IMG/VR virus record: IMGVR_UViG_3300028025_003904
Location: 56,105 to 120,104 of that record
DNA from: a virus
Direction: 5' to 3' (one strand)
Length of the DNA stretch: 64,000 nucleotides
Part shown: positions 1 through 64,000 of the stretch, one piece after another
How the letters are laid out: every line of letters begins with the position of its first letter
How positions within the stretch are numbered: the stretch's first letter is position 1
Made by a program: the position numbers and the translations under genes
The notes under the pieces: model-generated
Database searches by the model: none
What the model was told of the DNA's origin: nothing
The model's input: only the letters and a program-made list of their open reading frames with translations

Positions 1-1
1 T

Positions 2-379
2 TTGTGAAAATATAACCTTTAAATCATCAATTTGTGTTGTAGATAATTTTTCATCAGGAGTTTTTGCTTTACTAACATCATCTCTTTTTGCCTTTTTAAT
101 AGCAGCTGCGGATGGTTTTTTATATTTTCCAGGATTAGATTTGGCAGTATCTTTACTTACATCATATACATTTCCTGTTTTTACATTTTGGACCGTAACA
201 TCATTTGCTTCACACATTGCTTCAATACAAATATCTTTATATGGTGATAGCTTTGTATCACTAATAATTTCACCCAATATAAAAATATGAGATGGGTTTT
301 TAAAATCAACTATACCAACTCTGTAAGTTAATTCTTCTAATATAATATCATATATTTCTTCTAAATTATCTAAAATCAT
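2..379 (-). CDS. Hypothetical phage protein, truncated by the window edge (MILDNLEEIYDIILEELTYRVG...)
   Basis: Hand-translated open frame from ATG at 379 to the window end. It overlaps the polymerase stop, and a late motif lies at 448-455. Confidence 0.7.
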   Translation of the reverse strand, partial: MILDNLEEIYDIILEELTYRVGIVDFKNPSHIFILGEIISDTKLSPYKDICIEAMCEANDVTVQNVKTGNVYDVSKDTAKSNPGKYKKPSAAAIKKAKRDDVSKAKTPDEKLSTTQIDDLKVIFSQ

Positions 380-1709
380 AATTTTCACCTGTTACTATTG
401 TTGCTGGAAACTCTTTTGAATCTATTATTTTTTCGTATATTTCTTCATATAAATATGTAATTTCGTAATTAGGAACATCAAATACAAATGCATCATAGTT
501 ATACATTATCAGTTTTCCCAATCCTTTATACTTTTCTTTTATTTGTTTTAGGATTTGAATGTTTCGTTCTGTTTCGTATGCTTGAATTACATAGTTTAAT
601 ACTTTTGCTGGTGGTGGATTATCTTCACCAAACTTTTCCTTTTTGATTTGTATATTATAGTGTGGTGTCATCACAAACCCATGTCTATCCAAATCTGCTT
701 TGTATTTTAATGCTAATAAATTTACCTCATTAAAGAATGGCAACTCTTGCATTTCAGAACTTACCCCACCATATATAGATTGGAATACTAATTGTTTTGC
801 CGCATCTCTTGCTCCATCCAAATCAGCTACACCACATATAGCAGCAATCCAATCGTAAAAATCTAATTGACTATTGAATTTACTCATCCATTCTTTAACT
901 CCAATTTGATTTTTAATTAAATCAATAAGTAAATGTGGGTGATATGCTGAATAATCTATACTCACTAACTTACCATCTTTGAATCTACTAACGAATGCCT
1001 TGCGTACATCACTCTTTTTTGGGATGGCTGAATAGTTTACACCGCCATGCCTATTTGAAGGCCGTAGAGTGGAAGTAAATAGGTTATATTCGGTAAATAC
1101 TAACCCATCCTTATTGATATGTTTTTGTGGTAGTAAATCCCTTAATTTTTCATCTACAAATATACCTGATTTTTCTATCCATTGGAATACTTCGGTTGCA
1201 TCTTTTACAAAATTAAATACAGATTCACCAACTCCATCTTCTAATTCATATTGTAATATGTTCTTTATTATACCAACTTGCTTTGATAATGGAATACTAT
1301 CGTTTAAGTTGTTTTGATATTGTTGTGGTGTACTTCGTTTGTAGAATGATTGTATTTCTCTGAATGGTTCTTCTTCGTTTGGTCCGCTTGTAATGAATCT
1401 GTATAAATCAATATCAACCGATTGTTTTAATTCGATTAAATGTTGCACACTCTTACCATTTATGAGTGCTTTACTTCGTGGTGATTCTTCTAATAACTTT
1501 AACGCATCTTCTCTTAAACTTAAACCATCGGTGTGGTTTATATTGATTACATAAAGTTTTTTCATAGAACTAACCACAATGAATGATATGCGATTGTTTA
1601 GAGCATGCTTATCCACATCCGAAAGTTGAATGTAAATTCTACTTGGACGAGTATTAAACTCCAATAAGAAATCATTAAACGATTGAGAATCCTCTATGTA
1701 TATAACCAT
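366..1709 (-). CDS. Divergent family A (PolA-like) DNA polymerase
   Basis: T.RPSN motif, motif A-like VSIDYSAYH, motif B AKQLVFQSIYGG, NYVIQA and motif C-like YNYDAFVFD. Confidence 0.75.
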   Translation of the reverse strand: MVIYIEDSQSFNDFLLEFNTRPSRIYIQLSDVDKHALNNRISFIVVSSMKKLYVININHTDGLSLREDALKLLEESPRSKALINGKSVQHLIELKQSVDIDLYRFITSGPNEEEPFREIQSFYKRSTPQQYQNNLNDSIPLSKQVGIIKNILQYELEDGVGESVFNFVKDATEVFQWIEKSGIFVDEKLRDLLPQKHINKDGLVFTEYNLFTSTLRPSNRHGGVNYSAIPKKSDVRKAFVSRFKDGKLVSIDYSAYHPHLLIDLIKNQIGVKEWMSKFNSQLDFYDWIAAICGVADLDGARDAAKQLVFQSIYGGVSSEMQELPFFNEVNLLALKYKADLDRHGFVMTPHYNIQIKKEKFGEDNPPPAKVLNYVIQAYETERNIQILKQIKEKYKGLGKLIMYNYDAFVFDVPNYEITYLYEEIYEKIIDSKEFPATIVTGENYDFR

Positions 1710-1713
1710 CTTA

Positions 1714-1745
1714 CAAATATAACAAAAAGATTTGGTATATCCAAA
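1714..1745 (-). promoter_or_regulatory. Bacteroidota-type housekeeping promoter (TTTG-N20-TATATTTG)
   Basis: Exact match to the -33 TTTG / -7 TAnnTTTG consensus, ending 4 nt before the polymerase ATG. Confidence 0.7.
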
Positions 1746-2105
1746 TTATCCTCTATAAAATTTTGTAAGGTTTTTCACATAAGTATCTATGTTACCCATA
1801 GTTTCTTGTGCGTAGTTTATGGAACGTTGATTTAGTTGTTCTACCTCAAACTTATTGCCACCTGCTATTTTCCATCTCAAAGTACAAGTCAAATAATTAT
1901 CCATATACTTATATGAATCATAATTACTTTTATCAACTTCGTATATTATACCAGTTACATCATTTCGTTTTCTTACAAAATAGCGTAAGATATAACCCGC
2001 CATATAATCTCTTTCGTTTGGAGACGGTTCGGAGGTTGTTATTCTTTTTTCAATTGTTTTTGAACCAATTTTTAACCCCAAATATGTAGATACATTATTA
2101 TCCAT
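1746..2105 (-). CDS. Hypothetical protein (baseplate region)
   Basis: 119-aa ORF coupled (TAATG) to the upstream baseplate gene. Confidence 0.7.
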   Translation of the reverse strand: MDNNVSTYLGLKIGSKTIEKRITTSEPSPNERDYMAGYILRYFVRKRNDVTGIIYEVDKSNYDSYKYMDNYLTCTLRWKIAGGNKFEVEQLNQRSINYAQETMGNIDTYVKNLTKFYRG

Positions 2106-4141
2106 TAGTTTCCTGGTCTATATTTGAATTTTATACTAGTTTGCCATAATGCAGAATCTACTGTATGATTTACTTCTACTACTTGCAATAACCCTTTACT
2201 ATCGTTAAATGGTAAATCCTCTATATTACATATTTTACCAACCGTAACACCTGATACTCCTAATGTTGTTATTTCTAATTCAATTGGTAGTAATGGATTA
2301 TTTTTTGTAGTACCACTATCCTTTCCAAAATAAAGATATTTTAATAATTGTGTATCTTTTACAGAAACTTTAAATCCATTTTTATCTGTTGGTACATTAA
2401 ATTCAAATTCATTGTGTTTATAACTTATAATAGTGCAATTTTCATCAACTACTCCACTAATTCCAGTCATACCTTCATATGCACCTTCTACTGCACTAAA
2501 TATTTTTTTAATACCTTCCCAAGATTTTTTAGCCAATTCAACCGCTTCATCTGCTAATTTGATTTGGTCTTTTGGAACTCCCGTGCCTCCTACAATTGGT
2601 ATTTTATCAGCTGATTCTTTGTATCCAAAACAATCACACTTATCTGGGTTGTATTCAAAAAATAAATTTTTACCAATTTCTCTATTTTTTTGGTCTCTAT
2701 TTTGTGTCATAGCCATTGCTGCTATTTCTTTTGGTAAATCACTTACAAAATTTACACCCGTAATCGTTGTATTATCTCCAAATAAGTTTAATGTAGATAC
2801 CTTTGGTGGAGTTGGTGGAATTAATGAATAGTCTACAATGGTATATACCATTTTATTCTTATCTTTTGTGGAAGAAACTTGTGGAGCAAGGTCTGTTAAA
2901 CCAGCTGATGCTTTATTTATTTCTGTACATAAATCCGCCAATATATCTTTTGAATTACCATTTGAATGTTTATTAAATAATTCCTCTAAAAATTCTTGCT
3001 TAACATAAATATTTTTTATATACCCCCATCGGCCAGCATCAAAGTTTACAACTCCCCCATCTATATCCCAACTAGTACCAGTTTGTTGTACATACGTTTG
3101 ACCTTTTCCTCTATGCTTTATATCTTGTGTATTTAAAATATCTAATATCAATTTACCATCTGCCGATTTTGTTGGATTTGCTGCTTTTTCATTTGTAAAA
3201 ATTATATTTTCCGAATTACTCAACATATTTGGGTGAGCACAAGCAATAGCTCTATCTATATCTACAATAAACGAATTTTTTTCGCCATTGTTTTTATTTA
3301 TTGTAAAACGGACAATCCATTCCATATCAATATAAATTGAGTCTGATGTGGAATCATATGATAAACCAGCTGCTTCAGCTAATAAAGATGTACCTTTTTC
3401 AACTATACCACGATTAGAATACCCATAGTTAATAAAATGGTCTCTAAACGCATTATAGTTTGATTTTAATTTTTTAAACTCCTCATCTGATAAATTAAAT
3501 AAAGATGAAATTTTACCATCTAATTTTTCTTGTGTAGATGATGCGGTTGTTGAATCTTTATCTTTTACAGTATTTCCAAAAAATGCAGATATTTCATTTT
3601 TACTACCTACTTTAAATATTACATCAACGGTTGCATCATCATTTACAGATATACTAAAATCCATAAGTGGTCCAACTATAATATCTTTTGAATTACCAGC
3701 ACTATTACAATATGTTCTCCATGCACTTACATCATCAACCAATTGTTTAGCCTGACCGCAAGTCAATGGTGATGCATCTTGTGGTGTACCATCTCTTTTC
3801 TTACTCCACCCCCAAACAATAGATTTTGCAGAACCTACTCTAAAAAAGTCCTGATATTGTTTTAGTTGACTCATTGATGCAAACTTAACAGTAACACTAC
3901 CTTCGCGTATTACACCAAGAGAACCTGTTGGTTTTATTTCCAAATTTGTTATTACAGGTGGAAACCTTTCAGTTCCTCTATTACTATATTCGTAACTGGC
4001 GTTTGTACCGATTGTTTTATCTCCGTTATATTCGCTGAATAAAACAAATGGAGCAGCTCCGCTAAATAAAGTCCTTTCTACATTTTGAATTTTTTTCAAA
4101 ATGTCTGACTCTAATGGTGTAAAAAATGGAAAACTATTCAT
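2105..4141 (-). CDS. Putative baseplate hub protein (gp27/GpD-like)
   Basis: Follows the LysM-type gene. C-terminal LEITTLGVSGVTVG...QVVEVNHTVDSALWQTSI resembles hub-type ends. Confidence 0.5.
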   Translation of the reverse strand: MNSFPFFTPLESDILKKIQNVERTLFSGAAPFVLFSEYNGDKTIGTNASYEYSNRGTERFPPVITNLEIKPTGSLGVIREGSVTVKFASMSQLKQYQDFFRVGSAKSIVWGWSKKRDGTPQDASPLTCGQAKQLVDDVSAWRTYCNSAGNSKDIIVGPLMDFSISVNDDATVDVIFKVGSKNEISAFFGNTVKDKDSTTASSTQEKLDGKISSLFNLSDEEFKKLKSNYNAFRDHFINYGYSNRGIVEKGTSLLAEAAGLSYDSTSDSIYIDMEWIVRFTINKNNGEKNSFIVDIDRAIACAHPNMLSNSENIIFTNEKAANPTKSADGKLILDILNTQDIKHRGKGQTYVQQTGTSWDIDGGVVNFDAGRWGYIKNIYVKQEFLEELFNKHSNGNSKDILADLCTEINKASAGLTDLAPQVSSTKDKNKMVYTIVDYSLIPPTPPKVSTLNLFGDNTTITGVNFVSDLPKEIAAMAMTQNRDQKNREIGKNLFFEYNPDKCDCFGYKESADKIPIVGGTGVPKDQIKLADEAVELAKKSWEGIKKIFSAVEGAYEGMTGISGVVDENCTIISYKHNEFEFNVPTDKNGFKVSVKDTQLLKYLYFGKDSGTTKNNPLLPIELEITTLGVSGVTVGKICNIEDLPFNDSKGLLQVVEVNHTVDSALWQTSIKFKYRPGN

Positions 4142-4142
4142 A

Positions 4143-4424
4143 TTAAAATTTTCTTGTAACCGATGATGCGTTGTTTGGGATTCTTAATTGTAATCCCGGT
4201 TCTAATTTTGTATCTATATCTGTAAGATTATTGTATGTTGCTATTACCCACCACAATTTAGAATCACCATAAAATTGATTTGCTAACAAATCTAATCTGT
4301 CATCTTCTTCTGTTATTATTAAAATATCAGAATCAACTGGTTCTATATATGGCAATAATATAGAATTATATACTAATCCTTTAGCATTTTTGTATTCTAC
4401 CGATAAATTACTATATCTTCCCAT
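4143..4424 (-). CDS. LysM-like baseplate wedge protein (gp53/GpX-like)
   Basis: DRLDLLANQFYGDSKLWWVIA...N...PGLQLRIP signature. Confidence 0.8.
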   Translation of the reverse strand: MGRYSNLSVEYKNAKGLVYNSILLPYIEPVDSDILIITEEDDRLDLLANQFYGDSKLWWVIATYNNLTDIDTKLEPGLQLRIPNNASSVTRKF

Positions 4425-4434
4425 ATTTTTTTAA

Positions 4435-6882
4435 TTAATTTTGAGCATTATCAACGGCTCTTACTTTGAAAAGTTTATCTTTACCAAAAATATTCTTTTT
4501 CCAATCACCTGTTTTTGGGTCATATTCTTTCTGTTTTCCCCATTTTGGAGTCTGTACAGGTGAATCATTTGAACTTGGAGTTATTGCTTTGTTTACTGTA
4601 AATGAATTAGATTCAGCTGCATTAGCTGTACCTAATGTGGGTGTGCTAGTTTGTTTCAAATAATCAGCTGCTGCATTTGTTTGTTGAATATCTGCATTTG
4701 CTTCTAGTGTAGGTAAATCTGTTCTTGTTGAATTTAAATATTCTTCTGCTTTTTGTGTATCGTATAAATCATTATCTGCTTCTACAAATGTTTGATATGG
4801 AGACATTTCCCCAGCACCTTTTGGTGTAAATTCAAATTTATTTAAAGCAGTTTTAGGTAACTGAACCATATCTATTGTTGGCATAGATGGTCTAGGTGGT
4901 AGTTGTAAAGGTGGAAGTGGTATTCTACCTTCTTTTTCCAATGTACTATACAAATATCCAGGAGGAGTTATTCCATCATAAAAATTTTCTTTTCTTCCAA
5001 CATTCAAAACTTTATATGTAAAATCCATTTCACACATAAATGGTGATTGTGATTTTTTTTGAATTTCCCATGGTGCATTATCCGGAACTGTCATTGTGCA
5101 ATTAGTCAAAAATCCACTTTCTTCATTTATTAAATTGCCTATTTTCAATTTTAGTAATTTACCAAATATACCCTGATTTGTACCAAATCCAGATGGCTTT
5201 GTTAATTGCATTAATGCATTTACTTTTTTCCAAAGTTCTCCTAATTCAAGTTCGTTTGTAGCATATAATTGAACTTTAAATGATATTTCTCTTTCAAAAC
5301 TTTCATAAAAATAAAACTTGTATGGAGAACCAATGCCTTTGGCTTCTGACCAATTAGGTGTAGGTGTATCTGTTAAACCTGTCAATGTTGACATTAATTT
5401 TATTTCTACTCCTGATTTTCCTTCTATCAAAGTAAAAGATACTTGAATTAAATCATACCCTTTATCATTTAACGCGTCTTTTGATAAATTTCTATGCTCT
5501 TTGTTTATTTTACCAACTAAATTATCACCCGTTCTATTATCGTAACCTCCAAATAATCCAGTATTTACATCATTATCTTCATCATAAGCCATATCCGAAA
5601 ATCTTTTTGGCTTATTTACATTAATTACATCTATAATTTTATACTCACCAGCTCTAGTATTACCAATTGGTGAATTTGTAACATTTAAAAATCCTTCTCT
5701 ATCGTAATAAACTCCACCAAGTTCTACTTTGTCAGTTCGATATGTATTTAAACCCTCTGATTTTGATTGCAATACACTATTTGCTTTTGGAGAATTAAAT
5801 CCTAATGTGGGAACACCATCTACATTATTTCGTTTAATAGCAAGATTATCTAAATCCTGTGTAGTAGCTAAATTTGTAGCATTTACTAAATAATCGTCCT
5901 TTTTGGTAAATGTATAAATTAAATTAGTATCATACAATCTCTTACCAGAATCAGTAACAAAAATATTTAATTTTGCATTATATCTACGAGATGAATTAGC
6001 GTTATATATTATACTTTGTGGGTTTATATTTTCTACTAAATTACCACGAAGATGTTTTGGAACTCCTGGATTATTTTCCGTAACCCCATATAAAGTACCA
6101 TCGTATATTTGGCCAATATTTGGCTTTCTTGCAAATTGAGATTGGTTAAAATTTACACCATTCTGTGGATTAGTATATCCGTTAGATTTATCAAACTTGT
6201 AATTTACTTTTTGACCATTTACTAACCCATCAACATACATAGATGGATACATAGTTTGCTCTCTTTTAACTCCACCTACAATTCCACCTAATAATGTAGG
6301 TTCTTCGGTACCCTGTTTTCCAATTCCCAATTGATTTGCAACACCACCTACTTTTTTCGAAGCATAATCTGCTATAACACTTGTTGCTGCAGGTCCTATG
6401 TTTTGTATATATTGTGTTGGAGTGGCAAATGAACTTAAAAAATTACCAACTGCGGTTTTTTTGTTTTCAACACCACCAGTTAGCATATCAGTATATAGGC
6501 CTTTTGTGGTAGATGTTCCTTCAATTAAATCACTTGGTAATTGTGGTTTAATAGTTTCATTTAATTTGTTATTTAGAAAACTACCAGCACTTTTACCAAT
6601 ACCACCAAGTTTACCTAATCCTTTTTCAATTAAATTACCAGCTACTTTTAATGATTTTTGTTTTAATTTTTTTGTATCTACTTTACCTTGTGTAAGAATA
6701 CGCACCGAATCCGTACCATATATAGTTGGTATGTTTTCAACAAGGTTTTTTAATTGCTTTACATCGTTTGAAAATTTATCATTTGGCTTTGGAGAAAGCA
6801 TATCTGATTTAACATTTCTAGGATTTAAATTATTATCCTGAAAATTGTGTTCGTTCAATAAATCTCTTAATGCTTTTCCCAT
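4435..6882 (-). CDS. Putative baseplate/tail tube initiator protein (gp48/gp54-like domain)
   Basis: Lies between tape measure and LysM genes. Tube-like domain LTDTPTPNWS...FYFYESFEREISFKVQLYA...PWEI. Confidence 0.55.
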   Translation of the reverse strand: MGKALRDLLNEHNFQDNNLNPRNVKSDMLSPKPNDKFSNDVKQLKNLVENIPTIYGTDSVRILTQGKVDTKKLKQKSLKVAGNLIEKGLGKLGGIGKSAGSFLNNKLNETIKPQLPSDLIEGTSTTKGLYTDMLTGGVENKKTAVGNFLSSFATPTQYIQNIGPAATSVIADYASKKVGGVANQLGIGKQGTEEPTLLGGIVGGVKREQTMYPSMYVDGLVNGQKVNYKFDKSNGYTNPQNGVNFNQSQFARKPNIGQIYDGTLYGVTENNPGVPKHLRGNLVENINPQSIIYNANSSRRYNAKLNIFVTDSGKRLYDTNLIYTFTKKDDYLVNATNLATTQDLDNLAIKRNNVDGVPTLGFNSPKANSVLQSKSEGLNTYRTDKVELGGVYYDREGFLNVTNSPIGNTRAGEYKIIDVINVNKPKRFSDMAYDEDNDVNTGLFGGYDNRTGDNLVGKINKEHRNLSKDALNDKGYDLIQVSFTLIEGKSGVEIKLMSTLTGLTDTPTPNWSEAKGIGSPYKFYFYESFEREISFKVQLYATNELELGELWKKVNALMQLTKPSGFGTNQGIFGKLLKLKIGNLINEESGFLTNCTMTVPDNAPWEIQKKSQSPFMCEMDFTYKVLNVGRKENFYDGITPPGYLYSTLEKEGRIPLPPLQLPPRPSMPTIDMVQLPKTALNKFEFTPKGAGEMSPYQTFVEADNDLYDTQKAEEYLNSTRTDLPTLEANADIQQTNAAADYLKQTSTPTLGTANAAESNSFTVNKAITPSSNDSPVQTPKWGKQKEYDPKTGDWKKNIFGKDKLFKVRAVDNAQN

Positions 6883-6886
6883 TTAA

Positions 6887-9589
6887 TTATCCTTGACTAT
6901 TATTTTTAATATTTTGAACATGTCCTTTGTAAATTTGTCTACTATCCAAACTAACAACAACCGCCAAGTTTTTAATATCTGCCCTTAAACCTCTAATTTC
7001 TTCTATCAATCCACCATCTCCACCGTCACCACCGGAGGAATTACCACCTAACATTACATCACCACCCAATGCCATAAATCCACCAACTGCTAACAAACCA
7101 GGAAGTGCCAAAAGAGATGCTCCGGCAAAGGCCATTAACGATGCTGATAATGCAGCAAAGCCACCTGCCATTGCAAGTAATCCTAATGCAGAATCAATTG
7201 ATAATAATGGTAATAACGCCGTCATCATAGATGTTATACTACCTACAATTACTGAAATACCAGTTGCTATTGATGTTATAACACTCGTTATAACTACACC
7301 AATTGCTTGGATTGCTGGAGTCATTAAACTTAATCCATATCCAAATGCAACAAATGCACCTGCTAGTGCAAGTATAACCCCAACACCTAACAATCCAAAA
7401 GTTCCTGCGGTTGCTCCAAATGATACCAATGCAGGTCCTAATAAATTTAATCCAGCTGCTGCGGATGATGCAGCTAATCCGAATAACCCCATCCCAATTG
7501 CACCAGGTATCATAAGTATAAATGCACCTGCGGTTGCTGCTAATGTACCAACTGCGAGAAGTGGAACTGTTGCAAATGATAACAAACCAACTGCCAATTT
7601 AGATAAACCCTTACCAGCCGTTGCTCCAAATGCACCAACTGCCATCATACCAGGTGTACCCAATGATAATAATAATAAAGCAGGACCTGCCAATGCAGTA
7701 TTTAATATACCCATACTAACACCCGGCTTCCCCATAGCTTGAAAACCTTTGGCCATTTGTGTTTGTTGATTTGTGGAACTTTTACTTGGAGGTGTAGTTG
7801 GTGTTATAGCTCCGCCTTTTCCTAAATTTTTAATTGTTTTTATTTCTTTGGTATCCGTTATACCACCAAAACCTTGAAACCCCTTTCCAGTAAGCAATCC
7901 CCCAACTCCTTTTGCAGCATCTTTTAAAAAACTAAATCCTTCTTTGGCATCTGCAACTTGAGATTTAAAGTCTTTCATACCAATCAACATACCACCAATA
8001 CCTTTAACAGCAGTTCCGGTTATACCAGCTCCCATTTCTCTTACCGTAGCGGTAATTGAGTTAAATGAACCTTCTAATTGTCCAACTGGTGTTAATGCTT
8101 TTTTCTCATTTGCAACCATTTGCATTAATTCAGCATTAGATACACCAATAGCCTTTGCCAAAGCTGCTCTTTCAACTGGACCCATTGCTTCTAATTCTGC
8201 CAAAGTACCAGCAGCCTCTATTGCCGCTTTCATTGCTCCAGCACTATCACCTGCAAATGCCAACTCTCTTGCTTTATTTAAATTTATATTTTTACCTATT
8301 ATAACAGATGCTTCCATTTCGGCGGCTACTGATGATTGGTAATCTAATAAACCATCACTTATCTTTGAAGCCGTTGCTAAATCAACACCCAATCTACGAG
8401 CTTGTACTGCTGCTTCCGCTATGTTACTCCCACCATTTTTTGAGTATAATGCAAAGAACTCTGTGTTTTCTGCAATATCTTTCATTACACCCGCAGGAGC
8501 TACACCATTAGCTGATGCCAATTGGGATGCAGCTTCTAACGTATTCATTGCAAATTCAGATGAACGACCTGATAGATTACCAAACTGATTTACTAATGTA
8601 GCCGCTTCTTCCCCACTAACACCCAATCTACCAGTCAATGCACCAACACCAAGACTCAATTTAAGTGTTACATCGTTTGCATCACCCAATTTTTCAGCTA
8701 AAGATGTTACACCTTTTGCTGCATCATCACCCAATAGTTTTGATACTAAAAATGATTGAGATTTTAGTTGGAACATTTGACCAACAGTACCACCAACACT
8801 TTTAGATAAATCATTAAAATCGTCTACCAATCCACCAATGTATATCAATGACATACCAGCCATATTCTTAAACGATGAAAAGAATACCTCAATGGTGGCT
8901 GCTATTTTTTTAAATTGTGTGTTTAAATTATTTAAATCACCATAAACATCACTATAAATATCTTTAATTTCTTTCGATGTATTTGCAATCGAATTTGCTT
9001 CTAATACTATATTTTTTAATGCCCCAATTTGTTTTTGTAAATTTTGAAATGTTTCGTTTTCTTTACCATTTATCAATGCATATGCATCGGCTTGGGTTTG
9101 TAGTAAATTTAAAGATTTTTCAATTTCATTATTTTGTATGCTACGTTCTAAAGTATCCTCTTTATTTAGTGAAGATAATTCAGTAGCTAATGATAGGGTT
9201 TGGTTATATGTTGATGCAAAAGCTGTTAATTCTGCTTTCTTTGCACCAGAGGCGGCTTTGGCAGATGCAGTTAATTTTTGTGAAATGGATAATGTATCCA
9301 TCATTCTACTCTTAAACCCGCTTAATGAATCTGGTATTTGTTTATAAACATCTGCTAAACTTTTAGTTTCTTGTAATTGTTTAGTTTGTTTATCTAATAC
9401 TAAATTTTGAGCATTTCGTATTTTTTTAAAAGCAGATATTGTTTTATTTAATTCAGAATTTATATTGGATATAGCAGTAGATTGGTCACCCAAAGTAGAT
9501 GACAATCCTTTTTTGATTGCATCCAACTCTGTTTGGAAATCTCGTATTTGTTTTACGAGTTTTTCTACATCTTGATTTTGCTTTGCCAT
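6887..9589 (-). CDS. Tape measure protein
   Basis: 900 aa, helical and Ala/Gly-rich, with a long hydrophobic C-terminal region. Downstream of tube and chaperone genes. Confidence 0.8.
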   Translation of the reverse strand: MAKQNQDVEKLVKQIRDFQTELDAIKKGLSSTLGDQSTAISNINSELNKTISAFKKIRNAQNLVLDKQTKQLQETKSLADVYKQIPDSLSGFKSRMMDTLSISQKLTASAKAASGAKKAELTAFASTYNQTLSLATELSSLNKEDTLERSIQNNEIEKSLNLLQTQADAYALINGKENETFQNLQKQIGALKNIVLEANSIANTSKEIKDIYSDVYGDLNNLNTQFKKIAATIEVFFSSFKNMAGMSLIYIGGLVDDFNDLSKSVGGTVGQMFQLKSQSFLVSKLLGDDAAKGVTSLAEKLGDANDVTLKLSLGVGALTGRLGVSGEEAATLVNQFGNLSGRSSEFAMNTLEAASQLASANGVAPAGVMKDIAENTEFFALYSKNGGSNIAEAAVQARRLGVDLATASKISDGLLDYQSSVAAEMEASVIIGKNINLNKARELAFAGDSAGAMKAAIEAAGTLAELEAMGPVERAALAKAIGVSNAELMQMVANEKKALTPVGQLEGSFNSITATVREMGAGITGTAVKGIGGMLIGMKDFKSQVADAKEGFSFLKDAAKGVGGLLTGKGFQGFGGITDTKEIKTIKNLGKGGAITPTTPPSKSSTNQQTQMAKGFQAMGKPGVSMGILNTALAGPALLLLSLGTPGMMAVGAFGATAGKGLSKLAVGLLSFATVPLLAVGTLAATAGAFILMIPGAIGMGLFGLAASSAAAGLNLLGPALVSFGATAGTFGLLGVGVILALAGAFVAFGYGLSLMTPAIQAIGVVITSVITSIATGISVIVGSITSMMTALLPLLSIDSALGLLAMAGGFAALSASLMAFAGASLLALPGLLAVGGFMALGGDVMLGGNSSGGDGGDGGLIEEIRGLRADIKNLAVVVSLDSRQIYKGHVQNIKNNSQG

Positions 9590-9595
9590 TTATTA

Positions 9596-9799
9596 TTAAA
9601 ATCCGTGCTTTTTCATTATACTACGAAATTCTTCGTTTTCATCACTCATACGTTTCATAGCATTTACCACTTCAACTGGTGCTCCCGCTTTTTTAGCTGC
9701 TGCTGCATATCTATCAGCTACACCTTGTTGTAATCCTTTGAAAAAATTATCAACAATTTTTACTAAAATTCCTTCTTTTAGTTGTTTTTTATTATCCAT
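9596..9799 (-). CDS. Hypothetical protein
   Basis: 67-aa ORF with its own late motif at 9819-9826. Confidence 0.7.
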   Translation of the reverse strand: MDNKKQLKEGILVKIVDNFFKGLQQGVADRYAAAAKKAGAPVEVVNAMKRMSDENEEFRSIMKKHGF

Positions 9800-9818
9800 A
9801 ATACTAGATTTATTCTTA

Positions 9819-9827
9819 TATAAATAT
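9819..9827 (-). promoter_or_regulatory. Putative late promoter ATATTTATA (tape measure operon)
   Basis: Recurrent intergenic 9-mer. Confidence 0.65.
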
Positions 9828-9835
9828 CCATAAAC

Positions 9836-9866
9836 AAAAAAAGTTAGGATTTTATCTCCTAACTTT
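9836..9866 (-). terminator. Rho-independent terminator
   Basis: AAAGTTAGGA/TCCTAACTTT inverted repeat followed by a T-run on the minus strand. Confidence 0.6.
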
Positions 9867-10067
9867 ACTATTTGCTTTACTGATTTGCTCTTGTTCTGCT
9901 TTTTTAATTTTCATTAAATTATTCACATACAACCTTCTTATATGTAGTGGTAGATTATAAACATCCGAAAATGTAAATCCACCACTACTACCCATTATCA
10001 AAAAGAATATCTCTTCGTGTAGCTTTAAACTATAATCAGTTGGAAGGGTAAAAAAAGTTAATCCCAA
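9852..10067 (-). CDS. Tail assembly chaperone C-terminal ('T') part, probably reached by frameshift
   Basis: The available start is TTG. It overlaps the upstream gene across a T7 run and carries GGFTFSDVYNLP...R. Confidence 0.55.
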   Translation of the reverse strand: MGLTFFTLPTDYSLKLHEEIFFLIMGSSGGFTFSDVYNLPLHIRRLYVNNLMKIKKAEQEQISKANSKVRR

Positions 10068-10872
10068 ACGGGATGTCTAGCGCCTCCTCTTCGCCTGTGA
10101 TTTCAGAAACAAAATCGTATTTAAGGTTCAAATCCGGTGAGATTGTTTTTACATATTCCCTAAATGCTCTAGTATCTTTTGCTAACATATTTTTAGCAAA
10201 TCTACCAATATTTCCTCTATCAGTATCACCATCAACAGATACAATCATATATTTTAAACGAGTAGATACATCGGATGAATTATCTTTGTTTTTAGATAAT
10301 CTTTCCATTGCTTGTGTTTCTGCGTTTATATCTTTTTCATCTTTGTGAGTTAATAACTTAAATGTTATTTTCTTTTTACTTAATGGTAATTCTAATTCAT
10401 AACGATTTTCTGGATTAAGAATTGATAAATCAATATCTTTTGTTTGTATTTCCGATAAATCAATTACTACTTTTTGTTTTTCACCACTAAATGGGTCTGT
10501 AACCTCTACATCATAATCAGGTCCATATCCTAATACACGAGTTGCTAAAAATACAGCGTTCTTATCACCGATAACCAAATCATCTGGATTTACACCCAAC
10601 TGAACTACTACCGATTCAAATAGTTTATCTAACACCACACCTTTACGGATTAGATTTTGAGAAGAAAGTATATCTTCTTCCTTTGCTGTCATATATTTAA
10701 TTTCCAAAGTTCCTTTACTTAAAGGATTTCCTACTGCATAACACTTACCTTCCGATGGTAATGAAATGATTTGAGTTGGAAAATCAAATGTTTTTACTGG
10801 TGTTGGTTGTTCTGTTTTAGGTTGCGTTTTTATTGGTTGCGAACCTCTTGAAATGTTTAATTCTTCTTCCAT
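10036..10872 (-). CDS. Tail assembly chaperone / T4 gp26-like hub assembly protein
   Basis: LPSEG.CY, IKYMTAKEEDIL, GDKNA...ATR..GYG and C-terminal FFYP. Lies between tube and tape measure. Confidence 0.65.
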   Translation of the reverse strand: MEEELNISRGSQPIKTQPKTEQPTPVKTFDFPTQIISLPSEGKCYAVGNPLSKGTLEIKYMTAKEEDILSSQNLIRKGVVLDKLFESVVVQLGVNPDDLVIGDKNAVFLATRVLGYGPDYDVEVTDPFSGEKQKVVIDLSEIQTKDIDLSILNPENRYELELPLSKKKITFKLLTHKDEKDINAETQAMERLSKNKDNSSDVSTRLKYMIVSVDGDTDRGNIGRFAKNMLAKDTRAFREYVKTISPDLNLKYDFVSEITGEEEALDIPFGINFFYPSN

Positions 10873-10874
10873 AA

Positions 10875-11102
10875 CTATAATAAATTGTTGTTGTTTATTC
10901 CTATTCTTCTAATACAATCCGGTCTTGCACATAGTTCGTTTGGTAAATTGCCACAAGAACATTTATTCTCATCTATGTGAGATGAAAACTTTTGTACACT
11001 ATCCAAAAGTAATCCTTTAGTTTGAGCAGGTTGTTGCTCTTTGAGTAAATCTCTAATTTCAGTTAATAGAGATTTTATTATTGCAAATTGTCCTAATTCC
11101 AT
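10875..11102 (-). CDS. Hypothetical protein with C-terminal Cys cluster
   Basis: Probable start MELGQ at 11102, with a late motif at 11120-11127. CSC...C....C near the end. Confidence 0.6.
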   Translation of the reverse strand: MELGQFAIIKSLLTEIRDLLKEQQPAQTKGLLLDSVQKFSSHIDENKCSCGNLPNELCARPDCIRRIGINNNNLL

Positions 11103-11135
11103 AACATTATTTTTGTATATATAAATATACCAAAA

Positions 11136-11167
11136 CAAAAAAAGTGTGTAAAAAATTACACACTTTT
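11136..11167 (-). terminator. Rho-independent terminator after tail tube gene
   Basis: AAAAGTGTGTAA/TTACACACTTTT inverted repeat plus T-run. Confidence 0.7.
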
Positions 11168-11191
11168 CTTAAATTTTTAATTTTGTTAATA

Positions 11192-11680
11192 TTAGTATTC
11201 TAATACACAATAATCTACTGATAAAGTGATTGTGATGTTTACGGGGTCATTCGAACTCCAATCCATTTCACCAAATTCAGCTGATGCAATAAATGCTCCA
11301 ACTAATTTCCAGTTTTCAATTTTATCACCAACAGGTCCTAATGCGTAGATGTCAATATTTTTCTTATAGAAATCTGAATAACCATCACGACCAGTAATAG
11401 ATTCGTGCGAAGTTCTAATCCATTCCATTACCGCCTGTGCTCCAGATGGAACAATTGGGTCATATAATGTGATAGTTAAATCATCCCAGTTAGATTTTCC
11501 TTTTATCTTACGTTTTACGTTGATATGGTCCAATGTGATAGTTTCACTTGTATATTTTGGTCTATTAGCTGCTTTTATCATAAATGATGGGATACCATCC
11601 ACTTCCATTACGAAACGTTGAGCTAATTTAGGTTCAAAATTAGTATAGAACATTTTATCAAACCCTAATACTTCTGCCAT
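11192..11680 (-). CDS. Tail tube protein (T4 gp19-like)
   Basis: FEPK..RF, W.D.TITLYDPI.PSGAQAVMEW and YKK.I...LGPVGD motifs. Directly after the sheath gene. Confidence 0.9.
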   Translation of the reverse strand: MAEVLGFDKMFYTNFEPKLAQRFVMEVDGIPSFMIKAANRPKYTSETITLDHINVKRKIKGKSNWDDLTITLYDPIVPSGAQAVMEWIRTSHESITGRDGYSDFYKKNIDIYALGPVGDKIENWKLVGAFIASAEFGEMDWSSNDPVNITITLSVDYCVLEY

Positions 11681-11705
11681 TTTTTATTTCTCCTTATATC
11701 TTTTA

Positions 11706-11714
11706 TATAAATAT
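11706..11714 (-). promoter_or_regulatory. Putative late promoter ATATTTATA (tail tube)
   Basis: Recurrent intergenic 9-mer, with TAAGGAG SD at 11690-11696. Confidence 0.65.
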
Positions 11715-11730
11715 ATCTTTTTTAAATTTA

Positions 11731-14010
11731 TTATGCTCCAAACGTTGCACCAGTTGGTAAAATGTTGAAGTCAATTTGGATAAATTCAGCAGTTTTAGTA
11801 GGTTGTAAGAAAATTGCTCCTTGTAAGATGTTTCTATCAATCACATCTGGTGTGTTGTTTGAATCATCCATTACAACTCTAAATGCGTATAAACCTTGTC
11901 TTTGTTGGATACCCTCTAAATATGGATTTACAGTATTTAAGAATTTGTTTCTAGTTTCTGCCGTATTTTGTTCAAATACCAAATATCTCGAAGTAGATGC
12001 GATATACTTTTTAACTGTAATCAACAATCTTCTTACGTTAATTCTATCTAATGCAGATGGTCTAGATTGTAAAGTCTTTTGTCCAAATGCTACGATACCT
12101 TGTCCTGGGAATTGTGCGATTGGATTGACTTTTCCTTCGTATAATGTATCTCTATCAGAGTGAGTTAAACGATTTACTACACCAATTGCTCCAGTAATAC
12201 CACCACGATTTAAACCTGCTGGTGCGAACCATTCAGCTGCCGTATTATCGTTTGCTGCAAATACCGCTGGCATCAATACCGATGGTGGAACTGCTACCAT
12301 TTTGTTAGTATTCAAATCAATTGTCTTAATCCAAGGGTAGTAAGTTGCTGCGTAGTTAGTATCTAAACCTTCTGCTACCTCAACTGCTCCATCAATTGTA
12401 CCATCTTGTGCTACTGAATCCATAATATAGAAACAATCAGTACGAGCTTCACACAAATCAATACCCGCTTGTGCTACTGATGGGTGTAATGTTTGAATAA
12501 CACCCGGCATAACTACCAAATTAATATCATATTCATCCTGATTAGAAATTGCATCCAATGCTTTTTGGTATGCTATCGAACCATTTTTTGCAGATGTTGA
12601 TAAATCAAATCCTTGTGAGTTTACATTTGTAATAGAAGTTCCTTTAGCTATTGTTTTAGCCGGGCTCATACCATCAAAACCACCTTGTAATGCTACTGCA
12701 AATGTTCTTTTAGATACATCACCCGCATTCGAACCAGTTAATGGTAGTCCAGCATCACCATCCAATGAGAATGTAAGTGTAGTTGTTGCGTTAGCAGGAA
12801 TTGGTTTTAAGAATTGTGCATTATCTGTTGCAAATGTTCCTTCAAAATCAAATCCACTTACATAAGATGAAGTAGTTGCTGATTTTGTTTGGTATCCAAC
12901 TTTTGGTAAGTAATTTAATACTGCACCAGTTGCGTATATTGGATATTGATAACCAGCATTACCATATGGTGCAGCGGTTACAGGAATTACATCTGGATTT
13001 ATTGGTGTAATGTAAATATAACGAGATTTGTTAGAATAATCACCATATTCAGTAATTTTTCCACTTGCATCTGTTTGTATATATCTATCACCAATTGCTC
13101 TTGCAATATAGTTAGGTGATGTTGGGTCTAAATTTAAATTAGAATAAGTTTCTAATACATTTTTTCTCTTATCGGTATCAGCGTATTTTCTAACTTGCAA
13201 TGTAAATGTTGCGTAATCTGAACCAGCAACTGAACCAGCTGCCTTAACATCTGAAATTATAATTTTAAATCTTGTGTTTTCAGCATTACCATCGGAAATT
13301 GTATTTACTTTAAATAAATCATAACGGCTACCACCTATTAGTTGTGATTGAATATATGGAGTTGAAGCTCCAACTGCATCACTATTAAAATTTTGTAATG
13401 GTAAAACTACAAGTGATGCTGAATTAATAGCCGATGCACTAATAGCTGCTGCATCTGTAAATGATACATATGAGTAAGCGTTTTTGTTACCCATTGCATT
13501 TGTTCCAAATACTTTAGTTACTGCCAATGGGTCAGCTGGGTTTAATGATGCATAATATGTATCACCAATTTGACTACCAGATATTTCAATATTGTGTGAA
13601 CCAATTGATTCATAATGAGTTCCAGCAAATGAAGCAGATGTATTAGATTGTTCTGTATTGTTTAATACATATAACAATGATGATGATACTGCTACTCCAC
13701 CAGTAATACTACCAATTAATCCAATTGGTCCTAATTCTTTATATCCACCCAATCCAGCAACTCTTACGATTGTTGCTACACCAGTTTCTCTTAAATAATT
13801 TTGTACTGCATTTTCAGTATAATAAGTGCTATCAACAACACCAAAAATATCTTCAAATTCAGATTGAGTATTTACAATTGTAGGTTTGAATGCTGGTCCC
13901 TGCTTTAAAGGTCCGATGAAAACTCCACCGATTGCACCAACACCCTGTGCTATAAAAGATAAATCATTCTCTCTAGTGAAAACACCAGGTGATACGATTT
14001 TTTCAGCCAT
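11731..14010 (-). CDS. Tail sheath protein (T4 gp18-like)
   Basis: SPGVFTRE, YYPW, WFAPAG.NRG, GQKTLQ..PSALDRINVRRL and QPTKTAEFI motifs. Confidence 0.95.
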   Translation of the reverse strand: MAEKIVSPGVFTRENDLSFIAQGVGAIGGVFIGPLKQGPAFKPTIVNTQSEFEDIFGVVDSTYYTENAVQNYLRETGVATIVRVAGLGGYKELGPIGLIGSITGGVAVSSSLLYVLNNTEQSNTSASFAGTHYESIGSHNIEISGSQIGDTYYASLNPADPLAVTKVFGTNAMGNKNAYSYVSFTDAAAISASAINSASLVVLPLQNFNSDAVGASTPYIQSQLIGGSRYDLFKVNTISDGNAENTRFKIIISDVKAAGSVAGSDYATFTLQVRKYADTDKRKNVLETYSNLNLDPTSPNYIARAIGDRYIQTDASGKITEYGDYSNKSRYIYITPINPDVIPVTAAPYGNAGYQYPIYATGAVLNYLPKVGYQTKSATTSSYVSGFDFEGTFATDNAQFLKPIPANATTTLTFSLDGDAGLPLTGSNAGDVSKRTFAVALQGGFDGMSPAKTIAKGTSITNVNSQGFDLSTSAKNGSIAYQKALDAISNQDEYDINLVVMPGVIQTLHPSVAQAGIDLCEARTDCFYIMDSVAQDGTIDGAVEVAEGLDTNYAATYYPWIKTIDLNTNKMVAVPPSVLMPAVFAANDNTAAEWFAPAGLNRGGITGAIGVVNRLTHSDRDTLYEGKVNPIAQFPGQGIVAFGQKTLQSRPSALDRINVRRLLITVKKYIASTSRYLVFEQNTAETRNKFLNTVNPYLEGIQQRQGLYAFRVVMDDSNNTPDVIDRNILQGAIFLQPTKTAEFIQIDFNILPTGATFGA

Positions 14011-14048
14011 TTTTAATTTCTCCTTTTAATAATAATTTTTTATCTTAA

Positions 14049-14057
14049 TATAAATAT
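14049..14057 (-). promoter_or_regulatory. Putative late promoter ATATTTATA (tail sheath)
   Basis: Recurrent intergenic 9-mer, with AAGGAG SD at 14020-14025. Confidence 0.65.
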
Positions 14058-14086
14058 ATAAGATTGTGATGAAAAGATATATTTGT

Positions 14087-14329
14087 TTATTGTTTTGGTG
14101 TAAATTCCCCAGTATCAATATCTAAATTTCCTTCACCATATTCGGTTTGGATTTTAGATAATAATTCTTTCTCTTCTAAACCAAATTGTTGATATTGTTC
14201 TTGTAAGAATTTTTCATCTCTTTCAATTGTAGCTTTTTGAATTGCCAATTGACCTAATGAAATAACAATATCATTAAAGCTATCACGTAATTCGATAATT
14301 TTATTCTTGTATTCTTCTTTAATTTGCAT
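14087..14329 (-). CDS. Small coiled-coil hypothetical protein
   Basis: Probable start MQIKEE at 14329, with a late motif at 14353-14360. Ends YGEGNLDIDTGEFTP. Confidence 0.7.
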   Translation of the reverse strand: MQIKEEYKNKIIELRDSFNDIVISLGQLAIQKATIERDEKFLQEQYQQFGLEEKELLSKIQTEYGEGNLDIDTGEFTPKQ

Positions 14330-14387
14330 AACTTTGTTGTTTATTTTATATATATAAATATATAGTTTTGTACCCAAACATCAAAAT

Positions 14388-15338
14388 TTAACCGATTTTT
14401 TCTTTAATTTCTTCTATTTGCTTTTGTTGTTCTTTAATTGCTTCAATTAATAATGCTACAATTTTTTCGTATTGAACTGCAAGGTATCCTGAATTTCTTT
14501 CTACTACAATTTCAGGTAAGATTTCTTGTATTTCTTGTGCTATTATACCAACATCTTTACCTTTTTGGTTATGTATTTCACCAAATCCTTCTTTCCAATC
14601 AAATGTATTACCACTAATTTTGTTTATTTTAGATAATGCATCTACGATTGGTTCAATTTTTTCTTTTAATCTCCTATCGGATGAAAAATATGCAGTAATA
14701 TCACCAGTTGCAGTTATTGCTCCTTGTACTGCTATACCACCAGTAAACGTTCCTCCACCAAATGGATTACCCGTAGGTCCCGTAGGACCGGTTGGACCAG
14801 TTGGTCCAGTTGCACCTGCTGCTCCTTGTGGACCGGTTGGTCCAGTTGCACCTGCTGCTCCTTGTGGACCAGTTGGACCCGTAGGTCCTTGATTACCTTG
14901 AGTTCCGTTTGAACCGCTTGGTCCTTGATTACCTTGTGGACCAGTTGGGCCAGTAGGTCCTTGATTACCTTGCGTACCATTTGAACCATTTGGTCCTTGA
15001 TTACCTTGCGGACCGGTTGAACCATTATTTCCGTTTGGTCCTTGATTTCCCTGTGGTCCTTGTACTCCAGATGTACCAGAAGTAGCCGCAGTATATGATG
15101 TTCCATTTATACTTAATGGTCCTAATAATGATAATGAACCAGTCAATCCCAACGAACCGGTCATAGTATGTGTATCATCTAACGAATTACCAAAGTTAAA
15201 TGAACCTGATACGGATGATTGTGTAACATAATATACAGATGTTGATATGATATATTGTTCGGCAGTAATATTTCCTTTTACAGATAAACTACCCGTTACA
15301 TTTAATGAGCCAGTAATCGAACTACTATGTATTTGCAT
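14388..15338 (-). CDS. Collagen-like fibre protein with C-terminal peptidase S74 intramolecular chaperone
   Basis: Gly-X-Y repeats, then [10 protein letters not shown]...DVGIIAQE...[14 protein letters not shown]. Confidence 0.85.
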
Positions 15339-15340
15339 TA

Positions 15341-18300
15341 TTAACTATTTTTTAATTTTTCTATTTCGTTTCTTAACTCTACAATTTGAGATTGTTGTTC
15401 TTTTATTGCTTCTATAAGCACCGCAGTTAAACCTCTTTCTCTTACCGTTAAATATCCATTATCACCCATTCTTACTAATTGCGGGAATACCTTTTCTACT
15501 TCTTGTGCTATAACCCCTATATCTTTTGTAACACCCATAAAGGTTGCGTGGATTGCTTTACCATTCCATTCGTATTCGTATCCATTTAATCCCATTACCT
15601 TATCCAATGCTCCAGCGATTGGAGTTAGATTATCTTTTAATTGAATATCAGATGGAGTACCAAACGATGCAACATCACCACTTGCTACAATTGAGCCTGA
15701 AACTTGTAATCTATCAGTTGTATTATCAGATGCAACAGGTCCAATTAAAACATTAGTACCATTATCAGTAATTTGAGTTGCAGTTCCTAATGTAGATGAG
15801 GTTGCAAATTTAACTACTTTATTTGTAGTTCCACTTACAGTTACCGTACCACCAGTTGCCGATGTACCCGATGTTCCACTTGCTCCAGTTGCTCCTTGAT
15901 TTCCTTGTGGACCGGTTGGTCCAGTTGAGCCAGCTGCTCCTTGTGGTCCAGTTGCTCCTTGTGCTCCACTTACACCCGATGTACCAGTTGCTCCTTGATT
16001 TCCTTGTGCTCCGTTTATTCCACTTGTACCATCAATTCCACTTGTACCATTTAATCCACTTGTACCACTAACACCTGATGTACCAGATGTTCCGTTTGCT
16101 CCCGATGTTCCATTTTCTCCATTTGAGCCAGTATTACCTTGAGGTCCTTCTGCACCTTGAGGTCCTATTAGACCAGTTGCACCTTGATTGCCTTGCGGAC
16201 CAGTTGGTCCTTGATTACCCTGTGCTCCACTTGTACCATTCGTTCCAAAGAAAGTACCATTTACACCCGATGAACCAGATGAACCAGATACCCCCGTTCC
16301 TACACCAAATGTAAACATAGCATAACCAGCGAATGGAACACTAAATGTTATTGTTGTTTGGTTTATAGAATCGGATTTAATTGATTGTGGTATCATTACA
16401 TACCCATTAACATCATATATGGTTACTGATGGGTATTCGTTTCCTAACGCATGGGTTATTACCCAAGTTGTATCTTCTACTAATTGTGTATGTGTGTATG
16501 CCGAACCATTTGTTGTTCCCGATGTACCAGTTGTACCGGATGTTCCACTTGCTCCTTGATTTCCTTGTGGTCCAATTGGTCCTAAATCGGAAATGTTAAT
16601 CGTTCCTTGCATTGAAGAATGAAACTGACAAACATAGTATAGTGTACTAGGAGCATTGTATGGTATTGCAAATGTAATCGTACCACTTTGAGTTCCGTTA
16701 TTTGTTACACCACTATTATATACATTACCAGAACTATATGCTCCAGCAGTAGTTTGTATCCAAAACGGATGACCTGTTGCACTTACTGTAAATGTATATG
16801 TAAATCCACGTATTAAATTTAAAGTTGGATTAGATGCACCATCTATTGTATATGCAGATGCTCCACTATTAACAACGCTAAAGTTTCTTGCTCCACTTAT
16901 TCCAGATGTACCAATTGTACCTTGCGGTCCTTGTGCCCCATCTACCCCACTTGTTCCATTTGCTCCGTTTACACCAGATGTACCATTTGTACCATTTGCT
17001 CCAGATGTTCCACTTACACCCGATGTTCCGTTTGTACCATCTAAACCAGAAGAACCCGATGTTCCGTTATTTCCACTACTTCCCGATGAGCCACTTAATC
17101 CACTAGTACCATTTTCTCCGGATGTTCCAGATGAACCACTCAATCCATGTGTACCACTTGAACCACTAGTACCGTTTACACCACTTGTACCATTTGCACC
17201 AGTTTCTCCTTGAACTCCTTGAGGTCCAGTTTCACCCTGATTTCCTTGTGGGCCGATTGGTCCTTGTCTACCTTGTGAACCATCATCACCTTGCGGACCA
17301 GTTGGTCCTTGATTTCCTTGCTGTCCATTTGGTCCTTGATTACCTTGTGGTCCGATATTTCCTTGTACTCCGGTTTCTCCTTGTGTTCCTTGTGGTCCTT
17401 CAATTCCTTGATTACCCTGCGGTCCAGTATTTCCTTGATTACCTTGATTACCTTGCGTTCCTTGTGGACCTGTGTTACCAGTTGGACCTTGCAAACCAGT
17501 TATTCCTTGCGGACCACTATCTCCTTGTCTTCCTTGCGGACCAGTATTACCCAATGCACCTTGTGCACCAATATCTCCTTGAACTCCTTGCGGTCCAGTT
17601 GGTCCTTGATTACCCTGCGTTCCATCGATTCCTTGATTACCTTGTGAACCAGTTGCTCCTTGATTACCTTGTGGACCAGTTTCTCCTTGATTTCCCTGTG
17701 CTCCAGTTGGTCCTTGATTACCCTGTGTTCCATCAATACCTTGATTTCCTTGTGGACCAGTTGGGCCCTGATTTCCTTGTGTACCATTGATACCTGATGT
17801 TCCATCTACACCAGTTGTTCCCGATGTACCAGCACTACCAGCCGTACCTGATGTAGACCCAAAGTAAGAGTCTATTTGTTTAGCAGTTACAATTACTGAT
17901 GGTGTATCAGGACGAGTTGGATTGGTTAAACCACTTTGTGCAGCTAATCTCGCAGTACTATCCGGAGATGTAAAGGCAAATTGTACATAATCGTTTGCAT
18001 TTAAATCAAAAAAGAATGAAACAAATGGTATCATCTCTGCATCTGGTGCAGTAAGTTGTACTATACTTGTACTACCACTAACTGCTTGTCCATTTACCAA
18101 TGCCCAAAAAGAAAACTCATCTGTATTTGAACTTGTCTTTGTTATTTGTGGTGATATACCAAATTCATATGTTGCACTTGTAGATACTTTTAAATGAGAA
18201 CCACTCTCTATAACGATACCATTGGATTGTCCAGTAGTATTAAACGTCATAATTGTTGCTATGTTTGAACCAGAAACAATTTGAGTTTGTGTTGAACTGA

Positions 18301-19660
18301 ACTCACCAAATAAGTTAGTTAATACAGGTGCGTTTGTACCAGATGTACCAGCCGTACCCGAAGAACCATTTGCTCCTTGATTACCTTGTGGTCCTTGATT
18401 ACCCTGTGCTCCCGATGTACCATTTGTACCATTTGTACCACTCGTTCCACTTGTACCAGTAGTTCCCGATGTACCATCGTTTCCACTTGTACCACTTGCT
18501 CCTTGATTCCCTTGCGGTCCTTCAATTCCCTGCGTTCCTTGATTTCCTTGTGCTCCAGTTATACCTTGTACACCTTGATTTCCTTGCGTTCCTTCAATTC
18601 CCTGCGTTCCTTGTGTTCCTTGTGTACCTTGTGTTCCTTGTGGGCCAGTTTCACCTTGATTACCTTGCGGACCAGTTGTTCCCTGATTTCCTTGTGGTCC
18701 TTCAATTCCTTGATTTCCTTGTGGACCAGTTTCTCCTTGATTTCCTTGTGTTCCTTGCTGACCCGTTTCTCCTTGATTACCTTGTGTACCTTGAGTTCCT
18801 TGTGGTCCTACATTTCCTTGATTTCCTTGCGGTCCTACATTTCCTTGATTACCTTGATTGCCTTGATTTCCTTGTGGTCCTTCAATTCCTTGTACACCCT
18901 GTGCTCCGATTTCTCCCTGATTTCCTTGTGGACCTGTTGCTCCTTGATTTCCTTGTGCTCCTTGAACACCAGTTGGTCCTTGTCTACCTTGTGCTCCATC
19001 CGTACCAGATGTACCATCTAACCCACTTGTACCATCATCCCCACTTGTACCACTTAAACCGCTTGTTCCACTTAAACCCGATGTACCATTTGCTCCCGAT
19101 GTTCCTGATGTTCCAACAGTTCCCGATGTACCAGATGAACCAGCATTACCAACTGCTCCTTGAGCACCTTGTGGACCAGTTGCGCCCATTGTAACCGTCT
19201 TATATCCAACACGATTTTCCGATGATGCATCTATAACTAAAAAAGTATCAGATGTTACTGCTGCTAAATCTTCTAAATACAAATAGTTGTTTAACCAAAC
19301 AGAACCAGTAAATTCATGCTTATCATCCGATGTATTACCAAATCTAGTTGAACCTGATGTTTGCAAAACCGATGATGAAACAAGTGTTACATAATATTCA
19401 TTTGCAGTTAATCTACCACCAATAGTAACATTGTTTGAAAATGATGCATTTGATGCCGTTACGTTTCCAGTAAGAGTTAAAGAACCTGTGTTAGTACCTA
19501 ATACAACAAATACCGCTTCACCACCGGCACCATCTGTACCGATTTCTAATGTATTTTTTGTAGTATTTAAGTAGGGTTCGCCTTGTGCTAAATAGCCAGG
19601 TGATGTGTTTGTTTTATCACTTTGACTACCGCGTCTTATCTGAAAAGTTGTAATTGCCAT
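15341..19660 (-). CDS. Long collagen-like fibre protein (Mtd-N-like start, collagen and TSG repeats, C1q/BclA-like and cupredoxin-like domains, S74 chaperone)
   Basis: QIRRG...[10 protein letters not shown] start, long GXY runs, TSGTSG runs, GHPF...[10 protein letters not shown], and SDIQLKDNL...GVIAQEVE. Confidence 0.85.
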
Positions 19661-19681
19661 TATATCTGTATTTCTTTCTTA

Positions 19682-19709
19682 TATAAATATCTATACATCC
19701 TATAAATAT
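19682..19709 (-). promoter_or_regulatory. Tandem putative late promoters ATATTTATA x2 (long collagen fibre)
   Basis: Copies at 19682 and 19701. Confidence 0.65.
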
Positions 19710-19714
19710 ATCAT

Positions 19715-22006
19715 TTATAGATTTTTAATTCTTATCACCGATGTATAATTACCCCAAACATCTGCTGTAAATTGGTAATTAGATTTAGCTGGTAAGCGGA
19801 ATGTGAATGTATCTTTTGTATATCCATTGTTAAATCCATTATATATCAGTACTAATGCTTCCGTACCATCTGCTGATAATTTATATCTTGCAATTGGTCT
19901 AGAACTATTGTAAAGTGATATTGGGTAATTAGCGGTTCCAGTTGTCCAAGAACTACCACCTAATGATAAATCTGGAACTAACCACTCTGTTGCCGCAGAT
20001 ATTATATCTTCGTTTTGTTTAGCGTGTAAGTACCCAATGTATGCCCAATCCAATGAACTCTTACCTAACCACGTTGTATCACCCCATTTTGCATCAAATG
20101 CATCATCACCTAATGAATTATTTTCTCTATCTAAACGAGCAGTTCCAATTTCTTCTCCAACAACCGATTGATACCACATAAACAAACCATCTGCATAACA
20201 CATACACCATACTGCCATAGCATACATTAATGATGGACAAACCTCAAGTCTGTTACGGTCTGTGAATCGTAGTGATTTATTTATATTTACTTCTTTTCTT
20301 GCCATTCCAAAATCAGAACCTTCTATTGGTTCTTGTTTATACCAAAAATAACCACAAGCCAATCTATCGTGACTAGGTCCCAATAATTCTTCTAATATTT
20401 TTTTGGTAATATCGGTATTATGTACAATTGAATAAACCTGAAATTCTTGTTTCATTCTCAATTGGTAATTTGTCACATAGTGATATTTGTAATTTTCAAT
20501 TGCACCTTTATACCAAGCATAATATGGGCCCGTTTGAGAATATGGAATTGTCCCATTTATATAATAATCGTGATAATCGGAATACAATTTAGTAGATGTA
20601 ATTGAATTACCAGGTTCCATTGATTCCCAACCATACCCCGCCGAAGCTATATATCTTGATTGGTAAATTCCATTTCCATAATTTGAAAATTGAGGGGTTA
20701 CCCAATCAATATATAAAGGTGTATTATCATTTTTTAAACTTTGTACCTTTGCTAACGCATTATTAAAACATTTATTCCAAGCTACTCCCGCTGCTTCAAT
20801 AAACAGTGCAGGTGATAGGTGTTCAAAATCGTACTCAAAATGTATGCAGTTAAAAGGTACACTTTCCACAAAATATCCTAGCATTCTACCAGTTAAGTTT
20901 TCACCTCCAGTTCCACTACCCCATTCAGTTGTCCATTGATATGGATTGGCTTGTGCATATGTATATGTGTATCCTCCACCATTATATGTCCATGTAGACC
21001 TTTGATTTTCAGGAACATCATGTGCCATTAACAATGCAGTTGTTCTATGTTGCCACATTTCACTTAAATCTACATCAACGAAATTAACACCCCAAGCATA
21101 TGCTACTGCACCTCTAAAGATTAAATCACCATCAAAATGTAATTTTTTATTTTTGGGAATTTGTTGATTATATCCCCATTGTGTATTTATATCCGTTGAT
21201 TCGGATATACCTTTATTTAATCGTGTAGATGTTCTTACCGCATGAGAACCCGTATATAGTATATCCATTAAAGGTACAGCCATATCTACCCATTTTTTAT
21301 CTGCTCCCTTTTCATTTTGTATAGGAGTAATATCCGGCATTCTTCTAAAATAAGATGGTCCATTATGAGTTACATCTGGTATCCAATAATCGGGTCTAAA
21401 AAAATAAGTTTTATTTCCAACTATGTGTTGTCTATTTGCATCTGGCGCTAAATGGATAATAGCAGTTGTAGTATTAATACCATTACCATCCCCAACAAAT
21501 GCATTATTATTGTACTGACCAGTAACTAATCGTAAATCATAACCCTCCATTGCCGATAAATCAATGTTTGTAATGGATGATGAATTTAATGTTCCAACAT
21601 CTATAATCCATTTTTTAGAAGTATTATATGGTCTCGAATCCCAAACTGCATCTGTTAGTAATGAGCCACTCAAAGATAAAGATGTTCCACCTACACTTGA
21701 AGTATTTGCTATTAAATTATCACCATCTTTTAATCTGTCCTCTACCCAACTTGTATCCGTACCTTGCATTAACTCCTGCGGTTCACCCGTCATTTTACCA
21801 TCGTTTCCTAACGTAATATAATAAGTTAGATAGTTAGTAGGTATTACATAGTTACCGGCGGGAGCTAGTGTAGTTTTTGCTTCGTTTGTATAGAATATTG
21901 TATTTAAATCCAAAGATGTATTACTTGCATATAATTTAATAGATGCGTTTTCTTCTCTTGGATTTATTAGTTTTGCTCTTGCGTCACTTAATGATGAGTA
22001 TGCCAT
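19715..22006 (-). CDS. Hypothetical virion-associated protein, paralog 1 of 3
   Basis: Shares LAPAGNYVIPTN and YKLS.DG.EAL...WGNYTSVIRI with the next two genes. Confidence 0.75.
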   Translation of the reverse strand: MAYSSLSDARAKLINPREENASIKLYASNTSLDLNTIFYTNEAKTTLAPAGNYVIPTNYLTYYITLGNDGKMTGEPQELMQGTDTSWVEDRLKDGDNLIANTSSVGGTSLSLSGSLLTDAVWDSRPYNTSKKWIIDVGTLNSSSITNIDLSAMEGYDLRLVTGQYNNNAFVGDGNGINTTTAIIHLAPDANRQHIVGNKTYFFRPDYWIPDVTHNGPSYFRRMPDITPIQNEKGADKKWVDMAVPLMDILYTGSHAVRTSTRLNKGISESTDINTQWGYNQQIPKNKKLHFDGDLIFRGAVAYAWGVNFVDVDLSEMWQHRTTALLMAHDVPENQRSTWTYNGGGYTYTYAQANPYQWTTEWGSGTGGENLTGRMLGYFVESVPFNCIHFEYDFEHLSPALFIEAAGVAWNKCFNNALAKVQSLKNDNTPLYIDWVTPQFSNYGNGIYQSRYIASAGYGWESMEPGNSITSTKLYSDYHDYYINGTIPYSQTGPYYAWYKGAIENYKYHYVTNYQLRMKQEFQVYSIVHNTDITKKILEELLGPSHDRLACGYFWYKQEPIEGSDFGMARKEVNINKSLRFTDRNRLEVCPSLMYAMAVWCMCYADGLFMWYQSVVGEEIGTARLDRENNSLGDDAFDAKWGDTTWLGKSSLDWAYIGYLHAKQNEDIISAATEWLVPDLSLGGSSWTTGTANYPISLYNSSRPIARYKLSADGTEALVLIYNGFNNGYTKDTFTFRLPAKSNYQFTADVWGNYTSVIRIKNL

Positions 22007-22022
22007 AATTTTATTTTAATTA

Positions 22023-24815
22023 TTATCCAATTAGTGTATAATAAACTCCCGAACCATATATACCCGTTGTGCAATTAACATAACTACCACTTGCATCCAA
22101 CTGAATTGTAATGTATAGGTTTGTATTATCACTTATTGATTGTGTATATGGACTACATCCAAATGAACCAGTATTAGTTTCACCAAATCTTGCTGATAAA
22201 TTACTACCTGTTGCATCGGTAGGATAATATGAAATAATTGAGCCCGATGTTATTTTCATTGAACCCATATTTACATAAGTTGAGCTAGATACGGATGAAC
22301 CGGTCATATAACTTGATGTTATATCTGCGTAAATATCGTTTGAACTCCAATATATTTTAGAATTATTATATTCCGGAGATACACTACCACTAACTCTTGC
22401 AAAGAATGTTAAAGTTCGTTGGTTTGGAGGTGATATATTTCTAATTCGTATTACCGATGTATAATTACCCCAAGTATCTACTAAATATTCTTTATTATCC
22501 TCTGTTGGTAATCTTACTCTATGTGTTTCTTTTGTATATCCATTATTAAATGGACTTATAACTAACATCAATGCTTCTGAACCATCATCTGATAATTTGT
22601 ATGCAACTATTGGTGCTTTTAAATAAAACAAAAATACAGGATAATTCTTTTCACCGGTTAGCCACTCACCATTCCAATATGTTTCAGCTTTTATCCAAAC
22701 CGTACTTGCTGCTATTATATCTTTGTGTTGTAGTACTTGCCAAAATCCAATATATAACCAATCCCAAGTACCATTACTACGAGAACGAGTTTCACCATAT
22801 GCACCAATTGTTTTGTAAAATACCTGATTTTCAGTTCCATCATATCCTAAATAATTTTGCCAATAAGCTATGGATTCTGGTTCTTCTCCTTGTGTATATG
22901 CTTCCCAACACCAACTACCATCCGCATACGCCATTGACCAAACCGCTTGGGATTGTATAGTAGATGGTGCAGGTTGTGGACGATACATTCCATTTTTATT
23001 ACCATTCCATTCAACATAAATTCTTTCAAAACCAAAATCTGATGCATCTATTGGCTCTTGAAATTGCCAAAAATAACCCATAGCTCTAGCGTTACCAGCA
23101 ACAGTTGCACCAAATATATCAAATAAAAGTTTTTTAGTAATATCATAACTATGTACTAATTGATAAGCTCTCCAAGTATCCAATCCAAAGTTTTGATAAT
23201 TGGTTATATAGTGTCTATTTATAGCATCACCGGCACCAACATAGAATGAAGTAACTCTTCCTCCTAATGCAGTATAATCTACACTTCCACTTGTATAGTA
23301 AGCATTATAATCATAATATAGAGTACCATTTCTTAATTGAGTAAGAGATTGGTTAATTCTAGCGTTATCCGAATCATTCCAGCCACCATACCAACCGGGT
23401 GCATATATACCACCGGCATAGTTACTAAATGTAGGAATAAAACCATTTTCGTTTGTATAAGCAAAGTAATTATTAGCTTGCGCGTAAACTTTACAAGCAT
23501 CTATACATTTTTTAAATCCTAATCCACATAGATAACTTGAACCTCCTGCACCTGAAAAATATTCAAAATCAAATTCTCTTATACGGCTATTACCATTTTC
23601 TTCATAGCATCCCAATAAATTATTGGCAGGAGAGTAAGCTCCCCCATTTGTACCTGAATTAATTGCCCACGTCCAATGGTATGGATTTATTTCGGAATAT
23701 TTAACACCATGTACACTATAACCGTTTGCCCAAGTATCATTATCAACTACCAAAGATTCCATCATGGCGGCGCATTTTTGAGTATCGCTTTCTACACTAA
23801 AATTAGGGTCTCTTCCTATAATATGCCCCACTGCACCTCTAATAAAAAAATCATTATCAAATTGTAATCTATCATTTGGATTTGCAAAGGTTTCTTCATA
23901 TTCTGCTCCATATGGGTATTGTGCAAATCCAGCTTTAACTAACGTTGTTACACATTTGTTTCTTCTGGTTGATATACGTCTAACTCTATTTAAAGAACCT
24001 AATCCTGTACTTTTATAGATTAAATCTCCCAACGGAGTACCCATATCAAGAAATTCTTTTTTTGAACCTGAATTATCTATTATCGGTAATGTATCTGGTA
24101 ATCTTCTAAAAAACGAAGTATATTCATAATTGTAAGATGGTATAAAATAATCAGGTCTAAATGTATAAGTTAAACTACCAGTTGTTACTACACGATTTGG
24201 GTCAGCCGCTATATGAACGATTGCACTTGTTTGTGTTCGTTCTTGGAAGCCAGGAACTCCAGGTTGCCCTCTCCAAGTTCTACCACTATTTAGCCAATTG
24301 CCACAAGTTATTTTTATTTCATATCCTTTCATATCGGAAAGGTCTATATTTTCTAACGAACGAGATTGATACGCATTCATATCAACTTGCCAAGCTTTAT
24401 ATGTGCCCGCTTCTGGTGTTTGAGTGTACCATATAGTATCGGTAAGTAATAAACTAGCAGTATCTAAAACCATTGCAGTACCACCACCATTTATATAAGC
24501 CCAAGGGTAATTGGCTATCTTTACACCACCACTATGTATAGTATCATCTACCCAACTCGTATCCATACTACCTGTCATCACTTCCAATGGTTCAGTTGTC
24601 ATTCTACCATTTGAACCCAATGTTACATAATACGATTTATAGTTAGTTGGGATTACATAATTACCGGCTGGTGCTAAAACCGATTTAGATGCATTCGTAT
24701 AAAAAATAGTCCCCATCGTAAAGAAGTTATCATTAGCATATAATATGGATGAACTATGTTCTTGTGTTGGGTCTATTACTCTTGCTCTAGCTTCTGTTAT
24801 ATTTGCGAATGCCAT
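22023..24815 (-). CDS. Hypothetical virion-associated protein, paralog 2 of 3, with extra C-terminal domain
   Basis: Same termini as its neighbours, plus a C-terminal ARVSGSVSP domain shared with 27335..28705. Confidence 0.75.
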   Translation of the reverse strand: MAFANITEARARVIDPTQEHSSSILYANDNFFTMGTIFYTNASKSVLAPAGNYVIPTNYKSYYVTLGSNGRMTTEPLEVMTGSMDTSWVDDTIHSGGVKIANYPWAYINGGGTAMVLDTASLLLTDTIWYTQTPEAGTYKAWQVDMNAYQSRSLENIDLSDMKGYEIKITCGNWLNSGRTWRGQPGVPGFQERTQTSAIVHIAADPNRVVTTGSLTYTFRPDYFIPSYNYEYTSFFRRLPDTLPIIDNSGSKKEFLDMGTPLGDLIYKSTGLGSLNRVRRISTRRNKCVTTLVKAGFAQYPYGAEYEETFANPNDRLQFDNDFFIRGAVGHIIGRDPNFSVESDTQKCAAMMESLVVDNDTWANGYSVHGVKYSEINPYHWTWAINSGTNGGAYSPANNLLGCYEENGNSRIREFDFEYFSGAGGSSYLCGLGFKKCIDACKVYAQANNYFAYTNENGFIPTFSNYAGGIYAPGWYGGWNDSDNARINQSLTQLRNGTLYYDYNAYYTSGSVDYTALGGRVTSFYVGAGDAINRHYITNYQNFGLDTWRAYQLVHSYDITKKLLFDIFGATVAGNARAMGYFWQFQEPIDASDFGFERIYVEWNGNKNGMYRPQPAPSTIQSQAVWSMAYADGSWCWEAYTQGEEPESIAYWQNYLGYDGTENQVFYKTIGAYGETRSRSNGTWDWLYIGFWQVLQHKDIIAASTVWIKAETYWNGEWLTGEKNYPVFLFYLKAPIVAYKLSDDGSEALMLVISPFNNGYTKETHRVRLPTEDNKEYLVDTWGNYTSVIRIRNISPPNQRTLTFFARVSGSVSPEYNNSKIYWSSNDIYADITSSYMTGSSVSSSTYVNMGSMKITSGSIISYYPTDATGSNLSARFGETNTGSFGCSPYTQSISDNTNLYITIQLDASGSYVNCTTGIYGSGVYYTLIG

Positions 24816-24816
24816 T

Positions 24817-27330
24817 TTATAAATCTTTAATTCTTATTACCGAAGTATAATTACCCCAAGTACTTACTAATATTTCTTTGTTTGCTTTAGTTGGTAATCT
24901 TAAACTAAAATCAGTTTTAGTGTATCCAATATTACAAGCGTTTTGAGTTATAAGAAGAGCTTCCGTTCCATCTGCGGATAATTTATATGCGGATATTGGA
25001 GCATCTCTATTATATAGATATACTGGATTATTATACTTTCCGGTTTTCCATTCACCATTCCAATAAACTTCTGGCTTTACCCAATCAGTATTTGCTTCTA
25101 TAATATCTTTATGTTGTAATACTTGGAAATAACCAATATATAACCAATCCATAGGACTATTAGCATGGTCACCAGTATCCCCGTACATAGCGTTGATATT
25201 ACCAGTTACACTACTATCTTCCAATCCATTCCAACCATAATAATTTGCCCAATATTTAAATGCATCTTTATCTTCATCTTGTCCTATTGAACCACCATCC
25301 CACATAAATAAACCATCTGCATAAGCCATACACCAGACTGCGTATGATTGAAAAACGGATGGAGCTATATATGCCCTAGAACCTGCATTCCCACCAGTAC
25401 CAGGTAAATATCCCCCATAATTTGTACCATTCCTTACATATGTTAAATCGGCACCAGCTACCGGTTCATGTCTTCTCCATAAATATCCAGCACATTGCAT
25501 GGTTGAAGCCGTTGCCTCATTATAGGTTGTATCTATTACTTTCCTTGCTACATCATAATTGTAAACTAAAGAATATGTAAACCATTGTGGAGCCGCATCG
25601 TTAAAGTAATTTGTTACAAAGCAATATTTAACATATTCACCAAAACCTTGCCATAACCCATAATCCCCAACTGCTTGGTCTATTGTCCAAGTCCCATTTG
25701 TAACAAATTTATCATAGCGTTCAAATAATTTATAATTTTCATTTACATTTGAACCAGTAGAAAAATAAAACCAACCATCACCTACGGCTCCGTATTTGCC
25801 TCTATTATCTATTCCACCACCATAATAAGACCATTTTGGGAAACGTTCTTTATTTGGTATTTGACCAGTTGCAATTCCATATGCAACTACACTATCATAA
25901 CATCTCTTTAATGCATACCCAACATAATAATCGTTAGTTCCATTATATACCTCAAAATCTTCTTGTATGTGGTCTGCTAAATATAAATTTGCAGATGTTG
26001 CATCATAACCACCAGGTTTTCCCAAATAAGTACATAGTTGATTTGCAGGTCCTTCGCTTTGATAAGCAGTTCCAGAGTTTATTTCAGTAGTCCAATGGTA
26101 TGGATTTACATAATTATATCTAAATCCTGAATAACTACCATTTTCCCAAGTAAAATTATCTACAATTAAAGAAATCATCATAGCCGGTATTTCCATACCG
26201 TTTGGCCAAGATGGAATACCAGGAACTGCTCTTTGCATTGCGTTTCTAATTGGAAAATCTCCACCAAATACAAATTTACCAATACCATCATGTTCTTCAT
26301 CAAAATCAGGTTCGGTGTACCAATTGAGCTCCAAATCCATAATCTTTTTGGTTGAAACTCTACCTTTTTCAGTTATTCCTTGATTTTTCCATGTTCCTAT
26401 TCTCCAATCTACATTTTTTGAATATGGGGGTGTTCCATTACTTAATGGTGTTATATCGGCAAGAGGTAGTGACATATCACTAAATAATTTTTGCTTTCCA
26501 AATTTATCTTTTATAGGAAGTACTTTTGGCATTCTTCTTATAATGGTTGATGCCTCATAGTTTTCATTTGCATACCAGTAATCTGGTTTAAATGTATAAG
26601 TTAAACTCCCAGTTGTTACTACTCTATATGGGTCATCTGCTAAATGAATTACACCTTGAACTATACTATTTAATGTATATCCGGGTGATGTATCTGGAGT
26701 ACCACTTAAATTTTCGTTTCTATTACTACCAGTATGGTATTCACCATTTATTACACGAAGGTCATATCCCTTCATATCTGTAATATCTATGGATTTTAAT
26801 GAACGAGATACAAATGCATTATTACCAGAACCACCTGCTGAATGTAATTTTCCATTTTCTATTACAAATGATTTAAATGCACCATTTGCATCCGGTCTTA
26901 CATATGTTGTATCCCAATAATCATCTGTTACATAAATTCTACCTTGTGCGGATTGTGATAATGATAATTTCATCCCACACCATTGAAAATAACTATCAGT
27001 ACTGGGAACGTATCTAGAACAAGTTAAATCCATTTTAGCTGAACCACTATATCCCGTACAATCTGCCCAATTTGTATCAAAACTACCAGTCATCAATTCC
27101 AATGGTTGTGTTGTAAATCTTCCATTAGAACCCAATGTTGCATAGTATGTTTTAAAATTTGTAGGAATTACATAATTACCAGCAGGTGCTAAAACAGATT
27201 TAGATGCATCTGTATAAAATGTTGTACCTAATGTAAAAAAATTATCACTAGCATAAAGTATAGAGCCACTATTATCTAATCTAGGATTAGTAATCCTGTC
27301 TTTTGCTTGAATGTACGATGAATACCCCAT
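24817..27330 (-). CDS. Hypothetical virion-associated protein, paralog 3 of 3
   Basis: Same conserved N- and C-terminal blocks. Confidence 0.75.
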   Translation of the reverse strand: MGYSSYIQAKDRITNPRLDNSGSILYASDNFFTLGTTFYTDASKSVLAPAGNYVIPTNFKTYYATLGSNGRFTTQPLELMTGSFDTNWADCTGYSGSAKMDLTCSRYVPSTDSYFQWCGMKLSLSQSAQGRIYVTDDYWDTTYVRPDANGAFKSFVIENGKLHSAGGSGNNAFVSRSLKSIDITDMKGYDLRVINGEYHTGSNRNENLSGTPDTSPGYTLNSIVQGVIHLADDPYRVVTTGSLTYTFKPDYWYANENYEASTIIRRMPKVLPIKDKFGKQKLFSDMSLPLADITPLSNGTPPYSKNVDWRIGTWKNQGITEKGRVSTKKIMDLELNWYTEPDFDEEHDGIGKFVFGGDFPIRNAMQRAVPGIPSWPNGMEIPAMMISLIVDNFTWENGSYSGFRYNYVNPYHWTTEINSGTAYQSEGPANQLCTYLGKPGGYDATSANLYLADHIQEDFEVYNGTNDYYVGYALKRCYDSVVAYGIATGQIPNKERFPKWSYYGGGIDNRGKYGAVGDGWFYFSTGSNVNENYKLFERYDKFVTNGTWTIDQAVGDYGLWQGFGEYVKYCFVTNYFNDAAPQWFTYSLVYNYDVARKVIDTTYNEATASTMQCAGYLWRRHEPVAGADLTYVRNGTNYGGYLPGTGGNAGSRAYIAPSVFQSYAVWCMAYADGLFMWDGGSIGQDEDKDAFKYWANYYGWNGLEDSSVTGNINAMYGDTGDHANSPMDWLYIGYFQVLQHKDIIEANTDWVKPEVYWNGEWKTGKYNNPVYLYNRDAPISAYKLSADGTEALLITQNACNIGYTKTDFSLRLPTKANKEILVSTWGNYTSVIRIKDL

Positions 27331-27334
27331 ATTA

Positions 27335-28705
27335 TTAAATTCCGGTTAATGTGTAGTATATACCAGGACCAAATGAATCGGCGCAACTTACATAATTACC
27401 ACCACCATCTGTTTGAATTGTTACATATACATCTATATCAGAACCAACAATTGAATTAGCTGCGCCACATAGGAATGAACCCGTACAATTTTGTGTATAA
27501 CATGCTGATATATTAGTACCAACATTATCCGTTGCAAAGTATGATATGGTTGAACCAGTTGTTAAAGTTACAACTCCCATATTTACATAAGTAGATGAAG
27601 ATACAGCCGATGCGGTTAGATACCCATTTGTAGTGGTTGCGAATATATCATTATTTGTATTCCAATATATTTTAGCATTCGTGTTAGTAGGCGATACACT
27701 ACCACTAACTCTTGCGTAAAATGTAACGGTTTGTTGTGCAGATTGTACAGGAGAACTCAATGTAAATCCAAAGTTTGTATTACCCAATGGTGATTCAACA
27801 ATTACAATTGAACCAGTTACCGTTGATAATTTATTAAAACTTGCACTTCCAGCTGCCGAACCTGATATTCCATTTATTTTACCACGTCTTTTTAGAGCTC
27901 TGTTATGAATAGTACTACCTCTAAATCCAGTATCAATTACATTAGAACCAGAGTATTGAACTATAAATCTATCAGGTAATTCACCCGAATCATAAGTAAG
28001 TGTAACTGCACCAAATGTTGTTCCTAAATCTACTGAATATGAATATGAACCAGTTACTCCGCCCAAATATTTAACCTCTGCAACATCTGCTGCTAATGTA
28101 GTTAAAGAACCAGTTGCTGGTAAATTATATTGAGATGTATATGTATAAAAATCGTTTGGAGCATCTTCGTAAAAATAATATGCTTCGGGTATTGGAAAGG
28201 TTGTCCTATCAGGCCCAGCCAATCCACCATATGCAGATGAAATAAACGCAAAACAAGGACACAATTCACCATAAGATGCACTATATAATACTAAATTTCC
28301 ATTTATTATCATTTCAGCACCACGTGGTAAGAATGCATCTACACTTGATGAGTAAGCAGCTGCTACGGATGCATATCCAACACCCTGTTGTTGTTGGACC
28401 ATCCACCATTGGTCGTGAAATCTTCTTGCTTTGAATGGTACATTTGGTCCTAATACAGGCCAATAACCCAACACTAACCCATCATATAATCTACCACAAT
28501 TTGCAGATGCGGATGTATCATTGTATCCACCAAACTCACCAATAGTTACTGGATAAGTATCGTTTATCTCCGGTGCTCCGGTTAGATTGACATTCTTATA
28601 TACATCATTTTGAGCTGCAGTTAATGAAAACGAACTAGCTGTCAATGACATTTCTGTCCGTATGTCCCCTAATGATATTTTTGAACCTGATGATGGTAAA
28701 GGCAT
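27335..28705 (-). CDS. Putative fibre-tip/adhesin-like structural protein
   Basis: MPLPSSG..IS..I..E N-terminus like 36761..37711. Ser/Thr-rich, with a late motif at 28729. Confidence 0.55.
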   Translation of the reverse strand: MPLPSSGSKISLGDIRTEMSLTASSFSLTAAQNDVYKNVNLTGAPEINDTYPVTIGEFGGYNDTSASANCGRLYDGLVLGYWPVLGPNVPFKARRFHDQWWMVQQQQGVGYASVAAAYSSSVDAFLPRGAEMIINGNLVLYSASYGELCPCFAFISSAYGGLAGPDRTTFPIPEAYYFYEDAPNDFYTYTSQYNLPATGSLTTLAADVAEVKYLGGVTGSYSYSVDLGTTFGAVTLTYDSGELPDRFIVQYSGSNVIDTGFRGSTIHNRALKRRGKINGISGSAAGSASFNKLSTVTGSIVIVESPLGNTNFGFTLSSPVQSAQQTVTFYARVSGSVSPTNTNAKIYWNTNNDIFATTTNGYLTASAVSSSTYVNMGVVTLTTGSTISYFATDNVGTNISACYTQNCTGSFLCGAANSIVGSDIDVYVTIQTDGGGNYVSCADSFGPGIYYTLTGI

Positions 28706-28736
28706 ATATAAAAGTATTATTCAACTAATATAAATA

Positions 28737-30830
28737 TCAGTCTAATACCTTTTTCAACATTTTAATTACCTCCGTGTATTCGATTGATTTAGAACACTCA
28801 AATTGTCTTTCAGTACCTTTGTGGTCTGGACACCAATTCCAATCACCAGGGTCCAAACGATAGCGGTTAAAACAACCACTACATTTAGTTTTCGGTGCAG
28901 TTATTCTATATGTATCTAATCCAGTTTCTGCAAATCCTTCGGAGAATCCTGATATTAGTATGGTTGGTGTTTTGGTAGCCCAACTTACCCAACTCAATCC
29001 ACTACCAATTCCTATGAATGCCTCACTCTTTTGTAGTTCTTCTATTACATTATCTATTGGTCCATTTGGTAGTTGAGTAATTCCAGTTGGATGATTATTT
29101 CCCATATACCCATCCCCCTCTCTACTTAAAAGAACAACTTTATATCCGTTATTATTTAACCAATCTACTACTTTTTGCCAACCACCATCGTTGTTCCAAT
29201 ACTTTGATTGAGCAGTTCCATGTATTGCAATTGCTACTTGCTTTTCACGTTTTATTTCTGAATTTAGCTTTAGTAATGGTCTAACCTCTTTGTATTCTAA
29301 TCCCAATATATCAGTTGCAGTTTTTTGTAAAGGATGTTGTTTGAAATCATTTGGAACTCTTGCAAAATCTACTTCTGAACTTATATCATCTTTATAGTAC
29401 CAACCTATACGATACATAGTATATAAATTAGGTGCAGTTTCTCCCGGCTCTATGAATTGTAATTGTGGATATTGTTCTTTAAAAAACTGATTATGGAATG
29501 TAGATACTATTACATCGCAATTCCATTTTTTACGGAACTCTTCTGCTATTGGAAACCAAGCTAATGTATCACCCAATGATTTAGACTCTAATGCAATATA
29601 AACTCTTTTACCAGTTGCATCATAATCATGCTCATAAACTAATACATTATCCTTATATACTTCAATTTTCCAATTTATAAAATACTTTTTACCAGCTTTT
29701 GCCCAATGTCCATCTTTTAATTGAGTAATAAATTCTAAAACATTAGTATCTTTGTTTATAAATTTAACTTCGTATTCATCGGTTGTTGGTGATTTTACAT
29801 CCAAATAAGGACCATCTACAAAATTTACATCAAATGTAGGTTTTAATAAATTTGGTCTTTTAATTAAATTATTGTAAATCACCTTTTCTGGTTTTAATTC
29901 TTTTACTATATTTTCTAAATTCACTTTTTGATTATCACTTATGTATGTTGCTACACCATCGTAGTAATTTTCGTAAGTGTGTAGTTTTTTAAGAAACAAA
30001 GGTAACCTATATGATAATGCTTCTTTAACTGCAAGTGGATTTAGTTCCCACTTTGATGGAAAATAAAATAAATCAGCCCCTTTGTAGAACTTTTCAGTAT
30101 CACTTTGCTCTCCCCAAATTATACAATTATCAGGTTTGTTTTCCATCAATGGTCCCCAATAGAATTGGAAGTTACCAGCTTGATTTCCTACAAAATGAAA
30201 CTTTACTTTATAGTTTTCTTTTTCACATAACCTTGCTAACTCAAATATATCACCTTGATTTTTACCATCTGTAAATAAACCAACGTGAAGAATGTGTTTG
30301 TATTCTTTATCAAATCCTACAACTTTCTTTGCTTCATCTTTATCACCATCCCAATACTCAATTGGATATTCCCAAATATCACAATCAATGTGAGTAAAGT
30401 ATTTGGCAAATTTCTTTCTACTCCATTCACTTACTAATACAAATTTATCAGCCGTATAAAGTAAATCTTTTGGTTCTGTATAAGATGAATGAGTTGTTAT
30501 TACTATGTTGTAATTTCTACCATTATCAAAAATCTCATTTAGATATTGTTTATCTACAAAGGTTTCTGGTATCTCTTGGAAATGAATAATATGTGGTTGC
30601 TCTTTACGAACAATACCAACAACATCACTTTTATGTTCTCCAATTGTTATTACCTCACATAGTTCTTTTATTTTGTTTCGTTGAACTACAAAGTCCATAG
30701 ATACACAATTATATTCTACAACAACTATGTTAAACTCATCCTTAAATGATTGGATTTGTTTTAATAGGTATTGAGGCATACCACCCGTTGAAAGGTGAGG
30801 AACTATATATAATAACTTTTTCTTATCCAT
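28737..30830 (-). CDS. Fused glycosyltransferase: N-terminal GT4-like domain plus C-terminal Aah/TibC-type protein O-heptosyltransferase domain
   Basis: N-terminal HLSTGGMPQY, VGLF..GKNQ and FPSKWELNPLAVKEA. C-terminal SLGDTLAWFP..EEF, FIGIGSGLSW and C..C...WCP.H....FEC.K.I Cys cluster. Confidence 0.8.
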   Translation of the reverse strand: MDKKKLLYIVPHLSTGGMPQYLLKQIQSFKDEFNIVVVEYNCVSMDFVVQRNKIKELCEVITIGEHKSDVVGIVRKEQPHIIHFQEIPETFVDKQYLNEIFDNGRNYNIVITTHSSYTEPKDLLYTADKFVLVSEWSRKKFAKYFTHIDCDIWEYPIEYWDGDKDEAKKVVGFDKEYKHILHVGLFTDGKNQGDIFELARLCEKENYKVKFHFVGNQAGNFQFYWGPLMENKPDNCIIWGEQSDTEKFYKGADLFYFPSKWELNPLAVKEALSYRLPLFLKKLHTYENYYDGVATYISDNQKVNLENIVKELKPEKVIYNNLIKRPNLLKPTFDVNFVDGPYLDVKSPTTDEYEVKFINKDTNVLEFITQLKDGHWAKAGKKYFINWKIEVYKDNVLVYEHDYDATGKRVYIALESKSLGDTLAWFPIAEEFRKKWNCDVIVSTFHNQFFKEQYPQLQFIEPGETAPNLYTMYRIGWYYKDDISSEVDFARVPNDFKQHPLQKTATDILGLEYKEVRPLLKLNSEIKREKQVAIAIHGTAQSKYWNNDGGWQKVVDWLNNNGYKVVLLSREGDGYMGNNHPTGITQLPNGPIDNVIEELQKSEAFIGIGSGLSWVSWATKTPTILISGFSEGFAETGLDTYRITAPKTKCSGCFNRYRLDPGDWNWCPDHKGTERQFECSKSIEYTEVIKMLKKVLD

Positions 30831-31467
30831 TTTGTAAATTTCGTATTACCTCATCAAAATATGGTAATTCTATTTGTATTTCATCGTTGTAATCTTTACT
30901 TGTCAAACTCAATTCACCTAATGCTTTTAGATTATCTATAATGTATATTGGTCTTTTGTTTTTATCTCTGTTCCACCAATACAATAAATCATCTCCAAAG
31001 AATATGCGTAATCTTTCATCTATTTTTATATAGTTTTCTTTACGAATAAACATCATACAACCAAATCCTAAATACCTACATTCCGCTTCTTTAAATTCAA
31101 ATACATCTACATTTGTATTAAACGATGTACCTAAATTTCTATTCGAATCAAAACCAATTATTCCAAAATCTAAATTGTTTATTGCTTCTAAATTGTGTTT
31201 TATTGTTTGAAAATTGATTTCTATATCATCATTTAATAAACAAACAATATTATTTTTAGCAAGTTCAACGCCGATATTCCAAGCTTTATTTACAAATAAA
31301 TTTTCTTTTGGGATTAAAATTGTTAGTTCTGGGTCTAAATAGCAACCATGTGAATTATCAATTAAAATAAATTCAGCATTTGGAATGTTTGCTCGTTTGT
31401 AATCATCAATGATATTACATAATCGTTTTGCATCTTTCCACATTGTGGGTACTATAAAACTTATCAT
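30823..31467 (-). CDS. Glycosyltransferase family 2-like
   Basis: ISFIVPT, LIDNS, VNKAWNIG, LLNDD and FFGDD motifs. Confidence 0.8.
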   Translation of the reverse strand: MISFIVPTMWKDAKRLCNIIDDYKRANIPNAEFILIDNSHGCYLDPELTILIPKENLFVNKAWNIGVELAKNNIVCLLNDDIEINFQTIKHNLEAINNLDFGIIGFDSNRNLGTSFNTNVDVFEFKEAECRYLGFGCMMFIRKENYIKIDERLRIFFGDDLLYWWNRDKNKRPIYIIDNLKALGELSLTSKDYNDEIQIELPYFDEVIRNLQNG

Positions 31468-33287
31468 ATTTTAAATGTTTTGTTTGCGTTATTTTCATTT
31501 TTACCAAATCTAGATACAACATCTATTGGATTATTTGGATTTTCTTTATAGCAATAATCATCTAATCCCAATTCTTCAAATCGTTTAGCAATTCTTTCGT
31601 TGTAATGATACATAATGGTTCTTACTCTTCTTTGAATATCTGCTCTACTTAAATCATGTGTGTTTCTACCAGTTGTATTATTATAGATAAACTGAATATA
31701 ACACATTCTAGGTATTCGCATCATTAGTGTTCCCAAAAATGTTCTTACTAATAATTCATAATCATCTGCGATTGCTAAATCTCTGTTATGTCCACCAATT
31801 TGGAAATAGGTTTCTCTTCTCCAAGCTCTAATATGATTTGGAACACCTACAATATGACGAATTGTTTTTGGATTTATATTTGGTGCAATGCAAGAATCAA
31901 ATTTTATCCCACCTACATCAACACTTTCATATTTACCATAACCAAATGCAAACCCATTAGGATAGTGTAGTGAAGTCCAATTCTCATCACATTCAGCATT
32001 ATCGGTATAAAAGAAACCAATTTCCGGGTGAGTTTGTGATGCGGAAAAAAGATAATCAGTACAATCAGTAGTAAGGTAGTCATCGTGGTCTAATTCTGCT
32101 AATAAATATCCTCTACACAAAGTTGCGGCTCTATATTTACTTTCACCAATTATACCGCCACTCTTTTCTCTAAAATCATATACCTTAACTCTTGCATCGT
32201 TTTTAGCAATTTCTTCTGCAATTTTAAGTGTTTTACCACCATCTGTTGAATCATTTACCAATACCCATTCCCAATTAGTATAAGTTTGGTTTTGTAAAGA
32301 TTGATATGTTTTTAATAATTTTTCACCAGTATTATATATTGGAGTAAAATACGAAATCAATTGTGAAACATCGTTTTTTAAAATGTTTTCCATAGCACAA
32401 TGATATGCATGCTCACCGGTATTTCCATCAATGGTAGGAATAGTAATCCATTTATTACGAATTTGTAAGGGTTGATTTGCTAAATTTGGAAAATTTCTCC
32501 AATCGTCTGAAATGGTTACAATAGAATCTGGCTTTAACGATACAATTGTTTTTTCAATATCTACATCATTTTGCAATTGTAATGTAATTAAACTATCATC
32601 TTCGTAATCACCTATTTTGTACGATTTTAGTTGTACTTGTTCTCCTTTATTTATAAGTAAAACTTTTGGAACTTTTGCAGTTGGTGTAGTTTCTAACTGA
32701 TTGTAATAAGAAAGTTCTTTTGGAATGTAACTAAACCATTGTGGATTTTCTGCATAGATTTTATCTATTAAAATACCATCACCTGCGTAATCTCCTGTGA
32801 AACTATACTCATTAAATACACTATGGTGAAAAATTAGTTGGGCAATATCCACACCCTGATATTTCATATTTTCAGGTTTAGCTTCTCTTACATCTAAACC
32901 AGTAAAATCTTTACCATCCACATATTGATTTACAACAAATATTCTTTGCGTTCCATCACTTGCTTCAATTGCATTTGTAACCTCCGAAAAAAATTCGTGA
33001 TGAACTACATTATCATCATCTACTATTACAACAAAACCATCATCAAATGTTTTTGCTAAATCACTCATTTGTGGATACAAATAATCCGTACCATTACTAC
33101 TTACAAAATGTAATTTAATTTTTGGTGTATCTAATTTATTTAATAATTCTGCGGATATATCTTTTAATCTCGTAGTATCAAATAAAATATGCCATTGAAT
33201 ATCTCCGTTATAATTATCAAATATAGATACTCTTACTTTATCTAAATTATTTACTCTACTGCAACGTGTTATTATGTTAAATTTCAT
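31464..33287 (-). CDS. Tandem GT-A / GT2 glycosyltransferase
   Basis: N-terminal IVDDDN domain. C-terminal TPIYN...QTYTNWEWVLVNDS...ELDHDD...ADDYEL. Confidence 0.85.
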   Translation of the reverse strand: MKFNIITRCSRVNNLDKVRVSIFDNYNGDIQWHILFDTTRLKDISAELLNKLDTPKIKLHFVSSNGTDYLYPQMSDLAKTFDDGFVVIVDDDNVVHHEFFSEVTNAIEASDGTQRIFVVNQYVDGKDFTGLDVREAKPENMKYQGVDIAQLIFHHSVFNEYSFTGDYAGDGILIDKIYAENPQWFSYIPKELSYYNQLETTPTAKVPKVLLINKGEQVQLKSYKIGDYEDDSLITLQLQNDVDIEKTIVSLKPDSIVTISDDWRNFPNLANQPLQIRNKWITIPTIDGNTGEHAYHCAMENILKNDVSQLISYFTPIYNTGEKLLKTYQSLQNQTYTNWEWVLVNDSTDGGKTLKIAEEIAKNDARVKVYDFREKSGGIIGESKYRAATLCRGYLLAELDHDDYLTTDCTDYLFSASQTHPEIGFFYTDNAECDENWTSLHYPNGFAFGYGKYESVDVGGIKFDSCIAPNINPKTIRHIVGVPNHIRAWRRETYFQIGGHNRDLAIADDYELLVRTFLGTLMMRIPRMCYIQFIYNNTTGRNTHDLSRADIQRRVRTIMYHYNERIAKRFEELGLDDYCYKENPNNPIDVVSRFGKNENNANKTFKI

Positions 33288-34219
33288 TATCTTAAACTAG
33301 CTTCAAATCTGGAATTATGTTCTTCTAAATCTTTAAAATCTTTTGTACTATCGCAAAAATTACAAAAGGCTTCTCTTGGAAAAGTAAATCCGTATTTACA
33401 ATTTATAGCACAATTTGTTTCGTATCCACATCCTTTTATTTCTTCAACTACTTTATCAAAATTATCATCATAATGCCAATGGTCACAATGTACCATAATA
33501 CCATTTTTTAACCAAGCTGATTTTAGTTGTTTACCCAATGCTTCCGCTTGGATTTCAGCCTGTCCCCAATGTGTTGATGATTTTAATTCTGTTGGATTAC
33601 CATTTTCATCATAAAATTCTTTTAAAGGTAATATACCTAAATCATAATATGATGAATTTTTACGGATATGCGGGTTATTGGTATAATCTCTTTCTTTTAA
33701 TAAAACAAATTCATCTGTAACACTTTCTACATTTTTATCAGTAATCCAATATGCAAATCCAAATTGTCTGTTATCAACATCATGTTGATATTTTCGTAAT
33801 TGTATTTGTTCAATACCATTGGCTTCCATCATTTCCAATGAATCATTTAACCACTCACTATTAAATCCGGCTATTTGTTCGGGTAATGTAATCCAATCAC
33901 CCTCTAAAAATAAAGTATATTTGTAATCTCTACAATAATGATTTAATCTGTTTATACCAGCACCAACTCCCAAATTTTGATTTGATTGAATTGGTACAAT
34001 ATCTACTCTATCTTTCCATTTAGCTTGCAATTCATAGCAAGCATCTAATATCAATTTAGATTCACCATTTATCCATATAAACCATTTAAATCCACTACAA
34101 TTTGTTGATTGTAAAAATGTATTGATTGTAAGACTTAAAAATTTATCACGATTTAAACCATCGTGAGTTAAAGTTGCTATACAAAAATCTTTCATTTTGT
34201 TATTTATAAGGAGAACCAC
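33287..34219 (-). CDS. GT2-like glycosyltransferase with Cys-rich C-terminus
   Basis: NLGVGAGIN and LFLEGDW (DxD-like). True start may be the internal MKDFC. Confidence 0.6.
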   Translation of the reverse strand: MVLLINNKMKDFCIATLTHDGLNRDKFLSLTINTFLQSTNCSGFKWFIWINGESKLILDACYELQAKWKDRVDIVPIQSNQNLGVGAGINRLNHYCRDYKYTLFLEGDWITLPEQIAGFNSEWLNDSLEMMEANGIEQIQLRKYQHDVDNRQFGFAYWITDKNVESVTDEFVLLKERDYTNNPHIRKNSSYYDLGILPLKEFYDENGNPTELKSSTHWGQAEIQAEALGKQLKSAWLKNGIMVHCDHWHYDDNFDKVVEEIKGCGYETNCAINCKYGFTFPREAFCNFCDSTKDFKDLEEHNSRFEASLR

Positions 34220-34784
34220 CTACCCAAAGTACTAAACTTTTACGAGTCCCCTTTGTTACAGGTGTTACTCTATGTAATAAGAATGATGGAAATAAAACTG
34301 CTGCTCCTTTTTGTTTTGGCATTGTTTGAAAATCACCATCGGACCACATTTCTAAATCACCACCTTCGTAATCATCCGGGTCTGATAATTGAATTGTAAC
34401 ACTTATTTTTCTATGATTTATACTACCTGGTCCAATATCGGTATGCCAACCATAGTGACCGCCACCTTCATAGTATTCAGTATATTGTATTGAATCTATA
34501 ATAGAATGTAAGTTAAATTTCCATATTGCATTATTTGCTTCTATTGATAAATCTCTTATTCTATCATATACCCAAGCAGATTGACCATCGTGGTGCATCC
34601 ATTTAATTTTAGATTTTCTAAATTCAGTTGTATCACCTGCAATTGTACTTGCCGTTTCAAAACTATAACATTTTTGTAAATTACTTATCCACTCTAATTC
34701 TTGTTCGCTAAATGCAGAATCAAATGAATAATAATTAGTTTGGTCTATTGTATTATCAATACTATATATTGGGTATAATTGCAT
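34200..34784 (-). CDS. 2OG-Fe(II) oxygenase (PKHD/prolyl-hydroxylase-like)
   Basis: WHTD...RKIS.TIQLSDPDDYEGGD...FPSFLLHRVTPVTKGTRKSLV.W (HxD...H...R). Confidence 0.9.
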   Translation of the reverse strand: MQLYPIYSIDNTIDQTNYYSFDSAFSEQELEWISNLQKCYSFETASTIAGDTTEFRKSKIKWMHHDGQSAWVYDRIRDLSIEANNAIWKFNLHSIIDSIQYTEYYEGGGHYGWHTDIGPGSINHRKISVTIQLSDPDDYEGGDLEMWSDGDFQTMPKQKGAAVLFPSFLLHRVTPVTKGTRKSLVLWVGGSPYK

Positions 34785-34793
34785 ATTTATTTT

Positions 34794-35411
34794 TTATCTA
34801 AAAGTAGCTCCACCAACCCATAGTACTAAACTCTTACGAACTCCTTTTGTTACAGGTGTTACTCTGTGTAGTAAATAACTTGGGAATAGAATTACCGCAC
34901 CCTTTTGTTTTGGCGCTGTTACTTTTCCACCATGTGTCCAAATTTCAAAATCACCACCTTCGTAATCATCCGGGTCTGATAATTGGATTGTAATACTTAT
35001 TTTGCGATGATTTAATGGGTGTGGGCCAACATCTAAATGCCAATCGTATCCACCTTGCTCTTCGCCAGTATATTCCGTATATTGTATAGCATCTTTTATA
35101 GATGCTAAATCAAATTTCCAAAGATTAAAATTTGCTTCTAATACTTGTTGCATTATTTTTTCATACATCCACTCCGTTTTATCTGCTTCGGGTGGCATCC
35201 ACTTAATATTAGATGTTCGAATAGAGTTTTCTTCTTTTTCACCATCGTTATTTTCAATTTCACTTTGTACAAGTGCTTCTTTAAAATCATACAATTTTGA
35301 AATTCGTAACACATTACGGATTTCTACATTACTAAATCCTTTTTCAAACCAATAATAATCTGTTTGAATTAGGTTAGGGTTTTGGGGAAAGCTTGGGTAA
35401 AATTCTAGCAT
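34794..35411 (-). CDS. 2OG-Fe(II) oxygenase (PKHD/prolyl-hydroxylase-like), tandem paralog
   Basis: WHLD...RKIS...YEGGD...HRVTPVTKGVRKSLV. Confidence 0.9.
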   Translation of the reverse strand: MLEFYPSFPQNPNLIQTDYYWFEKGFSNVEIRNVLRISKLYDFKEALVQSEIENNDGEKEENSIRTSNIKWMPPEADKTEWMYEKIMQQVLEANFNLWKFDLASIKDAIQYTEYTGEEQGGYDWHLDVGPHPLNHRKISITIQLSDPDDYEGGDFEIWTHGGKVTAPKQKGAVILFPSYLLHRVTPVTKGVRKSLVLWVGGATFR

Positions 35412-35416
35412 AATAA

Positions 35417-36238
35417 TTATATTTTATATTTAAAGTAATCGTAAAACCATTTATATTTGTTGACAATATAGTTTGATGCGGTTTCTCCTAACACATCCAT
35501 ATAATCTTCTTTAGGAGGTGTAAATTTATTTCTTATAGAATGGTCCGCATATGCACCATACATTTGGTCATTTTCGTGTGTTAATTGCTGTATATTATTA
35601 AAATCGTGCTCATAATAAGGAATTTCCAAATATTCATATAATTCCTCCATTGTTTCTTTTGGAAACTGACAAAACTCTTCAAATTTAATAAAATGAATAT
35701 GTTTATCGTTTTTTTGTAAAATACATTCCCAAAGATTTTCTAATGGTAAATCAATCATATCTTCGTTTATCATATGGTCAATTCTTGTAATTGTTGAATT
35801 TCCCATTGGACGACTATAATCTGTAACATTAAAATCTAATAATGGATTTTTTCTGTATCGTTTCTCCATAGAAGAAAATATACTTCGTAAATCTCTAACC
35901 ATAACCACAATTTTTGGATTTGGGTCATATTCATTTACAAAATTATATTCACCCACCCAACCTTTAAATTTATCAATAGCATATGGTTTATCAGTTAAAC
36001 CACTATAATACCCATTTATTCCGTTTTTTAAAAAGGAAGTTAAACCTGGCATTAATTCTTTTTGATTTTGATTTTTAAATAGTACGTGATTTGTAAAAAT
36101 ATTACGAACTTGTAACATCATAACAAACACCCCAGATGTTGGGGATGGAAAAATATCAGGATTTTGACCTAATACATTTTGCAATAAAGTAGAACCACTT
36201 CTTGGAAAGGAAGCATTATAAAAGACTCTTTTTATCAT
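35417..36238 (-). CDS. PAPS-dependent sulfotransferase
   Basis: FPRSGSTLL (5'-PSB loop), MVRD...I.SS (3'-PB) and IKFEEFC..PKETME.LY.YL. Confidence 0.85.
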   Translation of the reverse strand: MIKRVFYNASFPRSGSTLLQNVLGQNPDIFPSPTSGVFVMMLQVRNIFTNHVLFKNQNQKELMPGLTSFLKNGINGYYSGLTDKPYAIDKFKGWVGEYNFVNEYDPNPKIVVMVRDLRSIFSSMEKRYRKNPLLDFNVTDYSRPMGNSTITRIDHMINEDMIDLPLENLWECILQKNDKHIHFIKFEEFCQFPKETMEELYEYLEIPYYEHDFNNIQQLTHENDQMYGAYADHSIRNKFTPPKEDYMDVLGETASNYIVNKYKWFYDYFKYKI

Positions 36239-36261
36239 TATAACTTTGATATATTATCTTA

Positions 36262-36293
36262 CAAATATACCACTTTTTTATTTAAAAACCAAA
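36262..36293 (-). promoter_or_regulatory. Bacteroidota-type promoter (TTTG-N20-TATATTTG) for the modification operon
   Basis: Exact consensus match upstream of the sulfotransferase. Confidence 0.7.
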
Positions 36294-36298
36294 TTATT

Positions 36299-36736
36299 TT
36301 ATGGATTGTTTTCTTGAGTTGGTGGTACATAATTTTCATCCATATATATCCACTCTCTTCTTTGCTCTACAAAAACCCAATAGTCTATACCATCAACAGG
36401 AACTTCCGGTTTTGCAAATTCTGGTTTTAATTCCCATTGATATGTAGTTGTATTTAATACATAACAAGGATTTTCGGGGTCTGTTAATAAAGGTATTGGT
36501 GCGTAAAATGCATCTGCTTCGGCATCGTAATGATAACCTAATGATGCATAATTATATCGTAAAGCAACTCCACCATCTGGTAAACCATCTTGTCCATAGT
36601 GTATCCCACCACGTGTATTATACGATGTTTGTATCCATAATGAAGGGTCTCCGTGTCTTTCGGAATCAATATCGGATTGCTCCGCTACGATTACATCTAC
36701 TACTATACCATCTTCTATTTTTGCAAAATGTCCCAT
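36299..36736 (-). CDS. Hypothetical protein (fibre/adhesin partner)
   Basis: MGHFAKI..GIV..VIV...WIQTSYN...RYNYA.LGY.YD...DAF; directly after the Gly-rich gene. Confidence 0.65.
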   Translation of the reverse strand: MGHFAKIEDGIVVDVIVAEQSDIDSERHGDPSLWIQTSYNTRGGIHYGQDGLPDGGVALRYNYASLGYHYDAEADAFYAPIPLLTDPENPCYVLNTTTYQWELKPEFAKPEVPVDGIDYWVFVEQRREWIYMDENYVPPTQENNP

Positions 36737-36760
36737 ATTATATTTTTACTTTTAATTCTA

Positions 36761-37711
36761 TTATGTCCATCTAATAACAACTTTTCCACTACCACCATTA
36801 CCTGCGCCAGGTGCTCCCGGTGTATTTGCCCAAGCATTTATTTTTCCACCACCGCCGCCGCTTCCACGTGAACCTTCACCATGTGTTGCATTTATTCCAT
36901 TCGGATTTGTTCCTGCACTACCTCTACCACCACCATTTCGTCCGTAACCTTCGTCTTGATTACCGTAACCTCCAGCTCCCCCACCTCCGCAGACGTTATA
37001 TCCAGTAGGACCGCCATATGGAAAATATGAACCACCATCTCCGCCTGGTCCTCCTCCACCATTACGTCTTGCTCGACCAGCTTGGACACCTCCGCCTCCA
37101 CCGCCTGAACCTTGACCAGCTCCTCCACCAGGACCTCCGGGATTACCTTGTGTACCATCACCCGCAGCTCCGCCATATGGTGCTCTACATCCACCACCAC
37201 CTGAACCACCGGGTGCTGTGGGTGCTAATCCAGCCCCGCCACCACCACCGGTTGCTTGAACGTTTCCTATGGATGAACCACCACCGGCAGAACCAGGTCC
37301 ACCAGATGGTGCGCCTGCGCCTCCACCACCAACGGTTACACTAACAGGTGATGCTATATAATAATTAGTTTCAACTCTACCACCGGCTCCACCGCCTCCG
37401 CCGCCATCGGTATTATCACCCCAACCGCCGCCACCGGCTCCAGCTACTACTAATGTACCAAATGTTTTTCCACCACCAGTTAAAAGTGTACCAGGTGAGT
37501 TCCACTCTGCAAAGTTATGTCCACCAGAGTTAAATGTATATGCTCCTTGTGCGTTAGCAAAAAATGATGAATATCCCCAAAACTCACTCATAGAGTCTGG
37601 AGAAGACCTTCCAATAGCAGCTGATAATGTTCGTAGTGAACTATTACTATTACTTCTAGATAACTCTGCGTTTATCTGTGAAATTGATATTGTTCCCGAT
37701 GGTAATGGCAT
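36761..37711 (-). CDS. Glycine-rich adhesin-like protein (gp38-like polyglycine motifs)
   Basis: VVAGAGGGG, GGGGAGG and GGSGKVVIRW. Locally GC-rich. Confidence 0.7.
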   Translation of the reverse strand: MPLPSGTISISQINAELSRSNSNSSLRTLSAAIGRSSPDSMSEFWGYSSFFANAQGAYTFNSGGHNFAEWNSPGTLLTGGGKTFGTLVVAGAGGGGWGDNTDGGGGGGAGGRVETNYYIASPVSVTVGGGGAGAPSGGPGSAGGGSSIGNVQATGGGGGAGLAPTAPGGSGGGGCRAPYGGAAGDGTQGNPGGPGGGAGQGSGGGGGGVQAGRARRNGGGGPGGDGGSYFPYGGPTGYNVCGGGGAGGYGNQDEGYGRNGGGRGSAGTNPNGINATHGEGSRGSGGGGGKINAWANTPGAPGAGNGGSGKVVIRWT

Positions 37712-37730
37712 AATATAATATTTTATTTAA

Positions 37731-38159
37731 CTATAAATATAAAACTTTTTTAATTTCTCTAAATGTTTCTCTCGGTTCACCATCTGTGCAAATTGAAATA
37801 AAGTCCTCTAATGGTTCTTCATAATTATCTACAAAGTATGTTTCCCTTCCTCTTTCTTTTGTAGTGTAAAGATATATTTCTTTTACATTACAATCTTTTT
37901 TTAATGCTTCACGAAGTTCTCTATAAGGTGCTACCATTGATATGATTACACCTTTATTTTCAGAGTCCAAATATCGAACTATATCAAATGATTTTTCAAT
38001 ATTTTTTAATCTTCCTTCTTTTGTATAATCGGTATTTGGAAATAACTTTCGCATCTTATCACCATCTATATGAAACATATGGTTTCCAAGATGCATTTGT
38101 AACATTTTTGCCATTGTAGTTTTTCCACTACCCGGCTGTCCTATGAATAAATAAATCAT
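37731..38159 (-). CDS. cysC: Adenylylsulfate (APS) kinase
   Basis: P-loop GQPGSGKTT, IDGD..R, DYT.EGR..NI, S.VAPY...R and YEEP. Confidence 0.8.
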   Translation of the reverse strand: MIYLFIGQPGSGKTTMAKMLQMHLGNHMFHIDGDKMRKLFPNTDYTKEGRLKNIEKSFDIVRYLDSENKGVIISMVAPYRELREALKKDCNVKEIYLYTTKERGRETYFVDNYEEPLEDFISICTDGEPRETFREIKKVLYL

Positions 38160-38181
38160 AACTCTATTTTAATTATAAACA

Positions 38182-38213
38182 TAAAGTTACGATTTATTCT
38201 TCACAATTCCAAA
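38182..38213 (-). promoter_or_regulatory. Bacteroidota-type promoter (TTTG-N20-TAACTTTA)
   Basis: Near-consensus match with 20-nt spacing, upstream of the APS kinase. Confidence 0.55.
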
Positions 38214-40250
38214 TTATTTATTCTTTAATTCGTCTAATTCAGCTTTCAATTCTTTGATTGCTTCTATAATAAGTGGAACAATCTTTTCGTATTTAACCGT
38301 TAAGTAGTTCTCACCCGATTTAGATATAATTTCACCACTTTCTAATACTAATCTATCTATTGGTGCTAATACTACTACCTCTGGTAATACTTCTTGTACC
38401 TCTTGTGCCGATACTCCGACTTGTTGCTCATCTGTTGTATAACCCAATGATTTAGCCACATCACTATTTGTGTAGTGGAAACCATTTAATTGTTGTACTT
38501 TTGATAATGCGTTTTCAATATTACCAATTCTTACTTTTAATCTATCGTCAGATGAATATGCCGTAATATCACCAGTTGCAGTAATTGCTCCTTGTACCGC
38601 TATACCTCCGGTGAATGTACCACCACCAAATGGGTTTCCAGTTGGTCCAGTTGGTCCAGTTGCTCCTGTTGGGCCTGTTGCTCCTGTTGGTCCTTGTCTA
38701 CCTTGTGGGCCTGTTGGTCCAGTTGGGCCTGTTGCTCCCGTTGCTCCTTGTGGTCCAGTTGCTCCCGTTCCACCCGTTGCTCCTTGTGGTCCAGTTGCTC
38801 CCGTTCCACCCGTTGCACCTTGTGGTCCAGTTGGTCCTTGTACTCCGTTTGCACCATTAGAGCCAGTTGCTCCAGATGTACCAGAAGTGGATGCTATGTA
38901 AGATGTTCCATTTATAGTTAAATCACCAACTACACCAATTGAACCACTAACTCCTAAAGAACCAGTTATTTGAGTTGCCGATACTATGTTTACCAATGTA
39001 CCATTATCTGTAATGTTTGAGTTAGCAACGTGCTCTCTCCCACCACCTTTTAATAAACTATTAGCCGTAGGGTATGTTTCATTACCTAAATCATTATATG
39101 TTTCTGGTCCTACCAAAAATACAGATGATGTTACAATAGTACCATCTCCTCTGTGTACAAATATAAATTCATCTAAAACTGAATCATAAAGGAATGAACC
39201 AGAACCACCCGTTGAACCACTATCTACTGAAACTACACCTGAAAATCTAACTGCTGGATTATCGGTATTTAATATTACTGTGTTTGTCCCAATACTTACC
39301 GCAGATGCAGTAATGTTTTGTACCGATGATGAACCTTGTACTACGAAATTAGAACTAACAAAAAGAGAACCAGTAATTACTTGAGTTCCAGTAAATGTAT
39401 TATCACCACTTAATTTAGCGTAAGTCGTTACTGCACTACCACTATATGCGGATGCTGATGCAAATGCTCCAGCTGCTGCTTGCGTAGCAGTTGTGATATT
39501 ATCAGTTTGAGTATTATTTGTTGTTGCAATACTTGCACTTAAAGCAGTTTCACCTGCTAAACTTGCAGAGAATGATGTTGCTGCACTAGCACTATAAGCA
39601 GATGCGGAAGCAAATGCCCCAGCTGCCGATGCAGATGCTGCAGTAATGTTGGTATTAGCTGATTGTGTGTAATCGTTGAATGAACCAGTAGTTGCGTAGA
39701 TTTGTGCTACACCAGCTGATGATGAATTTGCTACTTGTTGAGTAACGTTTCCATTACCATCTACTACGTTGATTGAACCAGTTGTGATTTGAATATTACC
39801 AATTTGAATACCACCACCCGCAATACCATTGATTGTGGTTACTACCTGATTTGTAGTTGGGTCAACCATTTTGATTGAAGCAGTAGAAATGTAAAGGTCT
39901 CTCCACATTTTTGTTTCACTACCTAAATCAAATGCGTTATCATTTGAAGGTATAAGAGATGAACTTAAACTAGCTACAACATTTACACTATCAGATGTAT
40001 TATCACCGATTGTAATGTTTCCACCCAATGTAAGGTTTCCATCTACTTTAGCATTACCAGTAATATTTAATGAAGAACCCGATATTCCACCGAATACTGC
40101 ACTACTACCTGTACCTGCTATTGCCAATGTTACATCACCACCGTCTAATCCGATTTGTAATGTCTGTAAATCTGTGTTTACATATGGTTCTCCGAATTGG
40201 AGTGAACCTGATTTCTGCGAGTTATTACCGCGTCTAAATTTAAGTGCCAT
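38214..40250 (-). CDS. Fibre protein with collagen repeats and S74 chaperone
   Basis: LKFRRG...L.FGEPYVNT start, GXY run, then SDDRLK...VGVSAQEV...[14 protein letters not shown]. Confidence 0.85.
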
Positions 40251-40304
40251 TTAGTTTACCTTTTTTTTAGTTATGTACCCTTATAAATATAAAGTTTTTT
40301 TTTA

Positions 40305-41072
40305 TTAAACGTTAAAATCTAAATCTCCGCTATTATTTATATATTTAGCAAGATGCATATAGTTGGCAGTAATACTGCCAGTTGTTATATTCATTGTATT
40401 TGCACTCATAGATAAGTAAGTTGTACTTGCAATTATTACTTGCATCGAGTCTGTTTGTGCAACTACTTGAGTGTTTGATGATATATCTTCTATAAACCCA
40501 ACAGTACCTGCTACCGATGGTTCTAAATTAAAATCAAATGTATTATTGCCACCAGCAGATGCACTAACTATTCTAGCATCTAGTGATGAACTGAAATCGG
40601 TTAGATTACCAACTCCGGTAAATGTTGATGCAGATACTGAACCAGTTATATTTACTGAACCTGTAAAATCATGTGTATCATCTAATGTATCACCAAACTT
40701 TGTTGAACCGCTTTGATAAATAACCGATGATGAAACTACTGATATATTGAATTGTCTTGCATTAATTGCTCCTAATACAGTCAATTCATCCGTTACTAAT
40801 TGAGAGCCACTAATTATAGTTGTCCCGTGATTTACGGTAAGAGTATCATTAACTTTTAATGAGGAGAATGAACCAGTCCCATTTAGAGTTAGGGAGCCAG
40901 TAATTGTAGAGTTTGTTGTTAATATTTCTTGTATAGACTCAACGGAACCTGAACGTTTGAAGAATACTTTACCATCGTAAGTATTGATTGCCACCTCTCC
41001 CAAGTTCAAAGAACCTGTATCTGGCACTTTTCCAGCTAAACCGGAACGCTTTAGTATAATGTTTTGAGCCAT
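40305..41072 (-). CDS. Ser/Thr-rich structural (fibre) protein
   Basis: ILKRS...L.LGEVAINTYDGK start and SGSTKFGDTLDDTH.FTGS module. Confidence 0.7.
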   Translation of the reverse strand: MAQNIILKRSGLAGKVPDTGSLNLGEVAINTYDGKVFFKRSGSVESIQEILTTNSTITGSLTLNGTGSFSSLKVNDTLTVNHGTTIISGSQLVTDELTVLGAINARQFNISVVSSSVIYQSGSTKFGDTLDDTHDFTGSVNITGSVSASTFTGVGNLTDFSSSLDARIVSASAGGNNTFDFNLEPSVAGTVGFIEDISSNTQVVAQTDSMQVIIASTTYLSMSANTMNITTGSITANYMHLAKYINNSGDLDFNV

Positions 41073-41147
41073 ATGTATGGAACGTATTGGTGTTATTTAA
41101 CAAGAAAAATGTAGTATATACTACCTATATAAATATATAATAAAAAA

Positions 41148-41173
41148 TAAAACCTTCCAAAATTTGGAAGGTT
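41148..41173 (-). terminator. Rho-independent terminator
   Basis: AACCTTCCAAA/TTTGGAAGGTT inverted repeat plus T-run. Confidence 0.65.
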
Positions 41174-41205
41174 CTATCTTACTTTACCTTTTAATAAATT
41201 ATTTT

Positions 41206-41838
41206 TTAGAATGTTCCAGCATCTATACCAGCTTCTACTGCTGCTAATCTACTTGCTACTGAACCAGAGAATGCTAATACATCACCAATACCATATAAAG
41301 AGCCACTAAAACCATACGTGTCTGTTATTTCTGCAAACTTTGTACCATTTTTTCTAAACTCAATTGATGCGGTAGTTGGTGTAATGTTATATATCGTACT
41401 ACCACTATTTTCTAAATACCCAACATACCCCGCCGATGGGTCTGTGTTAAAGTCATAGTTGTTAGCTGCTGATATAACAACATTTGTTAATTTACTACCA
41501 TCTCCAACGAATGCTGAAGCAGTAACAGAACCACCAAAGTCTATATCACCTAAACCAACTATATCACCATTTACATAGATACTACCCGTTACATCTAAAT
41601 CTTGTCTTACAACAAGCTCACTAAATGAACCAGTACCTATTATATTTATATTACCAACAGTATCACTATTAGTAACAACTAACTGCTCTATACTTTGAGC
41701 AGAACCTGATTTATGAATATACGCCTTACCATCGTAGGTGTTTAATCCAATCTCACCAACAAAAAGTGTTGATGTGGTTGGTAAACTACCCGATACTGCG
41801 GAGCGTCTTTGTAATATTTTTTGATTTGGTACAGCCAT
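41206..41838 (-). CDS. Ser/Thr-rich structural (fibre) protein, paralog of 40305..41072
   Basis: ILQRRS...L.VGEIGLNTYDGK start; ends IDAGTF. Confidence 0.7.
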   Translation of the reverse strand: MAVPNQKILQRRSAVSGSLPTTSTLFVGEIGLNTYDGKAYIHKSGSAQSIEQLVVTNSDTVGNINIIGTGSFSELVVRQDLDVTGSIYVNGDIVGLGDIDFGGSVTASAFVGDGSKLTNVVISAANNYDFNTDPSAGYVGYLENSGSTIYNITPTTASIEFRKNGTKFAEITDTYGFSGSLYGIGDVLAFSGSVASRLAAVEAGIDAGTF

Positions 41839-41872
41839 TTTATTTTTTATTTTATCAGTTCATTTATTTATT

Positions 41873-41904
41873 AAAAATAACCCCCCATTTCTGGGAGGTT
41901 ATTT
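41873..41904 (-). terminator. Rho-independent terminator
   Basis: AAATAACCCCCC/GGGAGGTTATTT imperfect stem plus T-run. Confidence 0.55.
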
Positions 41905-41908
41905 GTTA

Positions 41909-44900
41909 TTAGAATGAACCACCATCTATGGTATTACTCATTACGAAATCAGTACCATTCCATTGTGCTATATCACCAGCCGTTGTAGGTGCTGCTATAA
42001 ACTCAATGTTATCAGTTAAACCTCTAAATGCTAATCGTTTGGTTGAAGAACCTCCCGGTACATTTAGTGAAGCAGTTACACTACTGAATGATACATTGTT
42101 TGCCGTACCAACTCCTTGTATTGAACCACTACCTTCTAATGTATCTAATCTACTATCTACCGATGTAGATAAAGCGGTTACACTAAATGCACTTGCAGAG
42201 AATGAAGTTGCTACTGAACTACTAAAGTCACCAGTTATACTTGCAACACTTGCGTTACTAGCACTAAATGAAGTTGCAATTGAAGAACTAAAATCACTAT
42301 ATCCAAATGTTCCACTTAATGCAGTTTGTACTGAAGATGTGAATACATTATCACCAGTTGCTAAAAGAACTTTTGATTCACTATCTTTTACACCAGCTTT
42401 CCAATAATCATTTGTTGAATCCCAAATTAAAGAACCAGTTGCTAAATTAGGTGATGTTACGTCTTTTACATATAAACCACCATTAGATGCACCACTTCCA
42501 TTTAATTGGATAATATTATCACCTAATTCAATTGTAGTTGAATTAACCGAAGTTGTTGTACCTCTTACTAATAAATCACCTTGAATTGTTACATTTGAAC
42601 CAGTTAGTTCAATTGCTGTTTTTAACGATGATGAATATGATTCTAATGCACCTATTCTATCAGTTTGTCCGTTATCAGTAGTTGCAATTGAAGCACTTAA
42701 TGCAGTTTGTGATGCCGCACTCGCAGAGAATGATGTTGCTGCACTTGCTGAATTAGCCGTTGCAGTTGCCGCACTTGCACTAAATTGAGTGTAAGTAGAG
42801 CCTGATAAAGTATTAAAATCAGATGCTGCCGATGCACTATTTGCAGTTGCAGTAAATGCACTTGCAGAGAATTGAGTAAAAATTGAACCACTAAAATCAC
42901 CAGTTGTACTTGCTACCGATGCAGATAATGCTGCTATTTGAGCGTTACTTGCAGAGATTGAAGTTGCTGCACTTGCCGAATTAGCCGTTGCAGTTGCTGC
43001 ACTTGCACTAAATTGAGTGTAAGTAGAACCAGATAGAGTATTGAAATCTGATGCCGCACTTGCAGAGTTAGCTGATATTGTAGCCAAACTTGCAGAGAAC
43101 GATGTTGCTGCTGATGAACTATTTGCAGTTATAGTTGCTGCACTTGCAGAGAATTGTGTATAAGCAGAACCACTTAATGTGTTAAAGTCAGATGCCGCAC
43201 TTGCAGAGTTTGCAGTTATTGTAGCTAAACTTGCAGAGAACGATGTTGCTGCCGATTCACTATTTGCAGTTGCAGTAAATGCACTTGCAGAGAATTGAGT
43301 ATAAGCGGAACCAGATAATGTGTTAAAGTCGGATGCTACACTTGCAGATAAAGCCGTTTGAGAAGCTAAACTTGCAGAGAATGAAGTTGCTGCCGATGCA
43401 GAGTTTGCAGTATATCCAGCAACACTTGCACTAATTCTTGTATCAAATGATGCAGAATCTGTGTAATAAGATTGTGTAAATGCTAAATAAGAACCAGAAA
43501 TAGTTTCCAAATTAGAAACTCTTGTTCCTAATGAACCACCACCACCGATTGAACTTTCAATTGTATCTAATCTAGTATCAACTGATTGTGAGTAAAGAGT
43601 TACATTACCAATACCAGTAATTGTAGATGAACTAATTTCGCCAGTTACATCCAAACCACCAGTTAAAGTAATTTTACCGGCCGATTGGCTCATTATGGAA
43701 TCACCAATGTGATTTTCACCTGTACCAACCTGAATATACCCAGCTGTTATTCCAATTTCTTCACCTAATGAACCAGTATTTTTTGGTCCAGCGATAAGTA
43801 TTGCCGAATTGTATTCTTCGTTACTTCCAGATGGTTGTACATATATCCAGTGATTAGCAAGTGAATCCCAAAATAATGAACCAGATACACCTGCATTAGA
43901 ACCAGAATCTTGTACACTTACACCACCAAATCTAACCGCAGGAGTTGCATTGTTTAATACGATTGTATTATCACCAATATCTAAAACTGATGCAGTAACA
44001 TTAAATAGTGATGAAGAACCATACACAATTAAATCTTGCGTAATGTACATCGAACCAGTAATTACCTGATTACCTATGAATATATTAGAACCAGTAGTTG
44101 CAAATCTTGTATCATTAAATTCAAGTGAATCTAATCTACTATCTACCGAAGTTGATAATGCTAATACCGATGCTGCTGATGCCGAATCCGTAGTTGCAAT
44201 AGATGCAGATAATGAAGCTACACTAGCTGCACTTGCAGAGAATGAAGTTGCTACTGAAGAACTAAAATCACCAGTTACACTTGCTACCGAAGCAGATAAT
44301 GATGTGATGTTATAGTTACTTGCTGATATTGAAGTTGCAGTAGATGCACTATTTGCACTAATTGTTGCGTAACTTGCAGAGAATGAAGTAGCTGCCGATG
44401 AACTATTTTCAGTTGCAGTAGCTGCACTCGCAGAGAATTGAGTTGCTACTGAACCAGAGAAAGTACCATCAAAATATGATTGTGATGCTTCTAATGCAGA
44501 TACTCTAGTTCCAATACCACTTCCTGAACCACCTAAAGATGCTTCTAAATCTGTTATTCTTGTATTAACAGAACCAGAGAATGGTTGGATGTTACCAACT
44601 AAATTGATTGCTTCGTTTCCATCGCTACCTAATAAGAATAAAGTAGAACTACCACTTGCGTAGTAAGGAACTCCTTTAAGCATTCCATTGTAAGTAGATG
44701 CAGAAAATACATTAGGGTTGGATGACCCCATTAAAAATCTGTTCGTAGCTTGTACCGAACCTGATTCAGGAACAATAAAAGATAATGCCGTTCCGTTTGT
44801 TGTGGTTAGGTTAGCGGACCCAGTAGCTAATACTATTTCACCTTTTTGTAGTGAGCCAGTTACCTCGCTTAATTTTTCTAGACTACCACGTCTGTGTTTG

Positions 44901-44914
44901 ATTATTTGTGCCAT
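41909..44914 (-). CDS. Long Ser/Ala-rich fibre protein with internal tandem repeats
   Basis: IKHRRG...LQKGE start, repeated ANSASAA/SDFNTLSGS/TQFSAS units, ends IDGGSF. Confidence 0.75.
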   Translation of the reverse strand: MAQIIKHRRGSLEKLSEVTGSLQKGEIVLATGSANLTTTNGTALSFIVPESGSVQATNRFLMGSSNPNVFSASTYNGMLKGVPYYASGSSTLFLLGSDGNEAINLVGNIQPFSGSVNTRITDLEASLGGSGSGIGTRVSALEASQSYFDGTFSGSVATQFSASAATATENSSSAATSFSASYATISANSASTATSISASNYNITSLSASVASVTGDFSSSVATSFSASAASVASLSASIATTDSASAASVLALSTSVDSRLDSLEFNDTRFATTGSNIFIGNQVITGSMYITQDLIVYGSSSLFNVTASVLDIGDNTIVLNNATPAVRFGGVSVQDSGSNAGVSGSLFWDSLANHWIYVQPSGSNEEYNSAILIAGPKNTGSLGEEIGITAGYIQVGTGENHIGDSIMSQSAGKITLTGGLDVTGEISSSTITGIGNVTLYSQSVDTRLDTIESSIGGGGSLGTRVSNLETISGSYLAFTQSYYTDSASFDTRISASVAGYTANSASAATSFSASLASQTALSASVASDFNTLSGSAYTQFSASAFTATANSESAATSFSASLATITANSASAASDFNTLSGSAYTQFSASAATITANSSSAATSFSASLATISANSASAASDFNTLSGSTYTQFSASAATATANSASAATSISASNAQIAALSASVASTTGDFSGSIFTQFSASAFTATANSASAASDFNTLSGSTYTQFSASAATATANSASAATSFSASAASQTALSASIATTDNGQTDRIGALESYSSSLKTAIELTGSNVTIQGDLLVRGTTTSVNSTTIELGDNIIQLNGSGASNGGLYVKDVTSPNLATGSLIWDSTNDYWKAGVKDSESKVLLATGDNVFTSSVQTALSGTFGYSDFSSSIATSFSASNASVASITGDFSSSVATSFSASAFSVTALSTSVDSRLDTLEGSGSIQGVGTANNVSFSSVTASLNVPGGSSTKRLAFRGLTDNIEFIAAPTTAGDIAQWNGTDFVMSNTIDGGSF
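42700..43420 (-). repeat. Degenerate coding tandem repeat (about 141-nt unit built from 87- and 54-nt subunits)
   Basis: Recurring plus-strand GCACTTGCAGAGAA and peptide SDFNTLSGSxYTQFSASA (four copies). Boundaries approximate. Confidence 0.75.
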
Positions 44915-45000
44915 TTTTTTGAGTTATTCCCTTTTTGTTTTTTTCTTTATATAAATATATCAAAACCTTTTAATCAATTGTTTTTTTTTGTATTATATTT

Positions 45001-45360
45001 TTACCACTCACCCTGGTCTATCACATTACTTTGTGGTTCGTTATTTACATATGGGTCAGCAGGTGCAATAGAACCCGTCTGTCCACTTATCCATAGTTGT
45101 GCAGGTACATCCGTATCCAATTCACCATCGAAACTACCAGTTAAATTTGTTGCATCTACTACCGCAACTGCTCCACTTATTATTAATGAATAACTATCCG
45201 CATCCGTTGGTACGATTGTTAAACCTTCCATCGTAACATTTTTCAATGTCATCCCATCTACTGTTTCGTAAATAGCGGATGCTAAATCAGTTCCAACCAA
45301 TGAAGCCGATAATAGTGCATCTGCGTTTTCTAATTGTTTTAATGCTATAAATGTTGCCAT
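45001..45360 (-). CDS. Hypothetical structural protein
   Basis: 119-aa acidic ORF ending IDQGEW, like neighbouring fibre C-termini. Confidence 0.65.
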   Translation of the reverse strand: MATFIALKQLENADALLSASLVGTDLASAIYETVDGMTLKNVTMEGLTIVPTDADSYSLIISGAVAVVDATNLTGSFDGELDTDVPAQLWISGQTGSIAPADPYVNNEPQSNVIDQGEW

Positions 45361-45373
45361 AGATATAAATATC

Positions 45374-47170
45374 TTAAAATAATCTTTCTATCGAAATAAA
45401 GTTGTTAAGATAAGCAGCACCTATCATTAGTGAAACACGATAAACTCTATTATTTGTTTTATCTACTATTTGATATTGAGAACCATCGCCTTCCGTTGGG
45501 AAATTCCAATTATATAAAGAAGTTGTTGGAGTTGTTGTATATGTTACATTAGCAGATGTGCCACCCCCGCTCCCACCAACGACCGTATATTGACCACTAA
45601 TGTTAGCCGTAAATGATGTTGATACTGCTGCAATACTCAATCCTCTATTTGCAGATGTTGTGACCGTACATTTGAGATTATCCAATGTTACGAATGTTCC
45701 TGCATCTACAAATCCACTTACTTTCCATACCAATTCACCTGCAACACCTTCCGGTAATTTACTTAAATCCAAATGTGCACCTCTAGCATTACCACCACCT
45801 TCAAATATTCTTAATCGGTTTTGATAAATATCTATACTAGCTGTACTACCTGTTAAACTATTACCTGTTTGTGCATATGCTAAACGAAGTTCACCACCCT
45901 CTGCACCACTACTTCCTCCAATAGTTACTACATTATTAAATGTATTTGTTCCGGTAAATACATTATTTGTAGATGGTAAGTTTGTATTTGTTCTTAATTC
46001 TACTATTGTTAAAGTAGGTCCCATTGATTCACCAAAGTCAAAAAGACCTGATATTCCACTAACAGTTCGCATACTATATGAATACGTTCCCGCCGGTGGT
46101 GTATCTATTACATTTAAACAATACGGAACATTTAGATTTGAACTATTTTCAACTTGAACAATGTTTCCTATTGAATTTTCATCTCTAAAAATTTGTAATC
46201 TAGTCCAAGATGTAACGTTTACTGGGTTTGCGTCACCTGTTACCATAATTTGAACTGGATTACCAGTTGTAGTAATACTTCCACTTATTATTGATACACC
46301 GGTTGTTGTAATTCCAGTTCTACGATTTCCCAATACTTGCGTATAATTTGGACTTCCACTTATAATAGATAATTCCAATGTATCCAATCTACTATCTACC
46401 GAAGAAGATAATGTTGTAATTGAGGTTTGCAATGAACTACTATAAGATGATGCCGATGTAAATGCTCCCCATGCAGATGCCGATACTATACTTAATGAAG
46501 ATGTTGTTGCAAAACTACCACTATCAATTGAAACCCCACTTGTACCCGATGTACCATTTGTTCCGACTACACCATTAGCCCCCTGTACTCCTTGTGCTCC
46601 AGTTGGTCCTTGCGTACCTTGCGAACCATTTGTACCATTAGAACCCTGATTACCTTGTGGTCCTTGTACACCACTACTACCCGCAGTTCCATTTACACCT
46701 TGCGGTCCAACTTCACCTTGTGGTCCTTGTGTACCCTGCGAACCATTTGTTCCACTTGTCCCATTACTACCATTTACACCTTGATTGCCCTGCGGTCCTT
46801 GTACTCCACTACTACCAGCAGTTCCATTTATACCTTGAGGTCCAATTGGTCCTTGATTTCCTTGTGCACCAGATGTTCCACTTGTACCAGATGTTCCAGT
46901 TGTAACAGATGCTGAAACTGCGTTTATTCTACTATGAAAAGATGCAGAATTTGTATTAAATATTGTAGTAGCTAATTTTGTATCAAGTGAATTACTTAAT
47001 GCATTTGTTACTAAATCAGTTGCAAATGCACCATCCAACGAAGATGTTAATTGATTTATTGAAATTTTATAAGTTGTACTACCAGATATACCAACCACAA
47101 AAGTTGTATCTAATGTTGCACTAGTTAATGCTTCTAACTCGCTTATTTTTTTTGTTGGTGTAAATCTCAT
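45374..47170 (-). CDS. Collagen-containing fibre protein
   Basis: KKISEL start, GXY and TSG runs, beta-rich C-terminal domains. Confidence 0.75.
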   Translation of the reverse strand: MRFTPTKKISELEALTSATLDTTFVVGISGSTTYKISINQLTSSLDGAFATDLVTNALSNSLDTKLATTIFNTNSASFHSRINAVSASVTTGTSGTSGTSGAQGNQGPIGPQGINGTAGSSGVQGPQGNQGVNGSNGTSGTNGSQGTQGPQGEVGPQGVNGTAGSSGVQGPQGNQGSNGTNGSQGTQGPTGAQGVQGANGVVGTNGTSGTSGVSIDSGSFATTSSLSIVSASAWGAFTSASSYSSSLQTSITTLSSSVDSRLDTLELSIISGSPNYTQVLGNRRTGITTTGVSIISGSITTTGNPVQIMVTGDANPVNVTSWTRLQIFRDENSIGNIVQVENSSNLNVPYCLNVIDTPPAGTYSYSMRTVSGISGLFDFGESMGPTLTIVELRTNTNLPSTNNVFTGTNTFNNVVTIGGSSGAEGGELRLAYAQTGNSLTGSTASIDIYQNRLRIFEGGGNARGAHLDLSKLPEGVAGELVWKVSGFVDAGTFVTLDNLKCTVTTSANRGLSIAAVSTSFTANISGQYTVVGGSGGGTSANVTYTTTPTTSLYNWNFPTEGDGSQYQIVDKTNNRVYRVSLMIGAAYLNNFISIERLF

Positions 47171-47171
47171 C

Positions 47172-47732
47172 TTATATTACTAATCCTAAATCGTTTTCAG
47201 TATTTATTATATTTGTATTTAATTCAGTTGCAAGCAATATTGGAGCAAATGCACCACAAATTAAAAAGTTTTCTTCATTTAAATCGTTTGGAATTGTTGT
47301 TTTTTGCATTGTAAATGTGATGTTTCCTCTTTCATTAAACCACACAAAATAATCAGGTATATCCAATCTAATCCCGTTTATATAAATATCAAAATCTTTA
47401 CTAGTTAAACTATCGTATCCCTGCATTGGTGCGTAGGATGTTATAGTTGCTACATAATATGTTGAATATTCTATTAAAAGATTTGGATTCAGTTTAACAT
47501 CACTTGCTATATAATCAAACATATCCAATTTATAATCCAACACCTTATCTAAATAATTTGGTTGAATTGTTTTAATTGGTGCTGATTTTGTCTTTGATGG
47601 AGTTGGTAATGTTTTTTCAGCCAATATAGAACCGGTCATATCATTCAAAACTAAATTAGACAGAGTTTCCATCTTATCTAAAAATAGATTTTTTCTATTA
47701 GATATTGCCGATATGTTTGGTCTATATTTCAT
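47172..47732 (-). CDS. Hypothetical protein (neck/collar region)
   Basis: 186-aa ORF with a DIYING motif like the VYING/IDVNG motifs of neighbours. Confidence 0.65.
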   Translation of the reverse strand: MKYRPNISAISNRKNLFLDKMETLSNLVLNDMTGSILAEKTLPTPSKTKSAPIKTIQPNYLDKVLDYKLDMFDYIASDVKLNPNLLIEYSTYYVATITSYAPMQGYDSLTSKDFDIYINGIRLDIPDYFVWFNERGNITFTMQKTTIPNDLNEENFLICGAFAPILLATELNTNIINTENDLGLVI

Positions 47733-48061
47733 TAGTGTGGTATATGTTTGAACATTCCAGTTACTCTTATATCATCCGTTGCATCCAATGTGTATGGAAA
47801 GTTTGCTTTAATAAACTTCACTAACACTGAATTACCATCATTATTTTCCAAAATGTAATCCATTGGTAGAATTGTTTGTCCGTTTACATCTATTCTTTCT
47901 TTTTCTTGCACCGAAGTTAAAGTTCCCATTAAACTATTAGGAGCTAAAACGTATCCTTCAATTATGAATATAAAATAAGTTGGATTACTTAAATCATATA
48001 CATCTACTTTATGTGTGCTAGTAGTAACAAATGGTTTTACTAGCTTTTGGAAATTGCTCAT
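47732..48061 (-). CDS. Hypothetical protein (neck/collar region)
   Basis: 109-aa coupled ORF resembling the C-terminal domain of 48063..49154. Confidence 0.65.
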   Translation of the reverse strand: MSNFQKLVKPFVTTSTHKVDVYDLSNPTYFIFIIEGYVLAPNSLMGTLTSVQEKERIDVNGQTILPMDYILENNDGNSVLVKFIKANFPYTLDATDDIRVTGMFKHIPH

Positions 48062-48062
48062 A

Positions 48063-49154
48063 TTAAACTATTATTTTACCAACAATAGAAACCTCGTCCG
48101 ATATTGGATTTAATCCAAAACCAAGTAATCCAGCATCAAAAGTTACAACATAGTTGTTTCCATTTTGAACTCCCGTCCAATATGCTTTTGAGTATTTTAC
48201 ACCATTTATATAAACTTTAATACCATCCGTTGCCGTTACTGAAAGTTCCGATGGTGGTGTTACTAATTTTGTATTACTAAATGTAATTTGGTATGTTCCT
48301 GTAATTGTACCGATTTTACTATTATATAAGTTGATATAATCAAATAAGATTTTATTATCATTGTAATCATTCATCGTAATTCCAGCAGTCAAAGCATCTC
48401 CTGCTGATTTGTTTATATCAGTTTCTAATGTAGTAACAACTGCTCTCGTTGATATTGATTTTTTGATTGTACTTTCGTTGTTTGCAGATTCAGGTAAAAG
48501 ATATGCATAAGTTGTTAGTGAAAAATTACTACGAACTAATCTTTCTTGATTATCTGTAACTTCAGTTACACCCTCAAATCCATCTATTGTAGTTCTAAAC
48601 TTAAAACCATCACGTTCTCCCCAATACTCCTGACTAGCCCATTGAAATTGTTCAACTATACTATTCATATGTTCTGTATAGTTTGTCCAAATCATAATAT
48701 CATATGTAACATTTACATAATCAGGCATCGTAATATCAATGATTTCTTTTCTAGGTTTAAAATTATTTAACAAAGAAAATTTATCATATCTGTTTTTATT
48801 AGAATATCCAACGTAAGATTGATAATGTAATTGGCGATTTGGCATTGCCATCGTTTCATTTGGGGTTTGGCCGGTACGTTTGAACATAACCAATGGTAAT
48901 TGTATCTTACCTCTTTGGTCTCTATATACACCATCTATTTGTGCAGATTTCCATCTTTCAGCATTTCCGTATATTATAGGAATTGTTATCTCTTTACCAT
49001 CCAATTTTAACTTTGGAACAATAACATCTCTCATATACGAAAATATTGCCTCATCCACATCGTATATACTAATACCACGCTTATAGGTAATACCTTCTCT
49101 CGGCATTTGTTCTGCACGATTGATTGGTTTTCGTAGTGGATTATTTGTTGCCAT
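48063..49154 (-). CDS. Tail terminator / sheath stabiliser (T4 gp15-like)
   Basis: IPIIYG.AERW, LPL..F.R, PDYV..TY...IWT.Y...MN.IVEQ. Follows the neck genes. Confidence 0.7.
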   Translation of the reverse strand: MATNNPLRKPINRAEQMPREGITYKRGISIYDVDEAIFSYMRDVIVPKLKLDGKEITIPIIYGNAERWKSAQIDGVYRDQRGKIQLPLVMFKRTGQTPNETMAMPNRQLHYQSYVGYSNKNRYDKFSLLNNFKPRKEIIDITMPDYVNVTYDIMIWTNYTEHMNSIVEQFQWASQEYWGERDGFKFRTTIDGFEGVTEVTDNQERLVRSNFSLTTYAYLLPESANNESTIKKSISTRAVVTTLETDINKSAGDALTAGITMNDYNDNKILFDYINLYNSKIGTITGTYQITFSNTKLVTPPSELSVTATDGIKVYINGVKYSKAYWTGVQNGNNYVVTFDAGLLGFGLNPISDEVSIVGKIIV

Positions 49155-49155
49155 A

Positions 49156-49611
49156 TTATTCTACTCTTGGTTTAATATTCAATTGTGATAAACGAGTCAA
49201 ACGTGTTGTACATTCGATACCGAAATTGTTTTCTGATTGCATACCTACCAATTGTGTTTGATTAGTATTTGTAATTTCATAGAAACTATCATTGAAATAA
49301 AAGAAATCACCAACTTCTGGATAAATATCTTTAACAATACAAGTGTCTTGATTTACTCTAACTACTACCTCTTGTTCCGTATCTTGTCCAAATCCATCGT
49401 ATTGTTGAGTCTCATCCCCATATTGTAAAACTGCGAATATAGATACACCATCATAGTACGATTTGTCCAAAGATTCACCATATAGGTTTACCTTTGTTTC
49501 ACCCACTATAAGTTTATAAAAGAACACTTGTGTTTGTATTACCGAATCCACAAGCTCTCTACTTATATTTTGGAAAAAATTATAATCTCTTGTACCTATA
49601 AAACGTGGCAT
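49156..49611 (-). CDS. Head closure / neck protein (T4 gp14-like)
   Basis: NLYGES...PEVGD..YF....YEI motifs and gene order. Confidence 0.7.
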   Translation of the reverse strand: MPRFIGTRDYNFFQNISRELVDSVIQTQVFFYKLIVGETKVNLYGESLDKSYYDGVSIFAVLQYGDETQQYDGFGQDTEQEVVVRVNQDTCIVKDIYPEVGDFFYFNDSFYEITNTNQTQLVGMQSENNFGIECTTRLTRLSQLNIKPRVE

Positions 49612-49615
49612 ACTA

Positions 49616-50782
49616 TTATCCTATATAAAATGGCATCGGTATTTTGTTCAACATCTTTTGTACATTATCTGCTTCTTGCATTCTGTATTCCATTTGTTTT
49701 GGTCTACTCAACTCTTCCAAGTTTTGACGAAGTTGTTCGTACAATCTATCTTTATCGTTTTGTGCTTCTGCTCGTAATGCCGCACCATCCAATGAAACCT
49801 CACCTTCTGGAATTGGAATAGTTGCATATTTCTCTCTAATAGCACCTAATAGTTCTTTTGCTAATGCCAATGTATATTTCCAAATCCATTGCTTACCAAC
49901 TGAATTGATTGTTCTGTATGGAATGAAATCGTAATTTACATTTGAGTAAGAAGATACTGCGCCTGCTTTCTTTTGAATTGCATTTTCATCTCTATCTTCT
50001 ACTACAATATAATCAAACCAAATATTAGCAGGAGTTTTATCAGTAGGAACTGGAAATATGTGTAATTGATTGTTTACTATATTGAATGAATATGCACTTC
50101 TACGAACCTGGTCATTAAATTCAATTGCTTGAATACGAAGTAAATCTTCATATATTGGCATCATTACAAATTGTGCAGCTGGTGAGAATGAACTAAATCC
50201 AAACTCATCCATAAGGTTTAGAGTACCTTTTGCAGAAACCGCGTATGGGTCAAAGAAACGAGAGATTGCTGGTGTGTTTTCGTAGTACACCTTTTTGATT
50301 TCAATTCTCTTTCCACTTTCACTTACATCCGCCCATAGGTGATTTAAATCGTATTTACCTACACCAATTGTAGTTTGGAATGAACCTGATTTTTGTGATG
50401 TATAACCACCAACTTCTGCTTCTTGTCCGTAAGAATTGGCAATACGGATTAAAGAACCCATATTAGTTCCCTCTACATATGTGTTTGTAAAGTTAGAACC
50501 GGTAGATTGCCCCATCAAATTAGATAGGTTATTACGAATGTTGAATTGATTTACTTGTGCAGAGTATTCACTAATTGATTCCTCAAAACAAGCATATATG
50601 TTTACAGGTAGTAATTCAATGTTTTGAATTGGATAACCTAATCGTTTTGCAACCCAATCGCCCACACGAGGTCCGTCTGCTTGGAAGTTTATATCTGTAT
50701 CATAAATTCCGAAAGGAGTTGAACCGGAGATTGCAGAACCACTTCCCGGCCAGTTTATACTAGTTACTAAATCTGCTGCCAT
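49616..50782 (-). CDS. Neck / head-tail adaptor protein (T4 gp13-like)
   Basis: RLGYP...IEL, WI.KYTLALAKE.LG..R.KY..IPIP..EV.LDG..L and final P..FYIG. Confidence 0.75.
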   Translation of the reverse strand: MAADLVTSINWPGSGSAISGSTPFGIYDTDINFQADGPRVGDWVAKRLGYPIQNIELLPVNIYACFEESISEYSAQVNQFNIRNNLSNLMGQSTGSNFTNTYVEGTNMGSLIRIANSYGQEAEVGGYTSQKSGSFQTTIGVGKYDLNHLWADVSESGKRIEIKKVYYENTPAISRFFDPYAVSAKGTLNLMDEFGFSSFSPAAQFVMMPIYEDLLRIQAIEFNDQVRRSAYSFNIVNNQLHIFPVPTDKTPANIWFDYIVVEDRDENAIQKKAGAVSSYSNVNYDFIPYRTINSVGKQWIWKYTLALAKELLGAIREKYATIPIPEGEVSLDGAALRAEAQNDKDRLYEQLRQNLEELSRPKQMEYRMQEADNVQKMLNKIPMPFYIG

Positions 50783-50803
50783 AATTTGTTGTTATATACC
50801 TAA

Positions 50804-50812
50804 TATAAATAT
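50804..50812 (-). promoter_or_regulatory. Putative late promoter ATATTTATA (neck operon)
   Basis: Recurrent intergenic 9-mer between a terminator and the neck gene. Confidence 0.65.
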
Positions 50813-50836
50813 ACGATTTCTAAAATAGGATATAAC

Positions 50837-50867
50837 AAAAAAACTACCCACAAAGTGAGTAGTCTTT
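50837..50867 (-). terminator. Rho-independent terminator ending the small-gene island
   Basis: ACTACCCAC/GTGAGTAGT imperfect stem plus T-run. Confidence 0.55.
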
Positions 50868-50914
50868 AACACAATCAAAATGAAAAATCAAAAAAAGAAA
50901 CCTAATCTATATTT

Positions 50915-51274
50915 TTACAAACCTTGCTCCCTTCGAAGTTGTTGGTTGTCATATTCAGCTTCCGAATACTCTACCACTTTTAAGTAAGGGTCAAACTTTG
51001 TTTCGTAGTAACCATTTAGGTTAGCAATTGAAATCATTGTATCAATGAATGACTTACGAACATAAGTCATATCAGATGAACCAAAACCCTGGTCTTCAGG
51101 CCAATCAGAGTAATCTTCAGCTACCTCATTTAATGCATCGTAAACTGCATCCATATAGGTAATAACTCTATTAGTAAAACGTCCCTCAACAGGAAAAGTA
51201 TTTTTAATAGTATCAAACCCCTCGATTAAAGAAGCGGTGGCTAAAACTGAATTAAGATTAAATGGAAGACTCAT
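50915..51274 (-). CDS. Hypothetical protein (early-type island)
   Basis: 119-aa ORF downstream of the promoter at 51313-51344. Confidence 0.7.
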   Translation of the reverse strand: MSLPFNLNSVLATASLIEGFDTIKNTFPVEGRFTNRVITYMDAVYDALNEVAEDYSDWPEDQGFGSSDMTYVRKSFIDTMISIANLNGYYETKFDPYLKVVEYSEAEYDNQQLRREQGL

Positions 51275-51312
51275 AGTAGATATATTTAAAATGTTTAACT
51301 CTTATTACTCTA

Positions 51313-51344
51313 TAAAGGTAAGCATAATAAATGGGAAAGTCAAG
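51313..51344 (-). promoter_or_regulatory. Repeated host-type early promoter (CTTG-N20-TACCTTTA)
   Basis: One of four similar copies with 20-nt spacing. Confidence 0.7.
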
Positions 51345-51362
51345 TCTTTCCCAAATTATTTT

Positions 51363-51941
51363 TTAAATATTTTGTAATGCTTTTTGAATAACATTTTCAG
51401 TATAAGAATAACCTCTTAACTTCTCAATCGCTTTCTCCAAAGTTAATACTCCCCATACATACTCACCGGCCATCATAGCTTTCAAACTACGTTTCGCTTC
51501 TGGCCAAGTACCATATGGTGCTTTACCATTAAAACTCACATACTTTGCACCAAACTCTAATTCAGTTCCGTTATCAGTCGTACCATTATCACCATATTCG
51601 TAGATGTCATGCATACCATCGTAATGACCACCTTTGAACATATTACAGAAAGAAGAGATTTCTTTATAATCATCAGTACCATATTCTAACTCCGAACCAT
51701 CTGCGTAACAAGCATAAAGGTCAGATGAACATCCACCAGCAAAAGTTTCTGATTTACCCCAAACTAACATATCTGGGAATTTAACTTTCATCCATTGTTT
51801 GAACATCAAAGGAACTTCTTTTCTTCCAATAGAAATAACTGGATTAAGTAACGCAACTCCTGAATAAGAGTGAGTACGAAGACAAGTAGCAGGTAACTCA
51901 AAACGGATACCCAAGTAATCAAATTTCGTTGTATTTTTCAT
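51363..51941 (-). CDS. Hypothetical protein, possibly LPD29 (large polyvalent protein) domain
   Basis: K.KFP...W.KSE.F.GG.S.D...F.GG.YDGM.DIYEY pattern, recognised from memory. Confidence 0.55.
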   Translation of the reverse strand: MKNTTKFDYLGIRFELPATCLRTHSYSGVALLNPVISIGRKEVPLMFKQWMKVKFPDMLVWGKSETFAGGCSSDLYACYADGSELEYGTDDYKEISSFCNMFKGGHYDGMHDIYEYGDNGTTDNGTELEFGAKYVSFNGKAPYGTWPEAKRSLKAMMAGEYVWGVLTLEKAIEKLRGYSYTENVIQKALQNI

Positions 51942-51977
51942 ATTTTTATGTTTAATGTTTAACCCTCATTGGTTTAA

Positions 51978-52009
51978 TAAAGATACAAAGAATAATTGAG
52001 AATGTCAAG
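51978..52009 (-). promoter_or_regulatory. Repeated host-type early promoter (CTTG-N20-TATCTTTA)
   Basis: Copy of the island promoter repeat. Confidence 0.7.
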
Positions 52010-52027
52010 CTTTTAGCAAAATATTTT

Positions 52028-52282
52028 TTAATTATTTTCATCTTTTTTTGCAATAATTTCCAAGTCACCTTGAACCATTACTTTCCTCCCATACACATCA
52101 TCAAATACTATACCACGACCATATACCCTAAAAGAATTGGCGTAATATCGTTTTCCGTTTTCCGATGTGATTTCATACTTTGCTTTATCCGTTTTACCAG
52201 GTATTGCAAATGCAAGTGCCGCTACCATTGACATAACCACCAATGCTCCAAAAATTGCTAATCCGCTTTTAAATGTTGCCAT
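52028..52282 (-). CDS. Small protein with N-terminal hydrophobic helix/signal
   Basis: Probable start MATFK, followed by hydrophobic LAIFGALVVMSMVAALAFAI. Confidence 0.65.
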   Translation of the reverse strand: MATFKSGLAIFGALVVMSMVAALAFAIPGKTDKAKYEITSENGKRYYANSFRVYGRGIVFDDVYGRKVMVQGDLEIIAKKDENN

Positions 52283-52406
52283 CTTTATCAAAATTTTTAA
52301 AATCGTTAATTAAATAAACTAAACCACCAACAAATAGTGATGATAATAAGAAGAGATATACTCCATCTACTACATAATCCATTGTACTATAAATGTATCC
52401 TAACAT
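52269..52406 (-). CDS. 45-aa single-pass membrane protein (not in ORF track)
   Basis: Hand translation MLGYIYSTMDYVVDGVYLFLLSSLFVGGLVYLINDFKNFDKDGNI. It fills the gap and has the same AATAATAAAACTATG start context as 52667. Confidence 0.6.
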   Translation of the reverse strand: MLGYIYSTMDYVVDGVYLFLLSSLFVGGLVYLINDFKNFDKDGNI

Positions 52407-52424
52407 AGTTTTATTATTTTAAGT

Positions 52425-52667
52425 TTAAAAGAAAAATGCATTCCAAACACACTCAACAGGCCGTTGATACCTTTCACCAGCTCTATGATTATGTTGGGCA
52501 GAGAATGAATGGGATGGATAAATAGATTTAACTACCTCCATTGTACACGTCCCAGCGTACTCATTAATACCTATCAGTTTTGCTCGTAAGGTTGGAGAGA
52601 AGTTCTCTGGTGTATCTTCACCTACTACCTTAACTAAATCCGTAATCTTACTATCTGAATATCTCAT
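52425..52667 (-). CDS. Hypothetical protein
   Basis: 80-aa ORF in the island. Confidence 0.65.
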   Translation of the reverse strand: MRYSDSKITDLVKVVGEDTPENFSPTLRAKLIGINEYAGTCTMEVVKSIYPSHSFSAQHNHRAGERYQRPVECVWNAFFF

Positions 52668-52674
52668 AGTTTTA

Positions 52675-52863
52675 TTATTTAAAAGATTTTAAGTTCATTA
52701 TAAGAAATGCGTTGGTTTTTTTGTAAACGCCAGATGAAACACAATGGTTAGCAAACATTACATCGTTTTTTGTGATAGTGTTTATAATGTGTGATTTGCT
52801 TAAAAAGTCAAAACCACCGGTCAGAGCCTTAATATAATTTTCAAAGTTTGTAAATCGTTTCAT
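52675..52863 (-). CDS. Hypothetical protein
   Basis: 62-aa ORF behind the promoter at 52895-52926. Confidence 0.6.
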   Translation of the reverse strand: MKRFTNFENYIKALTGGFDFLSKSHIINTITKNDVMFANHCVSSGVYKKTNAFLIMNLKSFK

Positions 52864-52894
52864 AATAAAGTATTTATGTTTAACTGATGTTTAG

Positions 52895-52926
52895 TAAAGG
52901 TAAGTAAAATAAATGAGAAAGTCAAG
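52895..52926 (-). promoter_or_regulatory. Repeated host-type early promoter (CTTG-N20-TACCTTTA)
   Basis: Copy of the island promoter repeat. Confidence 0.7.
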
Positions 52927-52942
52927 TCTTTTTTAAAATATT

Positions 52943-53125
52943 TTACAAACTATGTCCTAATTTTTTATTGATTGAAATCATATGTTTACAAGGTGAATAT
53001 CTACGAAACTCTCTAGCTTCACAATTACAACCTGTAATCTTCCAATCTTCAACTATTACTTTGTAGTACTTTAACTTTCCAGTCTTTTTATCTCTACTAC
53101 CCATTTCTGTATAAAACCACTTCAT
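52943..53125 (-). CDS. SWIM zinc-finger protein
   Basis: CNC...........CKH (CxC-xn-CxH). Confidence 0.75.
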   Translation of the reverse strand: MKWFYTEMGSRDKKTGKLKYYKVIVEDWKITGCNCEAREFRRYSPCKHMISINKKLGHSL

Positions 53126-53136
53126 ATTTTTGTTGT

Positions 53137-53196
53137 TTAATAACCTAACATTTTTAAAACTCGCAACCCAAAAAAAATCAAATCTAAAATTTTCAT
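53137..53196 (-). CDS. Possible 19-aa peptide MKILDLIFFGLRVLKMLGY
   Basis: First ATG downstream of the promoter at 53219-53250; hand translated. Confidence 0.35.
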   Translation of the reverse strand: MKILDLIFFGLRVLKMLGY

Positions 53197-53218
53197 ATCT
53201 TTAACTCTTATTACATAG

Positions 53219-53250
53219 TAAAGGTAAGTAAAAATAATGAGAATGTCAAG
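53219..53250 (-). promoter_or_regulatory. Repeated host-type early promoter (CTTG-N20-TACCTTTA)
   Basis: Copy of the island promoter repeat. Confidence 0.7.
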
Positions 53251-53276
53251 TCTTTTTTTAATTATTTTTTAGACAT

Positions 53277-53301
53277 AAAAAAACCCACCGAAGTGGGTTT
53301 T
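53277..53301 (-). terminator. Rho-independent terminator with cUUCGg tetraloop
   Basis: Minus strand AAAACCCAC-TTCG-GTGGGTTTTTTT. Confidence 0.85.
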
Positions 53302-53319
53302 AATATTTTGTAAGTTTAG

Positions 53320-53556
53320 TTATTCTAATATAATAACTGCTCCAGATGAAATTGTTAAATATACTGGATAACAAGGAAATATTTGATGATTATCAATTGA
53401 TGTTAAATTTATAACACCACCACCTGCTAATGCTACACTACCACTTGGATTTCCTTCTCCTCTCATTACACCCCATACATTTGGGTAATCAGTTCCTTTT
53501 CCTAATGCAACCGAACCACTTACGGTTGATACTTTATATGCTCTATAATCTGCCAT
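53320..53556 (-). CDS. Small beta-rich protein, possible head decoration
   Basis: 78-aa ORF in the late operon downstream of the capsid gene. Confidence 0.6.
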   Translation of the reverse strand: MADYRAYKVSTVSGSVALGKGTDYPNVWGVMRGEGNPSGSVALAGGGVINLTSIDNHQIFPCYPVYLTISSGAVIILE

Positions 53557-53582
53557 TTTATTTTTATTTAATTAGTTTATTT

Positions 53583-54449
53583 TTATGCTCCACAAGGTGC
53601 AGTAGATATGATTTCACCTTGACTACCACTTACTTCAAATTTAATTGAACCATCTCCATCAAGTCTATACCAACTAGGTTCTGCTGGCATCCATGCATCT
53701 GAATTTTGATATAATCTATTGCCAACTTCTATTGCCGAGCCACTTACAATATATTGTGTGATTGTATATGTACTAGCACATATATCAGCTTCAAGTAATT
53801 CTTTTGCTAATGTCAACATAGTATGATTACCATTGGTAACATCAATGCTCCAACCTCTTGCATTAAGAACAAAAAGTGATTCTCTTCCTATTTGGCCAGG
53901 TGTTGCGTTAGTTCCAGTCTCATTATTATTATCAAGTTGAATATATCCGTTTGACATACTGCCACTAGCTAATTCTAAAAGAATATTATCTACTGCGGTT
54001 TGAGTTAAAGCACAATTATTAAGTAATATTTCAGTATTATTATCACTCAATGGTTGAGTTCTTGATATAATTACTTCGGTTAATTCGGTGTTACCATTCA
54101 TATCAAACCCTTCCAATGCAGGTAAGTTGGATAAATCTACCGAACCTACTAAATTATTTTGGTCAAAATCAAAATATCGTAAAGAAGTACAATCTGATAA
54201 ATCAGGAAATCCAGCTGAAAAATCATTATCGTCTATATAAAGAGATTGTAATGATGTACATCCACTTAAATCAATAGATGCTAAACAATTTGCACCACCC
54301 ACAACTGCATCTTGGTCACTCACATCTACATAGGTAAGATTGGTTAATCCAGATAAATCAATTGATGTTAAAAAACTCCAATCTGCTCTAAAATCTTGTA
54401 TATTTGTTAGGTTTTGTAAACCTGTTATTGATGTTAATCCTGCTCCCAT
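53583..54449 (-). CDS. Leucine-rich repeat protein
   Basis: LTSIDLSGLTNLTYVDV, LQSLYIDDN and LRYFDFDQNNL repeats. Confidence 0.8.
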   Translation of the reverse strand: MGAGLTSITGLQNLTNIQDFRADWSFLTSIDLSGLTNLTYVDVSDQDAVVGGANCLASIDLSGCTSLQSLYIDDNDFSAGFPDLSDCTSLRYFDFDQNNLVGSVDLSNLPALEGFDMNGNTELTEVIISRTQPLSDNNTEILLNNCALTQTAVDNILLELASGSMSNGYIQLDNNNETGTNATPGQIGRESLFVLNARGWSIDVTNGNHTMLTLAKELLEADICASTYTITQYIVSGSAIEVGNRLYQNSDAWMPAEPSWYRLDGDGSIKFEVSGSQGEIISTAPCGA

Positions 54450-54461
54450 ATTATTTTTATT

Positions 54462-54920
54462 TTAATCGTCTCCTGTGAAATCTAATTCAGTTACTAAACT
54501 TATATCGTCAAAACACAATCTAGCAGTATATTCTGTATTTTCATCTGCGTAAGTATGGTCGATAGTTATACCACCATCTACTACATCAGTAACTTCCGTT
54601 CCATCACCCCATGTTATTGTATAGTTAGTAGGACCAGATGTTGTAATACCGATTTCCGAATAAGTTCCATTTTTTGTATTGTTTACAAATTCGATACATC
54701 CGGAAGGTAAATCACCTTGTTCTTGTTGTTGTCTACGTCCACCGCTACCAACTGCAGATACATCATTTGCATTATTGTATTGTTGTTGTCTAAATAATTG
54801 TTCAGCTATTATTTGCTGATTGTATGCCTCATATTCCGCAATTTGTCTGTTAAGCGGCATGGTTGCTATATGCGGTAAGCTACTAAATTGTCTCCAATTA
54901 AGACCATCTATTATTATCAT
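54462..54920 (-). CDS. Protein with C-terminal PKD-like domain
   Basis: YTITWGDGT...HTYAD motif. Confidence 0.7.
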   Translation of the reverse strand: MIIIDGLNWRQFSSLPHIATMPLNRQIAEYEAYNQQIIAEQLFRQQQYNNANDVSAVGSGGRRQQQEQGDLPSGCIEFVNNTKNGTYSEIGITTSGPTNYTITWGDGTEVTDVVDGGITIDHTYADENTEYTARLCFDDISLVTELDFTGDD

Positions 54921-54944
54921 AATGTATTATATTGTATTATCCCT

Positions 54945-54953
54945 TATAAATAT
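54945..54953 (-). promoter_or_regulatory. Putative late promoter ATATTTATA (PKD/LRR operon)
   Basis: Recurrent intergenic 9-mer just after the capsid terminator. Confidence 0.65.
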
Positions 54954-54970
54954 ATAGTTTTCCAATAAAC

Positions 54971-55003
54971 AAAAAAAAAGAGAGGATTTCTCCTCTCTCT
55001 TTT
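54971..55003 (-). terminator. Rho-independent terminator after major capsid gene
   Basis: AGAGAGGA/TCCTCTCT stem with a long T-run on the minus strand. Confidence 0.8.
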
Positions 55004-55026
55004 CAATCTATCCGTTTTAGATAAAA

Positions 55027-56673
55027 TTAGATGTTAGCCAAGCCTTCAACTAAAATCTTACCATAAAATTCTGGTCTCACGAGCTTCTTCGCGTAACGAG
55101 TCATAACACCTCTACGTGGAGTAAAGTTATCTGGGTCATACACTAATGGAGTCAAGATTAAAGGTACATATGGAGCATAAACCGCACCAGTCTCAAGGAA
55201 GTTATTTCCTTTGTAACCCAATAAGATTTCGTTAGAAGTCATGTAAGGGTTTTTGTAAACTGTGTAACGATTAGCCAATGAACCTACTTGAGTTACACCT
55301 GCTGCAAATTGTTTAGCATCTTTATCAGCGTTTACAGAGAAAGCTGGGATTGATTCTAAAATAGTACAAACGTCTGGAGAAGCAACGATAAAGTTAGCTC
55401 CACCACGCATTGTCAATTGGTGAATCTTGTTAGATACTTTGTTTAATTTAGTTCCTAAAGTCTGGAACCAAGTGTTTTTAGTGTAAGCACTTGCGTTAGC
55501 TGAATCAGAATCAACTGCGAATGCCGAACCATTCCACTCATTACCAATCTTTGTAGACCAATATTCAGTAGTTAATGCATTTCCTTTCAATAAATCCAAG
55601 ATTTCCAAGTCAATCTCTAAAGAGATATATTCAGATAACATAGCAGTCAATTCAGCTTCTGCATCAATTGAGTGATATGCGTTCAAATCTTGTGCTAATT
55701 CTGGAGTCCACACTGCTTTCAACTTACGAGTTTTAGCAACGATTGCTTCAGATTTCAATTCTAAATCTACTTGAGGAATGTTCAAGTTAGTACCACCTGA
55801 TGGGTTGTTGATAGGGTCTCTATCTTCGAAATCACCACGAGATGTTGCAGTTGGTTGTACTGAATATACTAAACCAATAGTTGCAGCAGTTGAACCTGAA
55901 GCCAATACTGATGAACTTACGATTAACGAAACTTGTCCGTTAGAAGAGTAAGTAGTCAATGCTGGGTAGTAAGTGTTGATTGAACCAGAAGTTCCACCTT
56001 GCAATGAACCAGATACATAGAATGAACGTACTGCGTTAGTATCAGCAGATAATGCTGCAACTGAAGCAGATGCTAAAGTAATTTTGTACAAGTTACCAGC
56101 AGAAACTGAAGCTGATAAAGATGAATCAAAATTGATGTCAGCTAAAGAAGTAACTTTAGTTGCGTTAGCGAAAGATACGATAGCAGATTGGTCATTAACC
56201 GAATATGCATAACGTCCTTCACCATAAAGACCATTTACAGGTGCATTAGTTGAACCTAACTTCGCTGCAGATGTTCCACCATATAAAGATGTGCTAGATG
56301 CATCACCATATCCTTTTCCAGTTGAACCATATTTGAAGTCCATGTAGAAAATCAAACCCGATGGTAAGTTCATTGGTTGAACCGAAACAAATTCCTTTGC
56401 TGCGATTTCACCAAAGATACGACGTACCAAAGGTAAAGCTACACCAGACCATTCTTCAGAACCACCTGAAAAACCTGTCTTTGTAGTCTCATCTAATAAT
56501 TGTTTTGCTTGGTTTTCTAAAATTACAGCCATTCCGTGCTCTTCAGTTGCACCAGTTAAGCCTTCTAATAAACCAGTTTTTTCCCACTTGTTTTTCAACC
56601 CGCGAGTTTGCTCAAGCATAACCGCAGTTGGGTTTTTGCCTTCCATTAATTTGTTTAAATTAAATTGTGCCAT
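55027..56673 (-). CDS. Major capsid protein (T4 gp23-like)
   Basis: KW..TGLLEG, ILENQ, VSVQPM..PSGLIFY, AKTRKLKA.WT.ELAQDL.AYH..DAEAEL, YAPYVPL and PRRGVMTRYA. Confidence 0.95.
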   Translation of the reverse strand: MAQFNLNKLMEGKNPTAVMLEQTRGLKNKWEKTGLLEGLTGATEEHGMAVILENQAKQLLDETTKTGFSGGSEEWSGVALPLVRRIFGEIAAKEFVSVQPMNLPSGLIFYMDFKYGSTGKGYGDASSTSLYGGTSAAKLGSTNAPVNGLYGEGRYAYSVNDQSAIVSFANATKVTSLADINFDSSLSASVSAGNLYKITLASASVAALSADTNAVRSFYVSGSLQGGTSGSINTYYPALTTYSSNGQVSLIVSSSVLASGSTAATIGLVYSVQPTATSRGDFEDRDPINNPSGGTNLNIPQVDLELKSEAIVAKTRKLKAVWTPELAQDLNAYHSIDAEAELTAMLSEYISLEIDLEILDLLKGNALTTEYWSTKIGNEWNGSAFAVDSDSANASAYTKNTWFQTLGTKLNKVSNKIHQLTMRGGANFIVASPDVCTILESIPAFSVNADKDAKQFAAGVTQVGSLANRYTVYKNPYMTSNEILLGYKGNNFLETGAVYAPYVPLILTPLVYDPDNFTPRRGVMTRYAKKLVRPEFYGKILVEGLANI

Positions 56674-56693
56674 TTGTTTTTGTTCCTTATTTG

Positions 56694-57890
56694 TTATTTA
56701 ATTAATCCTGCTAATTGTTTAAATCTATCAGAGTAAGCAGAATTTTCGCTGATGATTTGTTTTTTAACACCTGTACTCTTTTGTGGTTTAGAAGCTCCTT
56801 CAGTAATTCTCTTTACAGATTGTACTTTCTTAACACTTCCACCCATCTTCATAGATTCGGCGATTGTTGAGTAAACCAATTTCACTTCACGAATTGTTCC
56901 AGTTCTATCGAATGAATCAATAACTTTTGTTTTTTGTTCGTTAGTCAAATTGTATCCTCTAAATAATTTGTTAGAATATAAAAGTTTAGCGTTCAATAAG
57001 TTAATCTCATTGATTGTAGACTTCAAAGTTTTGATTACAGATATTGCTTGTCTCAATTCATTTTTCAATGATTTTGCTTCTGCTACTGCTGCTTTCTCTT
57101 CTTCTTCTGCTGCTTCTTCGTCTTCTAATTCTTTGATGATAGATTCGATGTTTAATTCTTCTTCACCATCTTCTTCTTCACCTTCTTCCATTTCAGAAGC
57201 TTCTTCGTCTTCACCATATCCTTCTAATTTAGCTATTTCTTTTCTTAATTCAGCGATTTTTTCTGCGTTAGGATTTTCTTCTTCTTCATCTTCTTCCGAA
57301 ATTGATGAATCTGAATCATCTGCGTTCATGTAAGTATCAACATCATCTGCATCTTCTTCCATTTCATCATCTGCTCCTAATTCGTCTTCTAATTCACGAA
57401 TAATAGCTTCTAAATCTAAATCATCTTCAGATGGAGCTTCCATAGAATCATCTTCCATATCTTCACCTTCTTCCATTTCAGCTGCATCTTCCGCTGCATC
57501 TTCCATTGAATCTTCGTCTTCTTCTTCTGTGATTGATTTAGCGAAATCATAATCTTCAACCTCATCCTCTGGCTTACCAGAAGTTTTAGTTACGTCTGCT
57601 GCACCTAACTCATCTTCATCAGCTGCTGAATCTAATGTTGGTTGTGCACCACCTCCAATGTTAGAAGAACTTAATTCTTCTTCCATTTTATCTTCTTCTT
57701 CCTCTTCTCCCTCATGCATTTCGTCATCAGCTTCCATATCTTCAGCTTCTGCACGCAATTTTTGAGAAAGAATTGACTTCAAACGAGGAGTAAATGCTTC
57801 CTCTAATTGAAGTTTTGCGTTTGCTAATGCAGTTTCTCTTACAGCTTTAGCATCGGCGATTGCTTCTTTTAACAATTTTGAACTTGCCAT
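56694..57890 (-). CDS. Prohead core / scaffolding protein (gp22-like)
   Basis: Very acidic centre, coiled-coil EINLLNAKLLY.NKLF and end R.KQLAGL. Immediately upstream of the capsid gene. Confidence 0.8.
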   Translation of the reverse strand: MASSKLLKEAIADAKAVRETALANAKLQLEEAFTPRLKSILSQKLRAEAEDMEADDEMHEGEEEEEDKMEEELSSSNIGGGAQPTLDSAADEDELGAADVTKTSGKPEDEVEDYDFAKSITEEEDEDSMEDAAEDAAEMEEGEDMEDDSMEAPSEDDLDLEAIIRELEDELGADDEMEEDADDVDTYMNADDSDSSISEEDEEEENPNAEKIAELRKEIAKLEGYGEDEEASEMEEGEEEDGEEELNIESIIKELEDEEAAEEEEKAAVAEAKSLKNELRQAISVIKTLKSTINEINLLNAKLLYSNKLFRGYNLTNEQKTKVIDSFDRTGTIREVKLVYSTIAESMKMGGSVKKVQSVKRITEGASKPQKSTGVKKQIISENSAYSDRFKQLAGLIK

Positions 57891-58058
57891 TTTTTATACT
57901 TGATTTTTTCTAAACCCATTGATTTCGGGTCTAATAGAATTTTGTTAGATTTTCGGTGAGTTTATATAAGGATAAACTATTCATCAACTAACAGGATATT
58001 AACCAAATGATATTGGTATTACATTATATAGATATATACTTTTTAAAAAAAAAGTAAA

Positions 58059-58301
58059 TTATTTATATAAACTACGAAATTTTTTTGGTATTTCTTTTAA
58101 TTTTTTACCTCTGTAAAGGTCTTTTTGCTGAACCAATTGTTTTCTTTCAGCTTTTTCCATCATTTCTCTTTTAGTAACGGATGGTTTAGTAAATTGTTGT
58201 CTATCTCTTAATTCTTTAACAACACCAATTGCATCAAACTTTTTCTTTAATTTTTTTAATGCTCCAGCAATATTGCCGTCTTTTACTTCAATGTTAATCA
58301 T
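58059..58301 (-). CDS. rpsU: Phage-encoded 30S ribosomal protein bS21
   Basis: I.VKDGNI..ALKKLKKK....GV.KELRDRQ.F.KPSV.KR matches the bS21 pattern. Confidence 0.9.
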   Translation of the reverse strand: MINIEVKDGNIAGALKKLKKKFDAIGVVKELRDRQQFTKPSVTKREMMEKAERKQLVQQKDLYRGKKLKEIPKKFRSLYK

Positions 58302-58305
58302 AACT

Positions 58306-58668
58306 TTACTTTTGTTCTACTTTAGTATAACGTTGATTTTTATCGTTTTGTATTCTTTTCTTTGTTGATTTTACTTTATCATAAGATGGAGCACCATTGA
58401 TATATCCACCGGGTAGGGATAAACCTACACCGGCTCCACCGGGAAACCCATCTTCTTTAACCATAGACTCTGAACAACCGATTGCATCATAGAACTTACT
58501 ATAATCAAACTTTATTCCTTCATCTTTGAATTGTCTTACCATATTATCAGCAATAGATTTACGATTTTCTACATCTAATACTTGATTTAGAATATCAACA
58601 ATACCATCTACCATTTGGTATTCGTTATTGTCTAACTTTTCTTTTAATATAGTTTTTAACTTTATCAT
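58306..58668 (-). CDS. Putative internal head protein (MIKLKTILKE start)
   Basis: Shared N-terminal motif; in the head operon. Confidence 0.65.
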   Translation of the reverse strand: MIKLKTILKEKLDNNEYQMVDGIVDILNQVLDVENRKSIADNMVRQFKDEGIKFDYSKFYDAIGCSESMVKEDGFPGGAGVGLSLPGGYINGAPSYDKVKSTKKRIQNDKNQRYTKVEQK

Positions 58669-59492
58669 TACAATTTGTTAAATAATTTATCAGTATCAAT
58701 GTCAAATGCATATCCAGCACCAGCGTGTCTTCTATCTTGCTCCAATGATATACCCAATTTTTTTTCTAAACGGGTTTGTAGAGATTTAATAAACTCTTCT
58801 TTACTACTTTTATTTATTATAGTATCAATTTTTTCTATTTCTTTTCTTGATTGTGGTAGTAAAACAATATTTTTGTTTGGAGATGATACATAAAATGAAA
58901 CACCACCTACTTGCGCAAAATCTAACTTTGTAGTTGCTTCTTCTATTACCTCTTCTTTAACTTGCGGTTTGAATGCAGTATGGTATGGATTGGAATAAAC
59001 AACTCCTTGTTCAAACGATATACCTTCTTTTTTTAAAGTTCTTTTTTTAAGAATTATTTGTTGGATTTGTGAAAATATAGATTGTATATCTTTATCCAAT
59101 TGCTTTTCTTCTGGACTCATCGGTGTTGTCATATCAACATTTGAGTAAAGTTTTTTCTTTTTAGCAATTAATACATCTACTTTTTTAATTAAATCGTTTT
59201 TTACTTTATCCAAGTCTTTTACGATTTCAGGTGCAGTTTCTTCTTTTACATATCCTTTGGATGTGTAATCTTTTCTTGCTTTTAAATAATCAGTTTTATT
59301 TTTCTTTATATATGAAAGTAATTCTGCAGTTGTATCAAATGATTTTTGACCTGAACCTTTTATGTTGTCAATCCAAAATGAGTCAGAGTCTCTATCGTAT
59401 GAGTAATCACCAACTTTTTTGCCATCTAATGTTATTACACTTTTTTCGGCTTTCCAAGTCTCTTCTTTTAAGAATTTATTTAACTTTATCAT
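58668..59492 (-). CDS. Putative internal head protein (MIKLNKFLKEE start)
   Basis: Start moved to ATG 59492 (TAATG coupling); shared motif. Confidence 0.65.
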   Translation of the reverse strand: MIKLNKFLKEETWKAEKSVITLDGKKVGDYSYDRDSDSFWIDNIKGSGQKSFDTTAELLSYIKKNKTDYLKARKDYTSKGYVKEETAPEIVKDLDKVKNDLIKKVDVLIAKKKKLYSNVDMTTPMSPEEKQLDKDIQSIFSQIQQIILKKRTLKKEGISFEQGVVYSNPYHTAFKPQVKEEVIEEATTKLDFAQVGGVSFYVSSPNKNIVLLPQSRKEIEKIDTIINKSSKEEFIKSLQTRLEKKLGISLEQDRRHAGAGYAFDIDTDKLFNKL

Positions 59493-59782
59493 TATCCTAT
59501 ATAGCAATTAAGTTCGTATCCGTTTTTCATTCCGTATACCTGAATATGCAATTGTTTGTTTGTTGGTTTATCACCTTTAGTCAATTCAACAGAAACTTTA
59601 ACAGTCTTTCCTTCCGATGGTTTACGGGGTCCCATTCCTATCTTTCTAAATGAGTCATCATCATCTACCATATATCCCTTCTTCAAAGCATATTCTTTGG
59701 CAGTTTGAATTGCTTCCGTATATGATTTGTGATATACTTTGAAATCGGTTGCTTCGCTTAATAAATCGTTTAACTTTATCAT
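59492..59782 (-). CDS. Putative internal head protein (MIKLNDLLSE start)
   Basis: Shared N-terminal motif. Confidence 0.65.
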   Translation of the reverse strand: MIKLNDLLSEATDFKVYHKSYTEAIQTAKEYALKKGYMVDDDDSFRKIGMGPRKPSEGKTVKVSVELTKGDKPTNKQLHIQVYGMKNGYELNCYIG

Positions 59783-59797
59783 CTTATTTTTTTATTA

Positions 59798-60526
59798 TCA
59801 ATGTTTAAGCAAATCATTTATTACTTTATCGTATAATCTTTGACTATTTGTATTACCAGCTCCAGTAAATCCTCTTTCTTTTTGTAAATATGCAACAACT
59901 CTACCTCTCAATGTTCTTTCAACTTCATTTGATTGTATTACTTTTTTAACGGCTGATTTAATATCATCGTATTCAGGAAATTCGTTTCCATTGGCATCTC
60001 TTGCTTCGTTTGTTTTACCTGCTCTTAAATCTGCTAAATCATCTGAACCAATATCACCATCTTTATCAACATCTAATTTGTGTTGATTTCCAACTAGCTT
60101 TTCGTTACGGATACCTAATCTTTGATTTACTTCTTCTTCACTCAATTCACTAACACCATAGTATCTACCTATAATATGTCCCATATCTTCGTATAGGTTT
60201 TCCATTTGTGAATGTAGTGATTTTGCCTCGTTAGCAATCTTTTCGAATTGAGATGATAGTTTCCCTAGCTCATTCATATTGCGTTTGACTGTGCTCTCGT
60301 CAAAGTGATTACCAGCTTCTTTATTAGCGAACTCACTAGCTGCGTCTGTAATTGCACCTAATGTTTCAGCAATTTGTGCCAAATCATTCTCATGCTTTAA
60401 CTTTGGTCCAAATGAACCATAAGTAGAAATGATTTCTAAAAAGTGTCTTCTTGCTTCGTTGCTTAAAGTTTGTTTAGGTGCTTTCTTATCTTCACCTTCA
60501 CCCATTAATTTCTTTAACTTTATCAT
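59798..60526 (-). CDS. Putative internal head protein (MIKLKKLMGE start) with EF-hand-like DVDKDGDIGSDD
   Basis: Start moved to ATG 60526; shared motif; DxDxDG loop. Confidence 0.65.
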   Translation of the reverse strand: MIKLKKLMGEGEDKKAPKQTLSNEARRHFLEIISTYGSFGPKLKHENDLAQIAETLGAITDAASEFANKEAGNHFDESTVKRNMNELGKLSSQFEKIANEAKSLHSQMENLYEDMGHIIGRYYGVSELSEEEVNQRLGIRNEKLVGNQHKLDVDKDGDIGSDDLADLRAGKTNEARDANGNEFPEYDDIKSAVKKVIQSNEVERTLRGRVVAYLQKERGFTGAGNTNSQRLYDKVINDLLKH

Positions 60527-60527
60527 C

Positions 60528-60752
60528 TTATTTTGCTTCAAATTGTTCTATAAGTTTGATTGCCATATCAATGTGCTTGATTGCTTCTTTGCTATAAGGT
60601 GCAATGTTATGCTTAACCTCTTTCAATCTATCTAATGATTTTTCACGAGTCATTGCGTGCATTGCTGCTTCTAACAAATCTCTTCTTTCTTGCTCATTAG
60701 ATTTGGCTTTAATCTTATTAGAAGCCATATATTGCGTTATATTAAATGCCAT
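60528..60752 (-). CDS. Hypothetical head-region protein
   Basis: 74-aa ORF directly after the protease. Confidence 0.65.
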   Translation of the reverse strand: MAFNITQYMASNKIKAKSNEQERRDLLEAAMHAMTREKSLDRLKEVKHNIAPYSKEAIKHIDMAIKLIEQFEAK

Positions 60753-60759
60753 ATTTTTA

Positions 60760-61344
60760 TTAGTTTAATTCTTCTATAATTTGTCTCATTAAATCTTGTG
60801 ATTTACACCACTTTCCACATTCTTCGATTTCTCTTTTAACACTTTCATTCATAGCAGTTGGAGACATGAATGCACCATGTGTAGATGGATTTGAAACGAA
60901 GTCCCATCCGATTAATTCAAAATCTTCTTGTACCATTACAGTATTCTCTCTCATAGGTTTAACTGAACCCATACCTCTACTACTAATACCCAAACGGATA
61001 TTGTGTTTAAACAACTCCTTTAAGATGTTACCAGATGGGGTTGAAAGAACCTCTACCGTACCACATAAGTCTTTACCATCCCACCAAATCTCTTTGATGT
61101 TGTGTGATACGTTCTTTAAGTTGATTACAGTTGATTCTGGATGGTCTAATTCACCCAATGCTCTACGTTCTTGTATTAAGGTTTCGTATTTCTTTGCTTC
61201 CCTCTGTAATATGTTAAGAGGATAGATACGATGGTTTTGATTAGGAGCATCCGCACGCTGCAATACACCTTTAACCAAAAACTTTCCGTTTGCATCTTCC
61301 TGTATAGTTCCTTCGAAAAGGTTATGCTCTATTAATAATCCCAT
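60760..61344 (-). CDS. Prohead core protease (T4 gp21-like)
   Basis: NQNHRIYP, ALGELDHP, VSH, GISSRGMGS and DFVSNPST. Confidence 0.95.
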   Translation of the reverse strand: MGLLIEHNLFEGTIQEDANGKFLVKGVLQRADAPNQNHRIYPLNILQREAKKYETLIQERRALGELDHPESTVINLKNVSHNIKEIWWDGKDLCGTVEVLSTPSGNILKELFKHNIRLGISSRGMGSVKPMRENTVMVQEDFELIGWDFVSNPSTHGAFMSPTAMNESVKREIEECGKWCKSQDLMRQIIEELN

Positions 61345-61347
61345 ATC

Positions 61348-62220
61348 TTATGCTAGTAAGTAGTAATACTCTTTAAAATGTTTGATTCGGTCAGCCAATC
61401 CTATTGTACCACCATTTACTCTTTTTGTTATTTGTGTAACTACCGCATCGGAAGACCCACCATCAGCTAACTTATGTAATCCGTTTTTAGAGAAGAACCA
61501 AGCCGCCGAGAGCAAAGCGTATTTTGATGCAACCACATCTGGGTTAGCACAAACATCTTCACCGATGGACTTACCGAATGCGGTATAGTTTTCCTTTCCA
61601 GTTAATTGAATATATCCACGTCCTCTGAATTTGTAGCCCTCACGAGTTGCTTCAACTCCATTTCCCATACGTCCACCATATACTCTACTTGCAATCATCT
61701 CCGGCTTTCTCTCATATGCCATTGCTAATTGCACCGTTGGAAAGTATTTCTTAAATATACCCATCAATCCTTTTGCAGAATAGTTTAGGTTTTCTTGTGT
61801 TGCTTTGAAACCACCACTTTCATGTCCACATTGTGCCAAAAAGTGTGCTAATCTTAAAGGAGTGTTTATACCAAACTTCGCTGCCGTATCTGGAATCATA
61901 GCGATTACGTGTGCAGGAATATGTCCTTTTAATTTATCTAATTTTAAACCAGGATAAGATGGTGATGCTGCAACTGTTGGTGCAGGTGCTACAACGGGTG
62001 TAGGAGTTGCTACTATTGCCGGTTTAGGAACTGGAGTTAAACCCATAATCTTATTCCAAGTATTTGGTCCAACAATACCATCTGCTGCCAAACCATTTTT
62101 AGTTTGCCAAGCTTTAACCGCATCTTCCGTTTTTGGTCCGAAATTACCAACTGGGTCTAGTCCCAATTTAACCTGTAATTTCTTTACATCTTCGTTATTA
62201 TCACCTCTCTTCAATAACAT
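61348..62220 (-). CDS. Endolysin: peptidoglycan-binding domain, Pro-rich linker and GH19 domain
   Basis: DGIVGPNTW PG-binding motif; HFLAQCGHESGG, ENLNYS, FRGRGYIQLTG..NY and ITKRVNGG. Start likely MLLKRG at 62220. Confidence 0.9.
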   Translation of the reverse strand: MLLKRGDNNEDVKKLQVKLGLDPVGNFGPKTEDAVKAWQTKNGLAADGIVGPNTWNKIMGLTPVPKPAIVATPTPVVAPAPTVAASPSYPGLKLDKLKGHIPAHVIAMIPDTAAKFGINTPLRLAHFLAQCGHESGGFKATQENLNYSAKGLMGIFKKYFPTVQLAMAYERKPEMIASRVYGGRMGNGVEATREGYKFRGRGYIQLTGKENYTAFGKSIGEDVCANPDVVASKYALLSAAWFFSKNGLHKLADGGSSDAVVTQITKRVNGGTIGLADRIKHFKEYYYLLA

Positions 62221-62222
62221 AA

Positions 62223-62930
62223 TTAATCCCTCTCTTGTTTTGCTTTCCAAGCTGCATCTACTTTATTAAAAAATGCTTTCTTTTCATCATCACTCATAGA
62301 TGGAATAGATTTACCAGCTTTATCCATTACTTTTTGGAAAAACTTTTGGTATTCTGCTTCCTCTTGCATTACTTCTCTTACGATTGATTTTAATGCCTCT
62401 CTTTTTAATGATTTTTGCTTACCCATAGTTTGTGGTAACCCATTTGCTACATTTTCAATATCTTCGCTGATTTTATATTTCATTCCCAAATGCCCTTTAC
62501 CCATATCTTTTACATTAAACTTTTGGTGAAATGTAGATTGTTGTGCTGCTTTTGGTGTAATATCTAAAATCCAATCATTACCATCTTTTGATAAATAGTA
62601 TGCATTTTTATCACTAGTCAAAGTTCTTACGATTGCATCTTTTGATATACCCTCGTTTACATATTCGAACTTAAAGTCCTGATTCTTTTGTGATTCAGCA
62701 CTTACTACTGCTAATAAACCAACTTTTGATTTAGGAACTTTTAATTGAGTAATTGCTTTTTGTTTTGCATCATACAAATCTTTTCCATCAATATCAATTT
62801 TTTTACCCATAAAGAATGCGATGAACTTTGTTTCCTCTAATTGTTGTTCTTGAACTTGTGCAGTTCTTGAACCAATTGGTCCACCTAATGCTTGAAGAGT
62901 AACGATACCCGATTTTGATAAATGTCTCAT
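62223..62930 (-). CDS. Hypothetical head-region protein
   Basis: 235-aa ORF with several [LIV]xE sites. Confidence 0.7.
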   Translation of the reverse strand: MRHLSKSGIVTLQALGGPIGSRTAQVQEQQLEETKFIAFFMGKKIDIDGKDLYDAKQKAITQLKVPKSKVGLLAVVSAESQKNQDFKFEYVNEGISKDAIVRTLTSDKNAYYLSKDGNDWILDITPKAAQQSTFHQKFNVKDMGKGHLGMKYKISEDIENVANGLPQTMGKQKSLKREALKSIVREVMQEEAEYQKFFQKVMDKAGKSIPSMSDDEKKAFFNKVDAAWKAKQERD

Positions 62931-62931
62931 A

Positions 62932-63363
62932 TTAAAAATCTATAATTGTTCTTGCTATTTTATTTAATCTTTCTTTTATACGAAAGATACTTGTGTTTGT
63001 TCTTTTGTAAAAATCTTCGTTCTTTACTCCGTTTTCCATTTTAAGTTTGTTGTACCAACCTAAAAATCTTTCTACCTCTGCTAATTGGTTTTTGATTTCC
63101 CTAACACCTAAATTGATTTTTTGTTCTGGTGAACGAGTTTCATCTCTTTTAAGTGCTAACCAACGATTTTCAGCCAATTCATATCCAGTTCCAGATGATT
63201 TAGCTTTACGCTCTTTATCAGCCTGTGTATTTCTGCCAAACGCAAATGGAGTTTGATACCCGTCTACTGAAGCAGTTGTAGTTTCTTCGTTAGTTGGTGT
63301 GTTCCTTTCACGAAGTTTTTTACGAACTATTTCTTTTAATCTATCTCTACTAGATAATTCCAT
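62932..63363 (-). CDS. Hypothetical head-region protein
   Basis: 143-aa ORF with an EETTTASVDGYQTPFAF motif. Confidence 0.7.
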   Translation of the reverse strand: MELSSRDRLKEIVRKKLRERNTPTNEETTTASVDGYQTPFAFGRNTQADKERKAKSSGTGYELAENRWLALKRDETRSPEQKINLGVREIKNQLAEVERFLGWYNKLKMENGVKNEDFYKRTNTSIFRIKERLNKIARTIIDF

Positions 63364-64000
63364 TTTGAGTTCCCTTTAATACTTTATCCAACTCATATCC
63401 CATAATAACAGATGTAATATGTGTATCTGTAATTTTAGATGCAGTTTTGATTTTATTCAACTGATTGATTGTTTCGGCTAACTTTATTTTGGTAACTTTA
63501 TCTTTGATTTCTTTACCAGTTTTAGTTAGTTCTTTAGCTAGAGCAACAACTTCGTTTGTAATAAATGCTTTAAGATTATCCGAGTTAGTAAATGAATTGA
63601 TATATTCTTTCAATATACCCTTTTGTTTATCATTTAAGGATTTGTATTTTTTATTGAAGTTCTCCACCAACATTTTGTATGTTAGTAAGCGGATTTCTTT
63701 ATCTTCTTTTTTAAGAGCTTCGTTGATTTTATCTACTGCCTTTAAGTTTGTAGATGGTTTAGATATAAGATGTTCTACGATTGCAAATTTAGTATTTACA
63801 AAATCTTTTGGGTCATAAGAATTTTCAGTATTCAAATTAAATTCAAATATCTTATATACCGAAGCAAGAACTTTATAGTTTGGAACTTGTGATTTTAAGA
63901 AATCATCTATTTGATAATTTTCTTTTATTTCTTTGATAAGATTATACTTTTCTTTAAGTATTTTTTTCTCATCTAATTTTTTACGATTATCAATTACTGC
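63350..64000 (-). CDS. Head-region protein, 5' end outside the window
   Basis: The frame stays open past 63835 to the window edge (...KEKYNLIKEIKENY...NYKVLASVYKIFE...). Confidence 0.7.
   Translation of the reverse strand, partial: AVIDNRKKLDEKKILKEKYNLIKEIKENYQIDDFLKSQVPNYKVLASVYKIFEFNLNTENSYDPKDFVNTKFAIVEHLISKPSTNLKAVDKINEALKKEDKEIRLLTYKMLVENFNKKYKSLNDKQKGILKEYINSFTNSDNLKAFITNEVVALAKELTKTGKEIKDKVTKIKLAETINQLNKIKTASKITDTHITSVIMGYELDKVLKGTQNGII

Follow-up and report, generated by a model that had tools for sequence, protein, structure and literature searches.

Strong Shine-Dalgarno sites in a freshwater myophage and their association with an extended phage-encoded bS21

The ribosomes of Bacteroidota normally disregard Shine-Dalgarno (SD) sites, and the anti-SD of their 16S rRNA is sequestered in the bS21/bS18/bS6 pocket. 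The locus studied here raises the question of how SD sites could serve a phage of such a host, and whether the bS21 that the phage encodes has a part in it. The window, by which we mean the whole analysed stretch of 64,000 nt, carries the structural half of the genome of a T4-like freshwater myophage (~195 kb if complete); the TerL gene lies outside this contig. The source phage is of lake origin, and its host is probably a member of Bacteroidota. The preliminary description of this DNA had listed five SD-like motifs, concentrated on the highest-copy virion genes, and had proposed that they form with the phage bS21 a two-part translational switch favouring capsid, sheath and tube. All five motifs were found at the positions given there and on the minus strand, which is the coding strand of the sheath, tube, capsid, fibre, bS21 and other genes concerned. 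The features are given below in window coordinates unless marked otherwise, with energies in kcal/mol.

11192-11680, minus: tail tube gene, 162 aa (PHROG 4542 tail tube, E 5.3e-30)
11690-11696, minus: tube SD TAAGGAG (pairing part AAGGAG), 9-nt spacer to the ATG at 11680, -8.2
11706-11714, minus: candidate late-promoter element ATATTTATA, upstream of the tube SD
11731-14010, minus: tail sheath gene, 759 aa (PHROG 23 tail sheath, E 1.3e-72)
14020-14026, minus: sheath SD AAAGGAG, 9-nt spacer to the ATG at 14010, -8.9
14049-14057, minus: candidate late-promoter element ATATTTATA, upstream of the sheath SD
38214-40250, minus: tail fibre gene (PHROG tail fibre, E 1e-26)
40258-40263, minus: AAAGGT ahead of the tail fibre gene, -3.9, background level
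41909-44914, minus: 1001-aa gene without any family match
44928-44933, minus: AAGGGA, 13 nt ahead of the 1001-aa gene, -5.5, background level
55027-56673, minus: major capsid protein gene, 548 aa (PHROG 138 major head protein, E 2.3e-73)
56684-56689, minus: weak SD-like TAAGGA of the capsid gene (AAGGA pairs, 5 bases), 10-nt spacer, -5.1
56694-57890, minus: 398-aa gene between the bS21 and capsid genes, without PHROG or Pfam match
58059-58301, minus: phage bS21 gene, 80 aa (PF01165, 54.4 bits; PHROG 21469)
61348-62220, minus: endolysin gene (PHROG 181 endolysin, E 4e-68)
62227-62234, minus: SD-like GAGAGGGA of the endolysin gene, 6-nt spacer to the ATG at 62220, -7.9
50336-51463 of the contig: UvsX/RecA-like gene with an AAAGGAG leader, -8.4

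The strength of each site was scored as the duplex energy of the leader (positions -20 to -3) with ACCUCCUUU, and the 2410 internal ATGs of the 120-kb contig and 200 shuffles were used as the background. Pairing energies over all starts revealed an excess of strong sites, since 9 of the 142 ORF starts of the contig (6.3%) reached -7 kcal/mol compared with 2.4% of the internal ATGs, and a count of 9 was attained in 0 of 200 shuffles. At -5 the starts were at background (17 of 142, or 12.0%, vs 12.7% of internal ATGs), and the -4 threshold was reached by 18.8% of the internal ATGs. Among the 127 ATG-first gene calls of the contig, the sheath gene ranked 2nd and the tube gene 4th, while the 1001-aa gene, the capsid gene and the fibre gene ranked 14th, 16th and 23rd. 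Only 3 of the 61 starts in the window reached -7, namely those of the sheath, tube and endolysin genes. Canonical SD sites show a complementarity of at least 5-6 nt and a spacer of 5-10 nt; the sheath site has 7 nt and the tube site 6 nt, both with a 9-nt spacer, and the complementarity of the capsid site is just 5 nt. These results indicated that the SDs of sheath and tube are genuine and stand out, and that no other of the five motifs is above chance. The capsid motif and both fibre motifs, taken alone, are no better than chance; of the two genes once described as fibres, the second has no recognizable family.

Strong sites were also present ahead of the endolysin and UvsX-like recombinase genes and, in the complete relative G031, ahead of TerL; the endolysin orthologue of G031 scored -8.5. 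These include non-virion and low-copy genes, and the capsid gene has the weakest of the three sites, so that a concentration on the highest-copy virion genes is only partly confirmed. Most other starts had A/T-rich leaders without an SD, as had been described. The leader of bS21 was among them (-0.6), so it has no rpsU-type extended SD either. The analysis supported the view that the phage genome is SD-poor, matching the expectation for a phage of Bacteroidota.

The purine-rich motifs might have nothing to do with ribosome binding, being either chance matches or a regulator site or an mRNA 5'-end stability element below a late promoter. The coding strand of the window contains AAGGAG 41 times, weak matches are no commoner at starts than in the background, and the sheath and tube SDs sit 9-22 nt downstream of the promoter-like ATATTTATA. 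This candidate element was found in 18 copies on the coding strand vs 1 on the opposite strand, with 13 of the 18 no more than 60 nt from a start, and in Flavobacterium phage immuto both sheath and tube are preceded by a similar GATATTTATAAT. We nevertheless regard this explanation as highly improbable. Strong matches occurred at 2.6 to 3.2 times the internal-ATG rate, the shuffles never equalled the observed number, and 30 distinct strong leaders carried, at canonical spacing, a hexamer complementary to the anti-SD core. Moreover, the distance from the promoter motif to the ATG differs between sheath and tube (38 and 25 nt, respectively), whereas the distance from SD to ATG is constant.

Conservation of the sites was observed among relatives. 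Among the distinct leaders of the family, 15 of 59 for sheath and 15 of 57 for tube were strong, with GGAG 6-10 nt from the ATG in sheath and a spacing of 8-11 nt in tube; the spacer and the upstream bases varied around a constant AAGGAG, and the leaders were otherwise diverged. The AAGGA of the capsid gene was present in L306/307/354 and L310-313 and absent from L324 and G072, the clade E records, which have no capsid SD. None of the 98 head-region genes of this phage's clade reached -7. In this clade the capsid gene is not strongly SD-led. RNA-library contigs covered the adjacent 398-aa gene in 4 of 4 runs and also spanned the capsid region.

The identity of the phage bS21 was clear from its PF01165 match (54.4 bits vs a cut-off of 27, E 1.3e-15) and from PHROG 21469, which is ribosomal protein S21. 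The capsid gene follows it at a distance of 1.4 kb, and in 43 of 80 related capsid loci a bS21 gene was found 1.2-2.3 kb upstream; bS18 genes were found in 0 of 5 phage records, and bS6 genes likewise in 0 of 5. The N-terminal half is Bacteroidota-like, the best solved chains being 9i5v (E 3.6e-11) and 7jil of Flavobacterium johnsoniae (2.5e-10) and the next 5.7e-4, and the nearest named proteins bear Bacteroidota names. In the sequence alignment, K39-P40-S41 matched the inter-helix KPS/T motif, which is KPS in F. johnsoniae and other bS21 chains. The positions of Tyr54 and Ile55 in the F. johnsoniae protein (7jil_z) were occupied by Arg53 and Lys54 in that of the phage, and the C-terminal tail after KPS comprised 39 aa with a net charge of +9. 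In Bacteroidia-type bS21 the stacking partner of A1534 is Tyr54, and long basic tails are found in the bS21 of SD-using bacteria. The phage protein lacks both the aromatic residue 54 and the short, weakly basic C-terminus that mark the anti-SD-occluding bS21 of Bacteroidia (Jha et al., 2021). Occlusion of the anti-SD is reported to be linked to two traits specific to the bS21 of Bacteroidetes, namely Tyr54 and a C-terminal region of lower basicity (PMC7797042). Among cellular bS21 loci, the 80 nearest, 78 of which bear Bacteroidota names, all encode proteins of 55-65 aa with Y (77), H (2) or F (1) at residue 54 and tails of 13-23 aa with a net charge of -1 to +4, and none has a phage-like tail.

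These comparisons bear on the idea that the SD-positive clades infect an SD-reading lineage and that their SDs and bS21 forms simply mirror that host. The host is known by inference, the capsid and sheath relatives include one phage recorded on Microcystis, and type ii bS21 is roughly as similar to the E. coli protein as to that of Bacteroidota. An SD-using host, however, would impose far more SDs than the 2.5-13% of starts that reach -7 in SD-positive genomes. In addition, the N-terminal half of the phage bS21 matches the two chains named above at E 1e-10 to 1e-11 vs 6e-4 for the next, the nearest cellular proteins (80 of 80) are short, aromatic at 54 and tail-less, and Flavobacterium is the host of the closest cultured relative. 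A Bacteroidota host is most likely, and an effect of the host is quite doubtful.

The records were then compared by the class of their bS21, the extended class being defined by Arg54 and a long basic C-terminal tail. In raw counts, which are inflated because of shared descent, 9 of the 10 records whose bS21 was extended had a sheath or tube gene that reached -7 (G000, G003, G031, G055+G109, G072, G084, G085, G096 and G092). The exception was G087, whose sheath and tube scored only -6.4 and -5.5 and whose genome-wide rate was at background (2.5% vs 2.6%). An overlap of 10.7 kb between G055 and G109, at 99.2-99.4% identity, tied the SD-positive group B to the extended form. No sheath or tube gene reached -7 in the 5 records with a short bS21, which were G017 (Tyr54), G043, G090 and G100 (Arg54) and G047 (Lys54). 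The same was true of the 3 complete genomes that lack bS21 (G019, G025 and Flavobacterium phage immuto), so that SDs were not equally common in relatives lacking the protein. The capsid leader reached -7 in 13 of 25 rows with an extended bS21 vs 0 of 17 with a short one, in 0 of 18 rows without bS21 within 2.5 kb or more upstream, and in 0 of the 3 complete bS21-less genomes. The rates of starts and internal ATGs at -7 were 6.3% vs 2.3% in G000, 5.7% vs 2.7% in G031, 7.5% vs 2.0% in G007 and 12.8% vs 2.9% in G085, compared with 0.9% vs 3.0% in G043 (short bS21) and 2.1% vs 2.1% in G019 (no bS21); bS21-less phages do have strong sites too, at the background rate.

This co-occurrence partly supports the proposed two-part switch and refines it: SD-led sheath, tube and capsid genes track one class of bS21, the extended Arg54 form, and their correlate is this long basic variant and not bS21 as such. 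Arg or Lys at 54 is insufficient, because the short Arg54 and Lys54 phages have no such SDs, and what accompanies SD use is the long tail and not the loss of Tyr54 alone. There are two types of extended tail, IPKK[FY] and GD..RF[FY]TKKKK, which have no similarity by eye, and each is accompanied by SD-led late genes.

The SDs could also be functional but independent of bS21, being read by bS21-lacking host ribosomes or by basal capacity, with the co-occurrence reflecting ancestry. The class of bS21 changes only twice on the capsid tree, and the association therefore consists of only 2 independent contrasts, with which a sign test cannot reach significance. F. johnsoniae ribosomes without bS21 are reported to exist and to translate the SD-led rpsU better (PMC9976891, PMC13000457). 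Furthermore, all clades retain the GGAG site of one small gene (contig 49035-49247), and it is strong (-10.0) even in the bS21-less G019. We consider this reading unlikely, as SD-led sheath or tube genes are missing from all 3 bS21-less complete genomes and all 5 short-bS21 phages and the two dissimilar tails each go along with SD-led late genes.

The best explanation as a whole, to which we give a probability of about 0.5, is that the variant phage bS21 makes host ribosomes read SD-led phage mRNAs. Most phage genes start without an SD, as those of the host do, and a small set (sheath, tube, endolysin, UvsX-like recombinase and, in the complete relative, TerL) has canonical, well-spaced SDs. 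Since the bS21 leader has no SD, unmodified host ribosomes could translate the phage bS21. Its host-like N-terminal half would dock on the 30S platform, while the C-terminal half is unlike that of the host, with Arg in place of the A1534-stacking Tyr54 followed by a long, strongly basic tail. Once the phage protein had taken the place of host bS21, the pocket would no longer hold the 3' tail of 16S rRNA; we infer that the freed anti-SD regains pairing and that the few SD-led phage mRNAs are preferentially initiated. In F. johnsoniae, truncation of bS21 is reported to free the anti-SD and to boost SD-dependent initiation (PMC13000457). The same report describes a 13-bp SD-anti-SD helix of rpsU that sterically excludes bS21, so that the compatibility of pairing with a bound bS21 is not self-evident. 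If the explanation is true, a handful of SD-led phage mRNAs would have a private translation channel. A tentative generalization, which falls somewhat short of an even chance, is that some Bacteroidota phages convert SD-blind ribosomes by means of a bS21 with a rebuilt C-terminus, the two tail designs converging in function.

Several known systems can be compared with the present one. The bS21 of Pelagibacter phage HTVC008M (Mizuno et al., 2019) reportedly enters the ribosomes of a heterologous host (via PMC9976891), and the account given there makes no link to SD use. That protein is distant from the phage bS21 described here, with 50% identity over 40 residues and an alphaproteobacterial host. 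In Francisella tularensis, alternative bS21 paralogues give ribosomes differing mRNA preferences, which resembles our proposal; as described in these reports (PMC9578407, PMC12262407), the paralogues are cellular, in an SD-using bacterium, and involve neither a phage nor anti-SD occlusion. The bS21-encoding freshwater myophages assigned to Bacteroidetes hosts by Chen et al. (2022; PMC9723584) are a further case: like the present phage they are described as large lake myophages with bS21 amid the head genes (TerL, portal, protease and MCP), and their bS21 was proposed to substitute into host ribosomes and favour phage transcripts in late infection. In that account all phage bS21 are aromatic at 54 and the gene is on the strand opposite the structural genes, whereas here there are Arg and a long basic tail, and the gene shares the minus strand with capsid, sheath and tube. 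The main text of that study contains no SD-site analysis of phage genes. The mechanism suggested here also resembles the autoregulation of rpsU in F. johnsoniae, where the bS21 status of the 30S subunit is reported to set anti-SD access and to favour an SD-led mRNA (PMC7797042, PMC9976891, PMC13000457, PMC13000453). There, the gene led by an SD encodes bS21, and it is the lack of this protein that acts as the switch (PMC9976891, PMC13000457). Here, in contrast, no SD precedes the phage bS21 gene (-0.6), the SD-led genes are those of tail, lysis and recombination, and the switch would be the replacement of the host protein by a variant.

The record that carries the window, G000 (window G000:C1:56105-120104), measures 120,104 bp and has a CheckV completeness of 66%. 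On the contig, 142 non-overlapping ORFs were kept, 127 of them on the minus strand, where the tube, sheath, capsid, fibre, endolysin and bS21 genes lie. The genes below were assigned with PHROGs (window coordinates) or lie outside the window (contig coordinates).

Window 10036-10872, minus strand, baseplate hub
Window 11192-11680, minus strand, tail tube
Window 11731-14010, minus strand, tail sheath
Window 14388-15338 and 38214-40250, minus strand, tail fibre proteins
Window 55027-56673, minus strand, major capsid protein
Window 58059-58301, minus strand, ribosomal protein S21 (bS21)
Window 61348-62220, minus strand, endolysin
Contig 36766-37371, 2OG-Fe(II) oxygenase-like protein, auxiliary gene, SD-led (AGGAG, -7.3 kcal/mol)
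Contig 44009-44800, PhoH, auxiliary gene
Contig 52474-54009, tryptophan-halogenase-family protein (Pfam E 1e-110), leader -6.0 kcal/mol here and -8.4 in G031

The two genes directly upstream of bS21, 59492-59782 and 58306-58668 on the minus strand, both start with M-I-K-L. Outside the window, contig positions 27,700-34,400 (approximate) contained short ORFs on the two strands and no long ones, and may be a tRNA cluster. The closest cultured relative was Flavobacterium phage vB_FspM_immuto (capsid identity 52%), and further relatives were an uncultured 484-kb phage and Microcystis phage Mel-JY01. The genome of G031, a close relative with a sheath identity of 85%, is complete at 194,856 bp. A Bacteroidota host is likely, judging from the N-terminal half of bS21, from the closest cultured relative and from leaders that are SD-poor and A-rich.

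The score of each start was the energy of the duplex that positions -20 to -3 form with ACCUCCUUU, the generic core of the 16S tail. The canonical anti-SD given in PMC7797042 matches it. An energy of -7 kcal/mol or better (strong) was reached by 9 of the 142 contig starts (6.3%) compared to 2.4% of 2410 internal ATGs, and none of 200 shuffles gave that many. At the -5 threshold, starts were equal to background (12.0 vs 12.7%). AAGGAG is frequent on the coding strand of the window (41 copies), and it is the position ahead of a start that matters.

Duplex energy of leaders with the anti-SD (kcal/mol) and rank among 127 ATG-first gene calls, where ranked
Sheath, -8.9, rank 2
UvsX/RecA-like recombinase (AAAGGAG), -8.4
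Tube, -8.2, rank 4
Endolysin, -7.9
99-aa gene, -7.7
1001-aa gene, -5.5, rank 14
Capsid, -5.1, rank 16
Fibre, -3.9, rank 23
bS21, -0.6, rank 54, SD-less

The preliminary description had placed SD-like motifs ahead of the tube, sheath, capsid and two fibre genes, and all five were found at the positions given there, read on the minus strand. With the energy computed at all starts, the sheath and tube SDs stood out as exceptional, while the capsid and fibre motifs, taken alone, were at chance level. The energies, ranks and internal-ATG rates therefore describe an SD-poor genome with two exceptional tail-gene SDs. The proposed concentration on the highest-copy virion genes was only partly borne out, since the UvsX/RecA-like, oxygenase-like, 99-aa and endolysin genes were also SD-led. 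In G031, the large terminase leader reached -11.4, and a 115-aa gene was strongly SD-led as well, with a leader that is a near-copy of the sheath leader. The head genes in G000's own clade were not SD-led, and the capsid site was weak.

Other repeated elements were observed upstream of genes. ATATTTATA occurred in 18 copies on the coding (minus) strand vs 1 on the other strand of the window, with 13 copies no more than 60 nt upstream of a start. As a candidate late promoter, it would give short 5' leaders. GATATTTATAAT also lies ahead of the sheath and tube genes in Flavobacterium phage immuto. A repeated leader, (A)GTTAAACAT(A/T)AAA..., was found 10-20 nt ahead of the ATG in several small genes; it may be a promoter, or a leader shared by genes of another temporal class.

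Window 14049-14057 and 11706-11714, minus strand, ATATTTATA
Upstream of window starts 54920, 50782, 44914, 40250, 37711, 28705, 19660 and 9799, minus strand, ATATTTATA
Window starts 51941, 51274 and 52863, GTTAAACAT leader
Contig 2826-3131, 3222-3452, 38403-38783 and 38863-39183, outside the window, GTTAAACAT leader

RNA-library contigs, which carry no transcript ends, strand or level and may include DNA carry-over, covered the capsid and 398-aa genes in four metatranscriptome runs, which came from three studies. A relative's contig of 2072 nt extends over 56495-58626, bS21 included; uncovered stretches (bS21 in three of the four runs) are evidence neither way.

In the viral collection, at least 595 relatives of the sheath were found. 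Leaders were counted as distinct leaders from pooled locus sets, since some contigs sit in two sets. Fifteen of 59 distinct 30-nt sheath leaders reached -7, all with GGAG 6-10 nt from the ATG (9-10 nt in 13 of the 15), and 15 of 57 distinct tube leaders were strong, with spacers of 8-11 nt. Over half of the family was weaker than -5 (34/59 sheath and 30/57 tube leaders), immuto included. In the sister group B (sheath identity 62%), AAGGAG was unchanged while the spacer and upstream bases differed. Sheath and tube were the only strong orthologous sites common to the G000 clade and group B; a 51-70-aa gene (contig 49035-49247, outside the window) came close, with energies of -9.3 (group B) and -6.6 (G000 clade), and the UvsX site was found in the G000 clade only.

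The phage bS21 (80 aa) aligned without gaps to F. johnsoniae bS21 (7jil) after the KPS motif, with Arg at Tyr54 and Lys at Ile55, and the 39 residues that follow KPS form a tail of net charge +9. According to PMC7797042, Tyr54 stacks against A1534 at the turn of the 16S tail toward the bS18/bS6 pocket, and this tyrosine and a less basic C-terminal region distinguish Bacteroidetes bS21. Neither feature is present in the phage protein. Its N-terminal half is host-like, the best solved chains being 9i5v (E 3.6e-11) and 7jil (F. johnsoniae; E 2.5e-10), and the next best 5.7e-4. The best 80 cellular loci from 185,579 species genomes (78 of 80 with Bacteroidota names) encoded proteins of 55-65 aa with Y (77), H (2) or F (1) at residue 54 and tails of 13-23 aa with a net charge of -1 to +4. 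A search for bS21 of the P0011 type in the viral collection gave only 4 distant loci. No bS18 or bS6 gene was found in any of 5 phage records, and bS21 is therefore the sole pocket component that the phages could replace.

In 43 of 80 capsid loci, bS21 was upstream of the capsid gene at a distance of 1.2-2.3 kb. It fell into two classes. Extended proteins always have Arg54 and a tail of 27-63 aa with a net charge of +9 to +15; type i (78-80 aa, ending ...IPKK[FY]...; this phage, L310-313 and the L324/G072 clade) and type ii (71-110 aa, ...GD..RF[FY]TKKKK...) have tails with no likeness evident by eye. Short proteins (55-73 aa) have a tail of 14-25 aa, a net charge of +4 to +7 and R, K, Y or H at residue 54. 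In 7 of 15 distinct type ii sequences (L326, L332, L333, L335, L338, L339 and L346, with L314 counted as type ii), GGAGA, mostly as AAAGGAGA, directly abuts the chosen bS21 ATG, too near for a normal SD, which means either a misplaced start or a special arrangement.

Most contigs of fragmentary records end before the capsid region, so PF01165 searches there say little, and in G087, the extended-class exception discussed below, about 105 kb separate bS21 from the capsid gene. Absence near the capsid gene ("none near") was therefore counted apart from absence altogether. Group B contigs stop short of the capsid region. Two contigs, G055 and G109, overlap over 7131 nt at 99.4% and 3568 nt at 99.2% identity, and the G055 sheath is identical to that of G007, which links group B to type i bS21. 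These otherwise 99% identical contigs differ by a 1.3-kb insertion/deletion (L437 of G055, 15110-16432, vs L438 of G109) within a region rich in internal repeats, probably a fibre gene.

Capsid leaders at -7 or better by bS21 class (rows)
Extended, 13/25
Short, 0/17
No bS21 within at least 2.5 kb upstream, 0/18
Complete genome without bS21, 0/3
Too little upstream DNA to class, 5/21

The sheath and/or tube leader was strong in 9 of the 10 extended-class records giving both, the exception being G087 (-6.4/-5.5; bS21 elsewhere in the genome), compared to none of 5 short-class records and none of 3 complete genomes without bS21. Within 4 kb on each side of the capsid gene and including it, strong leaders made up 35/150 genes for type ii, 0/98 for type i, 7/162 for short and 11/175 for none near. 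SD-led late genes co-occurred with the extended class, and not with phage bS21 in general. Genome-wide, an excess of strong sites over internal ATGs was present in some genomes and absent in others.

Starts and internal ATGs at -7 or better in individual genome records
G000, extended, 6.3%, 2.3%
G031, extended, 5.7%, 2.7%
G007, extended (via the G055/G109 link), 7.5%, 2.0%
G085, extended, 12.8%, 2.9%
G072, extended, 3.1%, 2.0%
G087, extended, 2.5%, 2.6%
G043, short, 0.9%, 3.0%
G019, no bS21, 2.1%, 2.1%
G025 (160 of 245 kb), no bS21, 3.4%, 2.5%

Loss of Tyr54 alone was rejected as an explanation, since phages with short Arg54 or Lys54 bS21 (G043, G047, G090 and G100) were without SD-led late genes, as were many capsid loci of this kind. 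SD frequency within 10 kb of bS21 showed no clear difference among 80 loci grouped by residue 54; this neighbourhood is uninformative for the G000 clade.

The main rival explanation is that the SD sites function without phage bS21 and that the association reflects shared descent. An independent-pairs test on the capsid tree, where the class of bS21 switches at only two points, gave two independent contrasts and no statistical power. The 51-70-aa gene also speaks for this rival: it has a (C/T)GGAG-type site in every clade examined (orthologues in G031, G007 at -9.3, G043, and G019 at -10.0), and as the site is kept in the bS21-less G019, this gene is an exception to the SD/bS21 association. The two-part arrangement of SD and phage bS21 is the best-supported account, in a form narrower than first proposed and different in detail: it involves a rebuilt bS21 and a small set of SD-led phage genes, with the capsid not the chief target. 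We give this account a probability of about one half.

The rebuilt bS21 would itself be translated from an SD-less leader and is predicted to release the host anti-SD, from which SD-led genes would gain, here sheath, tube, endolysin and UvsX, and not chiefly the capsid. In F. johnsoniae, according to PMC13000457, the anti-SD is freed and SD-dependent initiation enhanced when bS21 is truncated, and a 13-bp rpsU helix excludes bS21. The coexistence of a 6-7-bp SD helix with extended bS21 is putative.

Among ribosomal proteins, bS21 is the one that phages carry most often, and the Bacteroidia ribosome is the only known case in which bS21 determines whether the anti-SD is usable. The finding joins the two in one concrete, falsifiable prediction, namely that a bS21 with Arg54 and a long basic tail restores SD recognition in a host otherwise without it, and that a named short list of phage leaders responds to it. 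Natural controls exist in the short Arg54, Lys54 and Tyr54 phage bS21 and in bS21-less relatives. If true, the virus would alter the start-site rule of host ribosomes, beyond mere competition for them. In the openly available full-text literature, we found neither a phage bS21 tied to SD-led phage genes nor an Arg54, long-tailed phage bS21. The division of bS21 into classes by the length and charge of its tail, the link to group B and the comparison with cellular bS21 are results of this analysis. According to Chen et al. (PMC9723584), all phage bS21 that they analysed have an aromatic residue 54, whereas the bS21 of this phage has Arg.
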